A stretch of 64,000 bases of DNA from an uncultured virus (IMG/VR IMGVR_UViG_3300044637_001305) (taxonomy: Duplodnaviria; Heunggongvirae; Uroviricota; Caudoviricetes). The notes beneath the pieces are model-generated. The model saw nothing but the letters and a program-made list of their open reading frames with translations. It was not told where the DNA came from and ran no database searches. Shown here piece after piece: positions 1 to 64,000 of this stretch. Numbering within the stretch: position 1 is the stretch's first letter; each line of letters starts with the position of its first letter. Location of the stretch: IMG/VR virus record IMGVR_UViG_3300044637_001305; one strand, 5' to 3'. A program made the translations under genes and the position numbers.

Positions 1-505
1 TGAAGAAGATGTTGAAAGGTTTACATCATTTATTGCAACATTTAGAAAAGTTGAACCTAATAGACCATTGATTGTTTTATTAGAAGATATTGATTCACTT
101 GCCGGTGAAGGTAGAAGTCAGACCGCAAGACTATTAAACATCCTTGATGGTGTAAAACAAATTGAAGGTGTTGTTTATATTGCAACAACAAACTATCCTG
201 AGAAGTTACAAGATAGAATCACAAACAGACCATCTCGTTTTGACAGACGTTATAAAGTGGAACTACCAAACGCCGATATTAGAAGAGCATATATTCAACA
301 CAAATTAAATGATGAAGATTTAAAAGGTATTGATATTGAAGAATGGATCAAAAAAACTGAAGGAATGTCTTTGTCACATTTAAAAGAAGTTGTAATTTCG
401 GTTATTGTTATGGGTAGAACATTTGAAGAAACAATTGAAAACCTTGAAGGGTTGAAAAAAACACCAACAATTAAAGGTGGAGGTAAAGTAGGGTTTGGAA
501 ATTAA
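1..505 (+). CDS. AAA+ ATPase, C-terminal part (5' end lies outside the window)
   Basis: Walker B VLLEDID, sensor-1 IATTN and Arg-finger RPSRFDRR; frame is open back to position 2. Confidence 0.9.
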   Translation, partial: EEDVERFTSFIATFRKVEPNRPLIVLLEDIDSLAGEGRSQTARLLNILDGVKQIEGVVYIATTNYPEKLQDRITNRPSRFDRRYKVELPNADIRRAYIQHKLNDEDLKGIDIEEWIKKTEGMSLSHLKEVVISVIVMGRTFEETIENLEGLKKTPTIKGGGKVGFGN

Positions 506-511
506 AAGATT

Positions 512-949
512 ATGAGACATCACGCAAATTTTTATACAAATAGATTAGTCAAGGAATGGTTGAAAAACGGTAAGGTCATAATTGCTTGTGACCTTGATGA
601 TACAATCATTCCTTACAACGAAGAAATCAAAGAGAACTGTAAAAAAATGGTTAATTTGATTTTGGACTGTCAAAAAGAAGGTATTATATTTTTAATTAAC
701 ACAGCAAGAAGTGAACACCAATTAGAAAGGGCAAAACAACAAGTTGAAGAACTTGGTATTATTGTTCACGGAGTAAATGAAATGCACCCTGAATGGGATA
801 AACCTTATGGTGTAAATGGGAAGTTGTATGCAAATATCTTCCTTGATGATAGAGGAGGTTTTTGGGACACGTATTGGACTTTATCAAACGCTTTAAGTAT
901 TGTTAGACACCAAAGAAAAAATGGGGATCAGAATGAACGACAATCATAG
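512..949 (+). CDS. HAD-superfamily hydrolase
   Basis: Motif I DLDDT, motif II TAR, motif IV FLDDR. Confidence 0.75.
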   Translation: MRHHANFYTNRLVKEWLKNGKVIIACDLDDTIIPYNEEIKENCKKMVNLILDCQKEGIIFLINTARSEHQLERAKQQVEELGIIVHGVNEMHPEWDKPYGVNGKLYANIFLDDRGGFWDTYWTLSNALSIVRHQRKNGDQNERQS

Positions 950-1484
950 AACAGATTTTGAATTTGAAAGTTTTTTAAATTCAATTAGTGGGGTAACAAT
1001 TTCACATAAACCACATTTACCACCAATTACAGAAAGAAGATATTTTGGAATTAACAATGGTTGGTTAGGAATTTTACAAAGATTATTTGAAACGTTGATT
1101 GCTCTTGGTTGGGATAAAAGTTTTATAAATGTAAAAGAAAAGTTTGGAGGTATGAGTATATTTTTGGATAACCTACCTGAAAACGGATTTTATTTTGTGG
1201 TGGAAGCAGAAAGAGAAACATTTAAAGTTTGTGAAGTTTGTGGAGAGCCGGGAGAACAAAATCGTATTAACGGTTGGGTCCATACTTTATGTGAAAAACA
1301 TAGAGATGAAAAACTATATGTTGATCATGAAGGTAAAACATACCTTAAAAAATTAATGGAACCAATATTAAACGGAGACCTGTATTACAATGCTTTAAAT
1401 AATGAAATTATACTTTGTGATGTGGATAAATTTTTTGATCCTTGGTCATTAAAAGTTGTTGAAGTTATAAAAAATAATAATTAA
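933..1484 (+). CDS. Hypothetical phage protein with KEKFGG and CxxC motifs
   Basis: KEKFGG...CEVCGEPG...TLCEKH; ATG at 933 overlaps the upstream gene end and is the likely start. Confidence 0.7.
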   Translation: MNDNHRTDFEFESFLNSISGVTISHKPHLPPITERRYFGINNGWLGILQRLFETLIALGWDKSFINVKEKFGGMSIFLDNLPENGFYFVVEAERETFKVCEVCGEPGEQNRINGWVHTLCEKHRDEKLYVDHEGKTYLKKLMEPILNGDLYYNALNNEIILCDVDKFFDPWSLKVVEVIKNNN

Positions 1485-1493
1485 ATTTTTGTT

Positions 1494-1814
1494 ATGGAAA
1501 GTGAAATTGAAAGATTAAACAAAATGAGAGAAAGAATAATTGAAAAGGCAGAAAAAATTAAACCAGATTTTAAACCAAGACAAGAGCCAAAACAAGATTT
1601 GGGAGATGAAGGTTACGGACCAATGACATTTACCATCTACCCAAAAGAAAACAAAATACTTAACGAATGGATGGGAAGTATTTACGGTGTTTATGGTAAG
1701 TATGGTAACTTTGATTACACATTCAAATCAACAGGTGGGTTAGGTTGGGATATTTGGGTTTATAGCGAATTAGCAAAAACAGAAATATGTTTAACAAAAG
1801 ATGTTGACTATTAA
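1494..1814 (+). CDS. Hypothetical protein
   Basis: 106-aa ORF in a tightly packed operon. Confidence 0.7.
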   Translation: MESEIERLNKMRERIIEKAEKIKPDFKPRQEPKQDLGDEGYGPMTFTIYPKENKILNEWMGSIYGVYGKYGNFDYTFKSTGGLGWDIWVYSELAKTEICLTKDVDY

Positions 1815-1832
1815 AAATTAAAATTATATAAT
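1804..1832 (+). promoter_or_regulatory. Sigma70-type promoter (TTGACT-N17-TATAAT)
   Basis: TTGACT 1804-1809 and TATAAT 1827-1832; ATG follows 6 nt later, so the mRNA is probably leaderless. Confidence 0.6.
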
Positions 1833-1838
1833 TGAACT

Positions 1839-2273
1839 ATGAATATAAAACAAGCACTTAAACAGAAAAATAAGTTGATCAAAGAGATCACCGAAAACAC
1901 AAGGTTAATGCAAGAGTATAACTCAATTGAACTTGGAAATGAGAGACCATATAGTATAAATTCACTTTATGATGAGGTAATTAACGCATCTTTAGAATTA
2001 TCTAAATTAAAAGCAAAAATCCATAGAGCAAATGTTCCTGTGTTAGAAGACATATTCTTAATGGCAGAAATGAAATCAACAATCCAGTCACTTAAAAAAA
2101 TGGATTGCACATCAGGAAAATCAAATAGGAATATGTATTCCTCAACAGAAATTGTTTTAATGGTTGAAATGAATATTGTTGAAAGAAATAATAAAATTAA
2201 ACAATTAGAAAATAGAATTGAAGAAATTCAAGATAAGCTTGATATATTCAATGCAAACACAGAAATAGTATAG
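1839..2273 (+). CDS. Coiled-coil protein, DIP1984-like
   Basis: N-terminal MNIKQALK, central LKAKIHRAN and C-terminal IQDKLDIFNANTEI resemble the DIP1984 family pattern (recognised by eye). Confidence 0.55.
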   Translation: MNIKQALKQKNKLIKEITENTRLMQEYNSIELGNERPYSINSLYDEVINASLELSKLKAKIHRANVPVLEDIFLMAEMKSTIQSLKKMDCTSGKSNRNMYSSTEIVLMVEMNIVERNNKIKQLENRIEEIQDKLDIFNANTEIV

Positions 2274-2442
2274 TTTGAGTAAAAGGTTAAAAATTATGGT
2301 TTACTTCATTGAAAATCCGGCTGGAAGATAAGTGATACTGATAATGCATAGTCCCAAACTCAAAATTCAAATCATCATAAATCATTTAGTTAAAATTTAA
2401 AATTCTCGCTTTGACCATTTTTAACTCTTGAACCAAACTATA
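2269..2442 (+). ncRNA. Candidate structured RNA / structured 3' UTR
   Basis: TATAGTTTG(2269-77) pairs with CAAACTATA(2434-42) and GTTAAAAAT(2286-94) pairs with ATTTTTAAC(2417-25), enclosing ~120 nt; a terminator follows. Confidence 0.5.
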
Positions 2443-2446
2443 TTAA

Positions 2447-2476
2447 GCCCCCAGTATTTTTATTGGGGGTTTGTTT
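2447..2476 (+). terminator. Intrinsic terminator
   Basis: CCCCCAGTA/TATTGGGGG stem followed by TTTGTTT. Confidence 0.75.
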
Positions 2477-2501
2477 ATTTAAAATATTTTTATTATCTTT
2501 G
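2470..2501 (+). promoter_or_regulatory. Bacteroidota sigma-A promoter (-33/-7)
   Basis: TTTG(2470-73)-N20-TATCTTTG(2494-2501); ATG at 2507. Confidence 0.75.
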
Positions 2502-2506
2502 TTATT

Positions 2507-3052
2507 ATGAAAGTTTTATTTTTAGATTTTGATGGGGTTATATGTCTATCTTCAGAATGGGGAGGACGATATAAAAAAAAAGGGTTTGATTCAAATCCCG
2601 AAACACCTATGGACACCCGAATGGACAGTTTCAATCAAAAAGCCGTTAAAGTATTAAATGAAATCATAGAAAAAACTGGATGTGAATTAGTTATTTCATC
2701 TGATTGGAAAAAACACGGAACTTTGGACCAACTAAAAGAAATGTTTATTACTCGTGGAATTAAACCACCAGTTGATATAACACCATTTTGTAGTGTTCTA
2801 TTTCGTGAAGGTAAATTACCTGATGATTTTGTTTTACCACACTTTAATAAAACAGAATATGAACGACATATTGAAATATTAAATTGGTTAAAAGAACATC
2901 CTGAAGTAACACATTGGGTTGCTGTTGATGATCTTGATATGTCAAAACGAGATGGTTGGGGACTTGAAAACTTTGTTCACTGTAAACGACCATATAATGA
3001 AGGTATCAAACAATCAGGAATTAAAGAAAAAATTATAAAATTTTTGGAATGA
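2507..3052 (+). CDS. HAD-domain protein (Swiss-Army-Knife RNA-repair type)
   Basis: FLDFDGV, VISSDW and WVAVDD motifs. Confidence 0.8.
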   Translation: MKVLFLDFDGVICLSSEWGGRYKKKGFDSNPETPMDTRMDSFNQKAVKVLNEIIEKTGCELVISSDWKKHGTLDQLKEMFITRGIKPPVDITPFCSVLFREGKLPDDFVLPHFNKTEYERHIEILNWLKEHPEVTHWVAVDDLDMSKRDGWGLENFVHCKRPYNEGIKQSGIKEKIIKFLE

Positions 3053-3363
3053 TTAATATAAAAGATTTATTTAAAAAAAGACCTGATTTGCTTGCAGAAT
3101 TGGAAGTTAAAAAACTTATCGAACACACCAAGGAACTTGAGGGTGAAATATTTGAAAAGAAAATAGAAGAAACATATAATAAAGAACACATATTAAAATC
3201 AATGTTGTCTGACATTCTTACAAGTTGTAGAGAGCATGAGGAAAATAAATTACTCCAAGATAGATACCCAGAATTATATGAAAAAGTTGATGCGGATTCT
3301 TTAGTTAAAAATTTAATGGATTATATTATATCTATGAATGCTAAAAACGATTTGAGGTTATGA
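3049..3363 (+). CDS. Hypothetical protein
   Basis: 104 aa with ATGA overlaps at both ends. Confidence 0.7.
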   Translation: MINIKDLFKKRPDLLAELEVKKLIEHTKELEGEIFEKKIEETYNKEHILKSMLSDILTSCREHEENKLLQDRYPELYEKVDADSLVKNLMDYIISMNAKNDLRL

Positions 3364-3740
3364 AAAAAAGAGTTTATTTAATTGATATTGATGGGACTGT
3401 ATGTGACGATATAAAAAACGAAGACAGCCATTTATATAAAGACGCAAAACCATATGAGGGGTCTAAAGAAGAAATAAATAAACTTTATGATGAAGGAAAT
3501 AAAATTGTTTTCTTTACTGCAAGGGAATATAAAGATAAGGGAACCACACTTATTTGGTTATGGAAACACGGGTTTAAGTTTCACGATTTAATAACCGATA
3601 AACCAAGATGTGGTGAGGATGAAGAATACGTTTGGATTGATAACAAACCAGTAAGAGGTATAACATATAAAGGAGAGTGGGGACCAATTGTTGAAACAAA
3701 AAATCAAGAGGTTGAAACTTTATTAAATTTTAAAAACTAA
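3360..3740 (+). CDS. HAD-superfamily phosphatase
   Basis: IDIDGT, FFTAR, KP and WIDN motifs. Confidence 0.8.
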   Translation: MKKRVYLIDIDGTVCDDIKNEDSHLYKDAKPYEGSKEEINKLYDEGNKIVFFTAREYKDKGTTLIWLWKHGFKFHDLITDKPRCGEDEEYVWIDNKPVRGITYKGEWGPIVETKNQEVETLLNFKN

Positions 3741-4051
3741 TGGAACAAACATTTAAAATATTTGTGGTTCAAAATGAACCATATCTTACAATAGATGAAG
3801 ACGTAAAAGTTGGGGATAAAGTAATTGTAACTGTTAATGAAATGTATGCAACTTTGGTTGAGTGTCAAAATGAAGAACAAATTAATTTGTTTCAAAAACC
3901 AAAAACATCAATGACCAAAAGACATAAAGTGGTAATGACTCCTGATAAGTTGGAATTGGAAAACGACATTTTAAATCTATTGAGTGAAAGAGATGAACCA
4001 TTAACAGTAACATATGTGGATGGAGTGATTAAGGTCGTGACAGAAATGTAA
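3740..4051 (+). CDS. Hypothetical protein
   Basis: TAATG coupling to the upstream gene. Confidence 0.7.
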   Translation: MEQTFKIFVVQNEPYLTIDEDVKVGDKVIVTVNEMYATLVECQNEEQINLFQKPKTSMTKRHKVVMTPDKLELENDILNLLSERDEPLTVTYVDGVIKVVTEM

Positions 4052-4064
4052 ACTATTTATTAAT

Positions 4065-4421
4065 ATGCCAATATCCGATGCGATTAAAACATATATTAAA
4101 GAGTTTTATGAGGTAAGTTATTACCCAAAAGAAAAACAAATTTTACTTCATGATATTCCTGAATCACAAACAAGAAACAACAGAATAGATATTGGAAGAG
4201 TTGGTCGTGTTAAAATTACTTTAATGTGGGGTAAAATTGAAGAAATTACTGGTGTACAATATCACCACAAAGAATTTCAGTCAGAGTTATCAAAATTTTT
4301 TGTAAATTTGATAACGGAAAAAAAATCAAAAGACTTTTTTAAATTGATGACTGAAGAAAATATTCCAGTAAGTTTTACGTTAAATGAAATGATTGATGAG
4401 TTTCCTGTTTTAAATGACTAA
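4065..4421 (+). CDS. Hypothetical protein
   Basis: TATTTAT at 4054-4060 just upstream. Confidence 0.7.
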   Translation: MPISDAIKTYIKEFYEVSYYPKEKQILLHDIPESQTRNNRIDIGRVGRVKITLMWGKIEEITGVQYHHKEFQSELSKFFVNLITEKKSKDFFKLMTEENIPVSFTLNEMIDEFPVLND

Positions 4422-4433
4422 GTATTTATTGTT

Positions 4434-4817
4434 ATGAAAAGAATTTTTTTAACTGAAGAAGAAAAAGACGACCTATCAAAAAAACATGAAGATATTGACA
4501 GAAAACTTATGAACTTTCTTTTAAGAAGGTATAATGTAGAAAAAAGAACATTACCAAAAACTCCTTTTTTTGATCCCGATGACGACGATTTGCCACCAAT
4601 TAGTTGGACTGAAGTTAATTTTGTGGATTTTCCTGGATATGGACTTTCAAGTTATATGAGTAGAAAAGATATGGAGTGGAGATTACTTAATATGTTAGAA
4701 GAGGCCGAAAAACTTAATACTGATGATTTCAGAGGTAATAGAGGATTTGATGCTGATAGACAAAAAAAGATGAAAACAATAAGAACATTTTTAAATTTTG
4801 TATTACCTGTAAAATGA
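4434..4817 (+). CDS. Hypothetical protein with MKRIFLTEEEK leader
   Basis: TATTTAT 4423-4429; leader resembles those at 35042, 38180 and 62949. Confidence 0.7.
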   Translation: MKRIFLTEEEKDDLSKKHEDIDRKLMNFLLRRYNVEKRTLPKTPFFDPDDDDLPPISWTEVNFVDFPGYGLSSYMSRKDMEWRLLNMLEEAEKLNTDDFRGNRGFDADRQKKMKTIRTFLNFVLPVK

Positions 4818-5215
4818 AAATAGAAGAAAATATCAAAATAAAAAAATTACTTATTAATATGTTTGAAAACCAAGAGTTTGAAACAACATATCAAGATGAG
4901 GTAACTTCATGGAATGAAGAAAATTTTTATGAAGATTACGTTTTCAAGTATTATATAGAGGTAGGTAAAGTGTTAGGTGAAGGAACAATGACCGTTGCTT
5001 CTATTAACATTATTATAACTGAATTCACCGTTGATGGTGAAGATAAGATGTTAATTTGGAAAGAAGATAATTATGACGAACATCTTTGGTATATAGTAAC
5101 ATTAGAAAATGAAATATATGAAGATAAATTAAAAGATATTCCAATATCAACTTATCTAACTTGTTATGCTGAAGATGAATATGAAAATTTACCTTTTGAA
5201 CAAAAAAACTTATAA
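4814..5215 (+). CDS. Acidic hypothetical protein
   Basis: ATGA overlap with the upstream gene. Confidence 0.7.
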   Translation: MKIEENIKIKKLLINMFENQEFETTYQDEVTSWNEENFYEDYVFKYYIEVGKVLGEGTMTVASINIIITEFTVDGEDKMLIWKEDNYDEHLWYIVTLENEIYEDKLKDIPISTYLTCYAEDEYENLPFEQKNL

Positions 5216-5232
5216 TTAAATCAAAAAATATT

Positions 5233-5586
5233 ATGGCACATCCAATTCTACACGCAAAAAGTTCTGCCAAAAAGTTTGGAGGAATTTGGGAAGATTATAT
5301 TCATCTACATAATTGGCTTGACGAAACCAAAGGATGGTACGGACATTCGTATCATAGAATGTGGAGACACCACTCAGAAGGGATATTTGAGATGGAACAA
5401 AGGTTTGGTCCTGAGTTTAAAAATAGTGACGGGAAAACCGTTTATACTCGTTATGTTGGTGAACAACATGTAAAAGAAGACTGTGATGGATACATACCAT
5501 CAGCCAAAGAATGGTTCATGATTGTTGAAAATAAACAACGACCTATATGGGCAACTAAAACTCAAAAGTTAGAGTTTGAAGATTAG
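5233..5586 (+). CDS. DUF6915-like protein
   Basis: MAHP..HA.SS.KKFGG, HNWLD, HR..RHH.EGIF..E..FG and GEQHV.ED pattern. Confidence 0.7.
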   Translation: MAHPILHAKSSAKKFGGIWEDYIHLHNWLDETKGWYGHSYHRMWRHHSEGIFEMEQRFGPEFKNSDGKTVYTRYVGEQHVKEDCDGYIPSAKEWFMIVENKQRPIWATKTQKLEFED

Positions 5587-5600
5587 AAGTATTTATAGTT

Positions 5601-6347
5601 ATGAGTTCATTACAAGAAAAACTACAAAAAGAATTAACTCCTGAATTAAAAAGAGAATTTAGGAAGTATTGTTTATTATTACAAGGGTATTCGGACTCCA
5701 ATAGTTGGGTATATGAGTGTGACTTTAGATTAACTGACAACATTTATTGGAATGATTTTGTTTTTTATAGTACAAAACAAGGTGTTGAAATGTTACCACC
5801 AATAGAAGAATATTTTAAAAAAGTAATCAAATACTATATTGATACCGATGAACTATGGGAACACATTGAAAGAGAACCTGAAACATTAGTAGAAACGGGA
5901 TGGTTACATTTTACTATTTTTCCAACACAAAACAAATTACAAATTGAAATGGAGTATGACTACTACGATAATATGGGAACGACACACGAAGAAAGTATCG
6001 CCAATATGATTGAGTTATATTCAAAAGGTGATGAGGACAACACACAAATACAATTATTAAAGTGGGAAAAACAAGGAGCTATCTTTACAGTAAAATACGA
6101 AGGGTCTGAATGGGGTGATTATATTGATGATAGTTGCAGTAGTAATATTGGAATCACAAAAACACCAGAAATAATTGAACATTTAAGTGAAATGATGATT
6201 GAAGAATATGAAGAGGGTTATCATTTAGAAAATGATGGAGGAAGTGGAGAAATTAAATTTGATTTTAAAACGGATACTGTTTTAATGGAACATACACAAT
6301 ATAATACGTCTTCTACTGAAGTAGAATTAGCAGAATTAAATTTTTAA
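5601..6347 (+). CDS. Acidic protein, DUF6878-like C-terminal domain
   Basis: YEGS...GYHLENDGGSGEIKFDF; paralog of 6352; TATTTAT 5590-5596. Confidence 0.55.
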   Translation: MSSLQEKLQKELTPELKREFRKYCLLLQGYSDSNSWVYECDFRLTDNIYWNDFVFYSTKQGVEMLPPIEEYFKKVIKYYIDTDELWEHIEREPETLVETGWLHFTIFPTQNKLQIEMEYDYYDNMGTTHEESIANMIELYSKGDEDNTQIQLLKWEKQGAIFTVKYEGSEWGDYIDDSCSSNIGITKTPEIIEHLSEMMIEEYEEGYHLENDGGSGEIKFDFKTDTVLMEHTQYNTSSTEVELAELNF

Positions 6348-6351
6348 TTGA

Positions 6352-7116
6352 ATGAAAACAATAAAATTAACTGAGGAACAAAAACAAAAACTAGTAAGAC
6401 CAAATGGTTATATTGCTGCAGTATTTGGCGATGGAATAGAATGGAGTGTATATTGTTATTCCGACTATGGATTAGAGATGGATCAATTAAATGGACCATT
6501 ACCTGCGGGAGATAACGGATGGGATAGAAGAAACGAACTTGATCGAATTGATAGAGATCCTGGTTTTGATATCATATGTGATACTGCAGAAAAAATTGTG
6601 AAAAATTCTGAAGATGACTTAGTTGATGAATTGTCTTGTGATGATTGTACAGGGAATGGTTATTTATATGTAAATTATGATGGAGAAACAATGACTTTTA
6701 CCACTAGAGTTGAAAAATATGTAAGAGATTCACAAGATAGTGAATACATGAAAACTTTTGATGAGTGGGCCAGTACACAACCACAATACCCATGGCAAAC
6801 TTTTACATACCTAAAAAAATTAAAAGATCCTAATTTTATTGAAGAATATAAAAATGAAGGTGAAAATGGTGTATTTGAATTAGTTTATAATGGTGGAGGA
6901 GATAGCGGACAATTTGATGAACCAATAGATATTCCAAGAGATATTGAATATTTGGGTTATGAAATAATAGATGTTTATCATAGTGGTTGGGAAAATAATG
7001 AAGGTGCTGATGGAAGAATTGTGATAGATTTTAATGAAAAAACAATATCACTTTATCACCAACATTATTATGAAGAATCTGAAGAAATAGAATTAGAAAA
7101 ATACCAATTTGTATAA
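6352..7116 (+). CDS. Acidic protein, DUF6878-like C-terminal domain
   Basis: YNGGGDSGQ...GWENNEGADGRIVIDF; N-terminal MKTIKLTEEQK leader. Confidence 0.6.
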   Translation: MKTIKLTEEQKQKLVRPNGYIAAVFGDGIEWSVYCYSDYGLEMDQLNGPLPAGDNGWDRRNELDRIDRDPGFDIICDTAEKIVKNSEDDLVDELSCDDCTGNGYLYVNYDGETMTFTTRVEKYVRDSQDSEYMKTFDEWASTQPQYPWQTFTYLKKLKDPNFIEEYKNEGENGVFELVYNGGGDSGQFDEPIDIPRDIEYLGYEIIDVYHSGWENNEGADGRIVIDFNEKTISLYHQHYYEESEEIELEKYQFV

Positions 7117-7994
7117 TGGAAAATTTACAAGAAAATATAAATAGAATTAAAGAATTGATGTTGGTTGAAAATGACGACCAACTTTCTTTATTTTCTAGTG
7201 ATGAAGGAAAACCAATAAACATCAACTCAGACGAATTTACAAAAAGATTTAAAGAAAAAGTTTATTTTATATTAAAAGATTTATATAAATCAAATTGGGA
7301 TAGCGATAGAAGTAGAGGACCTGGTGGAGGTGGAGGAGTTGTTGGTGTTCATACTGTTTTTGATTTATTAAATAAAAAAGGTTTGACAGATTATGATCCT
7401 GAAGGTGGCGATTGGTCAATACTAAATTACTTTGACACAAACCCACAAGTTAGAAGAACAATTGTTGGGTTATATGAAAAAGAAACAGGAAAAGTTTTAG
7501 ATAATACTAACGTATTAGAAGACTTTATTAAGTGGATGTCCACAAATAGAAATAAGTTATTTAAAGACGGATCAATACTTGATTCATTAATTGAAAAAAA
7601 TATTGAATCACTTTATCAAGGAGAATTAAATGAAAGAAAGGCTTATGATTATCTATCAAAAATATTAGAAAACTTACCTAATTGGAAATTAAAAGGAAGA
7701 TCGGTTCCTGGTTCAAAAACCGATAGAGACGGGGTTGATTTTGTTATGGAACATGTAAAAACAGGAAAGATGGCAAAGTTTCAAGTAAAACCTTTAGGTT
7801 ATTTTAAAAGGGTCGGTAAATTCTATAAAGTTAAAAGTTATAACATCAAAAATATAGATAAAAAACCTGTTGATTACTTTGTTTTTGCATCTAATGATCA
7901 AGAAGATGTATTTATATTTAAAAATGAGATTGGTAAATATACAATCTTAGATAAAGACACGGTTCAGTTTGAAGAACCACCAATTAAGTTTTAA
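7116..7994 (+). CDS. Leader-bearing protein, possible PD-(D/E)xK nuclease
   Basis: MENLQENINRIKELMLVE leader; DRDGVDF...KFQVK motif. Confidence 0.5.
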   Translation: MENLQENINRIKELMLVENDDQLSLFSSDEGKPININSDEFTKRFKEKVYFILKDLYKSNWDSDRSRGPGGGGGVVGVHTVFDLLNKKGLTDYDPEGGDWSILNYFDTNPQVRRTIVGLYEKETGKVLDNTNVLEDFIKWMSTNRNKLFKDGSILDSLIEKNIESLYQGELNERKAYDYLSKILENLPNWKLKGRSVPGSKTDRDGVDFVMEHVKTGKMAKFQVKPLGYFKRVGKFYKVKSYNIKNIDKKPVDYFVFASNDQEDVFIFKNEIGKYTILDKDTVQFEEPPIKF

Positions 7995-7997
7995 GTA

Positions 7998-9026
7998 ATG
8001 AGTGACGCAGCAAGAGAACTATTAGATGAATTTAATGAAGGAAATTGGGATGAAGTTGGCTCGTATTTCAACGACGACTTTAGTTTATTTTTAGATTATT
8101 TAGAAAAAAATGGTTTAGAAGGAGAATTAGATTATGAAAGGGTTGACGACGAGTGGCAAAATATAATATTACTTCGTAAATTAGAAAAATACCCTCAAGA
8201 AACATTAAAATATATTTGTGATAATATAATTACAGACGTTTATCCAATGGAAGATGGGTATTATCTGCATTTAAACGATAGGACAGAATTGGCCGATTTA
8301 TTTAAAACATATGGTAGAGACACTTCACCGTATGATGTTGCAAGGGCTGTTTTAGGTGAAGATTATTGGGAACCTTATTGGGACACAACTGATGACGTTT
8401 ATAGAGATGTTATTGATGATTTAAATGAGGAAAATAAAAATCATTTAGCAAATTATATTGTAAAAAATATTGGAGATCAAGAACTACCACTTGATGATTA
8501 TGAAGACGCACTATTTCACCAATTTTCAGAAGAACAAGGAACTGAAGGTGTTTTTAAAATAACAAGTGAAAATGTAATGAAATTTATTAAGGATGAAGAA
8601 GCAATGAAAGAAATGTTCAGAAAAGACCTTGATGAATTAAAAAGTGAATTATATTCCATTCATAATAATGCATATAACGGAGCATATACTGATGAAATAT
8701 ATAATAATGTTTGGAATGAACTTTCAGGATATTTTGAACCAAAATCATGGAAATACAATGAAAAAGAAAGATATGATGGTAAAAAAATCCAACAAGAGTA
8801 TATTAAAATAAATGATTTTTATAGTGATATTTATACATTTTTAAGTGAAAATGAAGATAAACAGTATAGTGATCAGTCATTAGGATATTGGGGATCATAT
8901 ACTGGGTTTGTTTCAAATATGATGGATAATGGTGAAAGGGATTGGTTATCTTTTAGAATACCCGATTATCCTGATTGGACAAGAATTAAAAAGAACATAA
9001 ATGATATTTTTGTTGATTATATCTAA
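7998..9026 (+). CDS. Highly acidic hypothetical protein
   Basis: 342-aa ORF rich in D, E, Y and W. Confidence 0.75.
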   Translation: MSDAARELLDEFNEGNWDEVGSYFNDDFSLFLDYLEKNGLEGELDYERVDDEWQNIILLRKLEKYPQETLKYICDNIITDVYPMEDGYYLHLNDRTELADLFKTYGRDTSPYDVARAVLGEDYWEPYWDTTDDVYRDVIDDLNEENKNHLANYIVKNIGDQELPLDDYEDALFHQFSEEQGTEGVFKITSENVMKFIKDEEAMKEMFRKDLDELKSELYSIHNNAYNGAYTDEIYNNVWNELSGYFEPKSWKYNEKERYDGKKIQQEYIKINDFYSDIYTFLSENEDKQYSDQSLGYWGSYTGFVSNMMDNGERDWLSFRIPDYPDWTRIKKNINDIFVDYI

Positions 9027-10057
9027 TGAAAGTAATAATAACACAAAAACAACTTCAACAAATTAGAGAAAACGCATCTAAAAAATTTAGTTGTGAGGGT
9101 AAGAATTGTGAACATTCTTGGGAGATAGAAAAAAAAGACGAACATCCCTATCTATGTCATATGTGTGGTTATGATTCTGCAAAAGAAAAACATAACTACG
9201 ACGAACTTGAAAACTTTTGGAAGAACTATAAAAAAGAAGAAGAGGTTACAGAAAAGTGGTCAGAGAAATATAAAAAAAGTATTAACTGTAGTAACCCAAA
9301 AGGTTTTTCTCAAAGAGCACATTGTCAAGGAAGAAAAAAGAATTTAAAAGAAGAATTTGAAAAAGAACAATTATTCAAAGAAGTTATTGAAAGAGATGTG
9401 AATGAATATGCATCAAACTATGAGTGGTGTGATGGAATAGAAATTGACATAAGAGAAACTAATTGGTTAACTGAAAAACAAAAACCTGTTTATGAATACA
9501 AAATAAAATTCAAAAACACTTCAATGGTTAGTTATAAAGAACAAGAAAATTTGTTTGATGATATTATGTTTGTTCATACCATGTATTTTCCTATAGAAGA
9601 AAGTGATGTTGATTGTTACATGTCAGTAAAATCAGTTTACCCTAATGGTGATGAAGGAGCATTTCCTTATAGTTATGATAATTATAATGAACAAATAACA
9701 GAATCGGAAGAAAAAGAAGATAAACTAAAAATAAGTGGTTACGACTTAGATAAAATAAAACAAGCCCTTCAAATGTTATCTCAAGTTTCTGAATCTGTTG
9801 GAGAATTTGTTCCATTAGAATTTAAACTTTATGGGTATCAGTTAAGAACCAACGATTTTGGTAAAAGACTAGATCTATATATTGATGTTGATAAAGATGG
9901 TGATGTTTATAATACTATGAGTAGAATTTGGTATGAAATAGGGCAGCAGTTATTAGAAATATTTCAAATGTTAGGGATTAGAGATGAAAGATATATGAAA
10001 CCTATGTATGATTTTAAATTTAATAAAAGACCACTATATAATATTGAAACTGTTTGA
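9026..10057 (+). CDS. Modular leader-bearing protein (Zn ribbon + KWSEKY micro-domain + two acidic modules)
   Basis: MKVIITQKQL leader; CEGKNC...HPYLCHMCGYD; KWSEKYKKSINCSNPKGFSQRAHC; modules bounded by IRE, VTE, LKE and ITE. Confidence 0.75.
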   Translation: MKVIITQKQLQQIRENASKKFSCEGKNCEHSWEIEKKDEHPYLCHMCGYDSAKEKHNYDELENFWKNYKKEEEVTEKWSEKYKKSINCSNPKGFSQRAHCQGRKKNLKEEFEKEQLFKEVIERDVNEYASNYEWCDGIEIDIRETNWLTEKQKPVYEYKIKFKNTSMVSYKEQENLFDDIMFVHTMYFPIEESDVDCYMSVKSVYPNGDEGAFPYSYDNYNEQITESEEKEDKLKISGYDLDKIKQALQMLSQVSESVGEFVPLEFKLYGYQLRTNDFGKRLDLYIDVDKDGDVYNTMSRIWYEIGQQLLEIFQMLGIRDERYMKPMYDFKFNKRPLYNIETV

Positions 10058-10084
10058 TTATTCAAAAAAGAATTTATATATTTG
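10053..10084 (+). promoter_or_regulatory. Bacteroidota sigma-A promoter
   Basis: TTTG(10053-56)-N20-TATATTTG(10077-84). Confidence 0.75.
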
Positions 10085-10119
10085 TACTATTATAAATCAT
10101 TTAAAAATAAACAAAAATT

Positions 10120-10371
10120 ATGGCAACAAAATCAGGAAACAAAGGACGTTACATTTGCAAAGTTGGTTATTTAGACATCTACGCTAAAGATAGTTTAAAA
10201 CCTAAAAAAGAAACTAAATATAAGTTTGTTAAGGCGGATGTTAAATCTACGGTTTATAACATTTTACATGGTAAAAAACTGACAACCGCTAATCTAAAAA
10301 CAAAAGATGAAGCAGTTGCCAAGGCGATAGAATTGATGGGTGATAAGGCGGCACTTTACGGGTTAATTTAA
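10120..10371 (+). CDS. Small basic protein, monocistronic
   Basis: 83 aa, Lys-rich, with its own promoter and terminator. Confidence 0.75.
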   Translation: MATKSGNKGRYICKVGYLDIYAKDSLKPKKETKYKFVKADVKSTVYNILHGKKLTTANLKTKDEAVAKAIELMGDKAALYGLI

Positions 10372-10390
10372 ACCCATCTAATATATAGTA

Positions 10391-10421
10391 AAAAGGTCAG
10401 GACGAACTCCTGACTTTTTTT
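10391..10421 (+). terminator. Intrinsic terminator
   Basis: GTCAGGA-CGAAC-TCCTGAC stem-loop followed by a T run. Confidence 0.85.
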
Positions 10422-10442
10422 GTTTTTTTAGTATTTATTATT

Positions 10443-11954
10443 ATGGAGTTTAAAAAACGTGATTTATTGGTAGAAGACAATAGTGAAGAGGGAATCTTTA
10501 AAAAAGTGATGTCTAAATTAAAAGACGTTAAAGATAGGGCGCAATCCGAAATAAAAGAAACAAGAGCGTTAGTTAGAATATTAACTCACGCAGTAAAATC
10601 ATACGCAAAAGATAGAGAATTTGATTTAAACAAGGAAGATAAAGATTTTATCAAAGGACAATCCGCCGATGTTATAAGAACATTAGTTTTAACTATTGTT
10701 GCTATAATACCAATACCAATTCCATTAACACCATTTCTAATTATATTTGGAAAAAAAATCGGAATAGATTTAACACCAAAAGAACAAGTGATACCTGATA
10801 AAGGAAAACCAAAAAAAGATAAGATAGAAGAATCAAAAAAATTAAACATTATAATATCGGAAGAACAATATAATATTTTAAACGAAGTTGTTAAACCAAA
10901 AAATATTATATTATCGCTTTGTAAAAGACAAAAAGAACGAAACATATATTGTGATTTATATGATTTTTATTTAACTCTTGATCCTGAAAATACACAACCG
11001 ACTTTAGAGGCCACAATTGAAGAATTAAACGACTATTTTAAATACAAAAAAGTTGGTATGTTTCCAATACTTGTTAAATTAGCTCTTCAGAATAAAGAAA
11101 AAACTGTATCATATTTAAAACTGATTTCTGAATTTATAGATAGAAAACAATTTGATAAGACAGAAACAAAAAGAATAATAAACAAACAAAGAAACAGGAC
11201 GGATATTTCAGTTAAAGATGTTGAACAATTGGCTAAAGATGCCAGAAGATTAGAACATCAAAAATATGAAGAAAGGTTTCACGGAGACTATTTCAAAAAG
11301 AAATCAACATTTTTAAGACTAAATTATTCTTGTGATGATGATGTTAAAGAGAGTTTGTTCAATATTCTTACAAGAGTTGGCTCAAAAGAAAGGACAATAG
11401 ATGAAGTTTTTGAACAAGTAAAAAGATGTATTTTACAAACATTTGATAAAGGAATATATTATGTCAAGGCGGATTTAGAATCCACATCAAATTTTGTTTG
11501 TAGTGGAGAAACAATTTTTAATGCCGGCAGCAACTTTGAGGTTAAAAAAATGGATCCATTTGTTGATAGTTATTTATCTGAATTTTTATCAATCTTCAAA
11601 GAAACAGAAAAAATTCAATTTAAAGGAGAATACATAGGAATTTATAATGAGTTAATTCAAAGATTATATGAATGGCTTATTTCTTCAGAAGAGGCTAATG
11701 CGTATATAGAAAAGGTGAAGTCTCAAATAACAGGAATCATTTACGAAAATGATATAATAGTTCCAATACAATATATAGATTTATACTGGTCTAATAAAGG
11801 TCAAAGAGGTTGTGACGAAAAAAGATTGTCAATAAGATTTAAAATAAAAAATGATGTGGGGAGTGAAATACAAACATATAGATTTATTAATAGTAACGAA
11901 TTATCGCTCGTAACTAAAAAAGTCTCAACATCACAAAAAATAGTTTGCCCATGA
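10443..11954 (+). CDS. Two-module protein with an internal leader copy
   Basis: TATTTAT 10432-38; hydrophobic segment IVAIIPIPIPLTPFLII; internal LNIIISEEQYNILNE at 10842-10886. Confidence 0.75.
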   Translation: MEFKKRDLLVEDNSEEGIFKKVMSKLKDVKDRAQSEIKETRALVRILTHAVKSYAKDREFDLNKEDKDFIKGQSADVIRTLVLTIVAIIPIPIPLTPFLIIFGKKIGIDLTPKEQVIPDKGKPKKDKIEESKKLNIIISEEQYNILNEVVKPKNIILSLCKRQKERNIYCDLYDFYLTLDPENTQPTLEATIEELNDYFKYKKVGMFPILVKLALQNKEKTVSYLKLISEFIDRKQFDKTETKRIINKQRNRTDISVKDVEQLAKDARRLEHQKYEERFHGDYFKKKSTFLRLNYSCDDDVKESLFNILTRVGSKERTIDEVFEQVKRCILQTFDKGIYYVKADLESTSNFVCSGETIFNAGSNFEVKKMDPFVDSYLSEFLSIFKETEKIQFKGEYIGIYNELIQRLYEWLISSEEANAYIEKVKSQITGIIYENDIIVPIQYIDLYWSNKGQRGCDEKRLSIRFKIKNDVGSEIQTYRFINSNELSLVTKKVSTSQKIVCP

Positions 11955-12919
11955 AAATAATATTAACTGAAACACAATATAAAAATTTGATGGAGGGATT
12001 AGCTGATGATGATGTATTCAGAGACACCATTAAAGGTTATGAATCTACAGTTACGGATTCAAGTGGACAACATTATACTTTTGATGATAAAGACCCAAAA
12101 AATCCGAAGACTTTTGTTAAATCATCTGCAGATAAAAAAGGTGGAACATTAACAATTGGTTGGGGACATACAGGGGAAACCGCAAAACCAGGTAAAAAAA
12201 TATCAAATAGTAATGCTGAAGAATTATTAACAAGTGATATAACAAAAGAAGAAAATAAGGCAAAAACAATTTTTCCTAAGTATACTTCATATCCACTATA
12301 TGTACAAAGAGCGTTAGTAAATGCCGTTTATAGGGGAGAAGCGAAAAGTACATATGAATGGGTTAAGTCGGTAAATTCGGGTAAATGGATTACCGCGGCA
12401 AAAGAATATTTAGAAGGTTGGGACATTGATTTTTCTCAAGCAAATAATCCAAAATATAAAGGGGGCGTTGCCGACAGAATGGTTACTAACCAAAAAGCCT
12501 TTGAAAAATACGGAGAAGAATTAAAAAAAGGTAAAACAACCACGACCACCACAAAAAAAGAAACCACCACAACTGAATTAACATATTCAACAGAAGGTAT
12601 AAGTTATATAATGTTAGAAAACGAATTGGCGAGTTTAACTGCCGGAAAGAAATACAAAGTTCACCGATTCCCTAAAGATAGTTTTTTTGATTTTAGATTA
12701 GAAGTTGGTCCATACCCACCATCAAAAAAAGAAGGTAGGTATTTAGTTTTTTTTAGAAATGGTGTTATTAAATGGTATAATGGAAATGAATTCTCAGGAA
12801 GAGGTAGTTGGGGATATAATATAGATCAGAATAAATGGAGAATAATAGGTAAAAATGGAGAAATAAGTTTATCTACCGCTATCAATAATCCCGTTAATAA
12901 TTTTGCAAACGTAGCATAA
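11951..12919 (+). CDS. Leader-bearing phage lysozyme (GH24-like) with C-terminal extension
   Basis: MKIILTETQYKNLME leader; IKGYE...GTLTIGWGH; Thr-rich linker; ATG at 11951 overlaps the upstream TGA. Confidence 0.7.
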   Translation: MKIILTETQYKNLMEGLADDDVFRDTIKGYESTVTDSSGQHYTFDDKDPKNPKTFVKSSADKKGGTLTIGWGHTGETAKPGKKISNSNAEELLTSDITKEENKAKTIFPKYTSYPLYVQRALVNAVYRGEAKSTYEWVKSVNSGKWITAAKEYLEGWDIDFSQANNPKYKGGVADRMVTNQKAFEKYGEELKKGKTTTTTTKKETTTTELTYSTEGISYIMLENELASLTAGKKYKVHRFPKDSFFDFRLEVGPYPPSKKEGRYLVFFRNGVIKWYNGNEFSGRGSWGYNIDQNKWRIIGKNGEISLSTAINNPVNNFANVA

Positions 12920-13489
12920 ATGAAAGTAATACTAACTGAAGCACAATATAGAAGACTCACTGAGGAAAACCTTAGAGAGTTTTTGTATTCATTTTGGGAC
13001 AACCAAAAAAGACAAGGTGAAGACCCATCTTTAGATGACATTATATTTCAGGTTACCAACATTATAAAAGGTAGTAGCGATGACCACAGAACAATTAGAC
13101 CAATATGGTATGAATATAATGGAGGGTATGATGTGTTACTAAAAAAAATAGATGAAGAATTTTTAAATAAAGAGTTTCATTTAGAGGGTAGTGAAAATCT
13201 TAAAATGGATTTCAAAATTGATGGTATTGAATCATATGGTGAAGACGTATATGGTGGAATGGTTGACATTATTTGTCAAATATTGGATGGAACTGTTGAT
13301 GGAAACTTTTATAATCAAGAAACTGAAGAGATGGAAATGGTTCCTAACATGTATATTGGAGATCAATACGCCGAATTAGAATACGATACAGGAGATTTTG
13401 AAACTTTTTTAAGAGACGAGATACAAAGTTTTTTGGATCCCATAATGGAAAGGTATGGAATACCTTATCATCTTGAAATGCTTGTATAA
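12920..13489 (+). CDS. Leader-bearing acidic protein
   Basis: MKVILTEAQYRRLTE leader; distant paralog of 13489. Confidence 0.75.
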   Translation: MKVILTEAQYRRLTEENLREFLYSFWDNQKRQGEDPSLDDIIFQVTNIIKGSSDDHRTIRPIWYEYNGGYDVLLKKIDEEFLNKEFHLEGSENLKMDFKIDGIESYGEDVYGGMVDIICQILDGTVDGNFYNQETEEMEMVPNMYIGDQYAELEYDTGDFETFLRDEIQSFLDPIMERYGIPYHLEMLV

Positions 13490-14040
13490 TGAAAATAATA
13501 ATAACAGAAAGACAGTATAAGATTTTAGAATCACAACAAGACGACGATCGTGTTGCGATGAAAGCACTTCACATTATTTGGCAAGATGAAATCGATTCAA
13601 CAGGAGAAATTGATTTTGATCCAAAGATTGTAGATTACATAGGTTATAGACCAAAAGGAGGAGTTCATGAAATGTATAGAGACTTTCTTGGTGGTTGGGA
13701 CAATATGGTTGAAAAATCATATGAACTAATGGATAGGACTTTTGATACTATGGATTATGATTTTAGGGGAGGATATGATTTTAGATTCACAGTCCAAGGT
13801 AATAATGACTATGAAGAAGATAATTCAACATATGTTGATTGTCCAATTAAAAGTGACGGAAAAGTAACATTAATGACAGATGGTGAAACACATTTGTTAA
13901 GTGAACTTGAAGAAAATTATGATATGTGGTGGGAAGTTGAAAGTGAGATTAGATCACTGATTGAAGATATTTTATATAAAGAAGTTACAAAGAAAACAGG
14001 AATACTTGTTGAAGTAAATATGTGTTGGATAAAAGAATGA
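13489..14040 (+). CDS. Leader-bearing acidic protein
   Basis: MKIIITERQYKILE leader. Confidence 0.75.
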   Translation: MKIIITERQYKILESQQDDDRVAMKALHIIWQDEIDSTGEIDFDPKIVDYIGYRPKGGVHEMYRDFLGGWDNMVEKSYELMDRTFDTMDYDFRGGYDFRFTVQGNNDYEEDNSTYVDCPIKSDGKVTLMTDGETHLLSELEENYDMWWEVESEIRSLIEDILYKEVTKKTGILVEVNMCWIKE

Positions 14041-14441
14041 AAATAATAATAACAGAAAGTCAGTATAAAATGTTGTTGGAATCAAATACAGATTCCATGC
14101 AAAGTCTTATTGACATGGCTTTTGATCAGGTAAAAGAAAATTGTGAAGGTGGGTATTATATTAGATCACATCAAAATCTTATTTGTGACCCTGTAGATAT
14201 GATTGAAGAAATTAAAGTAGTGGACGTATCAAAAGTAACATCTATGGATTATTTTGAAAAAAATAAAATGGATGTTATACACATAAAAGTTAATTGTTAT
14301 GTTGACTCAATATACGAATATAACAATTTAGATAACTTTATTTATGAACTACAAGCAGAGGCAAGAAACATTATTGGTGGTAGATTCATTACTATAGAAA
14401 TAGGAGAAATAATTAATAAAAGAAAAGACTTCAATTGGTAA
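14037..14441 (+). CDS. Leader-bearing protein
   Basis: Start re-assigned to ATG 14037 (ATGA overlap); MKIIITESQYKMLLE leader. Confidence 0.75.
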   Translation: MKIIITESQYKMLLESNTDSMQSLIDMAFDQVKENCEGGYYIRSHQNLICDPVDMIEEIKVVDVSKVTSMDYFEKNKMDVIHIKVNCYVDSIYEYNNLDNFIYELQAEARNIIGGRFITIEIGEIINKRKDFNW

Positions 14442-14815
14442 TGAAAATAATAATAACAGAATATCAGTATAACTTACTTCAAGAAACCTTTGGTAGGGAT
14501 AGGTTTGATGCTGAATATGCCGACGAATACCCAAAGTATAAAGGTATGTTTATTAACTTAATTAAAATGGAAATCACCGCATCGGGACAGACGGAAGATT
14601 CTATATTATTGGGTGATTCGGATGGTAAAATTTTGGTTAGTTATAGGAAACCTAGTCGTACTCTTTATTATGATTATAATTGGGGTGAAGATATTGAAAA
14701 GTTAATGCCTTGGCATATTTATAATAGACATTTTAAATATGCATTATTTGATTTTTTTAAATCAATTTTTCCTGATGCTGCAATAAAAGAAGTAAGAGGT
14801 GCTCACGTAGCGTAA
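14441..14815 (+). CDS. Leader-bearing protein
   Basis: Start re-assigned to 14441 (TAATG overlap); MKIIITEYQYNLLQE leader. Confidence 0.75.
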   Translation: MKIIITEYQYNLLQETFGRDRFDAEYADEYPKYKGMFINLIKMEITASGQTEDSILLGDSDGKILVSYRKPSRTLYYDYNWGEDIEKLMPWHIYNRHFKYALFDFFKSIFPDAAIKEVRGAHVA

Positions 14816-14823
14816 TATTAAAT

Positions 14824-15435
14824 ATGAAAATAATAATAACAGAAGAACAATTTAATAAGTTACAAGAAAGTGACAAGGATTTTAACAAAACAAAAACTCT
14901 TGTCAACTCTATGTTTGAACAAGGATATAGTATTGATGACATACTTAAATTTACTGGTTTAGATAAAGATGTTGTTATAGTGTTATTTTATGACCGTGAA
15001 ATTATAAAAGACCAAATAGAAGAAAGTATAGATAAATATGAATACTTATATCACTTACTTTGGGATGGTGAATTATTAAATAAAACACACAAATACGAAG
15101 ACGGATCAATTGCTATTATTGGGTTTGATCGTTTTTCGGGGTCAATTCATTTTAATTATTTGTCAGAAGGTTATGAACTAAGAGGTTATGCGACGTTATT
15201 TTGGGAGTATGACCCAAAGTTACCAATAGATATTAGTCAGTTTTTTGATATTGATGATACTGAATATGATGTGGATGGTTCTGAACACTCAAGTGTCGAT
15301 TTAAGAACAGATGAAAAATTTAATAATATTAGAACATTAAGACAGTTAGTTGATTATTTTAATAATGATTATTATATTATGTTAAAAGAAGAATTGGATC
15401 CTTTATTAAAAAGATGTATAAAATACTATTTATAA
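14824..15435 (+). CDS. Leader-bearing acidic protein
   Basis: MKIIITEEQFNKLQE leader. Confidence 0.75.
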   Translation: MKIIITEEQFNKLQESDKDFNKTKTLVNSMFEQGYSIDDILKFTGLDKDVVIVLFYDREIIKDQIEESIDKYEYLYHLLWDGELLNKTHKYEDGSIAIIGFDRFSGSIHFNYLSEGYELRGYATLFWEYDPKLPIDISQFFDIDDTEYDVDGSEHSSVDLRTDEKFNNIRTLRQLVDYFNNDYYIMLKEELDPLLKRCIKYYL

Positions 15436-15437
15436 CT

Positions 15438-15695
15438 ATGAAAACCTATAGACAAAACCTTAATCTTTGGTTAGAACAAAAAAAGAACTCAAGTGAGAAC
15501 AATGAGATTAAAAACATTTTATCTGAAGTTCAAAAACATATTAAAAACATTGAAAAAGAGGAAGAACATATGGTTAATAACGCATATGAATCTGGATATT
15601 ACGATAAGGAGTTAAATAGAGGTAAAAAAGGAAATTATTACCAACAAAACTTCAAAATGCATGATAAACTTAAACAATTATTAAATTTAAATTAA
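15438..15695 (+). CDS. Hypothetical protein
   Basis: Likely start ATG 15438, just after the upstream stop. Confidence 0.65.
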   Translation: MKTYRQNLNLWLEQKKNSSENNEIKNILSEVQKHIKNIEKEEEHMVNNAYESGYYDKELNRGKKGNYYQQNFKMHDKLKQLLNLN

Positions 15696-15696
15696 A

Positions 15697-16011
15697 ATGG
15701 AAATAACTACACAAGAATTAGAACAAAAAATACAAAACGGAGAAAAGGTAATAGTAGAGATGTGGGCACCTTGGTGTGGTCCTTGTAGAATGTTAAAACC
15801 TGTATTTGAAAAAGTTGCTCAAAACAATGATACTGATGTTCAAATGTATACATTAAACATTGATGAAAATAGAGACACTGCTATTAAATACGGAGTGAGA
15901 AGTATACCAACAATTAAAGTTTTTGATGGAGGAGAGGTTAAAGAAACCAGAGTTGGTGTGATTGCAGAACAAAGTATTAAAGAATTAGTTTCAAACCTTT
16001 TATTAAATTAA
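15697..16011 (+). CDS. trxA: Thioredoxin
   Basis: WAPWCGPC active site and cis-Pro motif VRSIPT. Confidence 0.95.
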   Translation: MEITTQELEQKIQNGEKVIVEMWAPWCGPCRMLKPVFEKVAQNNDTDVQMYTLNIDENRDTAIKYGVRSIPTIKVFDGGEVKETRVGVIAEQSIKELVSNLLLN

Positions 16012-16015
16012 TTAT

Positions 16016-16183
16016 ATGAAAAAACTTTTTGTAACAATAACTTTATTTTGTATTTTAGCATCCTGTAAATCATCTAAAGCAAATTGTGAAGCATATGGAA
16101 ACAACACAAATCAAACTGACAAAAATAGAAGTGACGATCCAAGAAATGTGGGCGGCGACTCGACCTATCATACAAAAAAGTAA
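16016..16183 (+). CDS. Small lipoprotein (55 aa, absent from the ORF track)
   Basis: MKKLFVTITLFCILAS-C lipobox followed by KSSKANCEAYG. Confidence 0.7.
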   Translation: MKKLFVTITLFCILASCKSSKANCEAYGNNTNQTDKNRSDDPRNVGGDSTYHTKK

Positions 16184-16220
16184 AAAAGAATACTCTCGTA
16201 AAGAAAAACATAAGAAAAAG

Positions 16221-16252
16221 TTTGGAAGTTTAGATTAGATTACATATCTTTG
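16221..16252 (+). promoter_or_regulatory. Bacteroidota sigma-A promoter
   Basis: TTTG(16221-24)-N20-TATCTTTG(16245-52). Confidence 0.8.
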
Positions 16253-16276
16253 TATCACAAATAAACCGATAAACAT

Positions 16277-17029
16277 ATGATGAACTTAGAACAACTTAAA
16301 AAACAGGCACCTTCAGTATTCGCTACACAAGCGTCACCTTCAGTATCTAACCAATACGTATTCGTCCCTACAATGGATATTTTGGAGAACTTCCAAAACG
16401 CAGGATGGGAAATTGCATCCGCAAGACAAACAGGTAGAACACAATACGGAGTACATGAAATCCGTTTACGTAACGGAGAATTACCAAAGGTAGGTGACAC
16501 GTTGGTTGAAGCAATCATCCGTAACTCTCACAACGGTATGTCAACTCTTAGTGTGAGTGCTGGACTACACCGACTTGTATGTTCAAACGGACTTACAGTA
16601 CCAACATCAACGGCAGAGTCATTCAGGGTAAAACACCAAAGATTTGAACTTGACGACGTTAAAAGACTTACAGAGTCATTCGCATCTAAACTACCAAAGA
16701 TTGAGATGTCAGTAAATCGCATGATGGAGAAAGAACTATCTACTGATGAGAAGATTGATTTTTTACGTAAGTCTACAGAGGTGAGATTTGGTCAAAACAA
16801 AGTATTGACGGATTTAGAAATGGTTGGTCTATTAGCACCAAACAGAAAAGAAGACGAGGGGGACGATTTGTGGAGAGTATTAAATGTAGTACAAGAGAAG
16901 TTCGTCAGAGGAGGGGTGGAAATGTCATCACCAAAAGGACGAAGAACTAAACTCAGAGGTCTACAAAACATAATGGCCCTAAACAAAGTGAATACAAAAC
17001 TTTGGGAGTTGGCCGAGGAAATGATATAA
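16277..17029 (+). CDS. DUF932/DUF945 domain protein
   Basis: APSVFA, Y.FVPT, NSHNG.S, RLVCSNGL and DLW.V.NVVQE motifs. Confidence 0.85.
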   Translation: MMNLEQLKKQAPSVFATQASPSVSNQYVFVPTMDILENFQNAGWEIASARQTGRTQYGVHEIRLRNGELPKVGDTLVEAIIRNSHNGMSTLSVSAGLHRLVCSNGLTVPTSTAESFRVKHQRFELDDVKRLTESFASKLPKIEMSVNRMMEKELSTDEKIDFLRKSTEVRFGQNKVLTDLEMVGLLAPNRKEDEGDDLWRVLNVVQEKFVRGGVEMSSPKGRRTKLRGLQNIMALNKVNTKLWELAEEMI

Positions 17030-17030
17030 A

Positions 17031-17065
17031 AAGAAATGGGGGTCAATGACCCCCATTTTTGTTTT
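17031..17065. terminator. Bidirectional intrinsic terminator
   Basis: AAATGGGGGTC-AAT-GACCCCCATTT between convergent genes. Confidence 0.85.
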
Positions 17066-17072
17066 AATTTTA

Positions 17073-17357
17073 TTAAAGGTTTTTCAAAACCATCTCTAAA
17101 GAATAGATAGACTCTTTATCTTGTTTGGTCTTAACTTTCTTTGACTTTAAGTAATTTAAAGACTCAAGAAGTTCATCTTTTTTATTTTTAACAGGAACAG
17201 AAGTAACAGACATTGAGTTTTCTACCTGTGTATAAACAGGTTTTTCAACATAAACAACTTCAGTTTGTTTTGGGTATAAGGTGTTATAAACCTCTAATGC
17301 TGTTTTAGCATGACGAGTGGTGCAACGAATAACAAGGTATTTTAATAGTTCTTTCAT
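17073..17357 (-). CDS. Hypothetical protein
   Basis: 94 aa; minus-strand TATCTTTG at 17369-17362, 4 nt before the ATG. Confidence 0.7.
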   Translation of the reverse strand: MKELLKYLVIRCTTRHAKTALEVYNTLYPKQTEVVYVEKPVYTQVENSMSVTSVPVKNKKDELLESLNYLKSKKVKTKQDKESIYSLEMVLKNL

Positions 17358-17381
17358 ACCTCAAAGATACAAAAAAACAAT

Positions 17382-17504
17382 CTATTTACCTAACTCTTCT
17401 TTATATTTTTGAAGTAATTTATTGTTGTTTTCAATAAGTCTAAGTGTCTTTAAAATACTTTTTCTTGACTTACCTTTTTTTCCTTCTTTTCTTGCCTTTG
17501 CCAT
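17382..17504 (-). CDS. Very basic 40-aa protein (absent from the ORF track)
   Basis: MAKARKEGKKGKSRKSILKTLRLIENNNKLLQKYKEELGK; minus-strand TATTTAT at 17528-17522. Confidence 0.6.
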   Translation of the reverse strand: MAKARKEGKKGKSRKSILKTLRLIENNNKLLQKYKEELGK

Positions 17505-17552
17505 TTTACTTTATTTTAGTTATAAATACTTTTAAAGTAATATTTATTATTT

Positions 17553-17966
17553 ATGAGACGACTAATTAAAGAAAACGAAGATAAAAAAGAAAGAGTATCA
17601 GAGTCCATACAAACTCTAATTCATATTATTGAGGTAAATAAAAAAAGTAAATTTATTGAATCATTAGAGTTGGGTGATGTTTATGTATCCGATAGGTATG
17701 ATACTATAGAAGCAGGTATAAAAGTTATGGGTTATTGTGAAGATCCCGATCTTGGAGAACTATCTAAAATATTAAAAGATATTGATAATGATATATACCG
17801 TATAGTTAGAGACTACGAGTTAGATAAAGAAGGTAATATTAAAAGATGTCCTCCTAATGACACATATTTAATGTTTATGGCGGAGTCTGTTAATTGGAGT
17901 ATGAGAGACAATAACATAGAAATGGGTTTCCATATTGTTCAAGACGAATTTAGAGATGATGAATAG
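17553..17966 (+). CDS. Leader-bearing acidic protein
   Basis: TATTTAT 17541-47; MRRLIKE leader. Confidence 0.7.
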   Translation: MRRLIKENEDKKERVSESIQTLIHIIEVNKKSKFIESLELGDVYVSDRYDTIEAGIKVMGYCEDPDLGELSKILKDIDNDIYRIVRDYELDKEGNIKRCPPNDTYLMFMAESVNWSMRDNNIEMGFHIVQDEFRDDE

Positions 17967-18351
17967 ATTAATTAAAAAAATATTAAAAGAGGAACTTCAA
18001 GGACAGGAGTTTATCGATAACCATTATAAGGAGTTAGATAGATTAAAAGGTATGGAGGATCATATTATTGATTATCTCCATTCTGAATTTCCTAACTTAG
18101 TTGAAGTGGAAACAAGAATGAAAAAAGTACAATTAGGGTCGATGAAGTTAGGGATGGAAAATCCTATTGTTGAAGTAATTGTGGTAACATTAAAATTTAA
18201 GGACTTATCTGAATATGAAATGAGAGCGTTATCCCCACCAATAAAAGAAGACATCATAAACATTTTTACCAACTATTTTGGTTTTGATGTTATGGCTTAC
18301 GGGTCACCCATTGAATTAGAATTCAAGGCACAAGCTTGGGTTAATTTTTAA
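17959..18351 (+). CDS. Leader-bearing protein
   Basis: MNRLIKKILKEE leader (start 17956 or 17959). Confidence 0.7.
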   Translation: MNRLIKKILKEELQGQEFIDNHYKELDRLKGMEDHIIDYLHSEFPNLVEVETRMKKVQLGSMKLGMENPIVEVIVVTLKFKDLSEYEMRALSPPIKEDIINIFTNYFGFDVMAYGSPIELEFKAQAWVNF

Positions 18352-18354
18352 CAA

Positions 18355-20136
18355 ATGGAAATATTAAAAAAAAACATATTAAAAGAAATGGAAGAAAAGA
18401 GTATAGATAACCTTAATAAAGGTATTGATATTGCTGTTTCTATTTTAAAAAATGAGTTTACATTTGTGACGGGTTGGAAATATAAATACGATCCCGATTT
18501 TTTTAATTCTACTGTTTATATATTATTAATTTGTGATATGTATAAGTCCTCAGAATTTTATAATAGTCCAATAAAAGATTATTATAAAAACATAGAGGCA
18601 GATGTTACATATCCGTTTAGTCCTTTAGAAATGTCAACCGAAATAGATAATGAAGAAAAATACGAACTCTATAAAGAAATACAAAAAAGTTTAGACGAAA
18701 CATATTATGAAATACCTAATGATTATAGACACACCTATAAAAGTTATATCTCAAATACCGATTCACCAAAAGAAATTTATATTGACGGATTTGTTTTTCC
18801 TGCTCCTGAGAAACTAAATGAAAGTGAATCTGTTAATTATAAAGTTAGTTTAGCAAAAAGTTTAATACACCAATTATTTGATGAGGTCTCATTTATTGAA
18901 CAATCAGTATATGTATCTTCAATAAACGGTAAACCATCATTAACCGTATATTTTGATTCTGACGACACGGCCGCAAACATAGAAAGTGTTTTTACTCACG
19001 AAATTTGTGACACATTAAGAGATTACACGGGAGGTGAAATAAAATGTGCACCAAGTTGGGGTCCTGAGTCGAGAAGAAATAGAAATAACCCAGACATTCT
19101 CATTGATGCTATACAATTGGAATATGATGATGAAGGTAATGTGATTAATGAATCAAAAGAAGATAACATAACAGAAGTAAAAAAAAATCTAAAAGTTATA
19201 AACACTTTATTATCTTTAGTTAGTTGGGATGGACTTTGTAGTATATGGGTAGACTACAATCCTGAAGATGAGGAATATGAAATACGATCAAAAACTACCG
19301 CATCTTATTTTGATGATAATAACATAGAACAAGAATTAAATTCTTTAGAAGATTCGATAAGTTCTATGGGTATTAGAGTTTATATCTACACACCGTGGCA
19401 TGTTGAAAATTGTGAGGATGAACCTGAATTTTTGAATGAATCGGAAAACAAAAAATCAAACTATGTTAATGTAATTAAACAACTTGTAGAACCATTTAAA
19501 GATGAAGATTGTGTTTGTGATATAGATGTTTCATACGACGAGGAAGATGATATGTATGGTGTGTATGTTGTTCTAGGGCATGAAGAATTAAATGATAATT
19601 TTTTCTCATCATCTGCTATGGGGTTCTACGCAAAAAAATTAAGGGTCGATATTAATAAAACCATTGTGGACTACTTACCAATCAAAAACTTATATGTTGG
19701 TTCTTATGGGGTACCTAATTGTGATTGGAAACCATTAAATGAGAATTGGTATAAAGTACCATCATCAGAATTTGGTCCATTAGAAAGAATCATTAACTTG
19801 GAGATGAGAGAAAAATATGGTTGGTGGAAAGATATAAAAATTAACACACTTAACTATATTACGATGTATGAAGACGTACAAATTGAAGCAGAACTAACAG
19901 TAGATGAAGAATGGGGGGCAAATCAATGGAGAGATTTTTATTATAGCACTAAATTTCCTGGCAACAAAGGATGGGAAAATAACGATGGATATAGTAGACG
20001 AGTTAGTCTTGGAGACATAACCGATTCAACATATGCTGAGGTGATAAGAGATGATTTAAGAGAAATATTAAAATACACATTAAATATTGATATACATAAT
20101 ATGTCTTTTAGAAATGTTTACTTAATATTTGAATAA
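18355..20136 (+). CDS. Putative five-module polyprotein
   Basis: ILKE leader; internal LNES, INES, LNES and LNEN junctions; module 1 is homologous to the standalone gene at 20800. Confidence 0.75.
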   Translation: MEILKKNILKEMEEKSIDNLNKGIDIAVSILKNEFTFVTGWKYKYDPDFFNSTVYILLICDMYKSSEFYNSPIKDYYKNIEADVTYPFSPLEMSTEIDNEEKYELYKEIQKSLDETYYEIPNDYRHTYKSYISNTDSPKEIYIDGFVFPAPEKLNESESVNYKVSLAKSLIHQLFDEVSFIEQSVYVSSINGKPSLTVYFDSDDTAANIESVFTHEICDTLRDYTGGEIKCAPSWGPESRRNRNNPDILIDAIQLEYDDEGNVINESKEDNITEVKKNLKVINTLLSLVSWDGLCSIWVDYNPEDEEYEIRSKTTASYFDDNNIEQELNSLEDSISSMGIRVYIYTPWHVENCEDEPEFLNESENKKSNYVNVIKQLVEPFKDEDCVCDIDVSYDEEDDMYGVYVVLGHEELNDNFFSSSAMGFYAKKLRVDINKTIVDYLPIKNLYVGSYGVPNCDWKPLNENWYKVPSSEFGPLERIINLEMREKYGWWKDIKINTLNYITMYEDVQIEAELTVDEEWGANQWRDFYYSTKFPGNKGWENNDGYSRRVSLGDITDSTYAEVIRDDLREILKYTLNIDIHNMSFRNVYLIFE

Positions 20137-20149
20137 CTATTTATAAATT

Positions 20150-20803
20150 ATGGAAATAAAAAAATTAATATCATTTGACTTTGATGACACGTTAGTTCAC
20201 ACTACATTACCGGCTGAAGGTAAAGTAATATGGAAAGAAAAGACAGGAGAAGAATGGCCTCACAGAGGATGGTGGTCAAGACCTGAGAGTTTGGACATGG
20301 AGGTATTTGAAATACCATTAAATAAAAAGATATATAGAAGATATCAAAAAGCAATATCTGATCCCGATAATTACGTAATATTGGCCACAGGTAGAGTTGA
20401 ACCACTTAAAGATGAGGTTTATAAAATACTAGGCCATTACGGTTTATCTTTTGATGAAACACACCTAAACCCTGGTATTGATACATTTGAATTCAAATCA
20501 AATTTATTTGCTAAACTAATATACGAACTACAACCTGAAGAGTTTATTATGTATGATGATAGACAAGAACACTTGGTCAGGTTTGTTCAATGGGCGAATG
20601 ATATGCCATGTAAAGTAACAATAATTGATGCGATATCAGGAGAGGAATTTAAATCAGAACAGGACCCACTAATTGAATCAATAAAAAGAATATTAAGACA
20701 AGAGACCGAACTAACAGAAAAGTGTTGGAAAGGATATACCCAAAAAGGTATGAAAACTATGTTTGGTAAACGATACCCAAATTGTGTAAAGAAAACAAAA
20801 TGA
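20150..20803 (+). CDS. HAD hydrolase fused to an internal leader and CWKGY micro-domain
   Basis: FDFDDTL, LATGR and MYDDR motifs; C-terminal LIESIKRILRQETELTE-KCWKGY...PNCVK; TATTTAT 20138-44. Confidence 0.75.
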   Translation: MEIKKLISFDFDDTLVHTTLPAEGKVIWKEKTGEEWPHRGWWSRPESLDMEVFEIPLNKKIYRRYQKAISDPDNYVILATGRVEPLKDEVYKILGHYGLSFDETHLNPGIDTFEFKSNLFAKLIYELQPEEFIMYDDRQEHLVRFVQWANDMPCKVTIIDAISGEEFKSEQDPLIESIKRILRQETELTEKCWKGYTQKGMKTMFGKRYPNCVKKTK

Positions 20804-21249
20804 GAGACATTATTATAAAAATATTAAAAGAAGAGACGGAACCTGAAAAAGAACTAACCGATTTAGAAAATAAAGGGATAGATTTGGTTTTTAAAATTCT
20901 TAAAAAGAATTATCCATTTGTTGATGGTTGGAAAATGATCTATAAAGATCGTTTTGAGTTAGATCTTCTAATTACTTGTGATGTGAAAAAACTTTGTGAA
21001 TTTTACAATAGCGAATTAAAAGATTACCACAAACGTAATCCACAAGAAATATATGGAAAAGAATATCCATACCCTTTTTCAGTATTAAATTTATCTAATG
21101 ATATGGATTCAGATGAAAAATGGGCTTTATATAAAGATTTTAATGAACATATGAACGAAATATATGAGTTTATACCCGATGAAATGAAAATCATAAATAT
21201 GTATGATGACGTAATAAAATTAGATGCAGAATTTTTTACATTCAAATGA
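20800..21249 (+). CDS. Leader-bearing protein, paralog of module 1 of 18355
   Basis: MRDIIIKILKEE leader; NKGID...ILK....GWK...YPFS shared with 18355. Confidence 0.75.
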   Translation: MRDIIIKILKEETEPEKELTDLENKGIDLVFKILKKNYPFVDGWKMIYKDRFELDLLITCDVKKLCEFYNSELKDYHKRNPQEIYGKEYPYPFSVLNLSNDMDSDEKWALYKDFNEHMNEIYEFIPDEMKIINMYDDVIKLDAEFFTFK

Positions 21250-21902
21250 AAAACTTAATTAGAAAAATATTAAAAGAAGAGGTAAATAAAAAATACCCCA
21301 AGCCTACACCAAAGATGGAACAACTTGTGTATGGTTGGTTAGATAACTATTTTGAAGGATCTCAAATGTATGATGATGAGGTTTGGGATAACCATAGATT
21401 TGATTTTGAATTTTGTAAAAATGGTAGAGATATTGCAGAATTAATAACCGAATTTGAGGACGAAAGTCCAGATTGGGGACCACAAGATGAAAGACCATTA
21501 AGTGAAAGAAAATTTAAAGAATCGTCCCTACATATATACCCAGTTATGGTCGATGAATTACTTTCAGACATACCAATTAGAAGACACTACTTAATTTACC
21601 TTATTGAAGAATGGTTTGAGGACACATACTTGGATAAAATCCAAAGAATACTAAATAGAAATGATTTACATTTGGATCGTGTATCGGTTTCTACACATAA
21701 AAAAGAAGGTAGCGTATGTGTACCACCAATTAAAAAACCTGAAGATGTGACAGAAGAGGATATGATACAACATATTCTTAAAACTACGCTTTATAAAAGA
21801 AACGAAATACTCAAACATGAAGAAGAAAAACCAGGTTGGATTGAGAAAACGTATTTACAAAAACTTCGTAGTGATGAGTATGATAGATTAAATAGACGAT
21901 AA
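21246..21902 (+). CDS. Leader-bearing protein
   Basis: MKNLIRKILKEE leader. Confidence 0.75.
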   Translation: MKNLIRKILKEEVNKKYPKPTPKMEQLVYGWLDNYFEGSQMYDDEVWDNHRFDFEFCKNGRDIAELITEFEDESPDWGPQDERPLSERKFKESSLHIYPVMVDELLSDIPIRRHYLIYLIEEWFEDTYLDKIQRILNRNDLHLDRVSVSTHKKEGSVCVPPIKKPEDVTEEDMIQHILKTTLYKRNEILKHEEEKPGWIEKTYLQKLRSDEYDRLNRR

Positions 21903-22342
21903 TGAACATACAAAAACACATAAGAAGAATAATAAAAGAAGAGATAGACAAAAAACAATCTCTTTTAAAAATCATAGAAGAGAATGGTTTATATGCCTTT
22001 ATGGAAATGACGGGACTGTCATTACCTGAAGTATATGAAAATGCGGGAGAACTACCAAGAAATATACTTGAACAATACCTTATAGATTGTATTATGGAAG
22101 AAGGACATGAAACTCATTATGACGACAGAAAATATCTTTTAGTTGCAACTTCAATTAGTAATAACACGCATGTTGATTATATATCAACAGAAGGAAAAAC
22201 ATTATGGGTTGAAATTAATGAATATGGTGACGATGATAATGACGATCCTGAAGATGTTTATACTACATCTGCTGATAATCTTTCATACGAGAATATATTT
22301 GATATAGTAAATGAAATTACTGAGTATAAATTAATAAATTAA
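21902..22342 (+). CDS. Leader-bearing acidic protein
   Basis: MNIQKHIRRIIKEE leader. Confidence 0.75.
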   Translation: MNIQKHIRRIIKEEIDKKQSLLKIIEENGLYAFMEMTGLSLPEVYENAGELPRNILEQYLIDCIMEEGHETHYDDRKYLLVATSISNNTHVDYISTEGKTLWVEINEYGDDDNDDPEDVYTTSADNLSYENIFDIVNEITEYKLIN

Positions 22343-22352
22343 AAAATTTAAT

Positions 22353-22958
22353 ATGAACCTACAAGAACAAATATCAAGAATGAAATCAATGATGAGAATC
22401 AAACCAAAAAAACATTCATTTGATTACCACGAACATTTGGTTGAATTATTTTTGGGGGAACAAAAAGAATTGGATGAAGGTAATTATGATTTTGAAATTG
22501 ATGACATAAAAGATGAGGTAATTTCAAAAATTAAAGATAACGAATTTAGTGATGACCCTCAAGAATTTTATAATGCAATCAACCGATCAAAAAAACATAA
22601 AGAAATGTTGTCCGAATATTCTGTTGATGATTTTGCAGAAATGAAATTATTTAAACTTGATGGTTATGATATTGGTTATGCATTAAAAAAGTCACAAGAT
22701 AATGGTTATAATGAAATTGTATCTGTGTTTAATAATTCAGATGTTAAGGGTATTGGAAATGAGTTAATGAAATCAGCAATAAGTAATGGTGGTTGTTATT
22801 TGGACCACTATGATGGGTTTTTAAGTGACTTTTACTCAAGTTTAGGGTTTGAAGAATACGACAGATATGAGTTTGACCCGCAATATGATCCTGACGGGGA
22901 GTTTGAAAAAAAATATGGAAGACAAGATATTATATTTAGAAAGCATAAAAATTGTTAG
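22353..22958 (+). CDS. Leader-bearing GNAT-fold protein
   Basis: MNLQEQISRMKSMM leader; VSVFN...KGIG..LM..AI..GG..LD.YD..L..FY..LGF resembles the GNAT acetyl-CoA-binding motifs. Confidence 0.6.
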   Translation: MNLQEQISRMKSMMRIKPKKHSFDYHEHLVELFLGEQKELDEGNYDFEIDDIKDEVISKIKDNEFSDDPQEFYNAINRSKKHKEMLSEYSVDDFAEMKLFKLDGYDIGYALKKSQDNGYNEIVSVFNNSDVKGIGNELMKSAISNGGCYLDHYDGFLSDFYSSLGFEEYDRYEFDPQYDPDGEFEKKYGRQDIIFRKHKNC

Positions 22959-22982
22959 TTTAATTTTTTTTTCGTAAATTTG
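22951..22982 (+). promoter_or_regulatory. Bacteroidota sigma-A promoter
   Basis: ATTG(22951-54)-N20-TAAATTTG(22975-82); ATG at 22987. Confidence 0.7.
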
Positions 22983-22986
22983 TGTT

Positions 22987-23754
22987 ATGGATAATGCAAC
23001 AAATACTTTTTTGGCAAACGATTTGTTTTTTGAAGAATTCAAAGACCAAATCATTTTACATATACCACACTCAAAAACAAACATTCCAATTAAAGATGGG
23101 TTTAATCTTGATTTAATTGAATCAGAAACAAATTTATTGGTTGACCATGAGACTGATAAAATATTTAATTTACCAAACATTGATAAATTAATATTTGAAC
23201 ATAATAGAATATTTTGTGATGTTGAAAGACTGGATGACGATAATGAACCTTTATTTAAAAAAGGTAGAGGATTTTATTATACACATACAGATAATGGCGA
23301 ACCATTAAGAGAATTATTACCTGACCTTAAATCAAAAATAAAATCAGATTACTACAACAAACACCATGATAAACTTCAATCAATTACAGAAGAAAAGTTA
23401 AATAGGTACAATAGTGTATTAATAATTGATTGTCATTCATTTACAGATGAACCATTTCTATCAGATATAGATAAAACATCAAATAGACCTGACATATGTT
23501 TGGGTATTGATGAATATCACACACCAAATTGGTTAATCATGCAGTTAAAAAAGGGGTTTGAAAATCATAATTTATCTGTTAAAATAAATTCACCATATTC
23601 TGGAACAATCATTCCTTTAACGCACTATAAAAAAGACAAACGAGTTAAAGGAATAATGATTGAAATAAATAGAAAGTTATATATTAATAATGGTGTGGTT
23701 AATGATGATGAGGTAAAGAAACTTAATGATATCATTTCAGACGTATTATTTTAA
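22987..23754 (+). CDS. N-formylglutamate amidohydrolase family protein
   Basis: HIPHS, R..CDVER, IDCHSF, RPDICLG, NSPYSG and IEINRKLY motifs. Confidence 0.85.
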   Translation: MDNATNTFLANDLFFEEFKDQIILHIPHSKTNIPIKDGFNLDLIESETNLLVDHETDKIFNLPNIDKLIFEHNRIFCDVERLDDDNEPLFKKGRGFYYTHTDNGEPLRELLPDLKSKIKSDYYNKHHDKLQSITEEKLNRYNSVLIIDCHSFTDEPFLSDIDKTSNRPDICLGIDEYHTPNWLIMQLKKGFENHNLSVKINSPYSGTIIPLTHYKKDKRVKGIMIEINRKLYINNGVVNDDEVKKLNDIISDVLF

Positions 23755-23772
23755 TGGATATATTTATTTTAT

Positions 23773-23799
23773 ATGAACCTACAAGAACAAATTATTTGA
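23773..23799 (+). pseudogene. Orphan leader remnant MNLQEQII*
   Basis: TATTTAT 23761-67, then ATGAACCTACAAGAACAAAT identical to the start of 22353, then a stop. Confidence 0.7.
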
Positions 23800-23815
23800 T
23801 CCCCCACTTGAAAAT

Positions 23816-24457
23816 ATGGCATATTTAAACGCAAACATACCAACAATAACTTGTTTTATTAGAAACGAGTTTATGTTTAATCACGAAAAAGGTCATGGAG
23901 AATTCACAGCGGCCGATGTTCATAGTGTAGCATCAATACAAAAAAGAGTCCCGTTATTTGAAGCCTTTTTAGAGAATGGGGTTAATTGGACAAGAAGACC
24001 GATACATGCTTTTGTATGGAAAAAAGGTGCTGAGATATTACCACTAACTGAACACATTTATTGGGATAGTTTTTCTTCTTATATTGATGTACAAGTTAGA
24101 GAAAGGATGTCAGGATTAAGAGCGGATTTAATATCAATAACGGGTAAAAAAAGACAGGGGGTTTATTTATTTACGTTAGATTGGTCACATGAGAATAGAA
24201 ACGTATTAGACACAAACTTTTCTGAAACACCTGAACATAAATGTGGACATGTATTTAAAATGGATAACGGTAATTATTTTATTTATCCTAACAACAGAAT
24301 TATATGGATGGATAAAGCTTGGACATTTAATAGAATATCAGAAAACCCTGGTTATAAAATAGATATGAATACATATACTGTAGAACACCAAAGCGGGTTT
24401 CAAACCGACTACTCTTATATGACAGAATTTAATAAAGAAGATTTTAAATTAATCTGA
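23816..24457 (+). CDS. Conserved phage hypothetical protein
   Basis: MAYLNANIP...R.P.HAF...WD.FS...EHKC.H...G...YPNNRI pattern. Confidence 0.75.
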   Translation: MAYLNANIPTITCFIRNEFMFNHEKGHGEFTAADVHSVASIQKRVPLFEAFLENGVNWTRRPIHAFVWKKGAEILPLTEHIYWDSFSSYIDVQVRERMSGLRADLISITGKKRQGVYLFTLDWSHENRNVLDTNFSETPEHKCGHVFKMDNGNYFIYPNNRIIWMDKAWTFNRISENPGYKIDMNTYTVEHQSGFQTDYSYMTEFNKEDFKLI

Positions 24458-24496
24458 TCCTCCACTTGTAAAAATGGGGGATTTTTTATATCTTTG
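24457..24496 (+). promoter_or_regulatory. Terminator hairpin overlapping a Bacteroidota promoter
   Basis: ATCCTCCA/TGGGGGAT stem plus T run; CTTG(24465-68)-N20-TATCTTTG(24489-96). Confidence 0.7.
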
Positions 24497-24521
24497 TATT
24501 ATACCGATTATTAGTAAAGAC

Positions 24522-24761
24522 ATGTTAACCGAATATATAAAAGACATTTTAGATAATGAATGCGTAGAAGTTGAACTTATTGGTAAAAGGTATGTTATTA
24601 CACAAATTTTAGATTGTAAAGGATGTTCATTATTATATGAATTTTATAATAGCACAAGTCGTGTTTTTATAAGAATAATATGTGGAAAATTAGACATCTA
24701 TATTCCAAGTGAAGAGTATATAGTTAAAACAAAAACGATTAACGAACCAATACCTGAGTAG
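24522..24761 (+). CDS. Hypothetical CxxC protein, paralog of 24763
   Basis: MLTEYIKDIL...QILDCKGCSL versus MLVEYIKNII...QIIDCKECSL; start re-assigned downstream of the promoter. Confidence 0.7.
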   Translation: MLTEYIKDILDNECVEVELIGKRYVITQILDCKGCSLLYEFYNSTSRVFIRIICGKLDIYIPSEEYIVKTKTINEPIPE

Positions 24762-24762
24762 A

Positions 24763-25143
24763 ATGTTAGTAGAGTATATAAAAAATATAATAGATAGTGA
24801 TAAGTGGGTGGTTGAACTCACAGACGGGAAATATATTGTTAAACAAATAATTGATTGTAAAGAATGTAGTTTGACACAGGCAGCTAGAGAAACTGGAATG
24901 TCGTGGATAGTATCGGTAATTAAAAAAAAGTTAAAACAATACTTACCTAAAGATGTAATTTATGAAGTAAAATACGAATTAATAAATGTACCAAAACCTA
25001 ACATACAAATATATGGCGGTATAGATATGGCAAAAAAAGTAAATACATACATTAATATACATAGAACATACGACAGACACTTAGGTTCGTATATTTCATG
25101 GGACACAAATGTTCCCGTTATACGCACTAATGAAACGGTTTAA
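24763..25143 (+). CDS. Hypothetical CxxC protein, paralog of 24522
   Basis: Tandem paralog of 24522. Confidence 0.7.
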   Translation: MLVEYIKNIIDSDKWVVELTDGKYIVKQIIDCKECSLTQAARETGMSWIVSVIKKKLKQYLPKDVIYEVKYELINVPKPNIQIYGGIDMAKKVNTYINIHRTYDRHLGSYISWDTNVPVIRTNETV

Positions 25144-25188
25144 AATGATGTTAGACTATAATTTTAATTTACTGAAGTATTTATTAAT

Positions 25189-25491
25189 ATGAACTTACAA
25201 GAACAAATCAATAGAACAAAAACTTTAATGGGGATGAAACCATTAAACGAGGAAACAACAGGAGACAAACCAAATAAAAACTTCTGTTCGGCTTACCCAA
25301 ATTCAGTATATGGTGAAGGAGTTAGTATGGATCAAAATACGTCTTATGATATGGCATATCAAGATGCGTCACTAAAATTATCTCAGAAGATTAAAAAAGA
25401 ATCATTTTCTTCTGATGTAAAATTACAAAAAGTTTTTAAAACAGCAGAAGGTTCATATAGAACAAAGTTGTGTTTAGAGGAAAGAGCATAG
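25189..25491 (+). CDS. Leader-bearing protein, LPP20-like core
   Basis: TATTTAT 25178-84; MNLQEQINRTKTLMGMKPLNE leader; VYGEGVS...AYQDA..KL. Confidence 0.65.
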   Translation: MNLQEQINRTKTLMGMKPLNEETTGDKPNKNFCSAYPNSVYGEGVSMDQNTSYDMAYQDASLKLSQKIKKESFSSDVKLQKVFKTAEGSYRTKLCLEERA

Positions 25492-25513
25492 ATTTAATAT
25501 AGTATTTATTAAT

Positions 25514-25909
25514 ATGGACCTACAAGAACATATCAGAAAAGTATTAAGAGAAGAGATTACTTCAGAAGAAGTAAAGTTTCATAGACAAATAAAAAAAACA
25601 CGATCATATGAATATCTAATTAACAGATTCAAAATAGAAGATGTGGACGGGGAAGAAAAGATGGTGGATACAAAATATTATACAACTTATTATATACATG
25701 GTGGACAAATAAGTAAAACATCACAAAAAATTAGTAACGACATACTATACGAGATATCAAAAATGAAAGGTGAAGAAGAAACCCTTATAAAAATATATAA
25801 AAGGTTTTGTAATAAATTATTTCCTGATTGTGATATGGAACACGATACTATATTAAACATGGTTATTTATAATATGGTACGTGATTATATATTAGAAGTA
25901 AGACTATAG
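25514..25909 (+). CDS. Leader-bearing protein
   Basis: TATTTAT 25503-09; MDLQEHIRKVLREE leader. Confidence 0.7.
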   Translation: MDLQEHIRKVLREEITSEEVKFHRQIKKTRSYEYLINRFKIEDVDGEEKMVDTKYYTTYYIHGGQISKTSQKISNDILYEISKMKGEEETLIKIYKRFCNKLFPDCDMEHDTILNMVIYNMVRDYILEVRL

Positions 25910-26241
25910 ATTTAATTTACTCACTCATCTCTACCGTTCATTTCATTCACTACGTTCTTCGTTCATAACTTAATTCTATACTCTTACATTTCTATAAAGG
26001 TTATGTGGTAATTAATGGGGCCTATCTTAAATCATAATGTAATATACTATTAACAAAATACAGGACAATTGTAAAAAGTATTTACATGTACGTTCTATCG
26101 ACAAAGTTCTAATGTATGTCGAAAATAATAAGAATAATCGACATTATAAACTTTTACAAGTATTAAAAAATGTTGATAAAAAAAAGTGTTTCAGTGTTCA
26201 TTTTTATTAAATATTAGATATTTATATATAAAGTAATTACT

Positions 26242-26697
26242 ATGATCAATTGTACCAAATGCGGGGAGATTAAAGACGAATCACAATTTAGACCAAGACC
26301 TAAATTAATTAGAGGTTATAATTCTTGGTGTCGGGAGTGTGAATTGAATGCAAACAGAAAAAGGTATGTCCCTAAAGAGAAAAAAGAAAAGAAACCAATA
26401 GACGAAACAAAAGTTAAATTTTCGGCAAAAAAAAGAATGTTAAAACATAGGTATTCTATTGATTATGACACATACCTAAAAATGTATGAAGACCAAAAAG
26501 GTAAATGTAAAATATGTGGTGTAGATAAAGAATTAGGTGGAGTATCTGGTTTATTTGTCGATCATTGTCACTCAACAAATAAGATAAGGGGGTTGTTATG
26601 TACTAATTGTAATTCAGGATTAGGTAAATTTATGGATAATATAGAATTATTAAATAATGCGATAAACTACATTAAACAAAATAATGATAACACCTAA
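26242..26697 (+). CDS. Endonuclease VII-family (His-Me finger) nuclease
   Basis: N-terminal CTKC...CREC; Q.GKCKIC, VDHCH and RGLLC..CN.GLG.F.DN motifs. Confidence 0.9.
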   Translation: MINCTKCGEIKDESQFRPRPKLIRGYNSWCRECELNANRKRYVPKEKKEKKPIDETKVKFSAKKRMLKHRYSIDYDTYLKMYEDQKGKCKICGVDKELGGVSGLFVDHCHSTNKIRGLLCTNCNSGLGKFMDNIELLNNAINYIKQNNDNT

Positions 26698-27516
26698 TCA
26701 CTCATCAATACATTCACTCCGTGATCATTCCATTTACTAACCGTAAATGTCATTATGTATTTTATTCGTAATAATGTGTTATCATTATATGTTCAATATA
26801 TTTAAAACTTCAGTGGCACTGAACATACAATTAAATTGAACATAACTATTTCCCCCCATTTTAAAGAAGGGTCCCCCATTTTATTAATGGATGATCAGAG
26901 TAAGATGTATCAGGTATGTTCTAATAATATACAGATGAGGTGTTTATATAAGTTGTTCTAAAGAACATTAAGTATAAACAATATAAGTTGTATATATAAA
27001 CGAACAATACGAAGTGGTATTATATATGGACTGATCTTTTGTAGTAGATGAGTAAGGTTAAACCTGACAGTAGTGATACGTTTAGTAAGTCCCCCACTTA
27101 TTACCACTAAATAATATCTTACTTATGTTATCCTAATTCACGTTGGGGGTTAATATATGACATATTTACATGGTCATTACGTTGGATTAGTTAAAGGACT
27201 TCGTCTCCGCGGCTTCTACAGTATAGAAACAACTTTTAGCTGGAAAATCTATATAGTAAAAAAAATGGTCCTACAGATACCTGCAGAGGGGTTTTTTTAG
27301 GCTGGTTGTAGCAACAAGAACAATTATGGTGGTAAAAGGTGGGAATAATATGTGGTAAAAAGTGGGGAAAGGGATTGTCCCCCGTGTGAAGCGAGCCTGA
27401 CATTTTGACAAAATCAAGAAAATTAACATATTTTAACAATTAAATTTCCCCCTGACAGTATGACAGTCCCCAATTATTATGTTTACAATACCAAAAAAAG
27501 TTACTAACATTAAGGT

Positions 27517-27834
27517 ATGGAACAGATAGAGAAGTTTTTAAAAGATAATTACACCCCAACGATCACAGAATCAAAGTTAGGGTTGTCTTGTATATTTAAA
27601 CACAAGGAAGGGATAACAGAAGATAGTGTAATATTTTTTGAGTTTTCAAAAAAAGGGTGGAGTAAAAAACCTATTGTCAATAAGAGACAATATGTAATTG
27701 TGGATGCTGACACAAAGGAGTTATTAGATTTTCTATCAAAATATTTTAATCTAACTGAAGAGAACTATAATGAAGTTAGAAGAATTATAATCAACATGGG
27801 GATTGATGCAATGGATACATTCTATGGGGACTAA
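27517..27834 (+). CDS. Hypothetical protein
   Basis: 105-aa ORF with normal codon pattern. Confidence 0.65.
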   Translation: MEQIEKFLKDNYTPTITESKLGLSCIFKHKEGITEDSVIFFEFSKKGWSKKPIVNKRQYVIVDADTKELLDFLSKYFNLTEENYNEVRRIIINMGIDAMDTFYGD

Positions 27835-28010
27835 TCAATGGTATCATGTTTCCCCTTCTTTAATGTTTCTCTTCTAATAAGATCTTCAGTGGGGATCTCA
27901 TCGTCATCATCTTCTTTATGATCATCATAGTTAGATATTGAATTAATCACAACTGCTGAGATGATTAATCCCAATAGACAAAATATAAGTGTTGTGAATG
28001 TTAGACCCAT
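27831..28010 (-). CDS. Small membrane protein (59 aa, absent from the ORF track)
   Basis: MGLTFTTLIFCLLGLIISAVVI TM segment plus acidic tail; upstream TTGATT-N17-TATATT. Confidence 0.55.
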   Translation of the reverse strand: MGLTFTTLIFCLLGLIISAVVINSISNYDDHKEDDDDEIPTEDLIRRETLKKGKHDTID

Positions 28011-28087
28011 ACTTTAATATAAGAAATTTATTTAATATAATCAATAGGGTATTTATTTTTTTATAAAGTATTATATATTTATAGTAG

Positions 28088-28204
28088 AGTTCATTTTCCC
28101 CACGTAGGGAATTAGTTGTTCAGTCACCCAGGTGGTACGTAAAGTTCAAGATGAATTTAACAACATACATTCTCGATCCCCCTGTTAACGGTGGGGAATT
28201 TTTT
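28088..28204 (+). ncRNA. Candidate structured small RNA
   Basis: TATTTAT 28076-82 with no ORF behind it; TTCCCCAC/GTGGGGAA and GTTGTT/AACAAC pairings; ends in a T run. Confidence 0.4.
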
Positions 28205-28298
28205 AATGCTTATATATTATTATAAGCAGGTTGGAGTCTACCCTCTGCAAGAAGTTGTCCCCCTCTTGAACCCGTCGTCGGAATTACCATAGACAATA

Positions 28299-28330
28299 CA
28301 AAGGTACGGATAATAATTGACATACACAAA
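28299..28330 (-). promoter_or_regulatory. Bacteroidota sigma-A promoter facing left
   Basis: Minus strand TTTG(28330-27)-N20-TACCTTTG(28306-28299). Confidence 0.7.
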
Positions 28331-28613
28331 TAATCCCCCATATATTTTATTAACATGACATATTGACAAAGGGTGGGGTGTGGACAACTATATAACCCCC
28401 CTCTGTTGTTTGGCATACCCCCTCCCCCTTAATATGATGGGGCCCCCTCCCCCCGTATCCTCCCTCTTATATGACATAATGTCAGGGCCAAAAGGGGGAT
28501 CAATCCCCTTTATCAAGTATAAACTTTTTAAAACAAAAAAGGGGGTATATACCTAAAAAAAATTTCTGGAAAATTTTTCAGAAAATCGGGGTATTTATAA
28601 TTAAAATATTATT

Positions 28614-28886
28614 ATGAGAAATAGATTAACAGAATCGGATTTTAATCGTATTGTTAAAAAAATAGTTAATGAAACAAAAGAAAAGGACGATACTAAGTTT
28701 AATAAAAAATGGGTGGGGATGATTAATACCCGATTAAAAAATGGTAACCTAAATTCTGCGTTAGAGATGTCCGAGGACCTTATCGACGACGTAGACGGTA
28801 TGTCAAATGTTGTTAAACATTTAAAAAACGCTAAATCAGAAATAGATAAAGCTAAAGATAAATTAAATAATCTATTAAGTAACTAA
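28614..28886 (+). CDS. Leader-bearing protein
   Basis: TATTTAT 28592-98; MRNRLTESDFNRIVKKIVNE leader. Confidence 0.7.
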   Translation: MRNRLTESDFNRIVKKIVNETKEKDDTKFNKKWVGMINTRLKNGNLNSALEMSEDLIDDVDGMSNVVKHLKNAKSEIDKAKDKLNNLLSN

Positions 28887-28911
28887 CCCCATTCCAACGA
28901 GTGGGTTTTTT
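28885..28911 (+). terminator. Intrinsic terminator
   Basis: CCCATTC-CAAC-GAGTGGG stem-loop followed by a T run. Confidence 0.75.
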
Positions 28912-28996
28912 ATATGTTTATTATCATATAATTGGGAATATATGGTAATTTACATATATTTGTTTTAATGAATAAAGATCCCTTATATTTATTATT

Positions 28997-29302
28997 ATGG
29001 AAAAACAAATTGAATTGGTAATCAAGTCTATTATATTTAAAAAGTTCCCAACATTATATGAAGTTATTGTATATGATATGATGGATAATTACGAATCATT
29101 TAAAAATCAGTCTTTTGTTTGTAAATTTAAATCTGATGAATGTTTATCAATGGAAGAACAAATGGAAATAGATTCTGAAGTTAAATTTTTATTTAATATG
29201 TTGGGGCCTCAAACCAATTCATTTCGTAAACCATCTATCCAATGTTTTTTTGATTGTGGAGAAGGTTATGAATTTCAAAGTGCTTACGGGTATAATCATT
29301 AA
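28997..29302 (+). CDS. Hypothetical protein
   Basis: TATTTAT 28986-92, also preceded by a host-type TATATTTG at 28955-62. Confidence 0.7.
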   Translation: MEKQIELVIKSIIFKKFPTLYEVIVYDMMDNYESFKNQSFVCKFKSDECLSMEEQMEIDSEVKFLFNMLGPQTNSFRKPSIQCFFDCGEGYEFQSAYGYNH

Positions 29303-29409
29303 TTATATCTTTTATACCCCCAAATCTAAAAAAAAATTTCTGGAAAAATTTTGACAAAATCACTTAATTGGTTTATTATTGTGTTAATTAACATTTAAAA
29401 AAAATACAC

Positions 29410-29826
29410 ATGAAACAATTACTGATCTTATTTATGGTTTTTATTAACCTATCCGTTTTTTCTCAATACGCCAAAGTTCCCGATAAAGAACAAATATATG
29501 ATACATTGAGAAATGAAAGTTATTATTTGGACTATGGGTATAAGAATATGTATATTGGTGGAATGGTTACACCCGGAACTGAAATCAGTAAATACGTTAA
29601 ACATCATTATACAGGCATGATCTTATCTTTTGGTGGGGCGGCAATTACTTCCATTGGTTCGTTTTCATATATGAATGGCAATGAATTTTCTGGTGTTGTG
29701 ATTGGTGCTGGTGGTATCTTATCATTAATTGGATTAATATATACATTGGAAGCCCCCATTCATTTAAAAAGGGCCGCATTAATAATGGACAATAACGGTG
29801 TTGGGGTCTCTATTGATTTGGATTAA
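29410..29826 (+). CDS. Exported/membrane protein
   Basis: Signal peptide MKQLLILFMVFINLSVFSQ plus two Gly-rich hydrophobic helices. Confidence 0.7.
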   Translation: MKQLLILFMVFINLSVFSQYAKVPDKEQIYDTLRNESYYLDYGYKNMYIGGMVTPGTEISKYVKHHYTGMILSFGGAAITSIGSFSYMNGNEFSGVVIGAGGILSLIGLIYTLEAPIHLKRAALIMDNNGVGVSIDLD

Positions 29827-29853
29827 TATTTTCTAAAATTTATTCTTAGTCAT

Positions 29854-30111
29854 ATGGAAGATAAAATGTTTGTTGGGGTTTCCGTAACAATTAAAGACGG
29901 TAGATTCTTTTTTGATATAATGGCAGATAAAGGTTTGTCCTTGGAAGATATTCGTTCCATTCTTGTTGGGGGTGTTGCATTATCTATTCGTTCAGAAAAA
30001 ACCCCCGAACTTCAGGCAAAGGTAATGAGAAGTGTTGTCGATCATTTGGAATCTGAATTTATTGACCCTGATTCATTTAAGGATTCGTATGTAGATGATG
30101 ATTTAAAATAA
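29854..30111 (+). CDS. Hypothetical protein
   Basis: 85-aa ORF. Confidence 0.65.
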   Translation: MEDKMFVGVSVTIKDGRFFFDIMADKGLSLEDIRSILVGGVALSIRSEKTPELQAKVMRSVVDHLESEFIDPDSFKDSYVDDDLK

Positions 30112-30116
30112 AAAAA

Positions 30117-30153
30117 TTTTTTCATAACGAACCATCCCCCAGCCCCCTTCCTT
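30117..30153 (+). repeat. 37-bp intergenic direct repeat, copy 1
   Basis: TTTTTTCATAACGAACCATCCCCCAGCCCCCTTCCTT, identical at 31370-31406. Confidence 0.95.
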
Positions 30154-30177
30154 TTTATTTATGATATATTTATTATT

Positions 30178-30651
30178 ATGGAATACACAAAATTTACAGA
30201 CAACCAATTAAAATTAATTATTACTCAATTACAAGAAAGATTTGAGGAAGAAGATGAAGATATCTTTGATGATTATAACTGTTTTAATAATGAAATAACT
30301 GAGATTATAGAAGATGTGGTAAAGTACTTTGGTATTGAAATCAAAAATGGTACTGATTTAAGTTTTTTTATTGCCCTATGTCGATTAAATCCTACAGTAG
30401 AAGGAGAAATTAAAAGACCTCAACATAACACTTTTGATGTCTTTCATCAGGAAGTTGCTCATCTAAGTAAAACAACAACATTTAAACAAACAATTGGTTC
30501 TTTTTTAGATCTTGATGAGGATATATTATCTTCTATGAGGGATGGTGATTATTACATCTATTATGAAGGGGATGTTGTTGATGAAGAAGAGCACGCATAT
30601 GAGGTGTCAGATGAAAATGTTACTAATATAAAAAAATGGAAGAAAAAATAA
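30178..30651 (+). CDS. Acidic protein, paralog of 37716
   Basis: TATTTAT 30167-73; shared L.LII..L, KY.GI, NP and Y(Y/W)EG pattern. Confidence 0.7.
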   Translation: MEYTKFTDNQLKLIITQLQERFEEEDEDIFDDYNCFNNEITEIIEDVVKYFGIEIKNGTDLSFFIALCRLNPTVEGEIKRPQHNTFDVFHQEVAHLSKTTTFKQTIGSFLDLDEDILSSMRDGDYYIYYEGDVVDEEEHAYEVSDENVTNIKKWKKK

Positions 30652-30660
30652 AACCCATTA

Positions 30661-31350
30661 ATGACAGACATTGAAGTAAATAAAATTGTAAAACTTTGTT
30701 ATAATCAGTTTTTGGAAAAGACCTATGATTTTAATGGGTTAACTTTAAGACCTGTTTTATATGATGGTAGAAATGGATATGAAATATTTTGGGAAGTAGA
30801 AAATAAAAATAACCTATCTTGTAACGAAACTGTTGTTGTTGATTTTATTCACGATATAATATCTGAGTTTTCATTACTTGTTAGCAATCGTGAAAATAAT
30901 GTATATAGAGATTATTGGAAAAGACTTTGTAAGATATCTACAGACATTTTCCCTAAAGGAGGGATGTATATTAACGGTAAGGATAGAAAAAAATTAAATG
31001 ATATATTATTTAATATATCTGAAATAGATTATAAAAAATTTCGATGCGATATTGATTTCATGGATTTTATTATCGATGGGTCCAGAGGGGAAGATATATA
31101 CTTTAATTATAAATGTCTAATGACTAACGTAGTTTATAAAGGTAAAGAGTTGGAAGATTTTAGTGATGAATATGAAACTGCTATTTGTGAAATTTTTTAT
31201 GATGAAAGTTTTCAGGATTATCAGTATGATTTAATGAGACCCTTTACAAGGGAAATTGTAATTAACCCCCTTTTGTTTGATAATACATATATGTATTTAA
31301 CAAATGATTTTGAGACAAAAGATGAAAAGGGAAAATCGATTCTTTGTTAA
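30661..31350 (+). CDS. Hypothetical protein, distant paralog of 41019
   Basis: F.GL...(W/F)E..N.N..S pattern shared with 41019. Confidence 0.65.
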   Translation: MTDIEVNKIVKLCYNQFLEKTYDFNGLTLRPVLYDGRNGYEIFWEVENKNNLSCNETVVVDFIHDIISEFSLLVSNRENNVYRDYWKRLCKISTDIFPKGGMYINGKDRKKLNDILFNISEIDYKKFRCDIDFMDFIIDGSRGEDIYFNYKCLMTNVVYKGKELEDFSDEYETAICEIFYDESFQDYQYDLMRPFTREIVINPLLFDNTYMYLTNDFETKDEKGKSILC

Positions 31351-31369
31351 ATCATTATTTCTAAAAAAT

Positions 31370-31406
31370 TTTTTTCATAACGAACCATCCCCCAGCCCCC
31401 TTCCTT
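31370..31406 (+). repeat. 37-bp intergenic direct repeat, copy 2
   Basis: Identical to 30117-30153. Confidence 0.95.
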
Positions 31407-31435
31407 AATTTAATTTTTCATATATTTATCTTTAT

Positions 31436-32161
31436 ATGAAAATCATTATCACAGAATCTCAACATAGAACTTTATTGGAGTCCACCAATAATCAAAAATC
31501 TGATGTGGAAAATTTAATTTATGGTTTTTTGCAAGATGACTTTTATCCCGATTATAATTGGGGTCCAGAGTTATTTGATTTTTATCGTGAGGATGTTGAA
31601 CAATATGGGTCGGTCCCATTTTATATAAACGACTCTGAAGGTTATGTTTATTACGATGATGGGACTTTGGAAATTATGCCATGGGTTTGTAAAAAATTAA
31701 ATGATTATTTTAATGACCTTTGGGTTCCGGTATTTAAAGGTTGGTTTGAAGAACATTCTGGATTGAAAGTAGATAGAATTGTTGACTCATCGGACAATAA
31801 TGTATTGTTAAGTGAATCCGTTAATAATTCTAATGTTGTTGAACAAATAATGGAGGTTGAGGGAATTAAATTGGATTCATTTGGGTATGGTGGAAGAACC
31901 CGTGATAGTTTTATGAGAAGACATGATTCCGTTGACGTATATTTTAAATTAACTGATGATGATTACTTCTATAAAAGAAGGATTCATTTTTTAACAAGAA
32001 ATAATAAAGTTATTGGTGTTGATAGCTCAGGGGATTTTAGAACTATTACTGATGGATTTAGATATATCCCTACTGAGGTATTAATGCCTTATTTTATTGA
32101 AAAGGCCAAAACTTATCTTGAAAGGATTTTACCTTATGAATATCCTAATGACAATAAATAA
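31436..32161 (+). CDS. Leader-bearing two-module protein
   Basis: TATTTAT 31423-29; MKIIITESQHRTLLE leader; internal LLSES junction. Confidence 0.75.
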   Translation: MKIIITESQHRTLLESTNNQKSDVENLIYGFLQDDFYPDYNWGPELFDFYREDVEQYGSVPFYINDSEGYVYYDDGTLEIMPWVCKKLNDYFNDLWVPVFKGWFEEHSGLKVDRIVDSSDNNVLLSESVNNSNVVEQIMEVEGIKLDSFGYGGRTRDSFMRRHDSVDVYFKLTDDDYFYKRRIHFLTRNNKVIGVDSSGDFRTITDGFRYIPTEVLMPYFIEKAKTYLERILPYEYPNDNK

Positions 32162-32200
32162 ATAATCCCCCCTATTTATTCTTGATTGTGTAATATTTAT
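32161..32200 (+). repeat. 40-bp promoter-containing direct repeat, copy 1
   Basis: 39/40 identical to 32815-32854; ends in TATTTAT. Confidence 0.95.
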
Positions 32201-32205
32201 TTAAT

Positions 32206-32811
32206 ATGAAAAAAGTATTATTGGAAGACATTAAAAGAATAACTTCTTTGATGTACGGAGGAAAAAAAATCATATTGGAAAGATTCTCAAAAGAAATTAA
32301 AAGTTACTTTGAGCAAAATGACTTTTGGAAAGGTGTTTTTCCACATAGTGGTGGGTATACAAATGAATTTTTTAGACCGATAAAAAGTACTTATGAAAAA
32401 TCAACCGATATACATATGTTTCAATTTATGCTACAAACCGAAAATCCACAATATGACTTGGATGGTTGGGATATGAACACTTATATTGGTACTAACAAGG
32501 CAAGAGCCCTTGTTGTGGCAAAAGACCCACTCTCAACTGACGTTAATCTTAAAGTACAAAGAAACCCCACAAATTGGGAAACTTACGTTTTTTTAAGTAA
32601 ATGGAATTATAATCAATCTACGGCAAATATGGTTCAAAAACAATATCCAAATTTACAGTTTTCTGAAGAATGTTTGGCCGATAATAAACAGGTTTTTTGT
32701 TTGACAGGAACAATGACAAAAGAACAAGTTGTTCAGGTTGCAAATTATTTGGAAGAAGCAAATTGGGCTAAATTGGATATTGCCAATCCTGAAAAAACAA
32801 ACGTCACATAA
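32206..32811 (+). CDS. Leader-bearing protein
   Basis: MKKVLLEDIKRITSLMYGGKKIILE leader. Confidence 0.75.
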   Translation: MKKVLLEDIKRITSLMYGGKKIILERFSKEIKSYFEQNDFWKGVFPHSGGYTNEFFRPIKSTYEKSTDIHMFQFMLQTENPQYDLDGWDMNTYIGTNKARALVVAKDPLSTDVNLKVQRNPTNWETYVFLSKWNYNQSTANMVQKQYPNLQFSEECLADNKQVFCLTGTMTKEQVVQVANYLEEANWAKLDIANPEKTNVT

Positions 32812-32814
32812 AAA

Positions 32815-32854
32815 AATAATCCCACCTATTTATTCTTGATTGTGTAATATTTAT
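32815..32854 (+). repeat. 40-bp promoter-containing direct repeat, copy 2
   Basis: 39/40 identical to 32161-32200. Confidence 0.95.
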
Positions 32855-32860
32855 ATTAAT

Positions 32861-33646
32861 ATGAAAATCATAATTACAGAATCACAACTTAAACAATTAA
32901 CTGAAATGGATTTTAGAAATCTTGATGAAATCATAAAGTTTGGTGAGTTTTCTGAACATTTCAAAAAAGAAGATTTAAAAAAAATTAATAAGTTTTTACT
33001 TCTTATTAGAAAACTTGGCGTTGTTAATATGTTTCAAGCTGGGGATTTCTTTTTAATGTCAATTGAATATTTTAGAGATTTTATGAAATTAAAATCTTAT
33101 GAAAGAGAGTATGACGAAGATATTGTTTCTGAAATTGAGGAAATGATGCCAGACATTAGTAGTATTATAATTGGGGCTGGAATTAATTTAGTTGAAAAAA
33201 ATAATATAGAAATTACACCAAAAAGTGTTGAGAACGCAATTAAAAGATTGGTTTCAAGTATAATGAAATATTATATGACTCAAAATTTGCCAAACGTAAA
33301 TGAATCATATGATAAGGCAAAAAACTTTTTGGAAGATAATTTCGGTTTTAATTTTTCTGGTCGTATAAAACAAATAACATCAATTTATGATGTTCCAATT
33401 AGTTTTGATGAATGTTTTGGTTCCGAATCGGTTAAACTATGGTTAAACTATTTTGGTCCTATGTATCTTTTTGAACTTGATAATGTTAAATACCTTTATC
33501 AAGATAGAGGTGAGTTTGAATGGTTTATGGATGAATATTGTAATGACTATGTTGACAATGAAATTCCTGAAAAACTTGGAATTGCTGAAATGGGATTTAA
33601 GTTTTCTGATATATTGGATATGTATTTTGAAGATGAGGGAGAATAA
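32861..33646 (+). CDS. Leader-bearing two-module protein
   Basis: Start re-assigned to ATG 32861; MKIIITESQLKQLTE leader; internal VNES junction. Confidence 0.75.
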   Translation: MKIIITESQLKQLTEMDFRNLDEIIKFGEFSEHFKKEDLKKINKFLLLIRKLGVVNMFQAGDFFLMSIEYFRDFMKLKSYEREYDEDIVSEIEEMMPDISSIIIGAGINLVEKNNIEITPKSVENAIKRLVSSIMKYYMTQNLPNVNESYDKAKNFLEDNFGFNFSGRIKQITSIYDVPISFDECFGSESVKLWLNYFGPMYLFELDNVKYLYQDRGEFEWFMDEYCNDYVDNEIPEKLGIAEMGFKFSDILDMYFEDEGE

Positions 33647-33711
33647 ATAAATTATAGTATGAAAAAAATGATTTTTATCACTTTAAACATATTTATAACT
33701 AAAATAATATT

Positions 33712-34425
33712 ATGCAAAATTTAAACGAACACATTAATAGAATGAAACAACTATTTGGTGCCCAACATGGTATCATTAAACCTCTTGTTAATGAACAAGA
33801 TTTTGGGGATGAAGATGATTTAATTAACAAATATTCTGACGATAACGATTATGGTACATCAGATGATGCAAAAAACAATACTCCACAAGGACCAAGTCAA
33901 TATAAAAAAAACGAACCACTTTTTGGTGATGAGGGGAATGAAATGATTAATAAACCAGGTAGCGGAAAAAACATTCAATCGTCTGTTGATATGACAATTA
34001 AAAATTTAACTTCAGGTAATGTTGAAAAACCAACAAATACTTTATATGAAGATGAAGATGCATATCAAATATTGCAAAGTAAAATAGATGACCCAACCGC
34101 AAATTTAGAATTTGATATAAAAACTTACGGATATTTTGTATCGGCAATGGCAAAAAAAGATAATTATAACGCATATGATGGTCTTGAAATTAGTTTTGAA
34201 TTACCTTTTGTTGTAACGTCTTTGGAAGAAGGAGATAAAAATGATAATTTGGTATCTAATATTGATAGACAAGTCAGTGGAGATAAAACAAAAATTAAAA
34301 TAAATGCAAAAATACCAGAATCTATGTCTTTTTTCGGACTTTGGTTAAAAGGAAAAACAGATATACCAAGCCCATTAAAAGAAGGAGAATTCAACCGAGT
34401 AGCAATAGCAATTAGATTTCGTTAA
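33712..34425 (+). CDS. Leader-bearing protein
   Basis: TATTTAT 33690-96; MQNLNEHINRMKQLFG...LVNE leader. Confidence 0.75.
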   Translation: MQNLNEHINRMKQLFGAQHGIIKPLVNEQDFGDEDDLINKYSDDNDYGTSDDAKNNTPQGPSQYKKNEPLFGDEGNEMINKPGSGKNIQSSVDMTIKNLTSGNVEKPTNTLYEDEDAYQILQSKIDDPTANLEFDIKTYGYFVSAMAKKDNYNAYDGLEISFELPFVVTSLEEGDKNDNLVSNIDRQVSGDKTKIKINAKIPESMSFFGLWLKGKTDIPSPLKEGEFNRVAIAIRFR

Positions 34426-34445
34426 TTTTAAAAATAAAATTTAAT

Positions 34446-34473
34446 AACCCCATCTCATCAAGTGGGGTTTTTT
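34446..34473 (+). terminator. Intrinsic terminator
   Basis: AACCCCA/TGGGGTT stem followed by a T run. Confidence 0.75.
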
Positions 34474-34501
34474 ATTTAATTTTATTTTTTTATTATTGGG
34501 T

Positions 34502-35014
34502 ATGTGCGATAGTTACCAACCAAATTACTTACCAAGAGTTAGTAGACCCTTTTCTAATTTAAAATACCCATTTCAATATTATCATAGATTGATTGAAGAA
34601 TTTTTTTCTTTTATGTATGAAGGAATTGATTTTAGAATTATCCCATATAGAGAGGGATATGAGATATTGATATTAGATGTTAATCCATATGAACTTTACC
34701 ACCCATCTACTTTTGATCCATCTTATAAAGTAAAGACGGGTGAAGATTTTAAACACATAACACAATTTGAATTTTTTGAAACCTTTTATTCATATATTCC
34801 CGATATTGTTCCATATCTAAAATTTAAACTTATTGCACCAAGAGATTATTATTCCTCTGTTTATAATGTTGATTATAATGGTTGTTTTAAAGAATTTGAT
34901 TTAAATGAGTTTTATAACAGAGAAGAAAGTGTTAGACAATACCGAAGAAATGAATATAATATTGAAAATAGACCAATAAACAATATGGTTAGATATGATG
35001 AATTTGTTTGGTGA
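34502..35014 (+). CDS. Hypothetical Tyr/Phe-rich protein
   Basis: ~170-aa ORF. Confidence 0.65.
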   Translation: MCDSYQPNYLPRVSRPFSNLKYPFQYYHRLIEEFFSFMYEGIDFRIIPYREGYEILILDVNPYELYHPSTFDPSYKVKTGEDFKHITQFEFFETFYSYIPDIVPYLKFKLIAPRDYYSSVYNVDYNGCFKEFDLNEFYNREESVRQYRRNEYNIENRPINNMVRYDEFVW

Positions 35015-35041
35015 TAATATTTATATATAAAATATAATATT

Positions 35042-35578
35042 ATGAGAAAAATTTTAATAACGGAATCAGAAAAAAAAAGAATAATTAATCTATATAACAG
35101 AAAAATAAATAAATTTTATCTAAAAGAAGGTAATGGATGTCTTTGTGCCGATGGTAGTGTAAGTGAATCATGTTGTAAACCAACATCAGCACCAACAAAA
35201 ACTGAAGTGACTGATGAAGAAAAACAAGAAATTTTGCTTAAAGCAGAAATACTTAAAAGAAAGGAAGACGAACTTAAAAACCAACAAATTGAACAAGAAA
35301 AAAAGACAAAAATAGAATCAATACAAAAACAATTGGATCAGACGTATAATGATATTTTGTCAAAACCAAAAATGGATAAGTATCAGCAAAAGATTTTTGA
35401 TGATAGAATCAAATTATTACAAAATGAATTGAGTGGATTGAAAGGTATACCCAACTCATCAAGTAACGAACCACAAAAAAGAAGTGCAGATCAAAAAGTA
35501 AGTGCTTGGGTTAGTGTTGCTAGTTCTATGTTAGCTTTATTTACCACACTATCAAATAGTTTCAAAAAACAACAATAA
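35042..35578 (+). CDS. Leader-bearing coiled-coil protein with hydrophobic C-terminus
   Basis: TATTTAT 35018-24; MRKILITESEKKRIINLY...LKE leader; CLC.DG....CC micro-module. Confidence 0.7.
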   Translation: MRKILITESEKKRIINLYNRKINKFYLKEGNGCLCADGSVSESCCKPTSAPTKTEVTDEEKQEILLKAEILKRKEDELKNQQIEQEKKTKIESIQKQLDQTYNDILSKPKMDKYQQKIFDDRIKLLQNELSGLKGIPNSSSNEPQKRSADQKVSAWVSVASSMLALFTTLSNSFKKQQ

Positions 35579-35586
35579 CATAATAT

Positions 35587-35778
35587 ATGAGAAAAGTTAG
35601 AAGAAGAAAAAACCATATGAACATCATGGTTTTAAATGAAGAAAATCAAATTGAGATTGTTCATGTCCCAAATCATTTGGCCGATGAATATATGAGAAAA
35701 TACAATTTGATGACAGTACAAACAAAAGATGAGATCTATGATTTTTTACTTGACCATAACAGTCTAAAAGTTAAATGA
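35587..35778 (+). CDS. Small hypothetical protein
   Basis: 63 aa, overlapping the next start. Confidence 0.6.
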   Translation: MRKVRRRKNHMNIMVLNEENQIEIVHVPNHLADEYMRKYNLMTVQTKDEIYDFLLDHNSLKVK

Positions 35779-36002
35779 TAGAACAACTTAAAAAGGTTTT
35801 AACGGTTGCTTTAGAGGAAAAATATCCTGAAGTAAAAAACATCATTCTCGTACCAAACGAATACGTTCCAAACAAATTTGATTGTGTGTTAAATATTGAT
35901 TACGAAGACTTTTTAAATATGGATGCAGAAGAGCTGAAAATTTTAATAAAAGATTATGCGAGATACTTGGGGGCAAAAATAGATACGGTTGTGTTCTATT
36001 GA
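35775..36002 (+). CDS. Small hypothetical protein
   Basis: 75 aa with ATGA overlap. Confidence 0.6.
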   Translation: MIEQLKKVLTVALEEKYPEVKNIILVPNEYVPNKFDCVLNIDYEDFLNMDAEELKILIKDYARYLGAKIDTVVFY

Positions 36003-36053
36003 TTTTTTACTTTTAGTTAATATTTATAAAAAAAGAAAAACATTTTTTTACTA

Positions 36054-36488
36054 ATGCACACAAACGAAGAACAATCACAATTAAATAAATTTTTAGAACA
36101 CGAAACATTTACGATGGACACCGATTTTTTTGTTGTGGATCCAAAATTTGAATTTGAATATAAGTTTAAATTAGTTGGTACTAAAAAAATGATAAGTGTT
36201 GGTGAGTACTATGACTATATAAGAGTATATGTTACTATTGTTGATGGGGAAGATAGGTTTAAAAAACTTCTTAGTATCCTTGGTAATGTTCAAAAAATAA
36301 ATGAACCAATTTTTTTGGGTAATTTTTTAAAAAATGAATATAGATTTAATAATCAATTAACTAATGATATTTCAAATAATTTGAAATATTTTTCTGATGG
36401 TAAAGATCATGTCAGAGTACAGATTGAATATATTACTTTATCTGATAAATTTTTTAATGAAGTTAAAAATATTGATTTAAATTTATAA
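36054..36488 (+). CDS. Hypothetical protein
   Basis: TATTTAT 36021-27. Confidence 0.7.
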   Translation: MHTNEEQSQLNKFLEHETFTMDTDFFVVDPKFEFEYKFKLVGTKKMISVGEYYDYIRVYVTIVDGEDRFKKLLSILGNVQKINEPIFLGNFLKNEYRFNNQLTNDISNNLKYFSDGKDHVRVQIEYITLSDKFFNEVKNIDLNL

Positions 36489-36489
36489 A

Positions 36490-36565
36490 GATACGGTTTA
36501 GGGCCGCTATTGCTACGGCAATAAAAACCCCCATAAGTGTCGCTACCTGTGGGGGTTTATTTTTT
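36490..36565 (+). ncRNA. Three-hairpin structured element; the last hairpin doubles as a bidirectional terminator
   Basis: CGGTT-TAG-GGCCG; TATTGC-TACG-GCAATA; AAACCCCCATA/TGTGGGGGTTT. Confidence 0.5.
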
Positions 36566-36991
36566 TTACTGAATTTCTAAAACTTCTAAATCAAAAATAA
36601 GTTTTTTTCCTGCTAGTGGGTGATTCGCATCTAAAATAACAACCTCATCTTTTATTTCTTTAACCACAAAGTTAATTGGTCCCATTTGTGTATCGGCTTG
36701 TAAACCCATACCAATCTCAACCTCCCCCGGCATTTGTTCTTTAGGTACCTCTTGAACCATGTAATCATTGTATTCTCCGTAAGCGTCTTCAGGTAAAATC
36801 TCAACAGTTTTTTTATCACCAACCGACATTTCATGTAAACCATTTTCAAACCCTTTAATTAATTGTCCTTGACCTAATGTTGCCTTTAATGGCTCTCTAC
36901 CTTCTGTCATAGAAGAATCAAAAATACTACCATCCTCTAATCTTCCTGTGTAATTAACAGACACAGTACTGTTTGTTTCTACTTTTTTCAT
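36566..36991 (-). CDS. FKBP-type peptidyl-prolyl isomerase (SlyD/SlpA-like, no His tail)
   Basis: YTGRLEDGSIFDSS, G.GQLI.GFE, PEDAYG and DANHPLAGK.L.F motifs; start probably 36991. Confidence 0.92.
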   Translation of the reverse strand: MKKVETNSTVSVNYTGRLEDGSIFDSSMTEGREPLKATLGQGQLIKGFENGLHEMSVGDKKTVEILPEDAYGEYNDYMVQEVPKEQMPGEVEIGMGLQADTQMGPINFVVKEIKDEVVILDANHPLAGKKLIFDLEVLEIQ

Positions 36992-37064
36992 AAAATATTT
37001 TTTTTTATAATTATACAAAAATTTTGATGTAATGTAAAACTATTTATGAAAATATTTATAAGTT

Positions 37065-37382
37065 ATGAAAAGTAGAAAATCCAATGTTATTGCTCAAACT
37101 AATTTGATGTTAGAAAAAAGATATTTAGACCACAAATTTTTGTCAGAGCAATTTGAACCAAAAAAACCTAAATTACAAGTTACGGCAATAGAAGATAAAG
37201 GTCCTGTAAAAAAATGGAAAATTTCTTTATTTCAAGAAAAAGAAACGGGAGGATTAAAAGACATCATGACACCTGAAATAATTCAAAAACTTGATTTAAA
37301 ACAAGAATATGTAGATCAAGAATCGGCCGCTATTGATTTACAAAAAGTTAATCAATCTGAATTAGAAAAATTGGTTGTTTAA
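37065..37382 (+). CDS. Hypothetical protein with a possible variant leader
   Basis: TATTTAT at 37041-47 and 37053-59; NLMLEKRYL...LSE. Confidence 0.65.
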   Translation: MKSRKSNVIAQTNLMLEKRYLDHKFLSEQFEPKKPKLQVTAIEDKGPVKKWKISLFQEKETGGLKDIMTPEIIQKLDLKQEYVDQESAAIDLQKVNQSELEKLVV

Positions 37383-37400
37383 TATTTTTTTGTATCTTTG
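37370..37400 (+). promoter_or_regulatory. Bacteroidota sigma-A promoter
   Basis: ATTG(37370-73)-N19-TATCTTTG(37393-37400); ATG at 37405. Confidence 0.7.
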
Positions 37401-37404
37401 TTTT

Positions 37405-37701
37405 ATGGAAAATTTAAATCAATTATCTTTACCCGAAATAAAATCACTTTGTAAAAAATATGAAATATCTCCTGTCGGTGATAAAAAAGACCTCATCAAA
37501 AAGTTAAAGTATTTTTTGGATCCGGTAGAAGGAACATTAAATCAACACACAGGTAGAAAAATACCACCTAATAAAAAAATTGTAGGTCTAAAAGTTTCTG
37601 AAAAGGATAAGTTGAATTTAATACTTAAAAACAAAGGAAGTTTTCTTTATTACTCTTTTGGATTTCAATATTACATGGTAGATAAACAATTAGAAGTTTA
37701 A
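37405..37701 (+). CDS. SAP/HeH-domain DNA-binding protein
   Basis: LNQLSLPEIKSLCKKYEISPVGDKKDLIKKL fits the SAP consensus; start re-assigned to 37405. Confidence 0.65.
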   Translation: MENLNQLSLPEIKSLCKKYEISPVGDKKDLIKKLKYFLDPVEGTLNQHTGRKIPPNKKIVGLKVSEKDKLNLILKNKGSFLYYSFGFQYYMVDKQLEV

Positions 37702-37715
37702 AGTATTTATAGAAT

Positions 37716-38183
37716 ATGGAAGATTTATCAAAAAAATATGATGAGAGAACTTTAAGGTTAATAATTGAAACATTGTTAGAGGAAAATATTAATTTTGATG
37801 ATGAGTTTGATGATAGTATGTGTGATGAAATAGATGACGCATTAAAATATATTGGAATCAATCCTAAACTATGGGAAGACTACACATTTTATGTTCAATT
37901 AGTAAAAATAAATCCAAATTATGAAACTGAAAGTATTATAGTTCCTGAATTAAATAAATATGCAGTTGACACTGACGTTAGAACCTATGAAAGTTCTGTT
38001 GAAACTTGGCAACGTGAAGTTTTTTCTTATTTTGATACTAAAGACATGGTTGAACAACAAGTGGAAAATGACAATGACACTATGTATTGGGAAGGAAATA
38101 TGTTACATAAAGACGTTTATGATAGTTCACATGAAGATGAACGTATATCCAATGTAAGAAGAATTAAAAACTTTAATAAATGA
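37716..38183 (+). CDS. Acidic protein, paralog of 30178
   Basis: TATTTAT 37704-10. Confidence 0.7.
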   Translation: MEDLSKKYDERTLRLIIETLLEENINFDDEFDDSMCDEIDDALKYIGINPKLWEDYTFYVQLVKINPNYETESIIVPELNKYAVDTDVRTYESSVETWQREVFSYFDTKDMVEQQVENDNDTMYWEGNMLHKDVYDSSHEDERISNVRRIKNFNK

Positions 38184-39490
38184 AAAATAGATTTGTTATA
38201 TCAGAAAATGATAGACGAAGTATTTTGTCTATGTATGGATTATTGACCGAAGATGTCGGATCAAAAATAATAGGTCAGGTTCAAACATCTCCCCAATTAA
38301 ATAATGATAATACTTTATCTTCTGCACAAAATTTAGAGTTAAAATTATATGGAAATAAAGAATTTGACGATACCCAAGTTTTAGGTGACGATGATATTTC
38401 CGAAATGGATTTATTATCAACAACAAGAACGGATAACACGGGTGAATTTACATTTGATAATATAAAAGATAGTTCAAACCTTTTAATTTCTTTTGAGGGG
38501 AATGATTTTTTTGAACCCACTGAATATTTGGTTGATAAAATTTCTATGGATCAGGACAATAAAGTTACTTTCATTGTAAAATACAAAAAAAGTAAAGAGG
38601 AAATAATAAAACCTTTAGAAACGCTTGGTGATTATAAATGTGAAAAGTGTGGAAACTCTTGGCAACCAATTAAAAATGATTTACACCCATATTTGTGTAA
38701 ATCGTGTGGATATGACCCGACAGAGAAAAAATGTGAAAAGAAAGAATCTAACGAAAAAAGAATTTACGGTTATGGTGAACAAATTATAGATGCCACAACT
38801 AATTTTAAAGACTTGAAAGATTATGATAAAAAAACTATGTTTGAAAAATCATCTAAAAATGGTATTAAAGATGCGGTGGAGGATTATTTAGAATTGGCAC
38901 CTAATAAAAACGTAACCGTTGATGAATTAAACAATTATATTATCTCTATACTAGGTACCGAAAAATTAAAAAAATTAAAAGTTATTTGTAAAAAGACATA
39001 TATAAGGTCAGGAAAAATAATTGCAACAACAGTAATTAAATTCAAGAAAACAACAATGGATGAAATAACACAAAGTTTTATTGAATCAAAAACTCCCGTT
39101 AAACAACCTAAAAAAATAGAATTTGATCCATATGGGTTCAAACATGCTCTCCAAGTATCATTTGATTATAAAAGAAAAATATTTCTATTCTTTTGTGATG
39201 ATAATAACTCAGAATGTTCTGATTTACTTAATGATTTTGTTGAGTTGGGAAATTTAGATTTTAAATTAAAAAATTGGGTTAGGTTATATTACAATGTTGA
39301 TAGAAGCGAAACGGATAAGTATGTAATTGCATCAGAAACCATTGGTGTTGACACATATCCTACTGTAGTGATTTTGGAAGCAATAAAAGATCCAAGAAGT
39401 AACAATATTAAAGATTCGATTAAAGTGTATAAAAAAATTACAAGTTTTGATCAAACATTTAATGGAATGAATAATTTATTACAGTATTAA
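38180..39490 (+). CDS. Leader-bearing mosaic protein (beta-sandwich, Zn ribbon, thioredoxin-like C-terminus)
   Basis: MKNRFVISENDRRSILSMYGLLTE leader; TRTDNTGEFTF; CEKC...HPYLCKSCGYD; KIFLFF...GVDTYPTVVIL. Confidence 0.65.
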   Translation: MKNRFVISENDRRSILSMYGLLTEDVGSKIIGQVQTSPQLNNDNTLSSAQNLELKLYGNKEFDDTQVLGDDDISEMDLLSTTRTDNTGEFTFDNIKDSSNLLISFEGNDFFEPTEYLVDKISMDQDNKVTFIVKYKKSKEEIIKPLETLGDYKCEKCGNSWQPIKNDLHPYLCKSCGYDPTEKKCEKKESNEKRIYGYGEQIIDATTNFKDLKDYDKKTMFEKSSKNGIKDAVEDYLELAPNKNVTVDELNNYIISILGTEKLKKLKVICKKTYIRSGKIIATTVIKFKKTTMDEITQSFIESKTPVKQPKKIEFDPYGFKHALQVSFDYKRKIFLFFCDDNNSECSDLLNDFVELGNLDFKLKNWVRLYYNVDRSETDKYVIASETIGVDTYPTVVILEAIKDPRSNNIKDSIKVYKKITSFDQTFNGMNNLLQY

Positions 39491-39513
39491 TATATTTATA
39501 AAATAAAACAATT

Positions 39514-40005
39514 ATGAAAAATTTAAGAAACGAACTAAATGAGATGAAATTTTTATTTGGTTACAAACCAGGTAAACTTTTATCTGAACAAAATATCCCT
39601 GAAATGGATGACGTTATGTTTGCTGAACCTGACGTAATGGAGCCTGAAGTAAAACCTGATACCGATAGAGGTGTTGAAGAAAGACCATCTAGACCCGGAA
39701 GACCAGATAGAGATCCAAGTAGATTACCATATACAGATCCTGACACACATCCACAAGGTAGAAGAAGACCTTCTATGGATAATGATGAGGTTGAATATGA
39801 ATTGGAAATTGATGACGAACCAAGAGGTGAGGTTGAATATGAATTGGAAATTGATGATGAACCAAGAAAACCTATGAGAAGTATGGGTAGAAGAAGTTCT
39901 ATGAGTGATGAAGTTAACGAACCGTTTGTTGATGATGTTGATTCAGAATATGAAAATAGTGATTTGGCAGATTTAGTAAAAAAATATTTAAGTAAGAGAG
40001 GTTAA
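39514..40005 (+). CDS. Leader-bearing, disordered Pro/acidic protein
   Basis: TATTTAT 39493-99; MKNLRNELNEMKFLFGYKPGKLLSE leader. Confidence 0.7.
   Translation: MKNLRNELNEMKFLFGYKPGKLLSEQNIPEMDDVMFAEPDVMEPEVKPDTDRGVEERPSRPGRPDRDPSRLPYTDPDTHPQGRRRPSMDNDEVEYELEIDDEPRGEVEYELEIDDEPRKPMRSMGRRSSMSDEVNEPFVDDVDSEYENSDLADLVKKYLSKRG
39787..39867 (+). repeat. In-frame 42-bp-period tandem duplication (EVEYELEIDDEPR x2)
   Basis: 39787-39825 versus 39829-39867, 38/39 identical. Confidence 0.9.
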
Positions 40006-40006
40006 T

Positions 40007-41005
40007 ATGAAAAAAAATCGGTTGATTTATGAAAGACCTGTAAGTGATTACTTACCTGACGAATTTAAAAAAGGCGCAAAAGAAGCAAGTAAAAGATTGT
40101 ATGACGACCCAACTAATCCTGCACCAAGTAGTAATCAAGTAGGTATGTTAATGATGGGTTTACCAAGAATGGAATCAGGTAAACAACAACAATTAGTTAA
40201 TCTTGCGTTAGAATCATTTTACGGAATGTATCCACATATTAAAAAATTAGTGGACCAAGGTAAAATTGTTATGGATGTTCAGTTAGGTAGTGCCGGTGGT
40301 AGAATGAAAACACAAACACCAGCAAGACCCTCAGTGGAAAAAGCCAAAGAAACCGATCCAGACTTTGATGAAAGAATAAAACAAAGACATTTTATTAATG
40401 CTAAGACACAAGGTAAAGCTTGGTTAGATGGTTTTGGTGCAATTAAGAAGATGAAAAGTAAAATTGAGGCAATTGATCCTAATTTATATCAAAACTATGA
40501 TGGTTTTGTAAGAGGAGCGTCAAGATTTTATTGGGAAAACACCGAAATGTTAGAAAGAATGGCCGCTTCAGGTGCTGGACGTATGGCATATTGTGATGTT
40601 TACCCTGACAAATCAAAAAAAGGTGTTTGGGTTATAGAAGTTAGAGCTCCTCACCTTCCATTATTAATGCATGAGTTAGTTAAAGGTGCTGAATACTACG
40701 ATAGTTTATTTTCATTACCTGGTCAGAAAGAAGTTGGTGATGTTTTAATGGGTATTACTGACGTACACAAACATGAAATTCAAAATATGAACTACGGTAG
40801 GTCTCTTTGGTCTAAAATCCGTTACATCTTAGAAGAATTTGTAAGTGGTTATGACAGATCTATGGAGAGTGACCTTACTTTTATGTTAGAAAGTCTTGGA
40901 CCTAAAGTATATAATAGATTTATGGATGGTATTGTTAGAGATGACAATAAAATTATCCAAGAATTTATCGCTGAGTGTGAAGAATTAGTAAAAGAATTAG
41001 ATTAA
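40007..41005 (+). CDS. Conserved phage hypothetical protein
   Basis: 332 aa; P.L.HEL.KG motif. Confidence 0.75.
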   Translation: MKKNRLIYERPVSDYLPDEFKKGAKEASKRLYDDPTNPAPSSNQVGMLMMGLPRMESGKQQQLVNLALESFYGMYPHIKKLVDQGKIVMDVQLGSAGGRMKTQTPARPSVEKAKETDPDFDERIKQRHFINAKTQGKAWLDGFGAIKKMKSKIEAIDPNLYQNYDGFVRGASRFYWENTEMLERMAASGAGRMAYCDVYPDKSKKGVWVIEVRAPHLPLLMHELVKGAEYYDSLFSLPGQKEVGDVLMGITDVHKHEIQNMNYGRSLWSKIRYILEEFVSGYDRSMESDLTFMLESLGPKVYNRFMDGIVRDDNKIIQEFIAECEELVKELD

Positions 41006-41018
41006 ATCCCTAAGTCCT

Positions 41019-41678
41019 GTGGAAGAGTCACAAGCAAAACAACTTTTTATTGATTTATTTGGTAAAGAATTTGAAATTTACGGTCTTTTGGTCAAATTAA
41101 TTAGTGTTTATTACGGAGAAGTAAAAAATTCAAACAAAACTTACTATTTTAACTTTGAAATAACTAATCCAAATGACGTTTCTTATTATTATTTACCTTT
41201 TGAGTGGGAAATTGATGAGATGTTAATTGATTTTAGTAAATATGTTGACGTAAAAACCAAATCAGAAGTATATTTTGATACAAATCAAGGTGATTTATAC
41301 TTCAATCGAGAGAAAACTAAAGAAATTGAAAACGCATTCAAGCAAGTAGACACAATAAAGTTCACAACAGGCACTCCTTTTATTGGTTATAAGCGTTATG
41401 AACTAAAAATCAAGTCAGTTGGTTACAAAAAATATTTTCGCCATGAACAAATTCAATTAGATAACGTTAGTAAACCTATAAGTGCCACTAAAAATGGTGA
41501 TCTGTGTGACTTAGACGAAGCAATTATTCAATATTATGAAGAATTTTTACCACAAAATGAAACTTATTGGGAATCAGAACACATTTACCAACATTTAGAC
41601 CAAGTTTTATCATCAATTCCTTCTATTGGTAACAACGATATACTATTATCATACTCAACAACACTATCTCGTAAGTGA
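41019..41678 (+). CDS. Hypothetical protein
   Basis: 219 aa with GTG start. Confidence 0.65.
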   Translation: MEESQAKQLFIDLFGKEFEIYGLLVKLISVYYGEVKNSNKTYYFNFEITNPNDVSYYYLPFEWEIDEMLIDFSKYVDVKTKSEVYFDTNQGDLYFNREKTKEIENAFKQVDTIKFTTGTPFIGYKRYELKIKSVGYKKYFRHEQIQLDNVSKPISATKNGDLCDLDEAIIQYYEEFLPQNETYWESEHIYQHLDQVLSSIPSIGNNDILLSYSTTLSRK

Positions 41679-42938
41679 TTTACTACGTTTTTTACGGTGA
41701 AATGTTATAACAAACCTATGAACCTCATCCTGAATAGTTGCGAGTAGGTTAAAAAACTTAGAATTTTCAAATTTTACAGTATTTCCGTCAATAAAATGTA
41801 AAATATCTGACTTGTGAGACGAATTTTTACTAATTGACACTAAATCTACTCTATCAAGTATAGAAAGTTCGTTAAAAACCCTCTTTGCTACCCCTAATTG
41901 ACCTTTACCACCATCAATAATAACCATATCAGGTAGTTTTTTCTTCTCAGACAACAATCTTTGAAACCTGCGACGTAAAACTTCATCAAAAGATGCGTAA
42001 TCATCGGGACCTTCCACTGTTTTTATGTTGAATTTACGGTATTCTGACGTGTTTTTCTTACCATTAGTGTACCTAACTAAGGCAGATACCTGACAATCAC
42101 CTCCTGTATGGGAGTTATCATACATTTCTATGTCAATTGGAGTGTTTTTTAACCCATAAGTAGTCTTAAAGTCGTCTGCAAGTACCAAATAACCGCCAAT
42201 TCTTGTAGTTTCTACACATTTCTCATACTTATTTAGTGCATCTAACCTAAATTTGATGTCATTTGCCTTCTCAAACTCCATATTCTTACTGTATTTACCC
42301 ATCAAACGGGATAACTTACCTCTATATTGATCAATTTTATAAGAAATTACGTCTTTTAGGTCAGAAATGGTGGAGTTATAGACAAATTTATTGATATTAT
42401 TAACACAAGGTGCGTCACATCTACCCATATGGTACTCTAAACAGGTAGAGAACTTGTTATTTTCAACATTTTCAGGTGTAATATCGTATGAACATGACCG
42501 TAAATTGAATATATCGTGTAGTAAATCGTGTAATTCGTAGCAAATATTACTACTTGACACACAAATTAACGGTTCTGAGTCTAAATTTGACTCATTTTTA
42601 ACTTCTAAACGTGGAAATACCTCATTTGATAGGGTTAAATACCATTTTTTAGACCTATCATCCTTTAATTTGATGTTAAATTTAGGTTTATGGGTCTTAA
42701 TAAGGTCATTTTCAAGAGTAAATGCTGAATTTTCGTCTAAAGTTGTCAAAAAATCAACATCTGAGACGTTTTCTACCAATAATTTAGTCTTATCTGAGTG
42801 ATTTTTGTTAGAAAAGTACGATTTTACCCTATTTGGGAGGTATTTTGCCTTGCCAACATAGATAATTTGACCTTTTTTGTCCTTAAAAAGGTAACAACCA
42901 CTAGATTTTGGGATATTTTTTAGTTTTTCTTCTAACAT
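41664..42938 (-). CDS. uvrC: UvrC-like excinuclease (GIY-YIG + UVR + RNase H-like domains, no HhH)
   Basis: GCYLF...IIYVGKAK..RV.SYF, PKFNIKLKDD, Cys cluster, MEFEKA, DNSH, DDYAS, IDGGKGQL and QDEVHRF motifs. Confidence 0.9.
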   Translation of the reverse strand: MLEEKLKNIPKSSGCYLFKDKKGQIIYVGKAKYLPNRVKSYFSNKNHSDKTKLLVENVSDVDFLTTLDENSAFTLENDLIKTHKPKFNIKLKDDRSKKWYLTLSNEVFPRLEVKNESNLDSEPLICVSSSNICYELHDLLHDIFNLRSCSYDITPENVENNKFSTCLEYHMGRCDAPCVNNINKFVYNSTISDLKDVISYKIDQYRGKLSRLMGKYSKNMEFEKANDIKFRLDALNKYEKCVETTRIGGYLVLADDFKTTYGLKNTPIDIEMYDNSHTGGDCQVSALVRYTNGKKNTSEYRKFNIKTVEGPDDYASFDEVLRRRFQRLLSEKKKLPDMVIIDGGKGQLGVAKRVFNELSILDRVDLVSISKNSSHKSDILHFIDGNTVKFENSKFFNLLATIQDEVHRFVITFHRKKRSKSLTR

Positions 42939-42995
42939 TTAGGCTAAAATACAACTTTTTTATGTAAAAACCAACAATTTTAACTATTTATTAGT

Positions 42996-43547
42996 ATGAA
43001 AATAGTAATTACAGAGTCACAATACCAAAAATTAGTCGAAAATGTCGAAATAATCGATGATATTTTAGATAAATTGGGTAAAATTGGGTATGAAAACCTT
43101 AATAATTACGAAAAAATGACCCTAAATAGGTATTCAGAGTGGTTAAATTCGGGTCAAAAAGGCGAATTTATGGGTAAAATGACCCCTAAAAACGATGATT
43201 ATGACGCTAAAATAGGTGAAGAATACACCACTAATTTACGCGATGGTAGTGAATTTTCATTTATGTTTGACTATGAAGACCTATTAGATGATGAAAACCT
43301 ATATCATGGTACCGTAAAATGGCATGGAGAAGAGTGGATCGGTTTAATTGCTACTAATAAATCAGGTAAATTAACTGAAATGGACTTTATTAAGGATTAC
43401 GACGCACTACAATCATACGATGAAGATGACGAAATGGGTGGATATGATGAAGGAAAAGAGGTTAGACTACAAAATGAGTTGGGTAATGACCTACACCAAG
43501 TTAAATATTTTTTCCAAGAAGAGGTAATACCTAGTTTAATGGGTTGA
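42996..43547 (+). CDS. Leader-bearing acidic protein
   Basis: MKIVITESQYQKLVE leader; IDDILDK....GY..L...EK. Confidence 0.75.
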   Translation: MKIVITESQYQKLVENVEIIDDILDKLGKIGYENLNNYEKMTLNRYSEWLNSGQKGEFMGKMTPKNDDYDAKIGEEYTTNLRDGSEFSFMFDYEDLLDDENLYHGTVKWHGEEWIGLIATNKSGKLTEMDFIKDYDALQSYDEDDEMGGYDEGKEVRLQNELGNDLHQVKYFFQEEVIPSLMG

Positions 43548-43577
43548 TTTTTTCACTAAACCAATATATTTATTACT

Positions 43578-44003
43578 ATGATAACAAAAAAAGATTTTTT
43601 AGGTAGTAATTCGATGTTAAATGAACAAAAAAACGGTAATGGTGATTATTGTGAAATGATGTCATTATTACTCCACTCACAAACACAAGTTCACGCATTA
43701 CACCTCCAAACTGATTCATATTCAGAACACAAAGCACTTCAAAATTATTATGAGGGTATTGATGGTTTGGTTGACGGATTAGTGGAATCATATCAAGGTA
43801 AATACGGTATTATAAAAGGATATAAAACGTATGACATTGCAGAGTATAAATCAACAGAGTCTACTATCAAATATTTAAAAGAATTGTGTGGTAAAGTTGA
43901 AAAATTAAGAAATTGTTGTAAAGATTCATATATACAAAATCAAATCGATACTGTATGTGAATTAATAAACTCAACATTATATAAACTTAGATTTTTAAAA
44001 TAA
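43578..44003 (+). CDS. Ferritin/Dps-like four-helix protein (DUF5856-like)
   Basis: H..HLQT.SY.EHKAL..YY......D.LVE.YQGKYG...QN.ID...LYKL..L; TATTTAT 43567-73; short leader ending MLNE. Confidence 0.75.
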   Translation: MITKKDFLGSNSMLNEQKNGNGDYCEMMSLLLHSQTQVHALHLQTDSYSEHKALQNYYEGIDGLVDGLVESYQGKYGIIKGYKTYDIAEYKSTESTIKYLKELCGKVEKLRNCCKDSYIQNQIDTVCELINSTLYKLRFLK

Positions 44004-44009
44004 AAAAAA

Positions 44010-44417
44010 ATGGCAAAAGAAATTTTAATCAAAGAATCTGACCTTATCAGAATGATAACGAAAATGGTTAATGAGGTAAAACAAGAACAAGAAATGAAAG
44101 AAGGGATTTTTGGTCCTGACAATAAAGACTTGGAATTAAGAAGAGTAGAGTTAATTAGAAAAATTGACGATTTGATGGAAGAATTGGAATTAACTGATGA
44201 TGATTTATATAATTCTATTGAGTCAGTTATTAGACAAGCTGAAGACCATAACTACGATGGTGAGGTTGACGTAAAACAAGGAAGAACTGGTAGAATTGTA
44301 TTAATTTTTAAACCGTCTCCATCTAAATTTCATCAGTCAGGGTTTTATAAAAATGTTGTTGGCCCGTTAGTTGGTGGTATGAGAGGAGGACACACGTTTG
44401 GTGGTGGAAGAGATTAA
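44010..44417 (+). CDS. Leader-bearing protein
   Basis: MAKEILIKESDLIRMITKMVNE leader. Confidence 0.7.
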   Translation: MAKEILIKESDLIRMITKMVNEVKQEQEMKEGIFGPDNKDLELRRVELIRKIDDLMEELELTDDDLYNSIESVIRQAEDHNYDGEVDVKQGRTGRIVLIFKPSPSKFHQSGFYKNVVGPLVGGMRGGHTFGGGRD

Positions 44418-44447
44418 TTTATAAAATCAAAAATTTATTTAAGGTGG

Positions 44448-44744
44448 TTATTTAACCACCTTTTTTTTGTCTATAATTTTATGGATAATCTGTAAAGATC
44501 TTAAATTAACTCTATGGAATTTTAAATAATTATATGATCTTATTGTTTGCTGAGTAAAAATTAAAAACCCAACCAAAAAAATAAGTGCGGGGACAAACCC
44601 AAATACGGGATCAATCAAATAAATTAACATAAAAGATAAAAAAACAAATAAACTATTAAGTGAAAACCTCAATTTGTTTTCCCATAAATTAATATTTGAT
44701 TTTACCTCATCAATCTGTAATTGTTTTTTTTCTTTGTAACTCAT
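44448..44744 (-). CDS. Small two-TM membrane protein
   Basis: Two hydrophobic segments and a basic C-terminus. Confidence 0.65.
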   Translation of the reverse strand: MSYKEKKQLQIDEVKSNINLWENKLRFSLNSLFVFLSFMLIYLIDPVFGFVPALIFLVGFLIFTQQTIRSYNYLKFHRVNLRSLQIIHKIIDKKKVVK

Positions 44745-44774
44745 AATTTATATTTTTACAAATATAATAAAAAA

Positions 44775-46526
44775 TTAATACTTGTCCGAATATTTTGAAA
44801 AGAATTTTTTAGGTATTTCAAAGTGACCAACTTCAACTCTTTCAGAAACCCCATTATCTTCCATTTTTTTAAGTACCGACCTAATATTTGGGTATTTAGA
44901 CTCACTCCAATTTTTATAGTAAGACATCATTTTTACATTGTCAGGTAATGTATTTCTAACGAATGATGTTGACGGGTCTATCAAACCAACAAAATCAAAA
45001 CCAGAATTAATCTCGCTCCAAGTTTTTTCCCCTCCTTTTGAAAACCCACTAACCGATTTAATTTTGTAACCGTCACCAAGTTCTTTTTTTATTATCTCTT
45101 TGATTTTGGTTAAACTATTTTCGTGATCTGAATAAATAATATTCTTATTTGTGAAAAATCCCTCACCTTGCGTTTTCATATAGTCCGCACCATATGATGC
45201 CGAAGGGGTACCACCCCATATCAAACTAATGTATTTTGAATTTGGTCCATTTAAATCAATAACGTAGGAAGATCCTACAATTGTTTCTTTTTTTACTTCA
45301 CCAACATCTACACCTTCTTTTTTATCTTCAACTTCATCATCTTTAGTTGAGGAACCAATAAAGTATAAATGCCAAGGTTCCGCATTTCTTAAAGTACCTT
45401 TAGTTTTGTATGTTATTTCAAATCCATAATTTTTTGCGTTATTTGCGACCCATTTTTTTACATTAGGTCTGGCGTCCCACCAAGAAGGATCAACACTATA
45501 AATATCAAACGCCTTACCTGTGTGATGCTGACTAAATCCTGGTAAAGAATTGGATGCTTGAACATCTTCAATTGTCCTACCATCAATCCTTACTTTCCTA
45601 CCAAAATTATCCACTTGATCGTCATAACTTCTGTACCCCGACACAATACCTCCAGTTATTGAAAATTTGGAGTTACAATCTTTTATTAATTTTTCTATGT
45701 TAGTTTTGGCCGTTTGGTCAACTCCACCATTATCCGATCTCCAAGTACCCTCTTGGTCAAACTCCTTATCAACGTGTTCATCAGTAATTTCAGTCTTCCA
45801 ATCATCTTTTAAGTCTTGTAAACTGTCTTTGATTTTTTGAGGTAATTTTTTATAATTTTCTCCTCGTTCCCCTCCCACAATTTTATTTCCAATTTTTTCT
45901 TCTCTATCTGTATTTGAAACGTGTATGTGGTTCCAGTGGTTACCTCCCGTATCTGTTCTCCATAAATAACCTTTAACGTTTCCAGATTCACCAAATTTGT
46001 ATCCTATCTTTTTCAAAGCATCAACTATTTTATCACCATCCTCCATGAATTTAGCGTTTCCGATTCCTTTGTTTGCTCCATTACCACCAGCATTACCTAA
46101 ACCACTTATTACTGAAATATCAACAGCACTTCCAGCATAGTGTCTACTGATATTTCCATTACTAGTGTACTTATCATGATCTGTCCTTGCATAGTGTATT
46201 TCTGCAGAAATTCCAGCTATCCTCAATGCTTTAATTATATCGCTTATTAAATTGGGATTTATTATCCCGTCGTCTTTGTCTTTTTGTGCTCTTGAGTGAT
46301 ACCCCAAAAGACTATCTTCAACATATGTTGCATTTTCATCATATTCCCCATATTTTGAACCCACATCTTTAGGGTCAATATATTTTACAAATCCACCTTG
46401 ATCGTCAAACTCCAATGCTCCGATAACATCGCCCGTTTTTTTACCCGAAGGTAATACCATTCCTTTAAAGTAATCTCCTTGTTCTGAAATTTCTTTTTTG
46501 AGTATGTCTAATAATTTTATTGGCAT
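44775..46526 (-). CDS. Leader-bearing multi-domain peptidoglycan peptidase (two M15-like domains plus hydrolase-like tail)
   Basis: MPIKLLDILKKEISE leader; SRH..G.AVD...HWNHIHV; VanY-type SGYRSY..Q, PG.SQH.TG.AFD, EPWH; C-terminal GFSKGG; minus-strand TATTTAT 46538-46532. Confidence 0.8.
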   Translation of the reverse strand: MPIKLLDILKKEISEQGDYFKGMVLPSGKKTGDVIGALEFDDQGGFVKYIDPKDVGSKYGEYDENATYVEDSLLGYHSRAQKDKDDGIINPNLISDIIKALRIAGISAEIHYARTDHDKYTSNGNISRHYAGSAVDISVISGLGNAGGNGANKGIGNAKFMEDGDKIVDALKKIGYKFGESGNVKGYLWRTDTGGNHWNHIHVSNTDREEKIGNKIVGGERGENYKKLPQKIKDSLQDLKDDWKTEITDEHVDKEFDQEGTWRSDNGGVDQTAKTNIEKLIKDCNSKFSITGGIVSGYRSYDDQVDNFGRKVRIDGRTIEDVQASNSLPGFSQHHTGKAFDIYSVDPSWWDARPNVKKWVANNAKNYGFEITYKTKGTLRNAEPWHLYFIGSSTKDDEVEDKKEGVDVGEVKKETIVGSSYVIDLNGPNSKYISLIWGGTPSASYGADYMKTQGEGFFTNKNIIYSDHENSLTKIKEIIKKELGDGYKIKSVSGFSKGGEKTWSEINSGFDFVGLIDPSTSFVRNTLPDNVKMMSYYKNWSESKYPNIRSVLKKMEDNGVSERVEVGHFEIPKKFFSKYSDKY

Positions 46527-46631
46527 AATATATAAATAAATATACAATATAATAATTAGATATGACTAAATGTTAAACTATTCATAATTTAACACCACTA
46601 ATTTATTTTTTAAACGTATTTATTGTTATAT

Positions 46632-47225
46632 ATGAAATCTATAATTACCATTTTATTTTTATTTATTTTTACAATTACATTTGGTCAATGTAACGGAGTA
46701 CAATCTTTTACTTTAACTCCACCTCCAATCGGAGGAACTTATTTACCGGGTCAAGTCGTAACCATGTGTTATACCATGAATGGATATACTCAAGCAGGGA
46801 CCAATTGGATTGAGGGGTTTGATTTAACATTAGGTCCAGGTTGGGCTTCAGTTGCCCCACAAACAACACCTGCAAATTGTGGAGGAAACGCAACAGGAGG
46901 ACAATGGGTATGGAGAACTTCAGTAACATCAACCACAACACCAATAGTTACTGTCGGTCCTGGTTACTTTTTTGATTTAACAGTTGATGGTAATCCAGGA
47001 AATGATTTTGGTGATGCCGGTTCTTGTGTATGGACATTTTGTGTAACTCTAACAGTTGCAAATGTATGTACACCACAAAACTTATTATTACAAGTCACTC
47101 CCGGTTCTGATGGTATGTGGGGTAGTTATATAAGCACATCGTGTGACTTAGCAACACCATTTACCGTATTTAACGGAACAATAAATGCAGTCCCAATTGT
47201 TTTGGGACCAATAACACACAATTAA
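46632..47225 (+). CDS. Secreted Cys/Gly/Thr-rich beta protein
   Basis: Signal peptide MKSIITILFLFIFTITFG-Q; DGNPGNDFGD; ends PITHN; TATTTAT 46617-23. Confidence 0.75.
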   Translation: MKSIITILFLFIFTITFGQCNGVQSFTLTPPPIGGTYLPGQVVTMCYTMNGYTQAGTNWIEGFDLTLGPGWASVAPQTTPANCGGNATGGQWVWRTSVTSTTTPIVTVGPGYFFDLTVDGNPGNDFGDAGSCVWTFCVTLTVANVCTPQNLLLQVTPGSDGMWGSYISTSCDLATPFTVFNGTINAVPIVLGPITHN

Positions 47226-47231
47226 ATTATT

Positions 47232-47813
47232 ATGAAAAAAGTTTTATTTATTTTAATGACAATGATTTCAAGTATTTCATTATCACAATTATCAACAGTT
47301 AACCCTGATACGGTTTGTTATCAATCAACATCACTATCAACTTACACAATACCTTCAGTTGGTTCAGGCACTTATACTTGGACAGTTGCTGCTCCTGGAG
47401 TAATAACCGCAGGTCAAGGAACTAATTCAATATCTGTCAATTGGTCAACTGCATCCCCTGGTTTGATACCAAATGGTGTGTCTGTTACATACTCATCGCC
47501 TGCACCCGCAAACTGTCCTGCAACCCCTGTAAACTTAAATGTGTTGATTTATCAGGTTATACCTACAATCACGGCTTTAGGGCCATTTTGTGAATCTGAT
47601 CCTTGTGTGACTTTAGTTGGGTCACCTGTAGGTGGAACTTGGTCAGGAACGGGAGTTGTAGGGAATCAATTTTGTCCCGATAACGTAACTAATGGTACAA
47701 ACGCAACTTCAACTGTGACATATACGGTCGGGTCTGCTGGATGTACATTTTCTACTTCTGTTGTTGTTCCTGTTTATGGTACACCAACATTATCCCCGAT
47801 CCAACATAACTAA
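47232..47813 (+). CDS. Secreted PKD/Ig-like protein
   Basis: Signal peptide; TYTWTV..G.I..GQGTNSISVNW and GGTWSGTGV.GNQF.P modules; ends PIQHN. Confidence 0.75.
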   Translation: MKKVLFILMTMISSISLSQLSTVNPDTVCYQSTSLSTYTIPSVGSGTYTWTVAAPGVITAGQGTNSISVNWSTASPGLIPNGVSVTYSSPAPANCPATPVNLNVLIYQVIPTITALGPFCESDPCVTLVGSPVGGTWSGTGVVGNQFCPDNVTNGTNATSTVTYTVGSAGCTFSTSVVVPVYGTPTLSPIQHN

Positions 47814-48380
47814 ATGAAATTCATTTTTTTCATATTATTTTTATTTATGTCCTTAGTTACTTCGGCACAACAACTTATTGAATTGTGTGCCGGAGAAACT
47901 AAAACTGTTACGTACTTCTCAACATCAACGGGTGATGGGACTACGTCATGGACTGTTAATGGTATTGTATATAACACAGATGAATTAACATATACATACA
48001 ACAGTGAAGGGACTTATAATATAGTTGTAAAAAGAGAAAACGGACCATGTTATGTTGAAGAGACTTTACAAGTGGTTGTAACCGAGTGTCCTGGTGTAAC
48101 TTATTGGATCCCTAATTGTTTTACACCTGACGGAAATGAACATAACCAAGTTTTTGGCCCTATGATGATTGATGGTTTTGATATAAATGGTTTTGAGTTT
48201 ATTGTTATTAATAGATGGGGTAATGTTGTTTGGGAATCCCAAGACCCTAATGGTAAATGGGATGGAACATATCAAGGTAAAATGTGTACTGATGGTGTAT
48301 ACATTTGGAAATTAACTTTTAATGTTTTTGGTAATGATGATAAAATTACCGATCATGGACATTTAACTATCTTGAGGTAA
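47814..48380 (+). CDS. Secreted protein with T9SS type-B (gliding-motility-associated, CHU_C) C-terminal sorting domain
   Basis: Signal peptide; IPNCFTPDG...N..F, NRWG..V, WDGT..G, DGVY and GHLTILR. Confidence 0.88.
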   Translation: MKFIFFILFLFMSLVTSAQQLIELCAGETKTVTYFSTSTGDGTTSWTVNGIVYNTDELTYTYNSEGTYNIVVKRENGPCYVEETLQVVVTECPGVTYWIPNCFTPDGNEHNQVFGPMMIDGFDINGFEFIVINRWGNVVWESQDPNGKWDGTYQGKMCTDGVYIWKLTFNVFGNDDKITDHGHLTILR

Positions 48381-48551
48381 TTCTTTAATCATTCCCATCT
48401 CTATTAATTGATCAATAGAATTATTTTTAGGAGCCTTTAGATAATAATTCTCACCATCATTTCTAAAAAAACACCACCCAGATAATATACCGTTTAATTG
48501 TTGGTATGTCTCTTTATCTTTTACTTTATAAACTTTTAATCCCACCACCAT
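48363..48551 (-). CDS. Small hypothetical protein
   Basis: 62 aa at the end of a minus-strand operon. Confidence 0.55.
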   Translation of the reverse strand: MVVGLKVYKVKDKETYQQLNGILSGWCFFRNDGENYYLKAPKNNSIDQLIEMGMIKELPQDS

Positions 48552-49126
48552 CTCATTCTTTCTTTTAAAATTTTAAACAATAAATTATGCGCCTTTTCTT
48601 GATTATGTTTTGCAACATAAAAACATAAATCTTTTTTATTTAAATCAGGTCTTTGTTTTAAAACTTTACGAACACTTGACGGGTATTTTTTTAAAAACTC
48701 ATCATAACTTTCAGATAAAACATCAACCTCTAATGTACTCAGATTTTCTTTACCCTCCACAGGTTCAAATCTAAATTTAGATTCCTCATAATCAAGGTAT
48801 TCAGTATTGTAGAACTCGTCTTTAACTCTTTCAATAAGGTTTAAAACAATAGTCATATCACGATTATCTCTATCAACATCTATGTGACGATTTGCGTAGA
48901 TTATTTCTTTTCTTTGAAACTCTATTTTTTTTTGTAAAATTGTTAAAATATACCATTCATCCCAATCTTTATCTTTATATAAAGTTGGTACCCATCTAAA
49001 GATGTTTTTTATACCACCAACAAAGTATCTTATTCTCCAATGTAGGTTTCTCCAAACCCACGCAGATACACCTTTTCTATTCCAGGCGGAGTCTTCAGGT
49101 ATTGTCAGTTTTTCGTAGTTTTTCAT
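48536..49126 (-). CDS. Conserved phage hypothetical protein
   Basis: W.P.L.KD.DWD..YIL...; C-terminal WWD. Confidence 0.7.
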   Translation of the reverse strand: MKNYEKLTIPEDSAWNRKGVSAWVWRNLHWRIRYFVGGIKNIFRWVPTLYKDKDWDEWYILTILQKKIEFQRKEIIYANRHIDVDRDNRDMTIVLNLIERVKDEFYNTEYLDYEESKFRFEPVEGKENLSTLEVDVLSESYDEFLKKYPSSVRKVLKQRPDLNKKDLCFYVAKHNQEKAHNLLFKILKERMRWWWD

Positions 49127-49310
49127 TTTCCTTTTCTTTGTATTGCAAATATACGGAAAAAATTATTAAAAAGTTAACTAATACACAAAAAAAAGTTTCA
49201 AGAATCCAATGCCAATCCGTTTGAGTCATTGACACATGTGTACCAAACCACATGAACGAACCATACTTGTTCATAACCTCAACTAACAAATACTTTAAAA
49301 ATTTGATCAT
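49095..49310 (-). CDS. Small membrane protein
   Basis: Hydrophobic segment FFCVLVNFLIIFSVY. Confidence 0.55.
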   Translation of the reverse strand: MIKFLKYLLVEVMNKYGSFMWFGTHVSMTQTDWHWILETFFCVLVNFLIIFSVYLQYKEKENEKLRKTDNT

Positions 49311-49346
49311 ATAATTATTATTACAATTATAATTATATTTATTTAT

Positions 49347-49676
49347 ATGGAAAAAAGAAATCTTAGTGAGCCAAATCCCAAATTAAAAGAAGGTGATAGA
49401 ATCATTTTAATATATATGGACGGGGAAGAAATCCCGATAGGTTCAAAAGGAATTGTTGTTGGGATAAACGGACAACTTAGATTTAGACCAACAGATTCTG
49501 GAATGGGTTATTGGGTTGAGTTCTATGATCCCGAAGATAATAAATTTATTTCCAAATTAACATTAATACCCGAAGATGATGTATGGGTGTATGATAAAGA
49601 TTATTATGAAAATGAAACTTTAAAGGAAAGTTTATTTTTCATAACTAAAAAAAATATAAACAAAGTAAAATTATAA
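49347..49676 (+). CDS. Hypothetical SH3-like protein
   Basis: GDRI.L..M......G..G.V...LIPE.D.W; TATTTAT 49336-42. Confidence 0.65.
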   Translation: MEKRNLSEPNPKLKEGDRIILIYMDGEEIPIGSKGIVVGINGQLRFRPTDSGMGYWVEFYDPEDNKFISKLTLIPEDDVWVYDKDYYENETLKESLFFITKKNINKVKL

Positions 49677-49678
49677 TT

Positions 49679-50206
49679 ATGAGAGGATTTGTAGGATTAA
49701 CATCAAAAGAAAAAGAAGACATTCTTAAAAAACATAGTCAACCATACGATGGGTATGCCACAATGGGTCAAAGTGGCAATATGTACCCAATCACGGTGTA
49801 TAACGACGCGAGAGATAATCAAGGAGTTACATTAGATAATAAGAATAACCCAACACAATATAAAAACCATAGAATTAATGAAATAGCTGCAAAAAATTTA
49901 CATTATGATGAAATAGAACCGGCGTATGAATTTGATTCAAAAGGGCCTGGAGACCCAAATTTAGGATACGATGTTTATAACCAAACAAAAAATGCTTATG
50001 ATTTTGATTCACAAGGGCCCGCAGATCCTTTTTATGGTGGTGGTTATCAAACGGGTTTTGAAGATCATGGAGAAGACTCAGACAATGATTTTGAGTTTGA
50101 TATGGTGGATTTTGAAGATTATATTGAAGGTGAGGATAAAGGTAACATAGAGGAAAGTGTTAATAAAACAATTGATATGTTTAAAAGATTTAAAAAATAT
50201 AACTAA
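49679..50206 (+). CDS. Leader-bearing acidic protein with an internal repeat
   Basis: LTSKEKEDILKKH leader; AY(E/D)FDS.GP.DP twice; C-terminal IEESVNKTIDMFKR. Confidence 0.7.
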   Translation: MRGFVGLTSKEKEDILKKHSQPYDGYATMGQSGNMYPITVYNDARDNQGVTLDNKNNPTQYKNHRINEIAAKNLHYDEIEPAYEFDSKGPGDPNLGYDVYNQTKNAYDFDSQGPADPFYGGGYQTGFEDHGEDSDNDFEFDMVDFEDYIEGEDKGNIEESVNKTIDMFKRFKKYN

Positions 50207-50508
50207 TGGAAGTTATTGAAATAATTTCTCATTATATTGATAAAACCCAAAATTTAATAAATGTTGAATTTAAAATGATGGGTGATGATGACGATATGGT
50301 AAGAGAAGATTTTATTGAATATTCTTTTTTTGAGGAGTTTGGATATGACAAAACTAAAGATTTTGGAATATTTGAAAATGTTTTAGAAGAGGATGAATGG
50401 GAAGAAGACGACTATGATTATTTTGAAAATGAAGATACCTTTATATCTTTTCTAAATGAGTATTACGTCGTATACCCAAAAAAAATACCTAAAGTTGAAA
50501 TAAAATAA
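50206..50508 (+). CDS. Acidic hypothetical protein
   Basis: TAATG coupling to the upstream gene. Confidence 0.7.
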   Translation: MEVIEIISHYIDKTQNLINVEFKMMGDDDDMVREDFIEYSFFEEFGYDKTKDFGIFENVLEEDEWEEDDYDYFENEDTFISFLNEYYVVYPKKIPKVEIK

Positions 50509-50511
50509 ATT

Positions 50512-52062
50512 ATGAATTTTTTATCAGAAATTAAAAAGATTAGAATCTTAATAAACCTTTTTGAAGGTAAAGATAACATAAACGAACATGCGATTATAGG
50601 TGATAAAATTGCTCAAATTATAAGTGGTGTTGTAAATAACGAATATAATGAACTTATTGATGAAAACATGGATTTTATAATGTTGAATGATAAGTTATCT
50701 AATTACGAAGAAATTGAAGATCAAGTCAAAGACGTTTTTGTTTCAATAGGGTCCGAAGATTTTTTTGATAGTAGAATGGATATTGATTCTTTAATTAATA
50801 ATTTAGATAGAATTTTTCCAAATGCGGAAATACACCTGATAAAAGGGTATGTAAATTCTATAGAATTCAACTTAGACGATAAAAATAAAGAATTGATTGA
50901 AAATAATTCAGTATCTTTTTTTAATATTTTTAGAAAAAATAGAATAAACATAGTTGGTAACCATAATTTGGTTGGGATTGAATCACTAAGTCAAGGTGAG
51001 GATATTATAATTGACTTAATTGAAATAATTAATAATTATGTCGGTGAGGCAGATACCGAAGAAGAGAAAGATGAATATGTTGAAAAATTCAATGATTTAG
51101 ATATTGATGAAGAAACGGATTTTGATGAAATTTATGAATTCCTTTCTTTATTTGAAAAAATGGTAAAATCAAAAAACAGTTATAGTACTGACCTTAAAAA
51201 TAATTTTTATGGTGACGTAGAGATGATACAAATTGCGTTGAAGTTTTTAGAGGTTCCTCTTACCGAATCTTTAGAGATAAGTGGGAAGTACGATGATAAA
51301 ACAAAAGAAGCTATTAAAAAATACCAAATAAGTCAATCAATAAAAGATACGGGAATAGCCGACACCGAAACACTTGAAGAAATTTTGTGGGATTTAAAAA
51401 CAAAAAGTTTTGACGATGAGGACCTTGCCAGATTCTTATCTAATAATGGGGTTGAGTTAAAGGTGTATGAACCTGATGATATAGATTTAGAAGACATAAT
51501 AGATAAGATTATAGATAATATTGAGGGTGGATATGCCGCACCTGAGCATTTTCAAGCAAGTGCGGAAAAACAAAAAGACCCTTCAGTAAAACAGGCTTTA
51601 CTAAATTCAGGTGAGACTATGTTTGGTATTGATAGAAAAAATGGGCCGACCATGACTGAATTTTGGGATATGGTTGATGAAAATAGTGGTTATGCGGCCG
51701 AATCGGAAGGTAAACCTAAATGGCAACACGGATACATGGGCGGTAGTGTTGAAGACGAACTAAGAGAATTTGTTTATGATTGGGCAATCCCATATTATGA
51801 AAAACTTAAAGAAGATAAATTGTCTTCAGAATTGAAACAATTTCTTGAAGAAGATAATAGATTAGCCACTCACTTTATGTATGCGTGTTGGAATGGTATA
51901 TTATTTTATAATGACTTTAAAAATGAATTAGAATCTGCAATATCTGAAGGAGTTACCGATAGAGATGAGTTATGGGAAATTGCTATTAATACCAGAAAAA
52001 ACCACTCAAATGGGGTTGTCAGACTTACAGCACCAAAAGTTGAAAAAATAGCCACAGAATAG
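50512..52062 (+). CDS. Leader-bearing muramidase (PG-binding domain + GH108-like domain)
   Basis: MNFLSEIKKIR leader; V..IQ.AL...G.YD..T.EAIK.YQ....DTGI....T; EGGY...SGET.FGIDR. Confidence 0.7.
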   Translation: MNFLSEIKKIRILINLFEGKDNINEHAIIGDKIAQIISGVVNNEYNELIDENMDFIMLNDKLSNYEEIEDQVKDVFVSIGSEDFFDSRMDIDSLINNLDRIFPNAEIHLIKGYVNSIEFNLDDKNKELIENNSVSFFNIFRKNRINIVGNHNLVGIESLSQGEDIIIDLIEIINNYVGEADTEEEKDEYVEKFNDLDIDEETDFDEIYEFLSLFEKMVKSKNSYSTDLKNNFYGDVEMIQIALKFLEVPLTESLEISGKYDDKTKEAIKKYQISQSIKDTGIADTETLEEILWDLKTKSFDDEDLARFLSNNGVELKVYEPDDIDLEDIIDKIIDNIEGGYAAPEHFQASAEKQKDPSVKQALLNSGETMFGIDRKNGPTMTEFWDMVDENSGYAAESEGKPKWQHGYMGGSVEDELREFVYDWAIPYYEKLKEDKLSSELKQFLEEDNRLATHFMYACWNGILFYNDFKNELESAISEGVTDRDELWEIAINTRKNHSNGVVRLTAPKVEKIATE

Positions 52063-52096
52063 GTGATTTATTAAATAATTTACCATATTTATTTTT

Positions 52097-52363
52097 ATGG
52101 TAAGTCCTTTAATTGATAAATTTACAGGTAAAATATTTTTAAAAAAAACAAAGTTCTTTGGTTTAAAAAAATGTCATGCAGAAATACTTTTTACTCAAAC
52201 CCTTAAAATTATACTCATAAGAAGTAATATAACCAATTTACCATATAAAATAGGTGACGACATTAATTTTCAAAATATAAAGGAATGGTCTAAAGATAAT
52301 GGATATTTATTAAAATTAACAACTAAAAATAATAAAATAAAAAGACTATTTTATTTTAATTAA
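52097..52363 (+). CDS. Basic hypothetical protein
   Basis: TATTTAT 52086-92. Confidence 0.6.
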   Translation: MVSPLIDKFTGKIFLKKTKFFGLKKCHAEILFTQTLKIILIRSNITNLPYKIGDDINFQNIKEWSKDNGYLLKLTTKNNKIKRLFYFN

Positions 52364-52381
52364 AATAAACTATTTATTAAT

Positions 52382-52690
52382 ATGAATGAATTATTTGAAA
52401 ATATAAATAGAATAAAGAAATTGATGGAGTTAGAAAAAGACAAAGTTGAGGAATTTGAAATAAAAGAAGATGAGGATGGAGGTGGAGATGATGGAGGATC
52501 AGCAGCATCATCAGGTGGAGGATACCCAACAGTTAAAAAACACTCAGAAACATACCCAACTAAAAGGGGTAAAGCAAATACTTTAGACATGAAAACCAAG
52601 TGGGAAAGTGGTGTTACTAGAGGTAAAGCAAATAAAATAGATAACTCAAAATGGGAAAGTGGTAGAACAATGGGATCTACCGGTCCTTAA
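52382..52690 (+). CDS. Leader-bearing protein with RGKAN/KWESG repeats
   Basis: TATTTAT 52371-77; MNELFENINRIKKLMELE leader; T.RGKAN...KWESG twice. Confidence 0.75.
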   Translation: MNELFENINRIKKLMELEKDKVEEFEIKEDEDGGGDDGGSAASSGGGYPTVKKHSETYPTKRGKANTLDMKTKWESGVTRGKANKIDNSKWESGRTMGSTGP

Positions 52691-52697
52691 ATTTATA

Positions 52698-55600
52698 ATG
52701 ATGAACAACAATAAAAAAATATTATTAGAAATAAGTAGAATTAGGCAAATGATGGGTTTAGGTTCCGTTATATCTGAAGGACCTGAAAGCTATTGTCCTT
52801 TTTGTGTTGAATTTTTTAGTCAAATAAGTAAAATACTTAGTCAGGCTTCAAAAATTGGTGACGACGTTAATGTAACAAAACAACTAGAAGATATAAGATC
52901 AAAAATTGATAGTTCAGGACTGAATTTGAATCAAAAATCCGCATTAAAAAATATTTTAGATGATGTAATGCTTGAGTATAAAGGCACAAAAAGTATTACA
53001 AAATTACAAGATGATATAAAATTAAAAATTAAAAATGATGCACTATCTGACGTTGTACAACCTAACGTTATTGTTAAAAATATTATTGACACAGATCTAA
53101 TATTAAAAGACATTAATTTTGCAACAGAATTATTTGATTCAGGATTCAAACATAAAACATATAAATCTAATGTTGAATCATTCCTTGATACTGTAATTGA
53201 GTTCGCAAATAAAAATAAAAAATCAGATGTATCATTAAAAGACGCAACAATTGCAGAACTTGATTCTTTTATTCGTGGAAAATATGCTACCGACGGATTG
53301 GATGCAACATTAATTGATAATTTGATGGTTAAATGGAAAGATTGGTTTGAAACTTTAGAAAAAATTAAATCTATTTCTGGTAATTCTACAATTTTTTATA
53401 AAAGTGCTGATGATAGAACTATACCTATACGTTTTGGTAAAAACTATGAAAGTTTAGCGGATGAATATAATTCAGCTTTAAAAATGAATGAGGTTGATGA
53501 ACATTTTATAAAACCATTGAGTTACGATGAGGGTAAGGGGTATAGTATGGAAAACTTTTCAGATTCTAAAACTTTACGAGATTATTTAGATGGGGGTGAA
53601 AAAATAACTCAAGATATTGCAGATAAGATTAAAAATGCGGTTAACTCAATACACGAAAAGGGTCTATGTCATGGCGATTTAAATACTAATAATATATTAA
53701 TCAAATCTGATGGATCTGATTTCAGAATAATAGACCCTGTAGGATACCCATCAAAACAACAAGGTTTTACGGATTTTGATTTGGCTAAAGCTGATGATAT
53801 TTCAAGTTTGAATAACATAATAGATCAAAAAAATATAAAAATAGAAGAAAAAATAAAATCAAACAGTGATGTAAGGGCTCCCGGAATTGACGCTAATGGG
53901 TTTTTAAATTTAATTAATCAATTTGTGGAGTCTTCAGATCCTATAAAAAGAGTGACAATATTAAAATTTATTAATAAAACAACAGAACAAAAGGAGGTAT
54001 TGACTTCTTTCATAACTAAGTATTCTAATAATATTTCACAATCACAAAAAATAGTTAGTCTTGAGGATTTGTTTGATCCAAATAAATCAATTGAACTAAC
54101 GAACTTAGCAAAATCTATAGTTCAAAATAAACAAACAATAGTTACTCTTATTGACCCTCTATTAAATAAGGGTCGTTACCCAAAACTTTTTGACTTTAGT
54201 AAAAGTACAAACCCACAATTAATTGAAATACAATCTAAATTAGGGAGTGGGGAATTGAATGACGTGATTAAAAAAATTAATGAGGGTAAAACAAATGAGT
54301 TAACATACCAACAAATAGAAAAATTAAGCTCAGATTTAGAAAATATTAATAAATTAATAACAAATTCAGACACCAAAAAATATATAGACGATGTTGTAAA
54401 TGATTTAAAATTTTTATCTGAAGATGTTGTAAATGTTAAATTTCAAACAAATCGTATGACAAATGTTGCTGAAAAATTTGAAGTTAAACAAGTTAGTGGT
54501 GTAAAAATAAATAAAGAAGAATTAGAAAACATAAAAAGAATAGTAAATGAAAATGGTTATAAAGTTTGGGGTTGGAATATAAATGCTGACGAACCAATTT
54601 ATAAATTAGCTAAAGTAAATGGTGAAACAGTTAGATTTACTTTATCAGAATATGGACCTAGAAGATACGATGGAAATAGGGTATATGATGATAAAATATT
54701 TGAACAATTTCAAGATGAGTATTCCGATATTGTCACAAAAAATAATCAAATCGGAAACTATATGTCTTTTGAAGAATTTTTGAAAAATAAATTCAAAAAT
54801 AACCAAAAAATGATGGATTTATATTTTCCAAAATATAAAGTCCTTGGAGGTGTCAGAATGACTGACGATAGTGGAAATATTTGGGTCATTACAAATCCTG
54901 TCGGTGCAGGTGCAAAAAAAAATGTTGACTATGTTACTTTTCATGAAATGGCACATGTTGATCAAAAATCTGGAATTTATTCACCTATAGATGCTTATCG
55001 TATTAATGAATTTGAAACCCCTCAGAAAGCTTTAGAATATTTGGATAAAAAAATTCAAAGATCCTTTACACCAAAAAATGCTAAAACAGTTAAACTATAT
55101 GTTAATTGGGATGAGGTAACTAATGGAACAAAGGAAAGTGCTGAACTTATGGATAGGTACCTTAAAGAAACTGGAAACCCCAACCCCCTAACCCCACCAG
55201 GAGGTACCTATGTTTGGGCACATGGGGATATGTTTAATACTTGGGCTAAAAAAAACGAAGACACTATTGATGAAAAATATTTTAGGACAGGTGTAGAATC
55301 TCAAACAATAATTAAAAACCTATATAGTCCTGATGTTAAAAAAAGAACACTATTAATGACTTTAGAGGAGACAAGACAACATTATATAAAAAATAAACAA
55401 CCAACTGAACAAGTAGACAGATTAATAAGTAAAATAGAAAATTTGGATACTGAAAAATTAAATCTTTTTTTAAAAAATAATGTAGATGATCCATTATTAG
55501 GGTATAGTATTAAAAGATCTGCACATAAACTATCGTATTTTTTAAATATCCAAGAAATAGAGGCCGATTTTACTGCATTAATAAGAGAATTAATGGATAA

Positions 55601-56039
55601 AGGAACCAATAAAGAAAATATTGGTTTTGCTAGTTGGTTAGTTGAGTATTTAAAAAAAAGTAACAAACTAGAAACTTTGTCAAAATTATCAGATGAGGAA
55701 AGCCTATCAAAACAAATAATGATGTATATTACAAATTTAGGTAACATTAATAAAAATAAGGCACAAAAATACGCCAATAATACTTCATCATATTTTTGGG
55801 AATTTTTAAATCGTATAGAGAGTGAATATAAAAAAGTTTATCCTGATGATACACAAAAACTATATAGTAAACTTTACAAACAAGCGTATGAAATAATTAG
55901 TAAAGGGTTTCCTGTTGTTGCCGGTGTTGTATTTGCAGGCAAATCGTTTTTGGACGATGATAAAGAAATAACAACCGAAAACACTAAAAGATTGAGTCTT
56001 TTAGAGATATTTAAAAATACTTATAATTTACAAACCTAA
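52698..56039 (+). CDS. Large leader-bearing protein with kinase-like and zincin motifs
   Basis: Start re-assigned to 52698; HGDLNTNNILI...IIDP near 53670; HEMAH at 54942 plus downstream EIEA. Confidence 0.7.
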   Translation: MMNNNKKILLEISRIRQMMGLGSVISEGPESYCPFCVEFFSQISKILSQASKIGDDVNVTKQLEDIRSKIDSSGLNLNQKSALKNILDDVMLEYKGTKSITKLQDDIKLKIKNDALSDVVQPNVIVKNIIDTDLILKDINFATELFDSGFKHKTYKSNVESFLDTVIEFANKNKKSDVSLKDATIAELDSFIRGKYATDGLDATLIDNLMVKWKDWFETLEKIKSISGNSTIFYKSADDRTIPIRFGKNYESLADEYNSALKMNEVDEHFIKPLSYDEGKGYSMENFSDSKTLRDYLDGGEKITQDIADKIKNAVNSIHEKGLCHGDLNTNNILIKSDGSDFRIIDPVGYPSKQQGFTDFDLAKADDISSLNNIIDQKNIKIEEKIKSNSDVRAPGIDANGFLNLINQFVESSDPIKRVTILKFINKTTEQKEVLTSFITKYSNNISQSQKIVSLEDLFDPNKSIELTNLAKSIVQNKQTIVTLIDPLLNKGRYPKLFDFSKSTNPQLIEIQSKLGSGELNDVIKKINEGKTNELTYQQIEKLSSDLENINKLITNSDTKKYIDDVVNDLKFLSEDVVNVKFQTNRMTNVAEKFEVKQVSGVKINKEELENIKRIVNENGYKVWGWNINADEPIYKLAKVNGETVRFTLSEYGPRRYDGNRVYDDKIFEQFQDEYSDIVTKNNQIGNYMSFEEFLKNKFKNNQKMMDLYFPKYKVLGGVRMTDDSGNIWVITNPVGAGAKKNVDYVTFHEMAHVDQKSGIYSPIDAYRINEFETPQKALEYLDKKIQRSFTPKNAKTVKLYVNWDEVTNGTKESAELMDRYLKETGNPNPLTPPGGTYVWAHGDMFNTWAKKNEDTIDEKYFRTGVESQTIIKNLYSPDVKKRTLLMTLEETRQHYIKNKQPTEQVDRLISKIENLDTEKLNLFLKNNVDDPLLGYSIKRSAHKLSYFLNIQEIEADFTALIRELMDKGTNKENIGFASWLVEYLKKSNKLETLSKLSDEESLSKQIMMYITNLGNINKNKAQKYANNTSSYFWEFLNRIESEYKKVYPDDTQKLYSKLYKQAYEIISKGFPVVAGVVFAGKSFLDDDKEITTENTKRLSLLEIFKNTYNLQT
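52737..53374 (+). repeat. 638-bp duplicated 5' gene segment, copy 1
   Basis: Colinear with 59276-59913 (constant offset 6539) with long identical runs. Confidence 0.9.
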
Positions 56040-56077
56040 TATTTTTTTTAACATATTTATTTAAATAAAACAATTTG

Positions 56078-59000
56078 ATGAACGATCTAGATTCCGTAAT
56101 AAAAAAAATACTTCTTAATATGAATTATGACTCAAAAAAAACTTTGAGTGAAAATGTCCATACCACAGAAAAAAAATTAATAGACAATAGACCATTAATA
56201 AAAAAACGTTTTTTAAATGAGGGTAGGTGTGAAGATGCTGGATATTTTATTCCTGTTGGTATGGCGGAAATTATGAGATTCCAACATTGGGTTTTTGAAG
56301 TTTTAGAAAAAGATGCTAAAATAGTGGGATCAAAAAAATGGAGTGATGGTGCGTCATATAATACATATAATTCAATACTTTGTAGTTCCCCTTGTATCTA
56401 CAAAGAGGCGGTTGATGGCGCCTTTGGTTCGTCCCCAACTGCTAAAACATATAGCGCTTGGCAAAAATATGGTGAAACATATAAAAAAACATTTCCAGAT
56501 TGGTGTATACCTCAGAATAAATTCACATATATGGCAACAGGTGTGGATAGACCCGTACAAGGAATGACTCAAATAAAAAATTTCCAAAAATGGTTTTTAG
56601 AGCATTATGAGAAAAATTTAGATCCAACCAAAACACCTACAGTTCTATGTGGAAATAAGACATGTTGTAAAGAGGGTGTTGGGTGTGCTATTGATGGATC
56701 TTGGGGCGCAGGAACAGAAGCGGCTTGGAAACATACCATTCAACCAATAACTATAAAAACTTGGGACCCTATTACTCAAAAATATGTACAAAAGGGGTTA
56801 ACAGATTGGTGGTACGGTAAACCTGCGGGTGATGCTTATACTAAATTAAACCCTAATTGGGGTGAACAAATAACATGGGATTTTGTTGAGGAAAAAAAGA
56901 AGGAAGAACAAAAAACAGTAGTGAATGCAACATTACAAATGGCGTCAACATTAAAAAATATAAAGAATTTTATGAACGACCCATCTGGTTGGGATGGGGT
57001 GGCGGTTAGAGACCCCATTAATCCTAGATATCAAGATTGGAATAATTCAACATATTGGAAAACCAACCCTAAAGACGTTTTTCTTCGTGAAGGATATGGA
57101 TGGGATTATGATGTTTCAACATACCCAATGCCTAAAAAATATACCTCAGAAGAAATGGGTATTTTTCGTGTTACAAAAACTGACGGAAAAGAGCAAGGGA
57201 AAAAAATTGACCCAAATGTTGCATCAACAACTGCAGTTAATAACATTTATACACCGTTTAAAGATGATTGGATGAAATTAAGTCCCGAAGAGGCCTCAAA
57301 AATGGAGGTGTGGAGAGCAATGACTAAATTTAACAACGATCTTGATAAACAAAAAACAAGAATAGATGGTGTTTGTAAACCTATAAGGGTTGGTGTTGAC
57401 GGATCAAAGACTAAAAACGGCAAAGGGTATAATAAATGGATTAGTCCTCATGATATTTGTATCACGGCTGGTGGTTTATGGGCATATGAAAAAGATGGTG
57501 TAACATCTTGTGGTTGTAGAGATATGACCGCACCGTCAATTAATGGTCCTGCATCACAGGGAACAATGATATGGAGTTCTGGTGAAGGTATTGAAACTTT
57601 TTTTAGTATGCCTTCAGCAGTTAGTCTTTTAGAATATAAAACTAAAATAAATACTCTTTTTGTAAAACCGCTTTCTGAATATACATTAAAAGATTATGCG
57701 ACAGTAGTTAGTGAAGTTACAATGCCATTGACTTTTGCCACTATGGTACTTTTTCCTGCTTTTGGTGTTAGTAAATTAACTACCGAATTGGTTTTACTTT
57801 CGTATGATTTGGTAGATGCCGCGGCGTATATGGTTTTAGATAATCCATATGGTGTTGGGTTATCATTGACCATGGCCGTTATTGGTGCACCTAATGTTAT
57901 AAATAAAATTCCAGCAATAAGGGCATTTACTGATGGTACTAATGCGGCAAAAACAAAACAATTCATTAAAGATTTTTCAGAAGCATTAATTCAAAACAGC
58001 CCTAAATTAATGACTATGTATAAAAATGTCTGTGAAGAACTTTGGGTTAATACTGCGTGGATAAAAATGATGGTTAGTTCACGAGCACCTAAATTGGTTA
58101 AAGGAGCTAAAACGGTTGCTAAAGTTAGTAAAGGTATTATAAATATCTCTAAATTTAGCGGACAAAAAATGTTAAATTTTACAAAGTTTTTGTTGACTAC
58201 AGATAAAAAGGGATGGTCATTTTTTAGAAATTTAATAATAAACTTCCCTTTACCTATATATGCTTGGGATCAATTGGCATATCGTATGGGGTATTGTAAT
58301 AGTATGCCATTTGAACAAGTTGTTGAAATGAATGACCGTATTGAAAAATTAGAAACAGAAAAAAATCCATTAGACTATACTGATGAAGATAAAGAAATGA
58401 TAAAAAGTAAACCGTGGAAAGCATTTGTTTTAATGGCCAAAGGTGCAGCACCTTTTCAGACCGAGACAGAACCATGTAAAAAATTAAATCTTTATCACAA
58501 TGCTCTTGAAAAATTTAAAGGTGGTGGAGATGAGGCATTTAATCTAGCTAAAAGTGAAATTGAAGAACTTAAAAAACAACTTGAAGAAGGTGGTTTTGGT
58601 TCTAAAATATTATTACAATTAAATGACGCTACTGAATCATCATTTACAACCGGAACCGTTGACACGATTTGGGATTTAAATGTATATGCGGTTCAAGCGG
58701 CATTAAATCATTTTATTGGGCAAAAAAGACCAACAGAAACAAAAATTACTGAATATGGTTATATGGATGATGAAACAAAAAACGCAATAGTACTATTTAA
58801 AGAATATTCTGGTTTAATAAAACCGACTACAATATCAAATTACATTGAGGATGAAAAAATAACTAATGATTTTTTAACAAAGTTAAAAGATTATATAACG
58901 GTAAATGCGAGTTCAATTGTGGACCCTAAAGTAATTGATTATAGTAGTGAAGATATGCAGAAATCAAGTTATGAAAAAATATATAAAAAGTATAACGTTT

Positions 59001-59173
59001 TAAAAGGGTTAAGTTCTGAGCCACCTAAAGACACTACCGTTTATCAAGAATATTTTATAAATAAAATAGATGAACTTACACCAGAACAAAAGAAAAACTT
59101 AATCCAAAGTTCTGAGGATGGTATGGATGATACTTGGTTAGACGATATGTACGAAAGGTGGGGTAAACAATAA
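56078..59173 (+). CDS. Large protein with PG-binding-like repeats and hydrophobic helices
   Basis: TATTTAT 56054-60; two I..FQ.W...A(V/I)DG..G...AW repeats; C-terminal V.AVQ.AL...G..D..T.NAI..F. Confidence 0.7.
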   Translation: MNDLDSVIKKILLNMNYDSKKTLSENVHTTEKKLIDNRPLIKKRFLNEGRCEDAGYFIPVGMAEIMRFQHWVFEVLEKDAKIVGSKKWSDGASYNTYNSILCSSPCIYKEAVDGAFGSSPTAKTYSAWQKYGETYKKTFPDWCIPQNKFTYMATGVDRPVQGMTQIKNFQKWFLEHYEKNLDPTKTPTVLCGNKTCCKEGVGCAIDGSWGAGTEAAWKHTIQPITIKTWDPITQKYVQKGLTDWWYGKPAGDAYTKLNPNWGEQITWDFVEEKKKEEQKTVVNATLQMASTLKNIKNFMNDPSGWDGVAVRDPINPRYQDWNNSTYWKTNPKDVFLREGYGWDYDVSTYPMPKKYTSEEMGIFRVTKTDGKEQGKKIDPNVASTTAVNNIYTPFKDDWMKLSPEEASKMEVWRAMTKFNNDLDKQKTRIDGVCKPIRVGVDGSKTKNGKGYNKWISPHDICITAGGLWAYEKDGVTSCGCRDMTAPSINGPASQGTMIWSSGEGIETFFSMPSAVSLLEYKTKINTLFVKPLSEYTLKDYATVVSEVTMPLTFATMVLFPAFGVSKLTTELVLLSYDLVDAAAYMVLDNPYGVGLSLTMAVIGAPNVINKIPAIRAFTDGTNAAKTKQFIKDFSEALIQNSPKLMTMYKNVCEELWVNTAWIKMMVSSRAPKLVKGAKTVAKVSKGIINISKFSGQKMLNFTKFLLTTDKKGWSFFRNLIINFPLPIYAWDQLAYRMGYCNSMPFEQVVEMNDRIEKLETEKNPLDYTDEDKEMIKSKPWKAFVLMAKGAAPFQTETEPCKKLNLYHNALEKFKGGGDEAFNLAKSEIEELKKQLEEGGFGSKILLQLNDATESSFTTGTVDTIWDLNVYAVQAALNHFIGQKRPTETKITEYGYMDDETKNAIVLFKEYSGLIKPTTISNYIEDEKITNDFLTKLKDYITVNASSIVDPKVIDYSSEDMQKSSYEKIYKKYNVLKGLSSEPPKDTTVYQEYFINKIDELTPEQKKNLIQSSEDGMDDTWLDDMYERWGKQ

Positions 59174-59245
59174 CTATTTATCTAAAAATAGGTATTTATA
59201 AACTAAATATTTTTTTTAACATATTTATATAAATAAAACGATTTG

Positions 59246-62050
59246 ATGGAAAAACAAATATTAAATGAAATTGTAAGAATTAGACAAATGATGGGTTTAG
59301 GATCTGTTTTGTCTGAAGGACCTGAAAGCTATTGTCCTTTTTGTGTTGAATTTTTTAGTCAAATTAGTAAAATACTTGATCAAGCGGCAAAAATTGGAGA
59401 CGACGCTAATGTAACAAAACAACTAGAAGATATAAGATCAAAAATTGATAGTTCAGGACTCAATTTGAATCAAAAAGAAACACTAAAAAAGATTTTAGAT
59501 GATGTAACGCTTGAGTATAAAAACACAAAAAGTATTACAAAATTACAAGATGATATAAAATTAAAAATTAAAAATGAAGCATTATCTGATATTGTTCAGC
59601 CAAATGTCGTTGTTAAAAATATAGTTGATCCGGACATAATAATAAAAGATATTAATTTTGCAACAGAATTATTTGATTCAGGTGCAAAACATCAAACATA
59701 TAAAACTGAAATTGAAACAACCCTTGATACTGTAATTGAGTTCGCAAATAAAAATAAAAAATCAGATGTATCATTAAAAGACGCAACAATCGCAGAACTT
59801 GATTCTTTTATTCGTGAAAAATATGCCACCGATGGCTTGGATCCAGAATTAATTAATAATTTGATGCCAAAATGGAAAGAATGGATTGAAGGTTTGGAAA
59901 AAATTAAATCTATGGATCTTGGTAAAATTGAAAGAAGCATACCATATAAAGGTACCGATACTTTGGATGTAAAATATTCAAATAAATTTTTTGAAATAAT
60001 TAAAAAGACAGGTGACGATTTAACCGAAAGTGAATTGGCGTTCAAAAAACTTGTTGAGGATTGGAAGGCAGGTAAAGATATCACTGATGTGGATTTTGAA
60101 GCCGCTTTGAAAAAAATTGACGAGGATTCCGTTAAACCAAAGCCGGAAGATGAAGTTATTGACAATAATGTTACACAAAGTGATGATATTGTTGATCCCG
60201 TACCTGAAACAAATAATTTCTTTGATGTTTTTGCTAATGAAAGTTTAATAGATTCTGAGTTCATTTCAGAATTTCATAGGTTTAGAATGGTAGCTGGAAA
60301 TTCAGATAATGATTTCTACAAAAAATGTGTTAAAAATATTGAGGACGGTAAAAAATTGTCGTCAGCAGACATATTAAAATTAAACGACGAAATATTTAGT
60401 AAGTTTCCAAAGGTTAAAGATCGTTTATTAAACCCTAAGAAAACAAAACTCAATATATGGCAAACATTTTATTGGTCAACGGTTGAACCACTTGTAAGAC
60501 AGTACAGAGCACTTTGGAGACAGGGCGATACTAAATTTGAAAAAATGGCAAGAGAATCGGTCAACGAGTCAGGTGAACAAATTTATAAAGAAGGGGCTAA
60601 TTTTACATTTTATGCGGATGAATTTCTTAAAAAACTTGAGGGAGCTATAACATTTAGTGAAAACATAACAGGGGCACAAATAAAACAATTAAAAGATCGT
60701 TTTGTTAGATTGTCTGCAAATAATAGTGAAACTTATAGGATTTATTATGATAAATTATGGAAAGATTTAGATGAGTATTTGAATAATAATTTAGATTCTG
60801 CCGCAAAAAATAATTGGAACAAACTAAAAGAAAAAATCGCAACAGAAAAGGAAAGTAATTGGAGATATCTTACTTGGTCTGAAATTACGGGTGACCCTTC
60901 TCTAATTAAAAAGGCTCAAGAAATTTTAGATAAAGAAAAGGCTCTTAAAACTGGAATCAGAAAAGAGTTGGGAAATATTGATAATTATATAAATGCTGCT
61001 ATATCATATGTTATGAGAAAGTTTGGCGGTAACATTATAAGTTATTTTATAACAGGTAATTTTAGAACACCTAGACAAATGATGGAATATATGGTTAAAA
61101 ACGGGTATCAAAAATCAGGAGTTGGTTGGTTAAAATTGAGTGCTGAGGCTTCAAATTATATGCAAATGAAACTTTTCAAATATCTGTATCTACCGGTTAT
61201 TGCCAGTTTAGGGATTTACATATCAAGTTTATTATCATCGACAGTCACTTTAACCGGTGATGAGATAAGTTTTCTTGAAACTTTTTGGGGTCAACTAACA
61301 GGAAAAGATGATGGGGGATTAGAAAAAACCATTAAGTCTATTGGAGGTTTTATTTGGGACGATTTTTCCAAATATTCTCCTGAGTGGTATAAATGGTACA
61401 AAGAATATGGTATTTCTATGCCTCTTTCACCAGCAGGTAAATCACTCGTTTATTTAACGGCAATTGCACAATCAGACCTACCAACACAACAACAAAGACA
61501 AGAAGAGGCTGAAACCAAAACATTCAACGAAGTAAATAAAAAATTGGAAACTAATTGGGATAACGCAACCCCTGAACAACAACAAAAAGCAAGGTCTGAA
61601 TCGGCATATGCAAAACTAAGAGGTGGTTTAAGTGAATATAAATACCCCGATTTGACTGCAGATGAACAAAAGTTAATATACAGTAGATTGTCGTTTGAAC
61701 CCGGTATAACAAGAGACGAAAATTTTGATTCTTTAATTCAAGACAAAGAAAATGTATTAAAGGATAGTGCTGAAAAAGTGGCGTTAGGTCAATTTGATCC
61801 TAAATCAATTAATGTTAAAGCAATAAAAGGTTATGGTTTAATTGAAGGTAAAAGCGGAAATAAATATAAAGTGGTTCCTGTTTTTAGAAATAATGACCCG
61901 TATTCTTTATATGGAAAAACATCAGACCCGAATATAAAAGATTATTGGGCTTGGTTGAAGCCACCACATGACGAGATAACAAGTAAAGATTCCGTCCAAC
62001 CATTTAGTATGAAGCAATTCATAGAAGAATATAATACAGGTAAAAATTAA
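59246..62050 (+). CDS. Large leader-bearing protein, N-terminally paralogous to 52698
   Basis: TATTTAT 59222-28; MEKQILNEIVRIRQMMGLGSVLSE leader; hydrophobic segment YLYLPVIASLGIYISSLL. Confidence 0.75.
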   Translation: MEKQILNEIVRIRQMMGLGSVLSEGPESYCPFCVEFFSQISKILDQAAKIGDDANVTKQLEDIRSKIDSSGLNLNQKETLKKILDDVTLEYKNTKSITKLQDDIKLKIKNEALSDIVQPNVVVKNIVDPDIIIKDINFATELFDSGAKHQTYKTEIETTLDTVIEFANKNKKSDVSLKDATIAELDSFIREKYATDGLDPELINNLMPKWKEWIEGLEKIKSMDLGKIERSIPYKGTDTLDVKYSNKFFEIIKKTGDDLTESELAFKKLVEDWKAGKDITDVDFEAALKKIDEDSVKPKPEDEVIDNNVTQSDDIVDPVPETNNFFDVFANESLIDSEFISEFHRFRMVAGNSDNDFYKKCVKNIEDGKKLSSADILKLNDEIFSKFPKVKDRLLNPKKTKLNIWQTFYWSTVEPLVRQYRALWRQGDTKFEKMARESVNESGEQIYKEGANFTFYADEFLKKLEGAITFSENITGAQIKQLKDRFVRLSANNSETYRIYYDKLWKDLDEYLNNNLDSAAKNNWNKLKEKIATEKESNWRYLTWSEITGDPSLIKKAQEILDKEKALKTGIRKELGNIDNYINAAISYVMRKFGGNIISYFITGNFRTPRQMMEYMVKNGYQKSGVGWLKLSAEASNYMQMKLFKYLYLPVIASLGIYISSLLSSTVTLTGDEISFLETFWGQLTGKDDGGLEKTIKSIGGFIWDDFSKYSPEWYKWYKEYGISMPLSPAGKSLVYLTAIAQSDLPTQQQRQEEAETKTFNEVNKKLETNWDNATPEQQQKARSESAYAKLRGGLSEYKYPDLTADEQKLIYSRLSFEPGITRDENFDSLIQDKENVLKDSAEKVALGQFDPKSINVKAIKGYGLIEGKSGNKYKVVPVFRNNDPYSLYGKTSDPNIKDYWAWLKPPHDEITSKDSVQPFSMKQFIEEYNTGKN
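59276..59913 (+). repeat. 638-bp duplicated 5' gene segment, copy 2
   Basis: Colinear with 52737-53374. Confidence 0.9.
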
Positions 62051-62055
62051 AAAAA

Positions 62056-62922
62056 ATGAGTAAAAGATTTGACGAAGACAATTTTAAACATTGGAAGGAT
62101 ACTTTCAAGTTTCAATCGTATGACGATGAAAATGGTGAATATAAAGACGTAAAAATCAAAATGGAAGACGTAATGGACAGAATAGATCATTACAGAAAAA
62201 AATATGATGAGGATGATTCTTTTGTAAGGGCGGTGGTTGATACCCACGAAGACGTGGTAAAAATCATGTTTACTAAAGATTTGGCACATCTTACCGAATC
62301 TGTAGAGTTACATGGTCTTGTTAAAATTTTACAAAACATAAGTGAAAGTAGAGGTGAAATGGAAATTTGGTCAGTTGCTAGACCGGCAGACGGAAACTGG
62401 TTTTTAGTGAAGGGTTCTTTTAATAAAAGACAGTTAGCGAACATGGATTTACACAAAAAAGATAGACCTGATAAAGAAACTGAACATAGAGAAAAACCCG
62501 AACAAGGGTTAAAAAAAAAAGAGGAAAGCGCAATACAAACACTAAAAACTAACGAAGAGCAAGGTTTAAAATTACTACCTGTTAAAATACAACAAAAAGT
62601 TAAAGAAAAAATGGCAAAGGGTTGGACGACAGAAACACCCTACCAATTCTTTAATGAATTTTACGATGAAAGTGAAATAAATTCAGTTTTCAATGAAAAG
62701 ATTAAAATTTTCAAACTGAAACCTACTCACGAATTTTTTAACAAATTAAAAGAAAATTCTGCTAAAATTTCTTTAAAAAGAGGTTTTTGTAGATCAATAT
62801 ATTTATCCAAAAATGATTCAGACATTAATCAAGAACAAGAAAAAGTAGTAAAACATATCTTAACAAGATGTGACCAAAAGTTTGAGGGTAAAATAGGAAT
62901 TTATAGATCGGAACCGAATTAA
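62056..62922 (+). CDS. Hypothetical protein
   Basis: 288-aa ORF. Confidence 0.7.
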   Translation: MSKRFDEDNFKHWKDTFKFQSYDDENGEYKDVKIKMEDVMDRIDHYRKKYDEDDSFVRAVVDTHEDVVKIMFTKDLAHLTESVELHGLVKILQNISESRGEMEIWSVARPADGNWFLVKGSFNKRQLANMDLHKKDRPDKETEHREKPEQGLKKKEESAIQTLKTNEEQGLKLLPVKIQQKVKEKMAKGWTTETPYQFFNEFYDESEINSVFNEKIKIFKLKPTHEFFNKLKENSAKISLKRGFCRSIYLSKNDSDINQEQEKVVKHILTRCDQKFEGKIGIYRSEPN

Positions 62923-62948
62923 ATAAAATTATCAAATATTTATTGTAA

Positions 62949-64000
62949 ATGAAAAAGAGTTTACAAATAAGTGAGGAAGAAAAAAGAACTATTCTCATAA
63001 AATATAATTTATTAGAAGATTCTAAAAAAGAACCTAAAATAAAATCAATATCTTGTTTAAAGGATGACCCAAATGGTGCAACTGCGTCTGATTGTACTAT
63101 CGTTTATAAAAATGGTAATAAATTTGAAGGTCGTTTAAAAAATGGATTTCCTGAATTAGGTAAGTTTACATTTTCTGACGGGCACTTTTATGAAGGTTCA
63201 TTTGCTGGTACTACAAGTCATAGTAAGATTCATTATTCGGGTGATGCTATGGATGCAAACCGAAGAAGGGTTGTTAACACAGAAGATTTATTGTTGTATC
63301 ATGAAGAAAATTACGATCCGGAAGAGGTTATTGACCCAACAGACAATGAAGAAATAGAACAGACAAATACTGATGGTGACAAAGTAGTTTACGACGAAAA
63401 AGAAAAAAAAGTTATTATTCCTGCAAGTATAAAATCAAAATGGAAAGGTTGTGGCACACAGGATAAAGATTTCTATTTTGATGGTACTATGGGTTCAACC
63501 GATTTAGGTTATTTGTTGGAACCACCTGAGATGGGTAACGCAAAATATGAAGGTACTTTAGAATTAGAAGAAGTCTTATTTGGTAAGACGATTAAATTCA
63601 CAGGTTGTTTTGATAAAAACAATATGATTTATGGTGAAGAGTCTGGTGGAAGAGGTAATTTTGAAGGATACTATTATACTGAAGATGTAAGTAAAAAATT
63701 TTTTAGTGGTGATGTAGGTAAAGCCAACAAATTCATGTATGGTAAATTATCTAATAACTATGACTATGAATTTTATAATGCAGTATGGGCCTACACTGGT
63801 TTTTTTGTTAATGGTAAAATAGACGGTACCTCAACTGAAATACCTGCAGGTTTTGATGAAACTAAATTTGGATCAATATTGTTTGGTGATAATAATCGGT
63901 ATGACGGAGACTTTAAAGGGGGTAAAATAGAAGGTAAAGGTGTTTTCTATTTTTCAGACGGTATGAAACTTGAGGGTGATTTTAAAACCGAAGAGGCTGA
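62949..64000 (+). CDS. Leader-bearing MORN-repeat protein (runs off the window end; absent from the ORF track)
   Basis: TATTTAT 62937-43; MKKSLQISEEEKRTILIKYNLLE leader; YKNGNKFEG.LKNG...GKFTFSDG..YEG.F and YDGDFKGGKIEGKGVFYFSDG. Confidence 0.8.
   Translation, partial: MKKSLQISEEEKRTILIKYNLLEDSKKEPKIKSISCLKDDPNGATASDCTIVYKNGNKFEGRLKNGFPELGKFTFSDGHFYEGSFAGTTSHSKIHYSGDAMDANRRRVVNTEDLLLYHEENYDPEEVIDPTDNEEIEQTNTDGDKVVYDEKEKKVIIPASIKSKWKGCGTQDKDFYFDGTMGSTDLGYLLEPPEMGNAKYEGTLELEEVLFGKTIKFTGCFDKNNMIYGEESGGRGNFEGYYYTEDVSKKFFSGDVGKANKFMYGKLSNNYDYEFYNAVWAYTGFFVNGKIDGTSTEIPAGFDETKFGSILFGDNNRYDGDFKGGKIEGKGVFYFSDGMKLEGDFKTEEA

What the first reader, a model, noticed from the sequence alone, without database searches (positions are those of the whole stretch)
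4434..64000. Window-wide leader-peptide system: ~35 unrelated proteins share short N-terminal tags with (I/L/V)-x-E motifs, a candidate capsid-targeting/cargo-loading code
SEEN: three leader classes head proteins whose bodies are otherwise unrelated. Class A, MK(I/V)I(I/L)T(E/Q)xQ(Y/F/L/H)..L.E: 9026, 11951, 12920, 13489, 14037, 14441, 14824, 31436, 32861, 42996, with variants at 4434, 6352, 28614, 35042, 38180, 44010, 49679, 62949. Class B, L.E.I.R(I/M)K.(L/M)M: 7116, 22353, 25189, 32206, 33712, 39514, 50512, 52382, 52698, 59246. Class C, I(R/K)KILKEE: 17553, 17959, 18355, 20800, 21246, 21902, 25514, 46526(-). Most leaders end in an (I/L/V)-x-E tripeptide (LME, LTE, ILE, LQE, LVE, LNE, LSE, LKE). 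KNOWN: T4 internal proteins carry a 10-aa capsid-targeting sequence (MKTYQEFIAE) that prohead protease gp21 removes by cutting after (I/L)-x-E; phiKZ-type proteases also cut after Glu. INFERENCE: this phage uses interchangeable tags to load dozens of different proteins into the prohead, which are then matured by proteolysis and probably ejected into the host. That would be far more cargo than T4's three IPs.
Basis: partly seen in the sequence, partly recalled or inferred. Interest (0 to 1): 0.92.

Follow-up and report, generated by a model that had tools for sequence, protein, structure and literature searches.

The report
Shared address tags on phage proteins
About a third of the genes in this piece of an uncultured giant bacterial virus begin with one of a few short shared peptides, which most likely work like phage T4's "load into the head, then cut off" tag, although no experiment has tested this.

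Summary
In the window and two relatives, 103 matches sit at N-termini, 4 elsewhere, about 0 in shuffles. There are five classes, not three. Selection acts on the peptide, not the DNA. The tags head unrelated bodies and are swapped between classes on homologous bodies, with the joint right after hydrophobic-x-Glu.

The window is part of an uncultured T4-type jumbo myovirus, probably of Bacteroidota. Four of four near-complete tag-bearing relatives encode a T4 gp21-family prohead protease. Their capsid protein has (L/I)-x-E sites crowded in its N-terminal 60 residues, as T4 gp23 does. Tag genes share the TATTTAT promoter motif with head genes. The tag is virus-restricted and is the least confident part of two AlphaFold models.

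Best reading (about 0.55): T4-like capsid-targeting propeptides on an unusually large cargo set. Nothing shows packaging or cleavage, and the tags have no sequence similarity to T4's. This scan noted the same leader earlier on other DNA.

The parts
4434..4493 (+). class E leader (MKRIFLTEEEKDDLSKKH) of a 127-aa protein
6352..6411 (+). weak A/E-like N-terminus (MKTIKLTEEQKQKL); fails the strict patterns
7116..7175 (+). class B leader (MENLQENINRIKELMLVEN)
9026..9085 (+). class A leader (MKVIITQKQLQQIRE), followed by a Cys-rich Zn-ribbon-like stretch
11951..12010 (+). class A leader on a GH24 lysozyme (322 aa)
12920..12979 (+). class A leader (MKVILTEAQYRRLTEE)
13489..13548 (+). class A leader (MKIIITERQYKILES)
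14037..14096 (+). class A leader (MKIIITESQYKMLLES)
14441..14500 (+). class A leader (MKIIITEYQYNLLQE|TFGRDRF); the homologous body in G002 carries a class C leader
14824..14883 (+). class A leader (MKIIITEEQFNKLQES) of a 203-aa protein; the leader is the best-conserved stretch among 46 orthologs
17553..17612 (+). weak C-like N-terminus (MRRLIKENEDKK)
17959..18018 (+). class C leader (MNRLIKKILKEEL)
18355..18414 (+). weak C-like N-terminus (MEILKKNILKEMEE); body related to that of 20800
20800..20859 (+). class C leader (MRDIIIKILKEET)
21246..21305 (+). class C leader (MKNLIRKILKEEV)
21902..21961 (+). class C leader (MNIQKHIRRIIKEEI)
22353..22412 (+). class B leader (MNLQEQISRMKSMM)
25189..25248 (+). 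class B leader (MNLQEQINRTKTLMGM), TATTTAT 11 nt upstream
25514..25573 (+). B/C hybrid leader (MDLQEHIRKVLREEI), TATTTAT upstream
28614..28673 (+). class D leader (MRNRLTESDFNRIVKKIVNE)
31436..31495 (+). class A leader (MKIIITESQHRTLLES)
32206..32265 (+). class B leader (MKKVLLEDIKRITSLM)
32861..32920 (+). class A leader (MKIIITESQLKQLTEM)
33712..33771 (+). class B leader (MQNLNEHINRMKQLF)
35042..35101 (+). class E leader (MRKILITESEKKRIINLY)
38180..38239 (+). class E leader (MKNRFVISENDRRSILSMYGLLTE)
39514..39573 (+). class B leader (MKNLRNELNEMKFLF)
42996..43055 (+). class A leader (MKIVITESQYQKLVEN)
44010..44069 (+). class D leader (MAKEILIKESDLIRMITKMVNE)
46467..46526 (-). weak C-like N-terminus (MPIKLLDILKKEISEQ) on a VanY/M15 peptidase (583 aa)
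49679..49738 (+). weak E-like N-terminus (MRGFVGLTSKEKEDILKKH)
50512..50571 (+). weak B-like N-terminus on a PG_binding_1 protein (516 aa)
52382..52441 (+). class B leader (MNELFENINRIKKLMELE)
52698..52757 (+). class B-type leader (…KILLEISRIRQMMGLGS) on a 1113-aa kinase-like protein, paralog of 59246
59246..59305 (+). class B leader (MEKQILNEIVRIRQMMGLGS) on a 934-aa protein
62949..63008 (+). class E leader (MKKSLQISEEEKRTILIKYNLLED) on a MORN-repeat protein (runs off the window)

Best explanation
The window is an accessory-gene region of an uncultured T4-type jumbo myovirus, probably infecting Bacteroidota. At least 29 of its roughly 91 genes start with one of five or more short peptide modules of about 15-22 residues. 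Each module has Met, a basic residue, a short hydrophobic stretch and an amphipathic helix, and ends in a hydrophobic-x-Glu triplet. I propose these are capsid-targeting propeptides, working like the T4 CTS. (1, inferred) The genes are transcribed late, from the same TATTTAT promoter as the head genes. (2, inferred) The tag docks the protein onto the scaffolding core of the assembling prohead. (3, inferred) The gp21-family prohead protease cuts after the Glu, which frees the body inside the head. (4, inferred) The cargo is ejected with the DNA. The cargo includes several peptidoglycan hydrolases and binders, P-loop kinases and many proteins of unknown family. What is shown here is the tags, their N-terminal restriction, peptide-level selection, modular swapping, their restriction to viral DNA, the protease and T4-type head module in relatives, and the shared promoter motif.
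For: Tags are real and confined to N-termini: 103 hits at N-termini against 4 elsewhere among 764 proteins, with shuffles at about 0; in the window's six frames 9/9, 8/8 and 4/4 at N-termini.

Selection is on the peptide. Ser8 uses both TCA and AGT and Leu13 uses five codons. Identical residues share a codon only 64% of the time, and the median identical nucleotide run is 10. In 46 orthologs of the 14824 protein, down to 34% identity, M1 K2 I3 I4 I5 T6 E7 Q9 F10 Q14 are invariant.

Tags are modular. The body of W14441 (class A, …NLLQE|TFGRDRF) is 68% identical to G002 47911 (class C, …KILLQE|TFGRDRW). G002 45539 (A, …LLSE|AVGVP) matches G004 197801 (C-like, …LLRE|AVGVP). G002 15424 (C) matches G004 152070 (B). 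In the first two pairs, where both leaders could be read against the body, the joint falls right after the phi-x-E.

Unrelated Pfam bodies carry tags: GH24 lysozyme, VanY, Hydrolase_2, PG_binding_1 (5 proteins), P-loop kinases and DUF2237. An untagged PG_binding+GH19 endolysin-type gene exists in G002, so the tagged hydrolases are extra.

Among 132 leader-A cluster representatives, 122 have [LIVMF]-x-E with the Glu at residue 14-16.

A Peptidase_S77 (T4 gp21) gene is present in 4 of 4 near-complete tag-bearing relatives (Pfam 83 bits), in a T4-type head module with a gp23-like capsid protein. That capsid protein has 4 of its 7 [LI]-x-E within its first 60 residues, including INE60 followed by AAS. 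T4 gp23 has 4 of 8 within 65 residues, including LTE65.

TATTTAT lies within 32 nt upstream of 27 of 70 tag genes and 3 of 9 PHROG-labelled structural genes, but 0 of 19 replication genes. It also precedes the protease, scaffold, terminase and portal genes. A host-type TTTG-N17-23-TAnnTTTG promoter precedes 0 of 70 tag genes.

The tag is virus-restricted. One genome from each of 185,579 prokaryote species gave 4 hits, all on 1.8-8 kb MAG contigs, 3 of them with TATTTAT upstream.

In AlphaFold2 models the tag is the least confident part: residues 1-10 average pLDDT 61 against 90 overall for the 14824 protein, and residues 1-14 are mostly below 50 in the lysozyme.

Precedent: the T4 internal proteins are diverse, with only the CTS conserved (PMC3012670, passage read). 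The CTS is 10-19 residues, and residues 8 and 10 govern processing (PMC9026906, section 2.6, passage read).
Against: No virion proteome, no neo-N-termini and no packaging assay exist for this clade.

No cultured member was found: 3 window proteins gave no tblastn match in GenBank phages. The nearest cultured capsid relative, Flavobacterium phage immuto, showed no tags in the 75 kb of its 160 kb that I examined.

The window's own genome is not held, and its closest relative G002 is incomplete and lacks head genes. The protease link therefore rests on more distant relatives.

The leader-A profile does not recognise T4 IPI, IPII or IPIII (scores of 1.9 bits or less).

Tagging a third of the genes in 64 kb is far beyond any known cargo set. 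A complete relative, G005, has only 13 tagged genes of 362, so the expansion here might have another cause.

In the 14824 model the proposed cut site (E15) lies inside one continuous helix, 7-32.

Phi-x-E is a common tripeptide in this Ile/Leu/Glu-rich proteome, and the scaffold itself shows no enrichment (9 observed, 8.3 expected).

Calling TATTTAT a late promoter is an inference from gene neighbourhoods.
Confidence: 0.55

Rival explanations
1. The tags are phage-specific docking peptides for some destination other than the capsid interior. Examples would be the tail or baseplate, a phage-built cytoplasmic assembly, or a phage-encoded chaperone or AAA+ machine. They might be neither cleaved nor ejected.
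For: Everything that shows a modular, virus-restricted, peptide-level tag fits any phage-encoded receptor equally well. These phages encode AAA ATPases, DnaJ and GroES/EL-type chaperones. There are five or more tag classes, which could mean several receptors. Internal and tandem tag copies occur in fusion proteins, so the tag does not have to be at the extreme N-terminus.
Against: This reading gives no reason why every class ends in hydrophobic-x-Glu at a fixed distance (122 of 132), or why swaps join exactly after the Glu. The only conserved, clade-specific partner set that co-occurs with the tags is the head module with an S77 protease. None of the annotated tail or baseplate proteins carries a tag.
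Confidence: 0.2
2. The tags are regulatory propeptides or degrons. They would keep harmful enzymes (lysozymes, kinases) inactive or short-lived in the producing cell and be recognised by a host or phage protease, without any packaging.
For: Several bodies are potentially self-harmful enzymes: GH24, Hydrolase_2, VanY and kinases. The tags are exposed, low-confidence N-terminal extensions.
Against: Most tagged bodies are small proteins with no enzyme signature: 58 of the 69 G002/G004 tagged proteins have no Pfam hit. The tag is absent from cellular genomes, so a host recognition system would have no native substrates. Co-expression with head genes is not explained.
Confidence: 0.1
3. The shared 5' ends are DNA-level cassettes, like the promoter/stem-loop elements (PeSLs) of T4-type phages. 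They would promote recombination and gene shuffling or help translation start, and the encoded peptide would be incidental.
For: Many tag genes sit behind a conserved TATTTAT element 4-5 nt from the ATG, some behind G/C-run hairpins. Same-class tag genes form tandem arrays. PeSL-mediated shuffling of ORFans is documented in RB49/phi1 (PMC2839356, passages read).
Against: Conservation is at the amino-acid level with free synonymous change, including TCA/AGT serine codons, and the median identical nucleotide run is only 10. Tags are equally present on translationally coupled internal genes that have no promoter. Structural genes behind the same promoter lack the peptides. Tags stay invariant across orthologs at 34% identity.
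Confidence: 0.05
4. All tagged genes are fast-diverging paralogs of one or a few ancestral genes, and only the N-terminus has stayed recognisable.
For: Tandem arrays of same-class genes occur, and some bodies are weakly related: 18355/20800, 22353/25189, 52698/59246.
Against: The bodies include unrelated Pfam families (GH24, VanY, Hydrolase_2, PG_binding_1, P-loop kinases, DUF2237). Homologous bodies carry different tag classes or no tag. At the same locus, the window has a GH24 body where G002 has a Hydrolase_2 body, behind the same tag.
Confidence: 0.05

Closest known systems
Phage T4 capsid targeting sequence (CTS) of internal proteins IPI, IPII, IPIII (and the Alt and gp24 propeptides), removed by prohead protease gp21
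   Same: A short N-terminal peptide is shared by otherwise unrelated proteins. It starts Met-Lys, carries an aromatic or hydrophobic pair, and ends in (L/I)-x-E. T4 ipII and ipIII read MKTYQEFIAE and ipI has ITE19. The phage clade has a gp21-family protease, a gp23-like capsid protein and a gp20-like portal. The genes lie outside the head module, in plastic accessory regions.
   Different: There is no detectable sequence similarity. The tags are longer, 15-22 residues. There are at least five tag classes instead of essentially one. There are 29 or more tagged genes in 64 kb, and 41 in relative G002, against three IPs plus a few others in T4. The cargo includes peptidoglycan hydrolases and proteins of up to 1113 residues. 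The host is probably Bacteroidota. Packaging and cleavage are untested.
Ejection and inner-body proteins of phiKZ, 201phi2-1 and SPN3US giant phages, processed by a gp21-related protease
   Same: Dozens of head-internal proteins are cut after Glu at a short motif. SPN3US paralogs gp53 and gp54 share an identical 15-residue N-terminus, which the authors likened to a CTS (PMC5694885, passages read).
   Different: Their motif is A/S/G-x-E, their propeptides are mostly longer than 100 residues, and they are not shared among unrelated proteins. Here the tags are short, hydrophobic-x-E, and interchangeable.
Encapsulin cargo-loading peptides
   Same: A short address peptide loads diverse cargo into an HK97-fold shell. 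This resemblance is recalled from memory, not tested.
   Different: Those peptides are usually C-terminal, are not cleaved, and belong to a cellular nanocompartment. No test was run here.
PeSL regulatory cassettes of T4-type hyperplastic regions (PMC2839356)
   Same: Repeated elements stand at the 5' borders of ORFan genes in plastic regions, with a promoter and nearby G/C hairpins.
   Different: PeSLs are intergenic DNA elements carrying early promoters. Here the repeated unit is a translated peptide under amino-acid-level selection, and its promoter motif is the one found on head genes.

Membership tests
T4-type capsid targeting sequence / internal-protein system | Short N-terminal peptide shared by otherwise unrelated proteins | tested here: met
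   103 N-terminal hits against 4 elsewhere, shuffles about 0; bodies mostly unrelated; unrelated Pfam domains; class swaps on homologous bodies.
T4-type capsid targeting sequence / internal-protein system | Peptide ends in the gp21 cleavage motif (L/I)-x-E | tested here: met
   This was tested at sequence level only. 122 of 132 leader-A representatives have [LIVMF]-x-E with the Glu at 14-16 (the profile itself favours this). Swap joints fall right after the Glu. Classes B to E also end in LxE, IKE or LYE. Actual cleavage is not testable here.
T4-type capsid targeting sequence / internal-protein system | The phage encodes a gp21-family (Peptidase_S77) prohead protease and a T4-type head module | tested here: met
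   Met in relatives only. PF03420 lies over its cut-off in 4 of 4 near-complete tag-bearing records (G001, G003, G004, G005). The module is conserved among them (protease 68-79% identical) and the capsid protein matches T4 gp23. The window's own genome is not held, and its nearest relative G002 is incomplete and has no head genes.
T4-type capsid targeting sequence / internal-protein system | Sequence similarity to the T4 CTS (MKTYQEFIAE) | tested here: not met
   The leader-A HMM scores T4 ipI, ipII and ipIII at -0.3 to -0.8 bits. The resemblance is one of architecture only.
T4-type capsid targeting sequence / internal-protein system | Co-expression with head assembly (late genes) | tested here: inconclusive
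   TATTTAT lies upstream of 27 of 70 tag genes, 3 of 9 structural genes and 0 of 19 replication genes, and upstream of the protease, scaffold, terminase and portal genes. Timing is inferred from this, not measured.
T4-type capsid targeting sequence / internal-protein system | Tagged proteins are present in the virion with the tag removed; the tag is sufficient to package a foreign protein | not testable with these tools
   This needs virion N-terminomics and tag-reporter packaging. No cultured member was found.
PeSL-type regulatory/recombination cassette | Conservation at the DNA level in intergenic sequence | tested here: not met
   The conserved unit is coding. Synonymous codons vary freely, and the median identical run is 10 nt.
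Host secretion or sorting signal | The signal is also used by cellular proteins of the host | tested here: not met
   The long leader-A pattern gave 4 hits among one genome from each of 185,579 prokaryote species. All are on tiny MAG contigs, and 3 of the 4 have the phage promoter motif upstream.

The most novel reading that the evidence does not exclude
A multi-class peptide address code, with at least five interchangeable tag types, routes a third or more of this jumbo phage's accessory proteome into the prohead. The particle would then deliver dozens of ready-made proteins at infection, including cell-wall enzymes, kinases and many unknowns. The different tag classes might sort cargo to different sites, copy numbers or ejection orders. 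This would be the largest and most modular virion cargo system known, and it is widespread in uncultured aquatic T4-type phages.
Probability: 0.3. Interest if true: 0.85.

Novelty: new variant of a known kind. Interest (0 to 1): 0.62.

Why it matters
If the tags load proteins into the head, this clade shows that the T4 trick of one tag with many cargos has been scaled up to dozens of proteins and several tag types in environmental giant phages. The tag would then label, from sequence alone, which "dark matter" genes are injected effectors, likely anti-defence and cell-entry factors. It would also give a portable set of short peptides for packaging foreign proteins into phage capsids. The proposal is directly testable: a recombinant protease with a tag-reporter fusion, or viral-fraction metaproteomes searched for N-termini that begin just after the Glu.

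Tried and rejected
Complex prediction (tag alignment A3 with the G004 core 235-aa protein and the N- and C-terminal parts of the scaffold). The queue was full, and the tool was withdrawn. Nothing was folded, so tag-scaffold binding remains untested.

The window's whole genome is not held. An exact 40-mer from the window's end was not found in IMG/VR or in JGI metagenome contigs.

GenBank phages. There was no nucleotide match for window 40000-60000 and no tblastn match for three window proteins. UvrC hits were uninformative.

No cultured model was found. Flavobacterium phage immuto (capsid protein 41% identical) showed no tags in the 75 kb of 160 kb that I examined. The other 85 kb were not checked.

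Literature. 'MKIIITE' gave 0 papers. Searches on capsid targeting, internal proteins, jumbo phages and metagenomes returned only T4, phiKZ/SPN3US and P1 work, and no description of this tag system. One hit (PMC13326640) merely cites Mullaney and Black.

The phi-x-E count in the scaffold is not enriched (9 against 8.3 expected), so scaffold degradation sites give no support.

Charge, size and Cys content of tagged and untagged proteins show no telling difference.

Rfam found nothing in the window. The GC-rich island at 28100-28560 does not fold better than shuffles (z -1.4). E. coli-type sigma-70 promoter matches are not enriched (130 against 124).

P0081, the top hit of the profile search, is an unrelated repetitive acidic protein and a false positive.

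Full report
WHAT THE WINDOW IS

The window has about 30% GC. Almost all long ORFs lie on the + strand, tightly packed or overlapping, without Shine-Dalgarno sequences. It has no tRNA and no Rfam family.

Pfam and PHROGs on 91 gene candidates found no virion genes. They found HAD phosphatases, thioredoxin, endonuclease VII, UvrC, FKBP, a T9SS CHU_C protein, a GH24 lysozyme, a VanY peptidase and a PG_binding_1 protein. Most genes have no family. GenBank phages hold nothing similar.

The IMG/VR record G002 (214 kb, 71% complete) is collinear with window 1-31449 at 68-96% nucleotide identity over the aligned blocks (most long blocks 70-85%). It is a myovirus. It has a tail sheath, tube, baseplate wedge and hub, UvsX, a gp32-like SSB, DnaB and its own sigma factor, but the contig ends before the head genes.

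I infer a Bacteroidota host from four things: the T9SS domain, the host-type TTTG…TAnnTTTG promoters, a Flavobacterium phage as the nearest cultured capsid relative, and MAG bins named Flavobacterium and Saprospiraceae.

THE OBSERVATION

In six-frame translation, K[IV][IV][IL]TE occurs 9 times, always at residue 2 after an ATG. The B and C patterns are 8 of 8 and 4 of 4 at N-termini.

I then used five patterns on 764 predicted proteins from the window, G002 and G004. There were 103 hits within the first 15 residues and 4 elsewhere, two of which are mis-called starts. Shuffled proteins give about 0.

The other 7 are weak look-alikes, except 52698, which shares its leader with its paralog 59246.

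- A: MKIIITExQYxxLxE
- B: MNLQEQIxRIKxxMGL
- C: xLIRKILKEE
- D: MKKIIRLTESDLxRIVKRVIKE
- E: RFIITEEEKKRILxLY/H

There are also B/C hybrids and further recurrent types.

PEPTIDE, NOT DNA

Codons under conserved residues vary freely: ATA/ATC/ATT; TCA and AGT for Ser8; five Leu codons at position 13. Identical residues use the same codon only 64% of the time, and the median in-register identical nucleotide run is 10.

Upstream DNA is not conserved for the translationally coupled genes.

In 46 orthologs of the 14824 protein, down to 34% identity, the leader holds 10 of the 23 invariant columns.

MODULARITY

Bodies are mostly unrelated by blastp. They carry unrelated Pfam domains: GH24, VanY, Hydrolase_2, PG_binding_1, P-loop kinases and DUF2237.

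Homologous bodies carry different tags:
- W14441 (A, …NLLQE|TFGRDRF) and G002 47911 (C, …KILLQE|TFGRDRW), 68% identical.
- G002 45539 (A, …LLSE|AVGVP) and G004 197801 (…KKLLRE|AVGVP).
- G002 15424 (C) and G004 152070 (B).

In the first two pairs, where both leaders could be read against the body, the joint is right after the hydrophobic-x-Glu.

At the collinear locus, the window has a GH24 body where G002 has a Hydrolase_2+PG_binding body, behind the same tag.

103 of 120 GH24 homologs match the strict A pattern. Most of the remaining 17 are variants, fragments or fusions with the upstream gene.

Fusion proteins keep internal or tandem tag copies.

DISTRIBUTION

92 of the 147 starts show the extended motif, and many have TATTTAT just upstream.

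A 32-column profile of leader A found 200 clusters at E ≤ 0.001 among 1.84 billion representatives. Of 148 examined, 132 start with the tag. The top hit, P0081, is an unrelated repetitive protein.

Among one genome from each of 185,579 prokaryote species, the long pattern hit 4 small MAG contigs, 3 of them carrying the phage promoter motif.

The load differs by lineage: 29 strict in this window, 41 in G002, and 13 of 362 genes in the complete 322-kb G005.

LINK TO HEAD ASSEMBLY

PF03420 (T4 gp21 protease) is present in 4 of 4 near-complete tag-bearing records.

Their head modules are closely related to one another: protease 68-79% identical, capsid protein 72-78%. They contain three small genes (235, 147 and 70 aa) with no BLAST match in the untagged immuto-type modules. 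This comparison covers only 4 genomes against 2 and is confounded by relatedness.

The capsid protein is gp23-like. It has 4 of its 7 [LI]-x-E in its first 60 residues (IKE23, LKE44, LYE51, INE60|AAS). T4 gp23 has 4 of 8 in its first 65 residues, including LTE65. T4 ipII and ipIII read MKTYQEFIAE, and ipI has ITE19.

The scaffold shows no enrichment of the motif.

TATTTAT is the most enriched upstream 7-mer, at 12-fold, with peaks at -11/-12 and at -20 to -23 from the ATG. It precedes 27 of 70 tag genes and 3 of 9 PHROG-labelled structural genes, but 0 of 19 replication genes. It also precedes the protease, scaffold, terminase, core and portal genes. Host-type promoters precede 15 genes, none of them tagged (0 of 70, p = 0.08).

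STRUCTURE MODELS

In the 14824 protein (pLDDT 90 overall), residues 1-10 average 61 and residues 11-20 average 70. A single helix spans 7-32.

In the lysozyme, residues 1-14 are mostly below 50, while the GH24 core is confident.

The tag therefore looks like an exposed extension.

READING

The best-supported explanation is a T4-CTS-like capsid-targeting propeptide system (0.55). The reasons are the phi-x-E ending, the exact swap boundary, the gp21-type protease and the shared head-gene promoter. The several tagged peptidoglycan enzymes beside an untagged endolysin-type gene also fit entry or ejection proteins.

The literature passages I read support the precedent. T4 internal proteins are diverse, with only the CTS conserved (PMC3012670). 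The CTS is 10-19 residues, with residues 4 and 7 governing targeting and 8 and 10 governing processing (PMC9026906, section 2.6). Giant phages cut head proteins after Glu (PMC5694885).

The rivals are: another phage-specific docking target (0.2), a propeptide or degron (0.1), a DNA cassette as in PMC2839356 (0.05), and diverged paralogs (0.05).

None of the decisive facts has been tested: presence in virions, removal of the tag, or ejection.

EARLIER NOTES AND NOVELTY

Earlier notes of this scan describe the same MKIIITE tag and similar tags on other DNA, with the same reading. Those notes are not independent evidence.

The principle is known from T4. What is new is the scale, the multiple interchangeable tag classes, the cargo types and the host group. 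I therefore rate it a new variant of a known kind. My literature searches found no description of it.

Noticed in passing
window, e.g. 25178-25188, 25503-25513, 42985-42995, 52371-52381; G002 and G004 throughout: A phage-specific promoter-like motif, (A/G)TATTTAT, ends only 4-5 nt before the ATG of many genes; a second spacing class sits at -20 to -23. This suggests leaderless or nearly leaderless late transcripts. It is the most enriched upstream 7-mer (12-fold) and also precedes the head genes.
   Followed up: partly
IMG/VR record G004 (L168-L181): 25-37 kb and 222-245 kb: One 269-kb contig holds two complete T4-type head modules (two S77 proteases, two portals, two gp23-like capsid genes, 27-47% identical to each other). 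The first 120 kb resembles Flavobacterium phage immuto and has no tags; all tags lie in 121-220 kb. This may be a chimeric assembly, even though CheckV rates it 100% complete.
   Followed up: partly
window 28100-28560: A GC-rich (42-45%) non-coding island in a 29% GC genome, conserved in G002 at 73% identity. It is full of G-run/C-run hairpins, including a clear terminator at 28180-28196. It has no Rfam family, and its fold is no better than shuffles (z -1.4).
   Followed up: partly
window 52698-56039 and 59246-62050 (also 56075-59173): Three neighbouring proteins of 930-1130 aa. Two are paralogs (54% identity over about 400 residues) with a class B tag, a CPFC motif and a weak protein-kinase-like stretch. 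Their function is unknown.
   Followed up: no
window 9026-10057 and many IMG/VR loci (e.g. L014, L019, L023, L030): A recurrent family in which leader A is followed directly by a Cys-rich stretch (…C..C.HSW…/…CDNCGW…) that looks like a zinc ribbon.
   Followed up: no
window 20150-20803: A HAD-domain protein carries an internal class C-like motif at residue 178 (…IESIKRILRQE|TELTEKCWKGY). The C-terminal piece after it is homologous to tagged proteins of G002 and G004, so this is probably a fusion with a tagged gene.
   Followed up: partly
G002 65993-68116 (L145:5993-8116): The phage relative encodes a 707-aa GAF-PAS histidine-kinase-like protein, with a small neighbour that looks like a response regulator. 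This is unusual cargo for a phage.
   Followed up: no
window 46623-48380: Three tandem genes encode signal-peptide proteins with PKD-like domains, one with a T9SS CHU_C sorting domain. These are host-type secreted proteins encoded by the phage.
   Followed up: no

Follow-up and report, generated by a model that had tools for sequence, protein, structure and literature searches.

The reading frame at 18355-20136 of an uncultured phage genome raises the question of whether one long gene specifies a single protein, or several proteins that travel together and are later separated. We analyzed the 64,000-nucleotide stretch around it, referred to below as the window. A sequence-only reading had proposed separation, with five modules joined by (L/I)-N-E sites, a single leader carrying them all into the head, and the head protease cutting them apart there. 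The source is an uncultured T4-type jumbo phage, probably with a host among the Bacteroidota.

The reading frame was confirmed, and the junctions were borne out as KLNES (nt 18811-18825), VINES (19141-19155), FLNES (19429-19443) and PLNEN (19732-19746). The features of the locus are as follows.

18355..20136, + strand: five-module ORF, candidate polyprotein, 593 aa
18355..18387, + strand: N-terminal leader MEILKKNILKE, a variant of the family leader M..LIRKILKEE
18355..18813, + strand: module M1, aa 1-153
18814..18825, + strand: joint 1, L-N-E-S, aa 154-157, at the C-terminal edge of low-confidence residues 140-154
18823..19143, + strand: module M2, aa 157-263
19144..19155, + strand: joint 2, I-N-E-S, aa 264-267, pLDDT <50 at 266-270
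19153..19431, + strand: module M3, aa 267-359, of the same family as M4
19432..19443, + strand: joint 3, L-N-E-S, aa 360-363, pLDDT <50 at 360-367
19441..19734, + strand: module M4, aa 363-460, of the same family as M3
19735..19746, + strand: joint 4, L-N-E-N, aa 461-464, pLDDT <50 at 461-463
19744..20133, + strand: module M5, aa 464-593, mostly C-terminal among relatives

Independent modules and their arrangement in relatives

The five modules are 153, 107, 93, 98 and 130 aa long. The 593-aa, 69-kDa protein was found identical on 9 contigs, and a relative with 82% identity (P0001) has five modules in matching order. No Pfam family was detected in the ORF at E<=0.1, nor a peptidase domain, and neither PHROGs nor a tblastn search of 50,697 cultured or deposited phage records yielded a match. 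A blastn search with window positions 12001-20000 returned a single chance-level match of 166 bases. IMG/VR pattern searches with the whole ORF and with the gene at 20800 found no relatives; the M5 alignment A5 led to 8 loci.

AlphaFold was unusable with the single sequence (pLDDT 33.6), and a model based on alignment A4 was used instead, covering residues 140-593 and thus leaving out M1. Two alignments were set aside, A2 with standalone M1 rows on M5 and A3 with M3 rows on M4. Over residues 140-593 the model has a mean pLDDT of 85 and a pTM of 0.43, and pLDDT drops below 50 only at residues 140-154, 266-270, 360-367 and 461-463. These breaks coincide with the xNE sites, and no continuous structure crosses them, as expected if the sites are domain boundaries. 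The joints lie in linker-like stretches and are exposed. In the AlphaFold model, the first long helix begins 5-8 residues past the motif at three of the four joints, and a helix N-cap reading of the motif was rejected, as it suits joint 1 alone (helix from E156).

M1 to M5 are small acidic alpha/beta modules. Fold matches were of generic small alpha/beta types (ferredoxin-like, KH-like and ring-building-motif-like). Foldseek against the PDB gave weak generic matches with TM <=0.33, the VIA wide fold search a generic best match with Z 7.8, and the ESM Atlas matches with TM <=0.68 to unnamed viral clusters, while the BFVD fold search found none at E<=0.001. The protein has a charge of -56, with each module contributing -8 to -14 at a pI of 4.1-4.7. 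The T4 internal proteins IPI-III are small, basic and DNA-binding. None of the five modules has this character, and the ORF is therefore not to be classed as an IP homolog.

The architecture is modular throughout the family, which numbers 239 members. Module-by-module searches found the modules alone and in other fusions, with boundaries exactly at the xNE sites, and among 150 relatives the five modules make 64 architectures. These relatives include 12 standalone leader-bearing M1 proteins, and 18 of the 22 single-module "standalone" proteins have a recognized leader (P0150 has a variant missed by the leader pattern; P0022, P0099, P0104 and P0148 were left out of the count). P0022 and the leader-bearing P0037 belong to clusters shared with much longer members, on contigs of ~1 kb. 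At loci L002-L005, M1, M2/M3/M4 and M5 are separate adjacent genes in unchanged order. Two relatives (P0003, P0016) have a GIY-YIG endonuclease inserted in frame exactly at a joint, and a copy of the motif flanks it on either side. A Pfam scan of 90 relatives found only GIY-YIG (2 proteins) and DUF2237 (2 proteins) above the curated cut-off. Weak sub-cut-off matches in 4 further relatives (Sigma_1s, IL15) were taken as chance.

Two proposed homologies between modules also held. M1 is homologous to the free-standing gene at 20800 (BLASTP E=9e-25, 40% identity; profile E=2.8e-41). The resemblance of M3 to M4 is weak by pairwise BLASTP (E=0.008), and their profiles match each other reciprocally throughout the family, which makes them one family.

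The joint motif and its equivalence to leader ends

The motif [LI]NE[SN] occurs 4 times in the 593-aa ORF against 0.13 expected, a count reached by none of 5000 shuffles; for [LI]NE the observed and expected counts are 4 and 0.77 (P=0.009). Plain [LI]xE shows no enrichment in the ORF (10 versus 9.75 expected), and is too frequent to be diagnostic of cleavage sites. Across the whole window, [LIVMF]NE[SN] was found 7 times versus 3.9 expected. Since 4 of these 7 sites lie in the one ORF, the motif is peculiar to the module family and not a feature of the whole proteome.

The joint is conserved in the 150 relatives, where Φ-x-E-[SN] is present at 152 of 173 internal module starts and Φ-N-E-[SN] at 102, versus a single Φ-N-E-[SN] in all 23,209 residues of module cores. 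It was seen in 12 of 14 combinations of flanking modules and in 156 distinct upstream contexts, being missing only from M5-to-M2 (1 joint) and unassigned-to-M1 (2 joints); conservation is therefore irrespective of the neighboring modules. Glutamate is strongly preferred over aspartate, with 102 Φ-N-E-[SN] versus no Φ-N-D-[SN], and 152 Φ-x-E-[SN] versus 6 Φ-x-D-[SN]. In T4, according to the available text of PMC9026906, Asp in place of the P1 Glu blocks processing.

Constraint acts on the protein, as the four joints of the window's ORF differ synonymously (Ser AGT/TCA/TCG, Leu CTA/TTG/TTA). The motif also lies outside the fold, since terminal M3/M4 modules stop one residue short of the Glu position (...EFLN, ...KFIN, each followed by the stop). 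An N-glycosylation sequon (N-x-S/T) was considered and rejected: at 170 joints, Thr is not among the seven commonest residues after Glu, and Asn is found there in 22.

The ORF begins with a leader of roughly 10 residues that closes with (L/I)-x-E, as MEILKKNILKE↓M has I-L-K-E at residues 8-11 (arrows mark known or predicted cuts), and I-L-(K/R/N)-E closes the family leaders in 45 N-terminal modules. Joints and leader ends (I-L-K/R-E↓E) align in register and are equivalent. The whole leader helix is still present at 4 of 173 joints, and L004/L005 retain nearly an entire second leader internally. Residue choice differs between the two: at joints, Asn precedes Glu (P2) in 105 of 170 and Ser follows it (P1') in 122 of 170, while leaders favor Lys/Arg at P2 and Glu at P1'. 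This joint-specific preference points to selection acting on the joint, and speaks against a remnant in decay.

Leaders are not confined to the module family. An ad hoc pattern finds them on 23 of the 95 window ORFs, about a quarter, in at least three or four interchangeable types. One bearer is a lysozyme domain protein (11951-12919). The leaders lack a hydrophobic core, unlike secretion signals; true signal peptides are encoded at another place in the window (46632-48380). Upstream of leader genes, the T4 late promoter TATAAATA shows no enrichment; the motif [AT]ATATTTAT is a candidate promoter. Three leader-bearing genes are of particular relevance.

20800..21249, + strand: free-standing M1 paralog, leader MRDIIIKILKEE
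31436..32161, + strand: two-module ORF, leader MKIIITESQHRTLLE↓S, internal joint LLSE↓S at nt 31805-31819
32861..33646, + strand: two-module ORF, leader MKIIITESQLKQLTE↓M, internal joint VNE↓S at nt 33296-33307

The two-module design suggested earlier for the latter two ORFs was upheld. In ORF 31436, LLSES is located at aa 124-128, and both halves exist as separate leader-bearing proteins (N half, P0176-P0178, P0181 and P0183; C half, P0174). In ORF 32861, VNES is located at aa 146-149, and the C-terminal module recurs behind another N-terminal module in L004 and L005.

A candidate head protease and the case for processing

The 64-kb window contains no head genes, and Pfam and PHROGs detect no proteases in it. 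A complete relative (G001; 257,166 bp) shares 30 of the 95 window ORFs with up to 83% identity. Its protease, encoded on the minus strand at L010:11781-12506, belongs to the Peptidase_S77/gp21 family (PF03420, 80 bits, above cut-off; phrog_207). It has 31% identity to T4 gp21 and retains the ELNHP and SSRG motifs as well as the N-terminal L-I-E. The gene order is that of T4 (portal, protease, acidic scaffold-like gene, capsid-protein gene), and L-I-N-E↓A of the capsid protein aligns with F-L-T-E↓A, the cut site of T4 gp23. Leaders like those of the window are found on 34 of 329 ORFs in this genome, and Φ-N-E-S sites precede modules there as well. The acidic scaffold-like protein contains LKES, LNES and LIES, and a 237-aa neighbor has 6 such sites; the Φ-x-E-[SN] count in the scaffold candidate is not significant (5 versus 1.9-2.7 expected, P ~0.05-0.13).

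With a slight lean in its favor, we read ORF 18355-20136 as a cargo polyprotein processed by the head protease, in a novel version of the T4 capsid-targeting system. The amphipathic leader of ~11 residues (MEILKKNILKE) would serve the same purpose as the T4 capsid-targeting sequence, taking the entire five-module chain into the assembling prohead. There, a serine protease of the gp21 family that cleaves on the C-terminal side of Glu in (L/I)-x-E would take off the leader, and the same enzyme would cut the four exposed joints at (L/I)-N-E↓S/N. Five proteins of 11-18 kDa would be released and retained in the head, and would probably pass into the host along with the DNA. Relatives encode these modules as separate genes, each with its own leader. 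Because the protease would restore separate products, we propose that fusing or splitting genes at the motif would carry little cost, and that this would account for the combinatorial shuffling.

Head targeting, cleavage and delivery are plausible steps that we infer. That the leader carries the cargo and a protease separates the modules is plausible from the G001 protease with its INE↓A site, the strict Glu at P1, and the shared register of joints and leader ends. Several observations count against processing in the head. The modules are acidic, unlike the T4 internal proteins. The protease is known from G001 only, whose own module copies are distant (27% identity for M5). An in-frame GIY-YIG endonuclease is without obvious use if freed only in the prohead. 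About a quarter of the window ORFs bear leaders, and to our knowledge a cargo of that share of ORFs far exceeds what any studied phage packs. The lack of head genes in the window, the commonness of plain [LI]xE, the non-significant site count in the G001 scaffold candidate and the lack of T4 late promoter enrichment ahead of leader genes weigh against it as well.

The chain might instead be an ordinary multidomain protein that is never cut, with joints that are leader leftovers of fused genes, kept as polar linkers, and a leader helix that has another role (oligomerization, folding or translation initiation). The retained internal leaders make a gene-fusion origin clear, the alignment of joints with leader ends agrees with it, and acidic modules are unlike known DNA-bound head proteins. 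A mere linker remnant should decay, however, yet the motif is nearly universal and outside the fold, and its residue preference (Asn before Glu, Ser after, Asp never for Glu in the Φ-N-E form) is unlike that of leaders. We regard an uncut protein as unlikely, though a serious contender. The motif may also be conserved as DNA, as a recombination hotspot or homing-endonuclease target that drives shuffling, with its translation incidental. The 64 architectures among 150 proteins and the insertion of GIY-YIG modules exactly at joints, with the motif on both sides, would suit such a signal. The different codons at the window's four joints, which include two unlinked Ser codon families, and conservation at the amino acid level, with Glu strict over Asp, make it very improbable.

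Leaders and joints could further be read by a cytoplasmic Glu-specific protease of phage or host, or by a targeting route other than the capsid (export or another compartment), which we consider improbable. In that case it is in the infected cell, rather than the prohead, that the modules would be freed or sorted. The GIY-YIG module and the leader-bearing lysozyme domain protein would be more useful in the cell, and the leaders are very numerous. Against this, Pfam and PHROGs find no other protease in the window, the gp21-type enzyme is the only known Glu-specific protease of the clade, and the leaders have no hydrophobic core, unlike the window's true signal peptides.

Relation to known systems and implications

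The accessible portions of PMC9026906, PMC5694885 and PMC3012670 describe for T4 a targeting sequence of 10 residues, the sole feature common to diverse internal proteins, which gp21 removes at (L/I)-x-E from IPI, IPII, IPIII and Alt. Measured against these descriptions, the present system is alike in having an amphipathic N-terminal leader of ~10-15 residues that ends in hydrophobic-x-Glu, in many otherwise unrelated, fast-evolving proteins that have only the leader in common, and, in G001, in a gp21-family protease with Φ-N-E↓A at the gp23 cleavage position. It differs in that one leader precedes several modules with internal sites, whereas the T4 cargo described consists of single units, and in that leaders of several types are found on about 10-24% of ORFs, versus a small number in T4.

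The T4 core and scaffold proteins gp22, gp67 and gp68 are cut into several fragments by gp21, as far as the available parts of PMC5694885 and PMC9026906 report. Like the present ORF, they are acidic with several L/I-x-E sites, and they are cut inside the prohead. Their fragments are described there as short peptides that mostly leave the head, whereas the products predicted here are folded domains of 11-18 kDa, and ORF 18355-20136 belongs to an accessory region rather than the head module. From the same portions of these two papers, head, inner-body and ejection proteins of the giant phages phiKZ, 201phi2-1 and SPN3US undergo cleavage behind the Glu of S/A-x-E or A-x-E. Many head proteins of these phages are thus cut, some repeatedly, at a three-residue Glu motif by a gp21-related protease, as predicted here. 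The residue three positions before the cut is a small Ser/Ala/Gly in the sites described for them but Leu/Ile here, and their multiple sites, as described there, are mostly in discarded propeptides, while ours lie between folded modules that are also encoded independently.

Polyvalent proteins (Iyer et al. 2017, PMC5512222) have many domains per chain, and the available sections of that paper predict their packaging and delivery together with the DNA and liken them to viral polyproteins. The ORF resembles them as a multi-domain chain with combinatorial architectures, and its 5 modules and 64 architectures among 150 relatives fall within their pattern of two to fifteen domains. By the same sections, polyvalent proteins have recognizable enzyme domains, usually with an embedded self-processing MPTase; neither an embedded peptidase nor conflict-related enzyme domains were found in the ORF by Pfam or by fold search (Z<=7.8). 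For ORF 18355-20136, processing would instead fall to another protein, the head protease, acting at a constant joint motif. No paper describing such a leader-and-joint system was found in a search of main texts in an open-access library.

A wider reading, which we consider rather doubtful, is that the head protease is the general decoder of a gene-cassette system in a clade of marine T4-type jumbo phages, with dozens of fast-evolving genes that each bear one of several interchangeable address leaders. If true, any leader gene could be fused or split at Φ-N-E↓S with its mature products unchanged, and even homing endonucleases would travel in frame, flanked by joints. The phage could then copy, co-dose and reshuffle an extensive set of small acidic proteins that are injected along with its DNA, perhaps as DNA mimics directed against host defenses.

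Should cleavage at the joints take place in the prohead, the loading of a few proteins into the T4 capsid would have been expanded here into a modular polyprotein system delivering many different proteins at infection. The protease site would make gene fusion and fission nearly neutral, and thereby speed up domain shuffling. Such a system would account for much of the unannotated gene content of environmental jumbo phages, and a leader together with Φ-N-E↓S joints would provide a simple rule for predicting virion cargo from sequence alone.

Joints of the five-module protein

The ORF at 18355-20136 (plus strand, 593 aa) contains five modules (M1 to M5). The sequence-only reading had described it as a polyprotein with modules joined at (L/I)-N-E and separated by a protease in the head, and its four sites were confirmed in both coordinates and motif:

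18814-18825, plus strand: joint 1, LNES, aa 154-157
19144-19155, plus strand: joint 2, INES, aa 264-267
19432-19443, plus strand: joint 3, LNES, aa 360-363
19735-19746, plus strand: joint 4, LNEN, aa 461-464

For [LI]NE[SN], 0.13 sites would be expected in this ORF, and no shuffle out of 5000 produced as many as four. Plain [LI]xE was not enriched (10 versus 9.75 expected), and across the window proteome outside this ORF no excess of [LI]NE[SN]-type motifs was detected. Differing codons are used at the four joints, including both Ser codon families, which indicates constraint on the peptide.

Exhaustive searching of 1.84 billion representative proteins with phmmer identified 239 relatives at E<=0.001 (143 at 1e-10, 67 at 1e-30), with match ends clustering at residues 151-159, 261-268, 356-364 and 456-468. 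The best 150 relatives (query excluded) contain 173 internal module starts, which were inspected from residue -12 to +8. A Φ-x-E motif (Φ, hydrophobic residue) was present at 170 of them, Φ-x-E-[SN] at 152, and Φ-N-E-[SN] at 102, compared with one Φ-N-E-[SN] in 23,209 module-core residues; the relatives are mutually related, and the joint counts are not independent events. Among the 170 joints, the residue three before the presumed cut was Leu (82), Ile (65), Met (14) or Val (9), Asn preceded the Glu in 105, and Ser (122) or Asn (22) followed it. Glu outnumbered Asp by 102 to 0 in Φ-N-[ED]-[SN] and by 152 to 6 in Φ-x-[ED]-[SN], even though 7.5% of joint-zone residues are Asp. The motif was found in 12 of 14 flanking-module combinations and 156 distinct upstream contexts, and was missing only from M5-to-M2 (1 joint) and unassigned-to-M1 (2 joints). 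The joint is strictly conserved, exposed and Glu-specific.

A single-sequence fold was unusable (pLDDT 33.6). The model of residues 140-593, built from a 45-row alignment, had a mean pLDDT of 85 and a pTM of 0.43, as predicted for well-folded domains without fixed mutual orientation. Values below 50 were confined to residues 140-154, 266-270, 360-367 and 461-463 (full-length numbering), i.e., the four joints, so that the modelled chain is not continuous across the xNE sites and the domain boundaries fall where they had been proposed. Each module is modelled as a small helix/hairpin/helix/strand domain. Fold searches returned generic ferredoxin-like matches only (best Z 7.8), and we therefore assign no function from the fold.

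Independent modules and fusion of leader-bearing genes

Among the best 150 of the 239 relatives, the five module profiles revealed 64 distinct architectures. Single-module proteins (n=22: M1 12, M5 8, M3/M4 2, M2 1) carried a recognised leader in 18 cases (M1 12, M5 4, M3/M4 2), and in the M2 protein, P0150, the leader is a variant missed by the pattern. Leaderless M5-only proteins (P0099, P0104, P0148) and P0022 were not counted as standalone; P0022 and the leader-bearing P0037 may be fragments, because they come from ~1-kb contigs and share clusters with much longer proteins. In four IMG/VR loci (L002-L005) three adjoining genes keep the order of the modules: M1 stands alone in the first, a long second gene encodes M2/M3/M4, and M5 comes last in the third. 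Another locus (L001) encodes an M1-...-M5 fusion of 630 residues.

Modules were thus found alone as well as in other fusions. The suspected homology of M1 to the free-standing gene at 20800-21249 was borne out (E=9e-25), as was the resemblance of M3 and M4, which is weak pairwise (E=0.008), yet both belong to one profile family. The module family is large and combinatorially shuffled, which extends the original observation. An assembly artefact as the source of the fused form was ruled out by an identical copy of the 593-aa protein on 9 contigs and by the 82% identical P0001, which keeps the five-module order.

Modules at the start of a protein are preceded by a leader that ends in I-L-(K/R/N)-E, with its Glu within two or three residues of the joint Glu's position relative to the module. 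ORF 31436 has the two-module design proposed for it: its LLSES joint reads NNVLLSE↓SVNNSNVVEQ (arrow, presumed cut), and the C-terminal module exists alone in the relative P0174 as MKIIITESQFKTLLE↓TTDNSNVVEQ. ORF 14942-15793 of L004/L005 looks like a recent gene fusion, as the second of its two modules keeps nearly the whole leader inside the protein (...QISESQLTNIVKRVISEN↓D), a repeat of the N-terminal ITEDQYEQLTNIVKRVISEN↓N. The full leader helix persists in 4 of the 173 joints. Joints match leader ends in these cases, and these multi-module proteins therefore originate by fusion of leader-bearing genes.

The HAD-family ORF 20150-20803 has a C-terminal tail (~45 aa, ...CWKGYTQKGMKTMFGKRYPNCVKK) that matches several PHROGs of unknown function; the same tail is present in P0015, P0121, P0122 and P0137, where it directly precedes a joint. 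It is probably a small mobile C-terminal element.

Leaders, upstream motifs and head genes

Recurring N-terminal leaders of few types, among them MKIIITESQ..LLE, M..LIRKILKEE and MNLQE.I.R.K, were recognised by an ad hoc pattern on 23 of the 95 window ORFs. Seven consecutive ORFs at 9026-15435 (9026, 11951, 12920, 13489, 14037, 14441 and 14824) start with MK[IV]I[IL]T[EQ].Q, and in ORF 11951-12919 a phage lysozyme domain follows this leader.

The window has a G+C content of 29% and ~95 densely packed ORFs, nearly all on the plus strand. Pfam and PHROGs named a scatter of accessory functions, among them HAD phosphatases, thioredoxin, DUF932, endonuclease VII, a UvrC-like nuclease, VanY peptidase and a lysozyme domain, but no head, tail or replication core genes in the 64 kb, where tRNAs were also not found. 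CHU_C/PKD proteins of the type IX secretion kind were also named and suggest a Bacteroidota host. At 46632-48380, three ORFs have signal peptides; PKD_6 occurs in one and a CHU_C domain for type IX secretion sorting in one. They suggest the same host and that the phage encodes secreted proteins. The region 52698-62050 holds three ORFs of very large size (1113, 1031 and 934 aa); two start with ...I.RIRQMMGLGSV(I/L)SEGPE, and a weak protein-kinase-like match to the first falls below Pfam's cut-off.

An alignment of M5 matched 8 IMG/VR loci. One belongs to G001, a record rated as complete, which is 257,166 bp long and has terminal repeats. Of the 95 window ORFs, 30 are shared with G001 (up to 83% identity, order partly conserved), and 34 of the 329 G001 ORFs have leaders of the same types by the same kind of pattern. 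G001 encodes a Peptidase_S77 (T4 gp21) protease (80 bits, above Pfam's cut-off); four further records, all fragments, were searched and had none. By PHROGs, the genes for portal, protease and major head protein follow the T4 order, and the T4 scaffold position between the protease and capsid genes is taken by a very acidic protein of 499 residues. Identity of the protease to T4 gp21 is 31%; the ELNHP and SSRG motifs are conserved, as is the N-terminal L-I-E, the proposed gp21 autocleavage site (PMC9026906).

In the G001 capsid protein, H-L-I-N-E↓A-T-S occupies the columns of T4 gp23 G-S-F-L-T-E↓A-E-I, Glu65 and Ala66 being invariant. T4 gp23 is cut between these two residues; its T4 record annotates it only as cleaved by gp21. 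The N-terminus of T4 gp24 reads MAKINELLRE↓S and is cut after Glu10. LKES, LNES and LIES occur towards the C-terminus of the scaffold candidate, though without a significant excess (5 sites versus 1.9-2.7 expected), and a 237-residue neighbour has 6 sites versus 0.9 expected (P=4e-4 at the proteome rate, 0.01 by shuffling). The G001 portal gene (L010 14403-18422, minus strand) encodes 1340 aa. Before the portal domain (957-1236), residues ~115-370 match HNH endonucleases, perhaps an intein-like insertion or an endonuclease inserted in frame. Between portal and protease lies a GIY-YIG ORF as well.

The T4 late promoter was not enriched upstream of leader genes. The motif [AT]ATATTTAT occurs ahead of head and tail genes of G001 and of several runs of leader genes in the window, and also ahead of unrelated genes:

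Window ORFs with the motif upstream: 17553, 28997, 30178, 31436, 32206, 32861, 35042, 37065, 43578, 49347
G001 genes with the motif upstream: 7990-9828, 9911-11410, 231681-235034

Of its 18 occurrences on the two strands of the window, 13 are no more than 50 nt ahead of an ORF (13 of 95 ORFs), in many cases just 4-6 nt from the start. The G001 ORFs that follow it number 47 of 329; the capsid gene, a sheath-like gene and the scaffold candidate are among them, as are 10 of the 34 leader genes. We regard the motif as a candidate promoter or start-region element, common to structural and leader genes but not confined to them.

Possible processing at the joints and possible role of the modules

According to work on T4 and phiKZ-type phages (PMC9026906, PMC5694885, PMC3012670), gp21 cleaves on the C-terminal side of Glu in L/I-x-E motifs, head targeting needs no more than the first 10 IPIII residues and Asp at position 10 prevents processing, T-even internal proteins are diverse with the targeting sequence as their only common part, T4 core proteins have several cleavage sites, and many phiKZ-type head proteins are cleaved at S/A-x-E. 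Polyvalent proteins, as portrayed by Iyer et al. (PMC5512222), are packaged, multidomain, released by an embedded peptidase and compared with viral polyproteins. A leader-plus-joint polyprotein system of the present kind was not found described in the open-access papers searched.

For ORF 18355-20136, the most likely mechanism would be capsid targeting as in T4 and then cleavage by the head protease at Φ-N-E↓S, a reading we hold with moderate confidence. In the main rival, which we consider rather unlikely, the multidomain protein stays uncut and its linkers are remnants of leaders. Joints prefer Asn and Ser where leaders show Lys/Arg and Glu, and this residue preference of their own argues for continuing selection on the joint rather than for mere remnants. 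Terminal M3/M4 modules often end in ...EFLN, ...KFIN or ...EYMN, one residue before the Glu.

Two relatives, P0003 (aa 154-438) and P0016 (aa 156-441), carry a ~280-residue insert with a GIY-YIG homing endonuclease, in frame at the M1 joint, which P0004 has without the insert. The joint motif flanks it on both sides (LSE/LDEN ... INES/INEN), which fits the picture of a cassette between cut sites; the insert is odd for packaged cargo, as such an enzyme would be expected to work in the cytoplasm. If every protein with a leader were packaged, a tenth to a quarter of ORFs would contribute cargo, an amount without precedent, and this also counts against packaging.

T4 internal proteins are basic, whereas all five modules are acidic (pI 4.1-4.7; net charge of the whole protein -56). 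This acidity suggests a job other than that of the T4 proteins, or argues against residence beside DNA. Speculatively, the acidic modules may serve in DNA mimicry or another anti-defence role.
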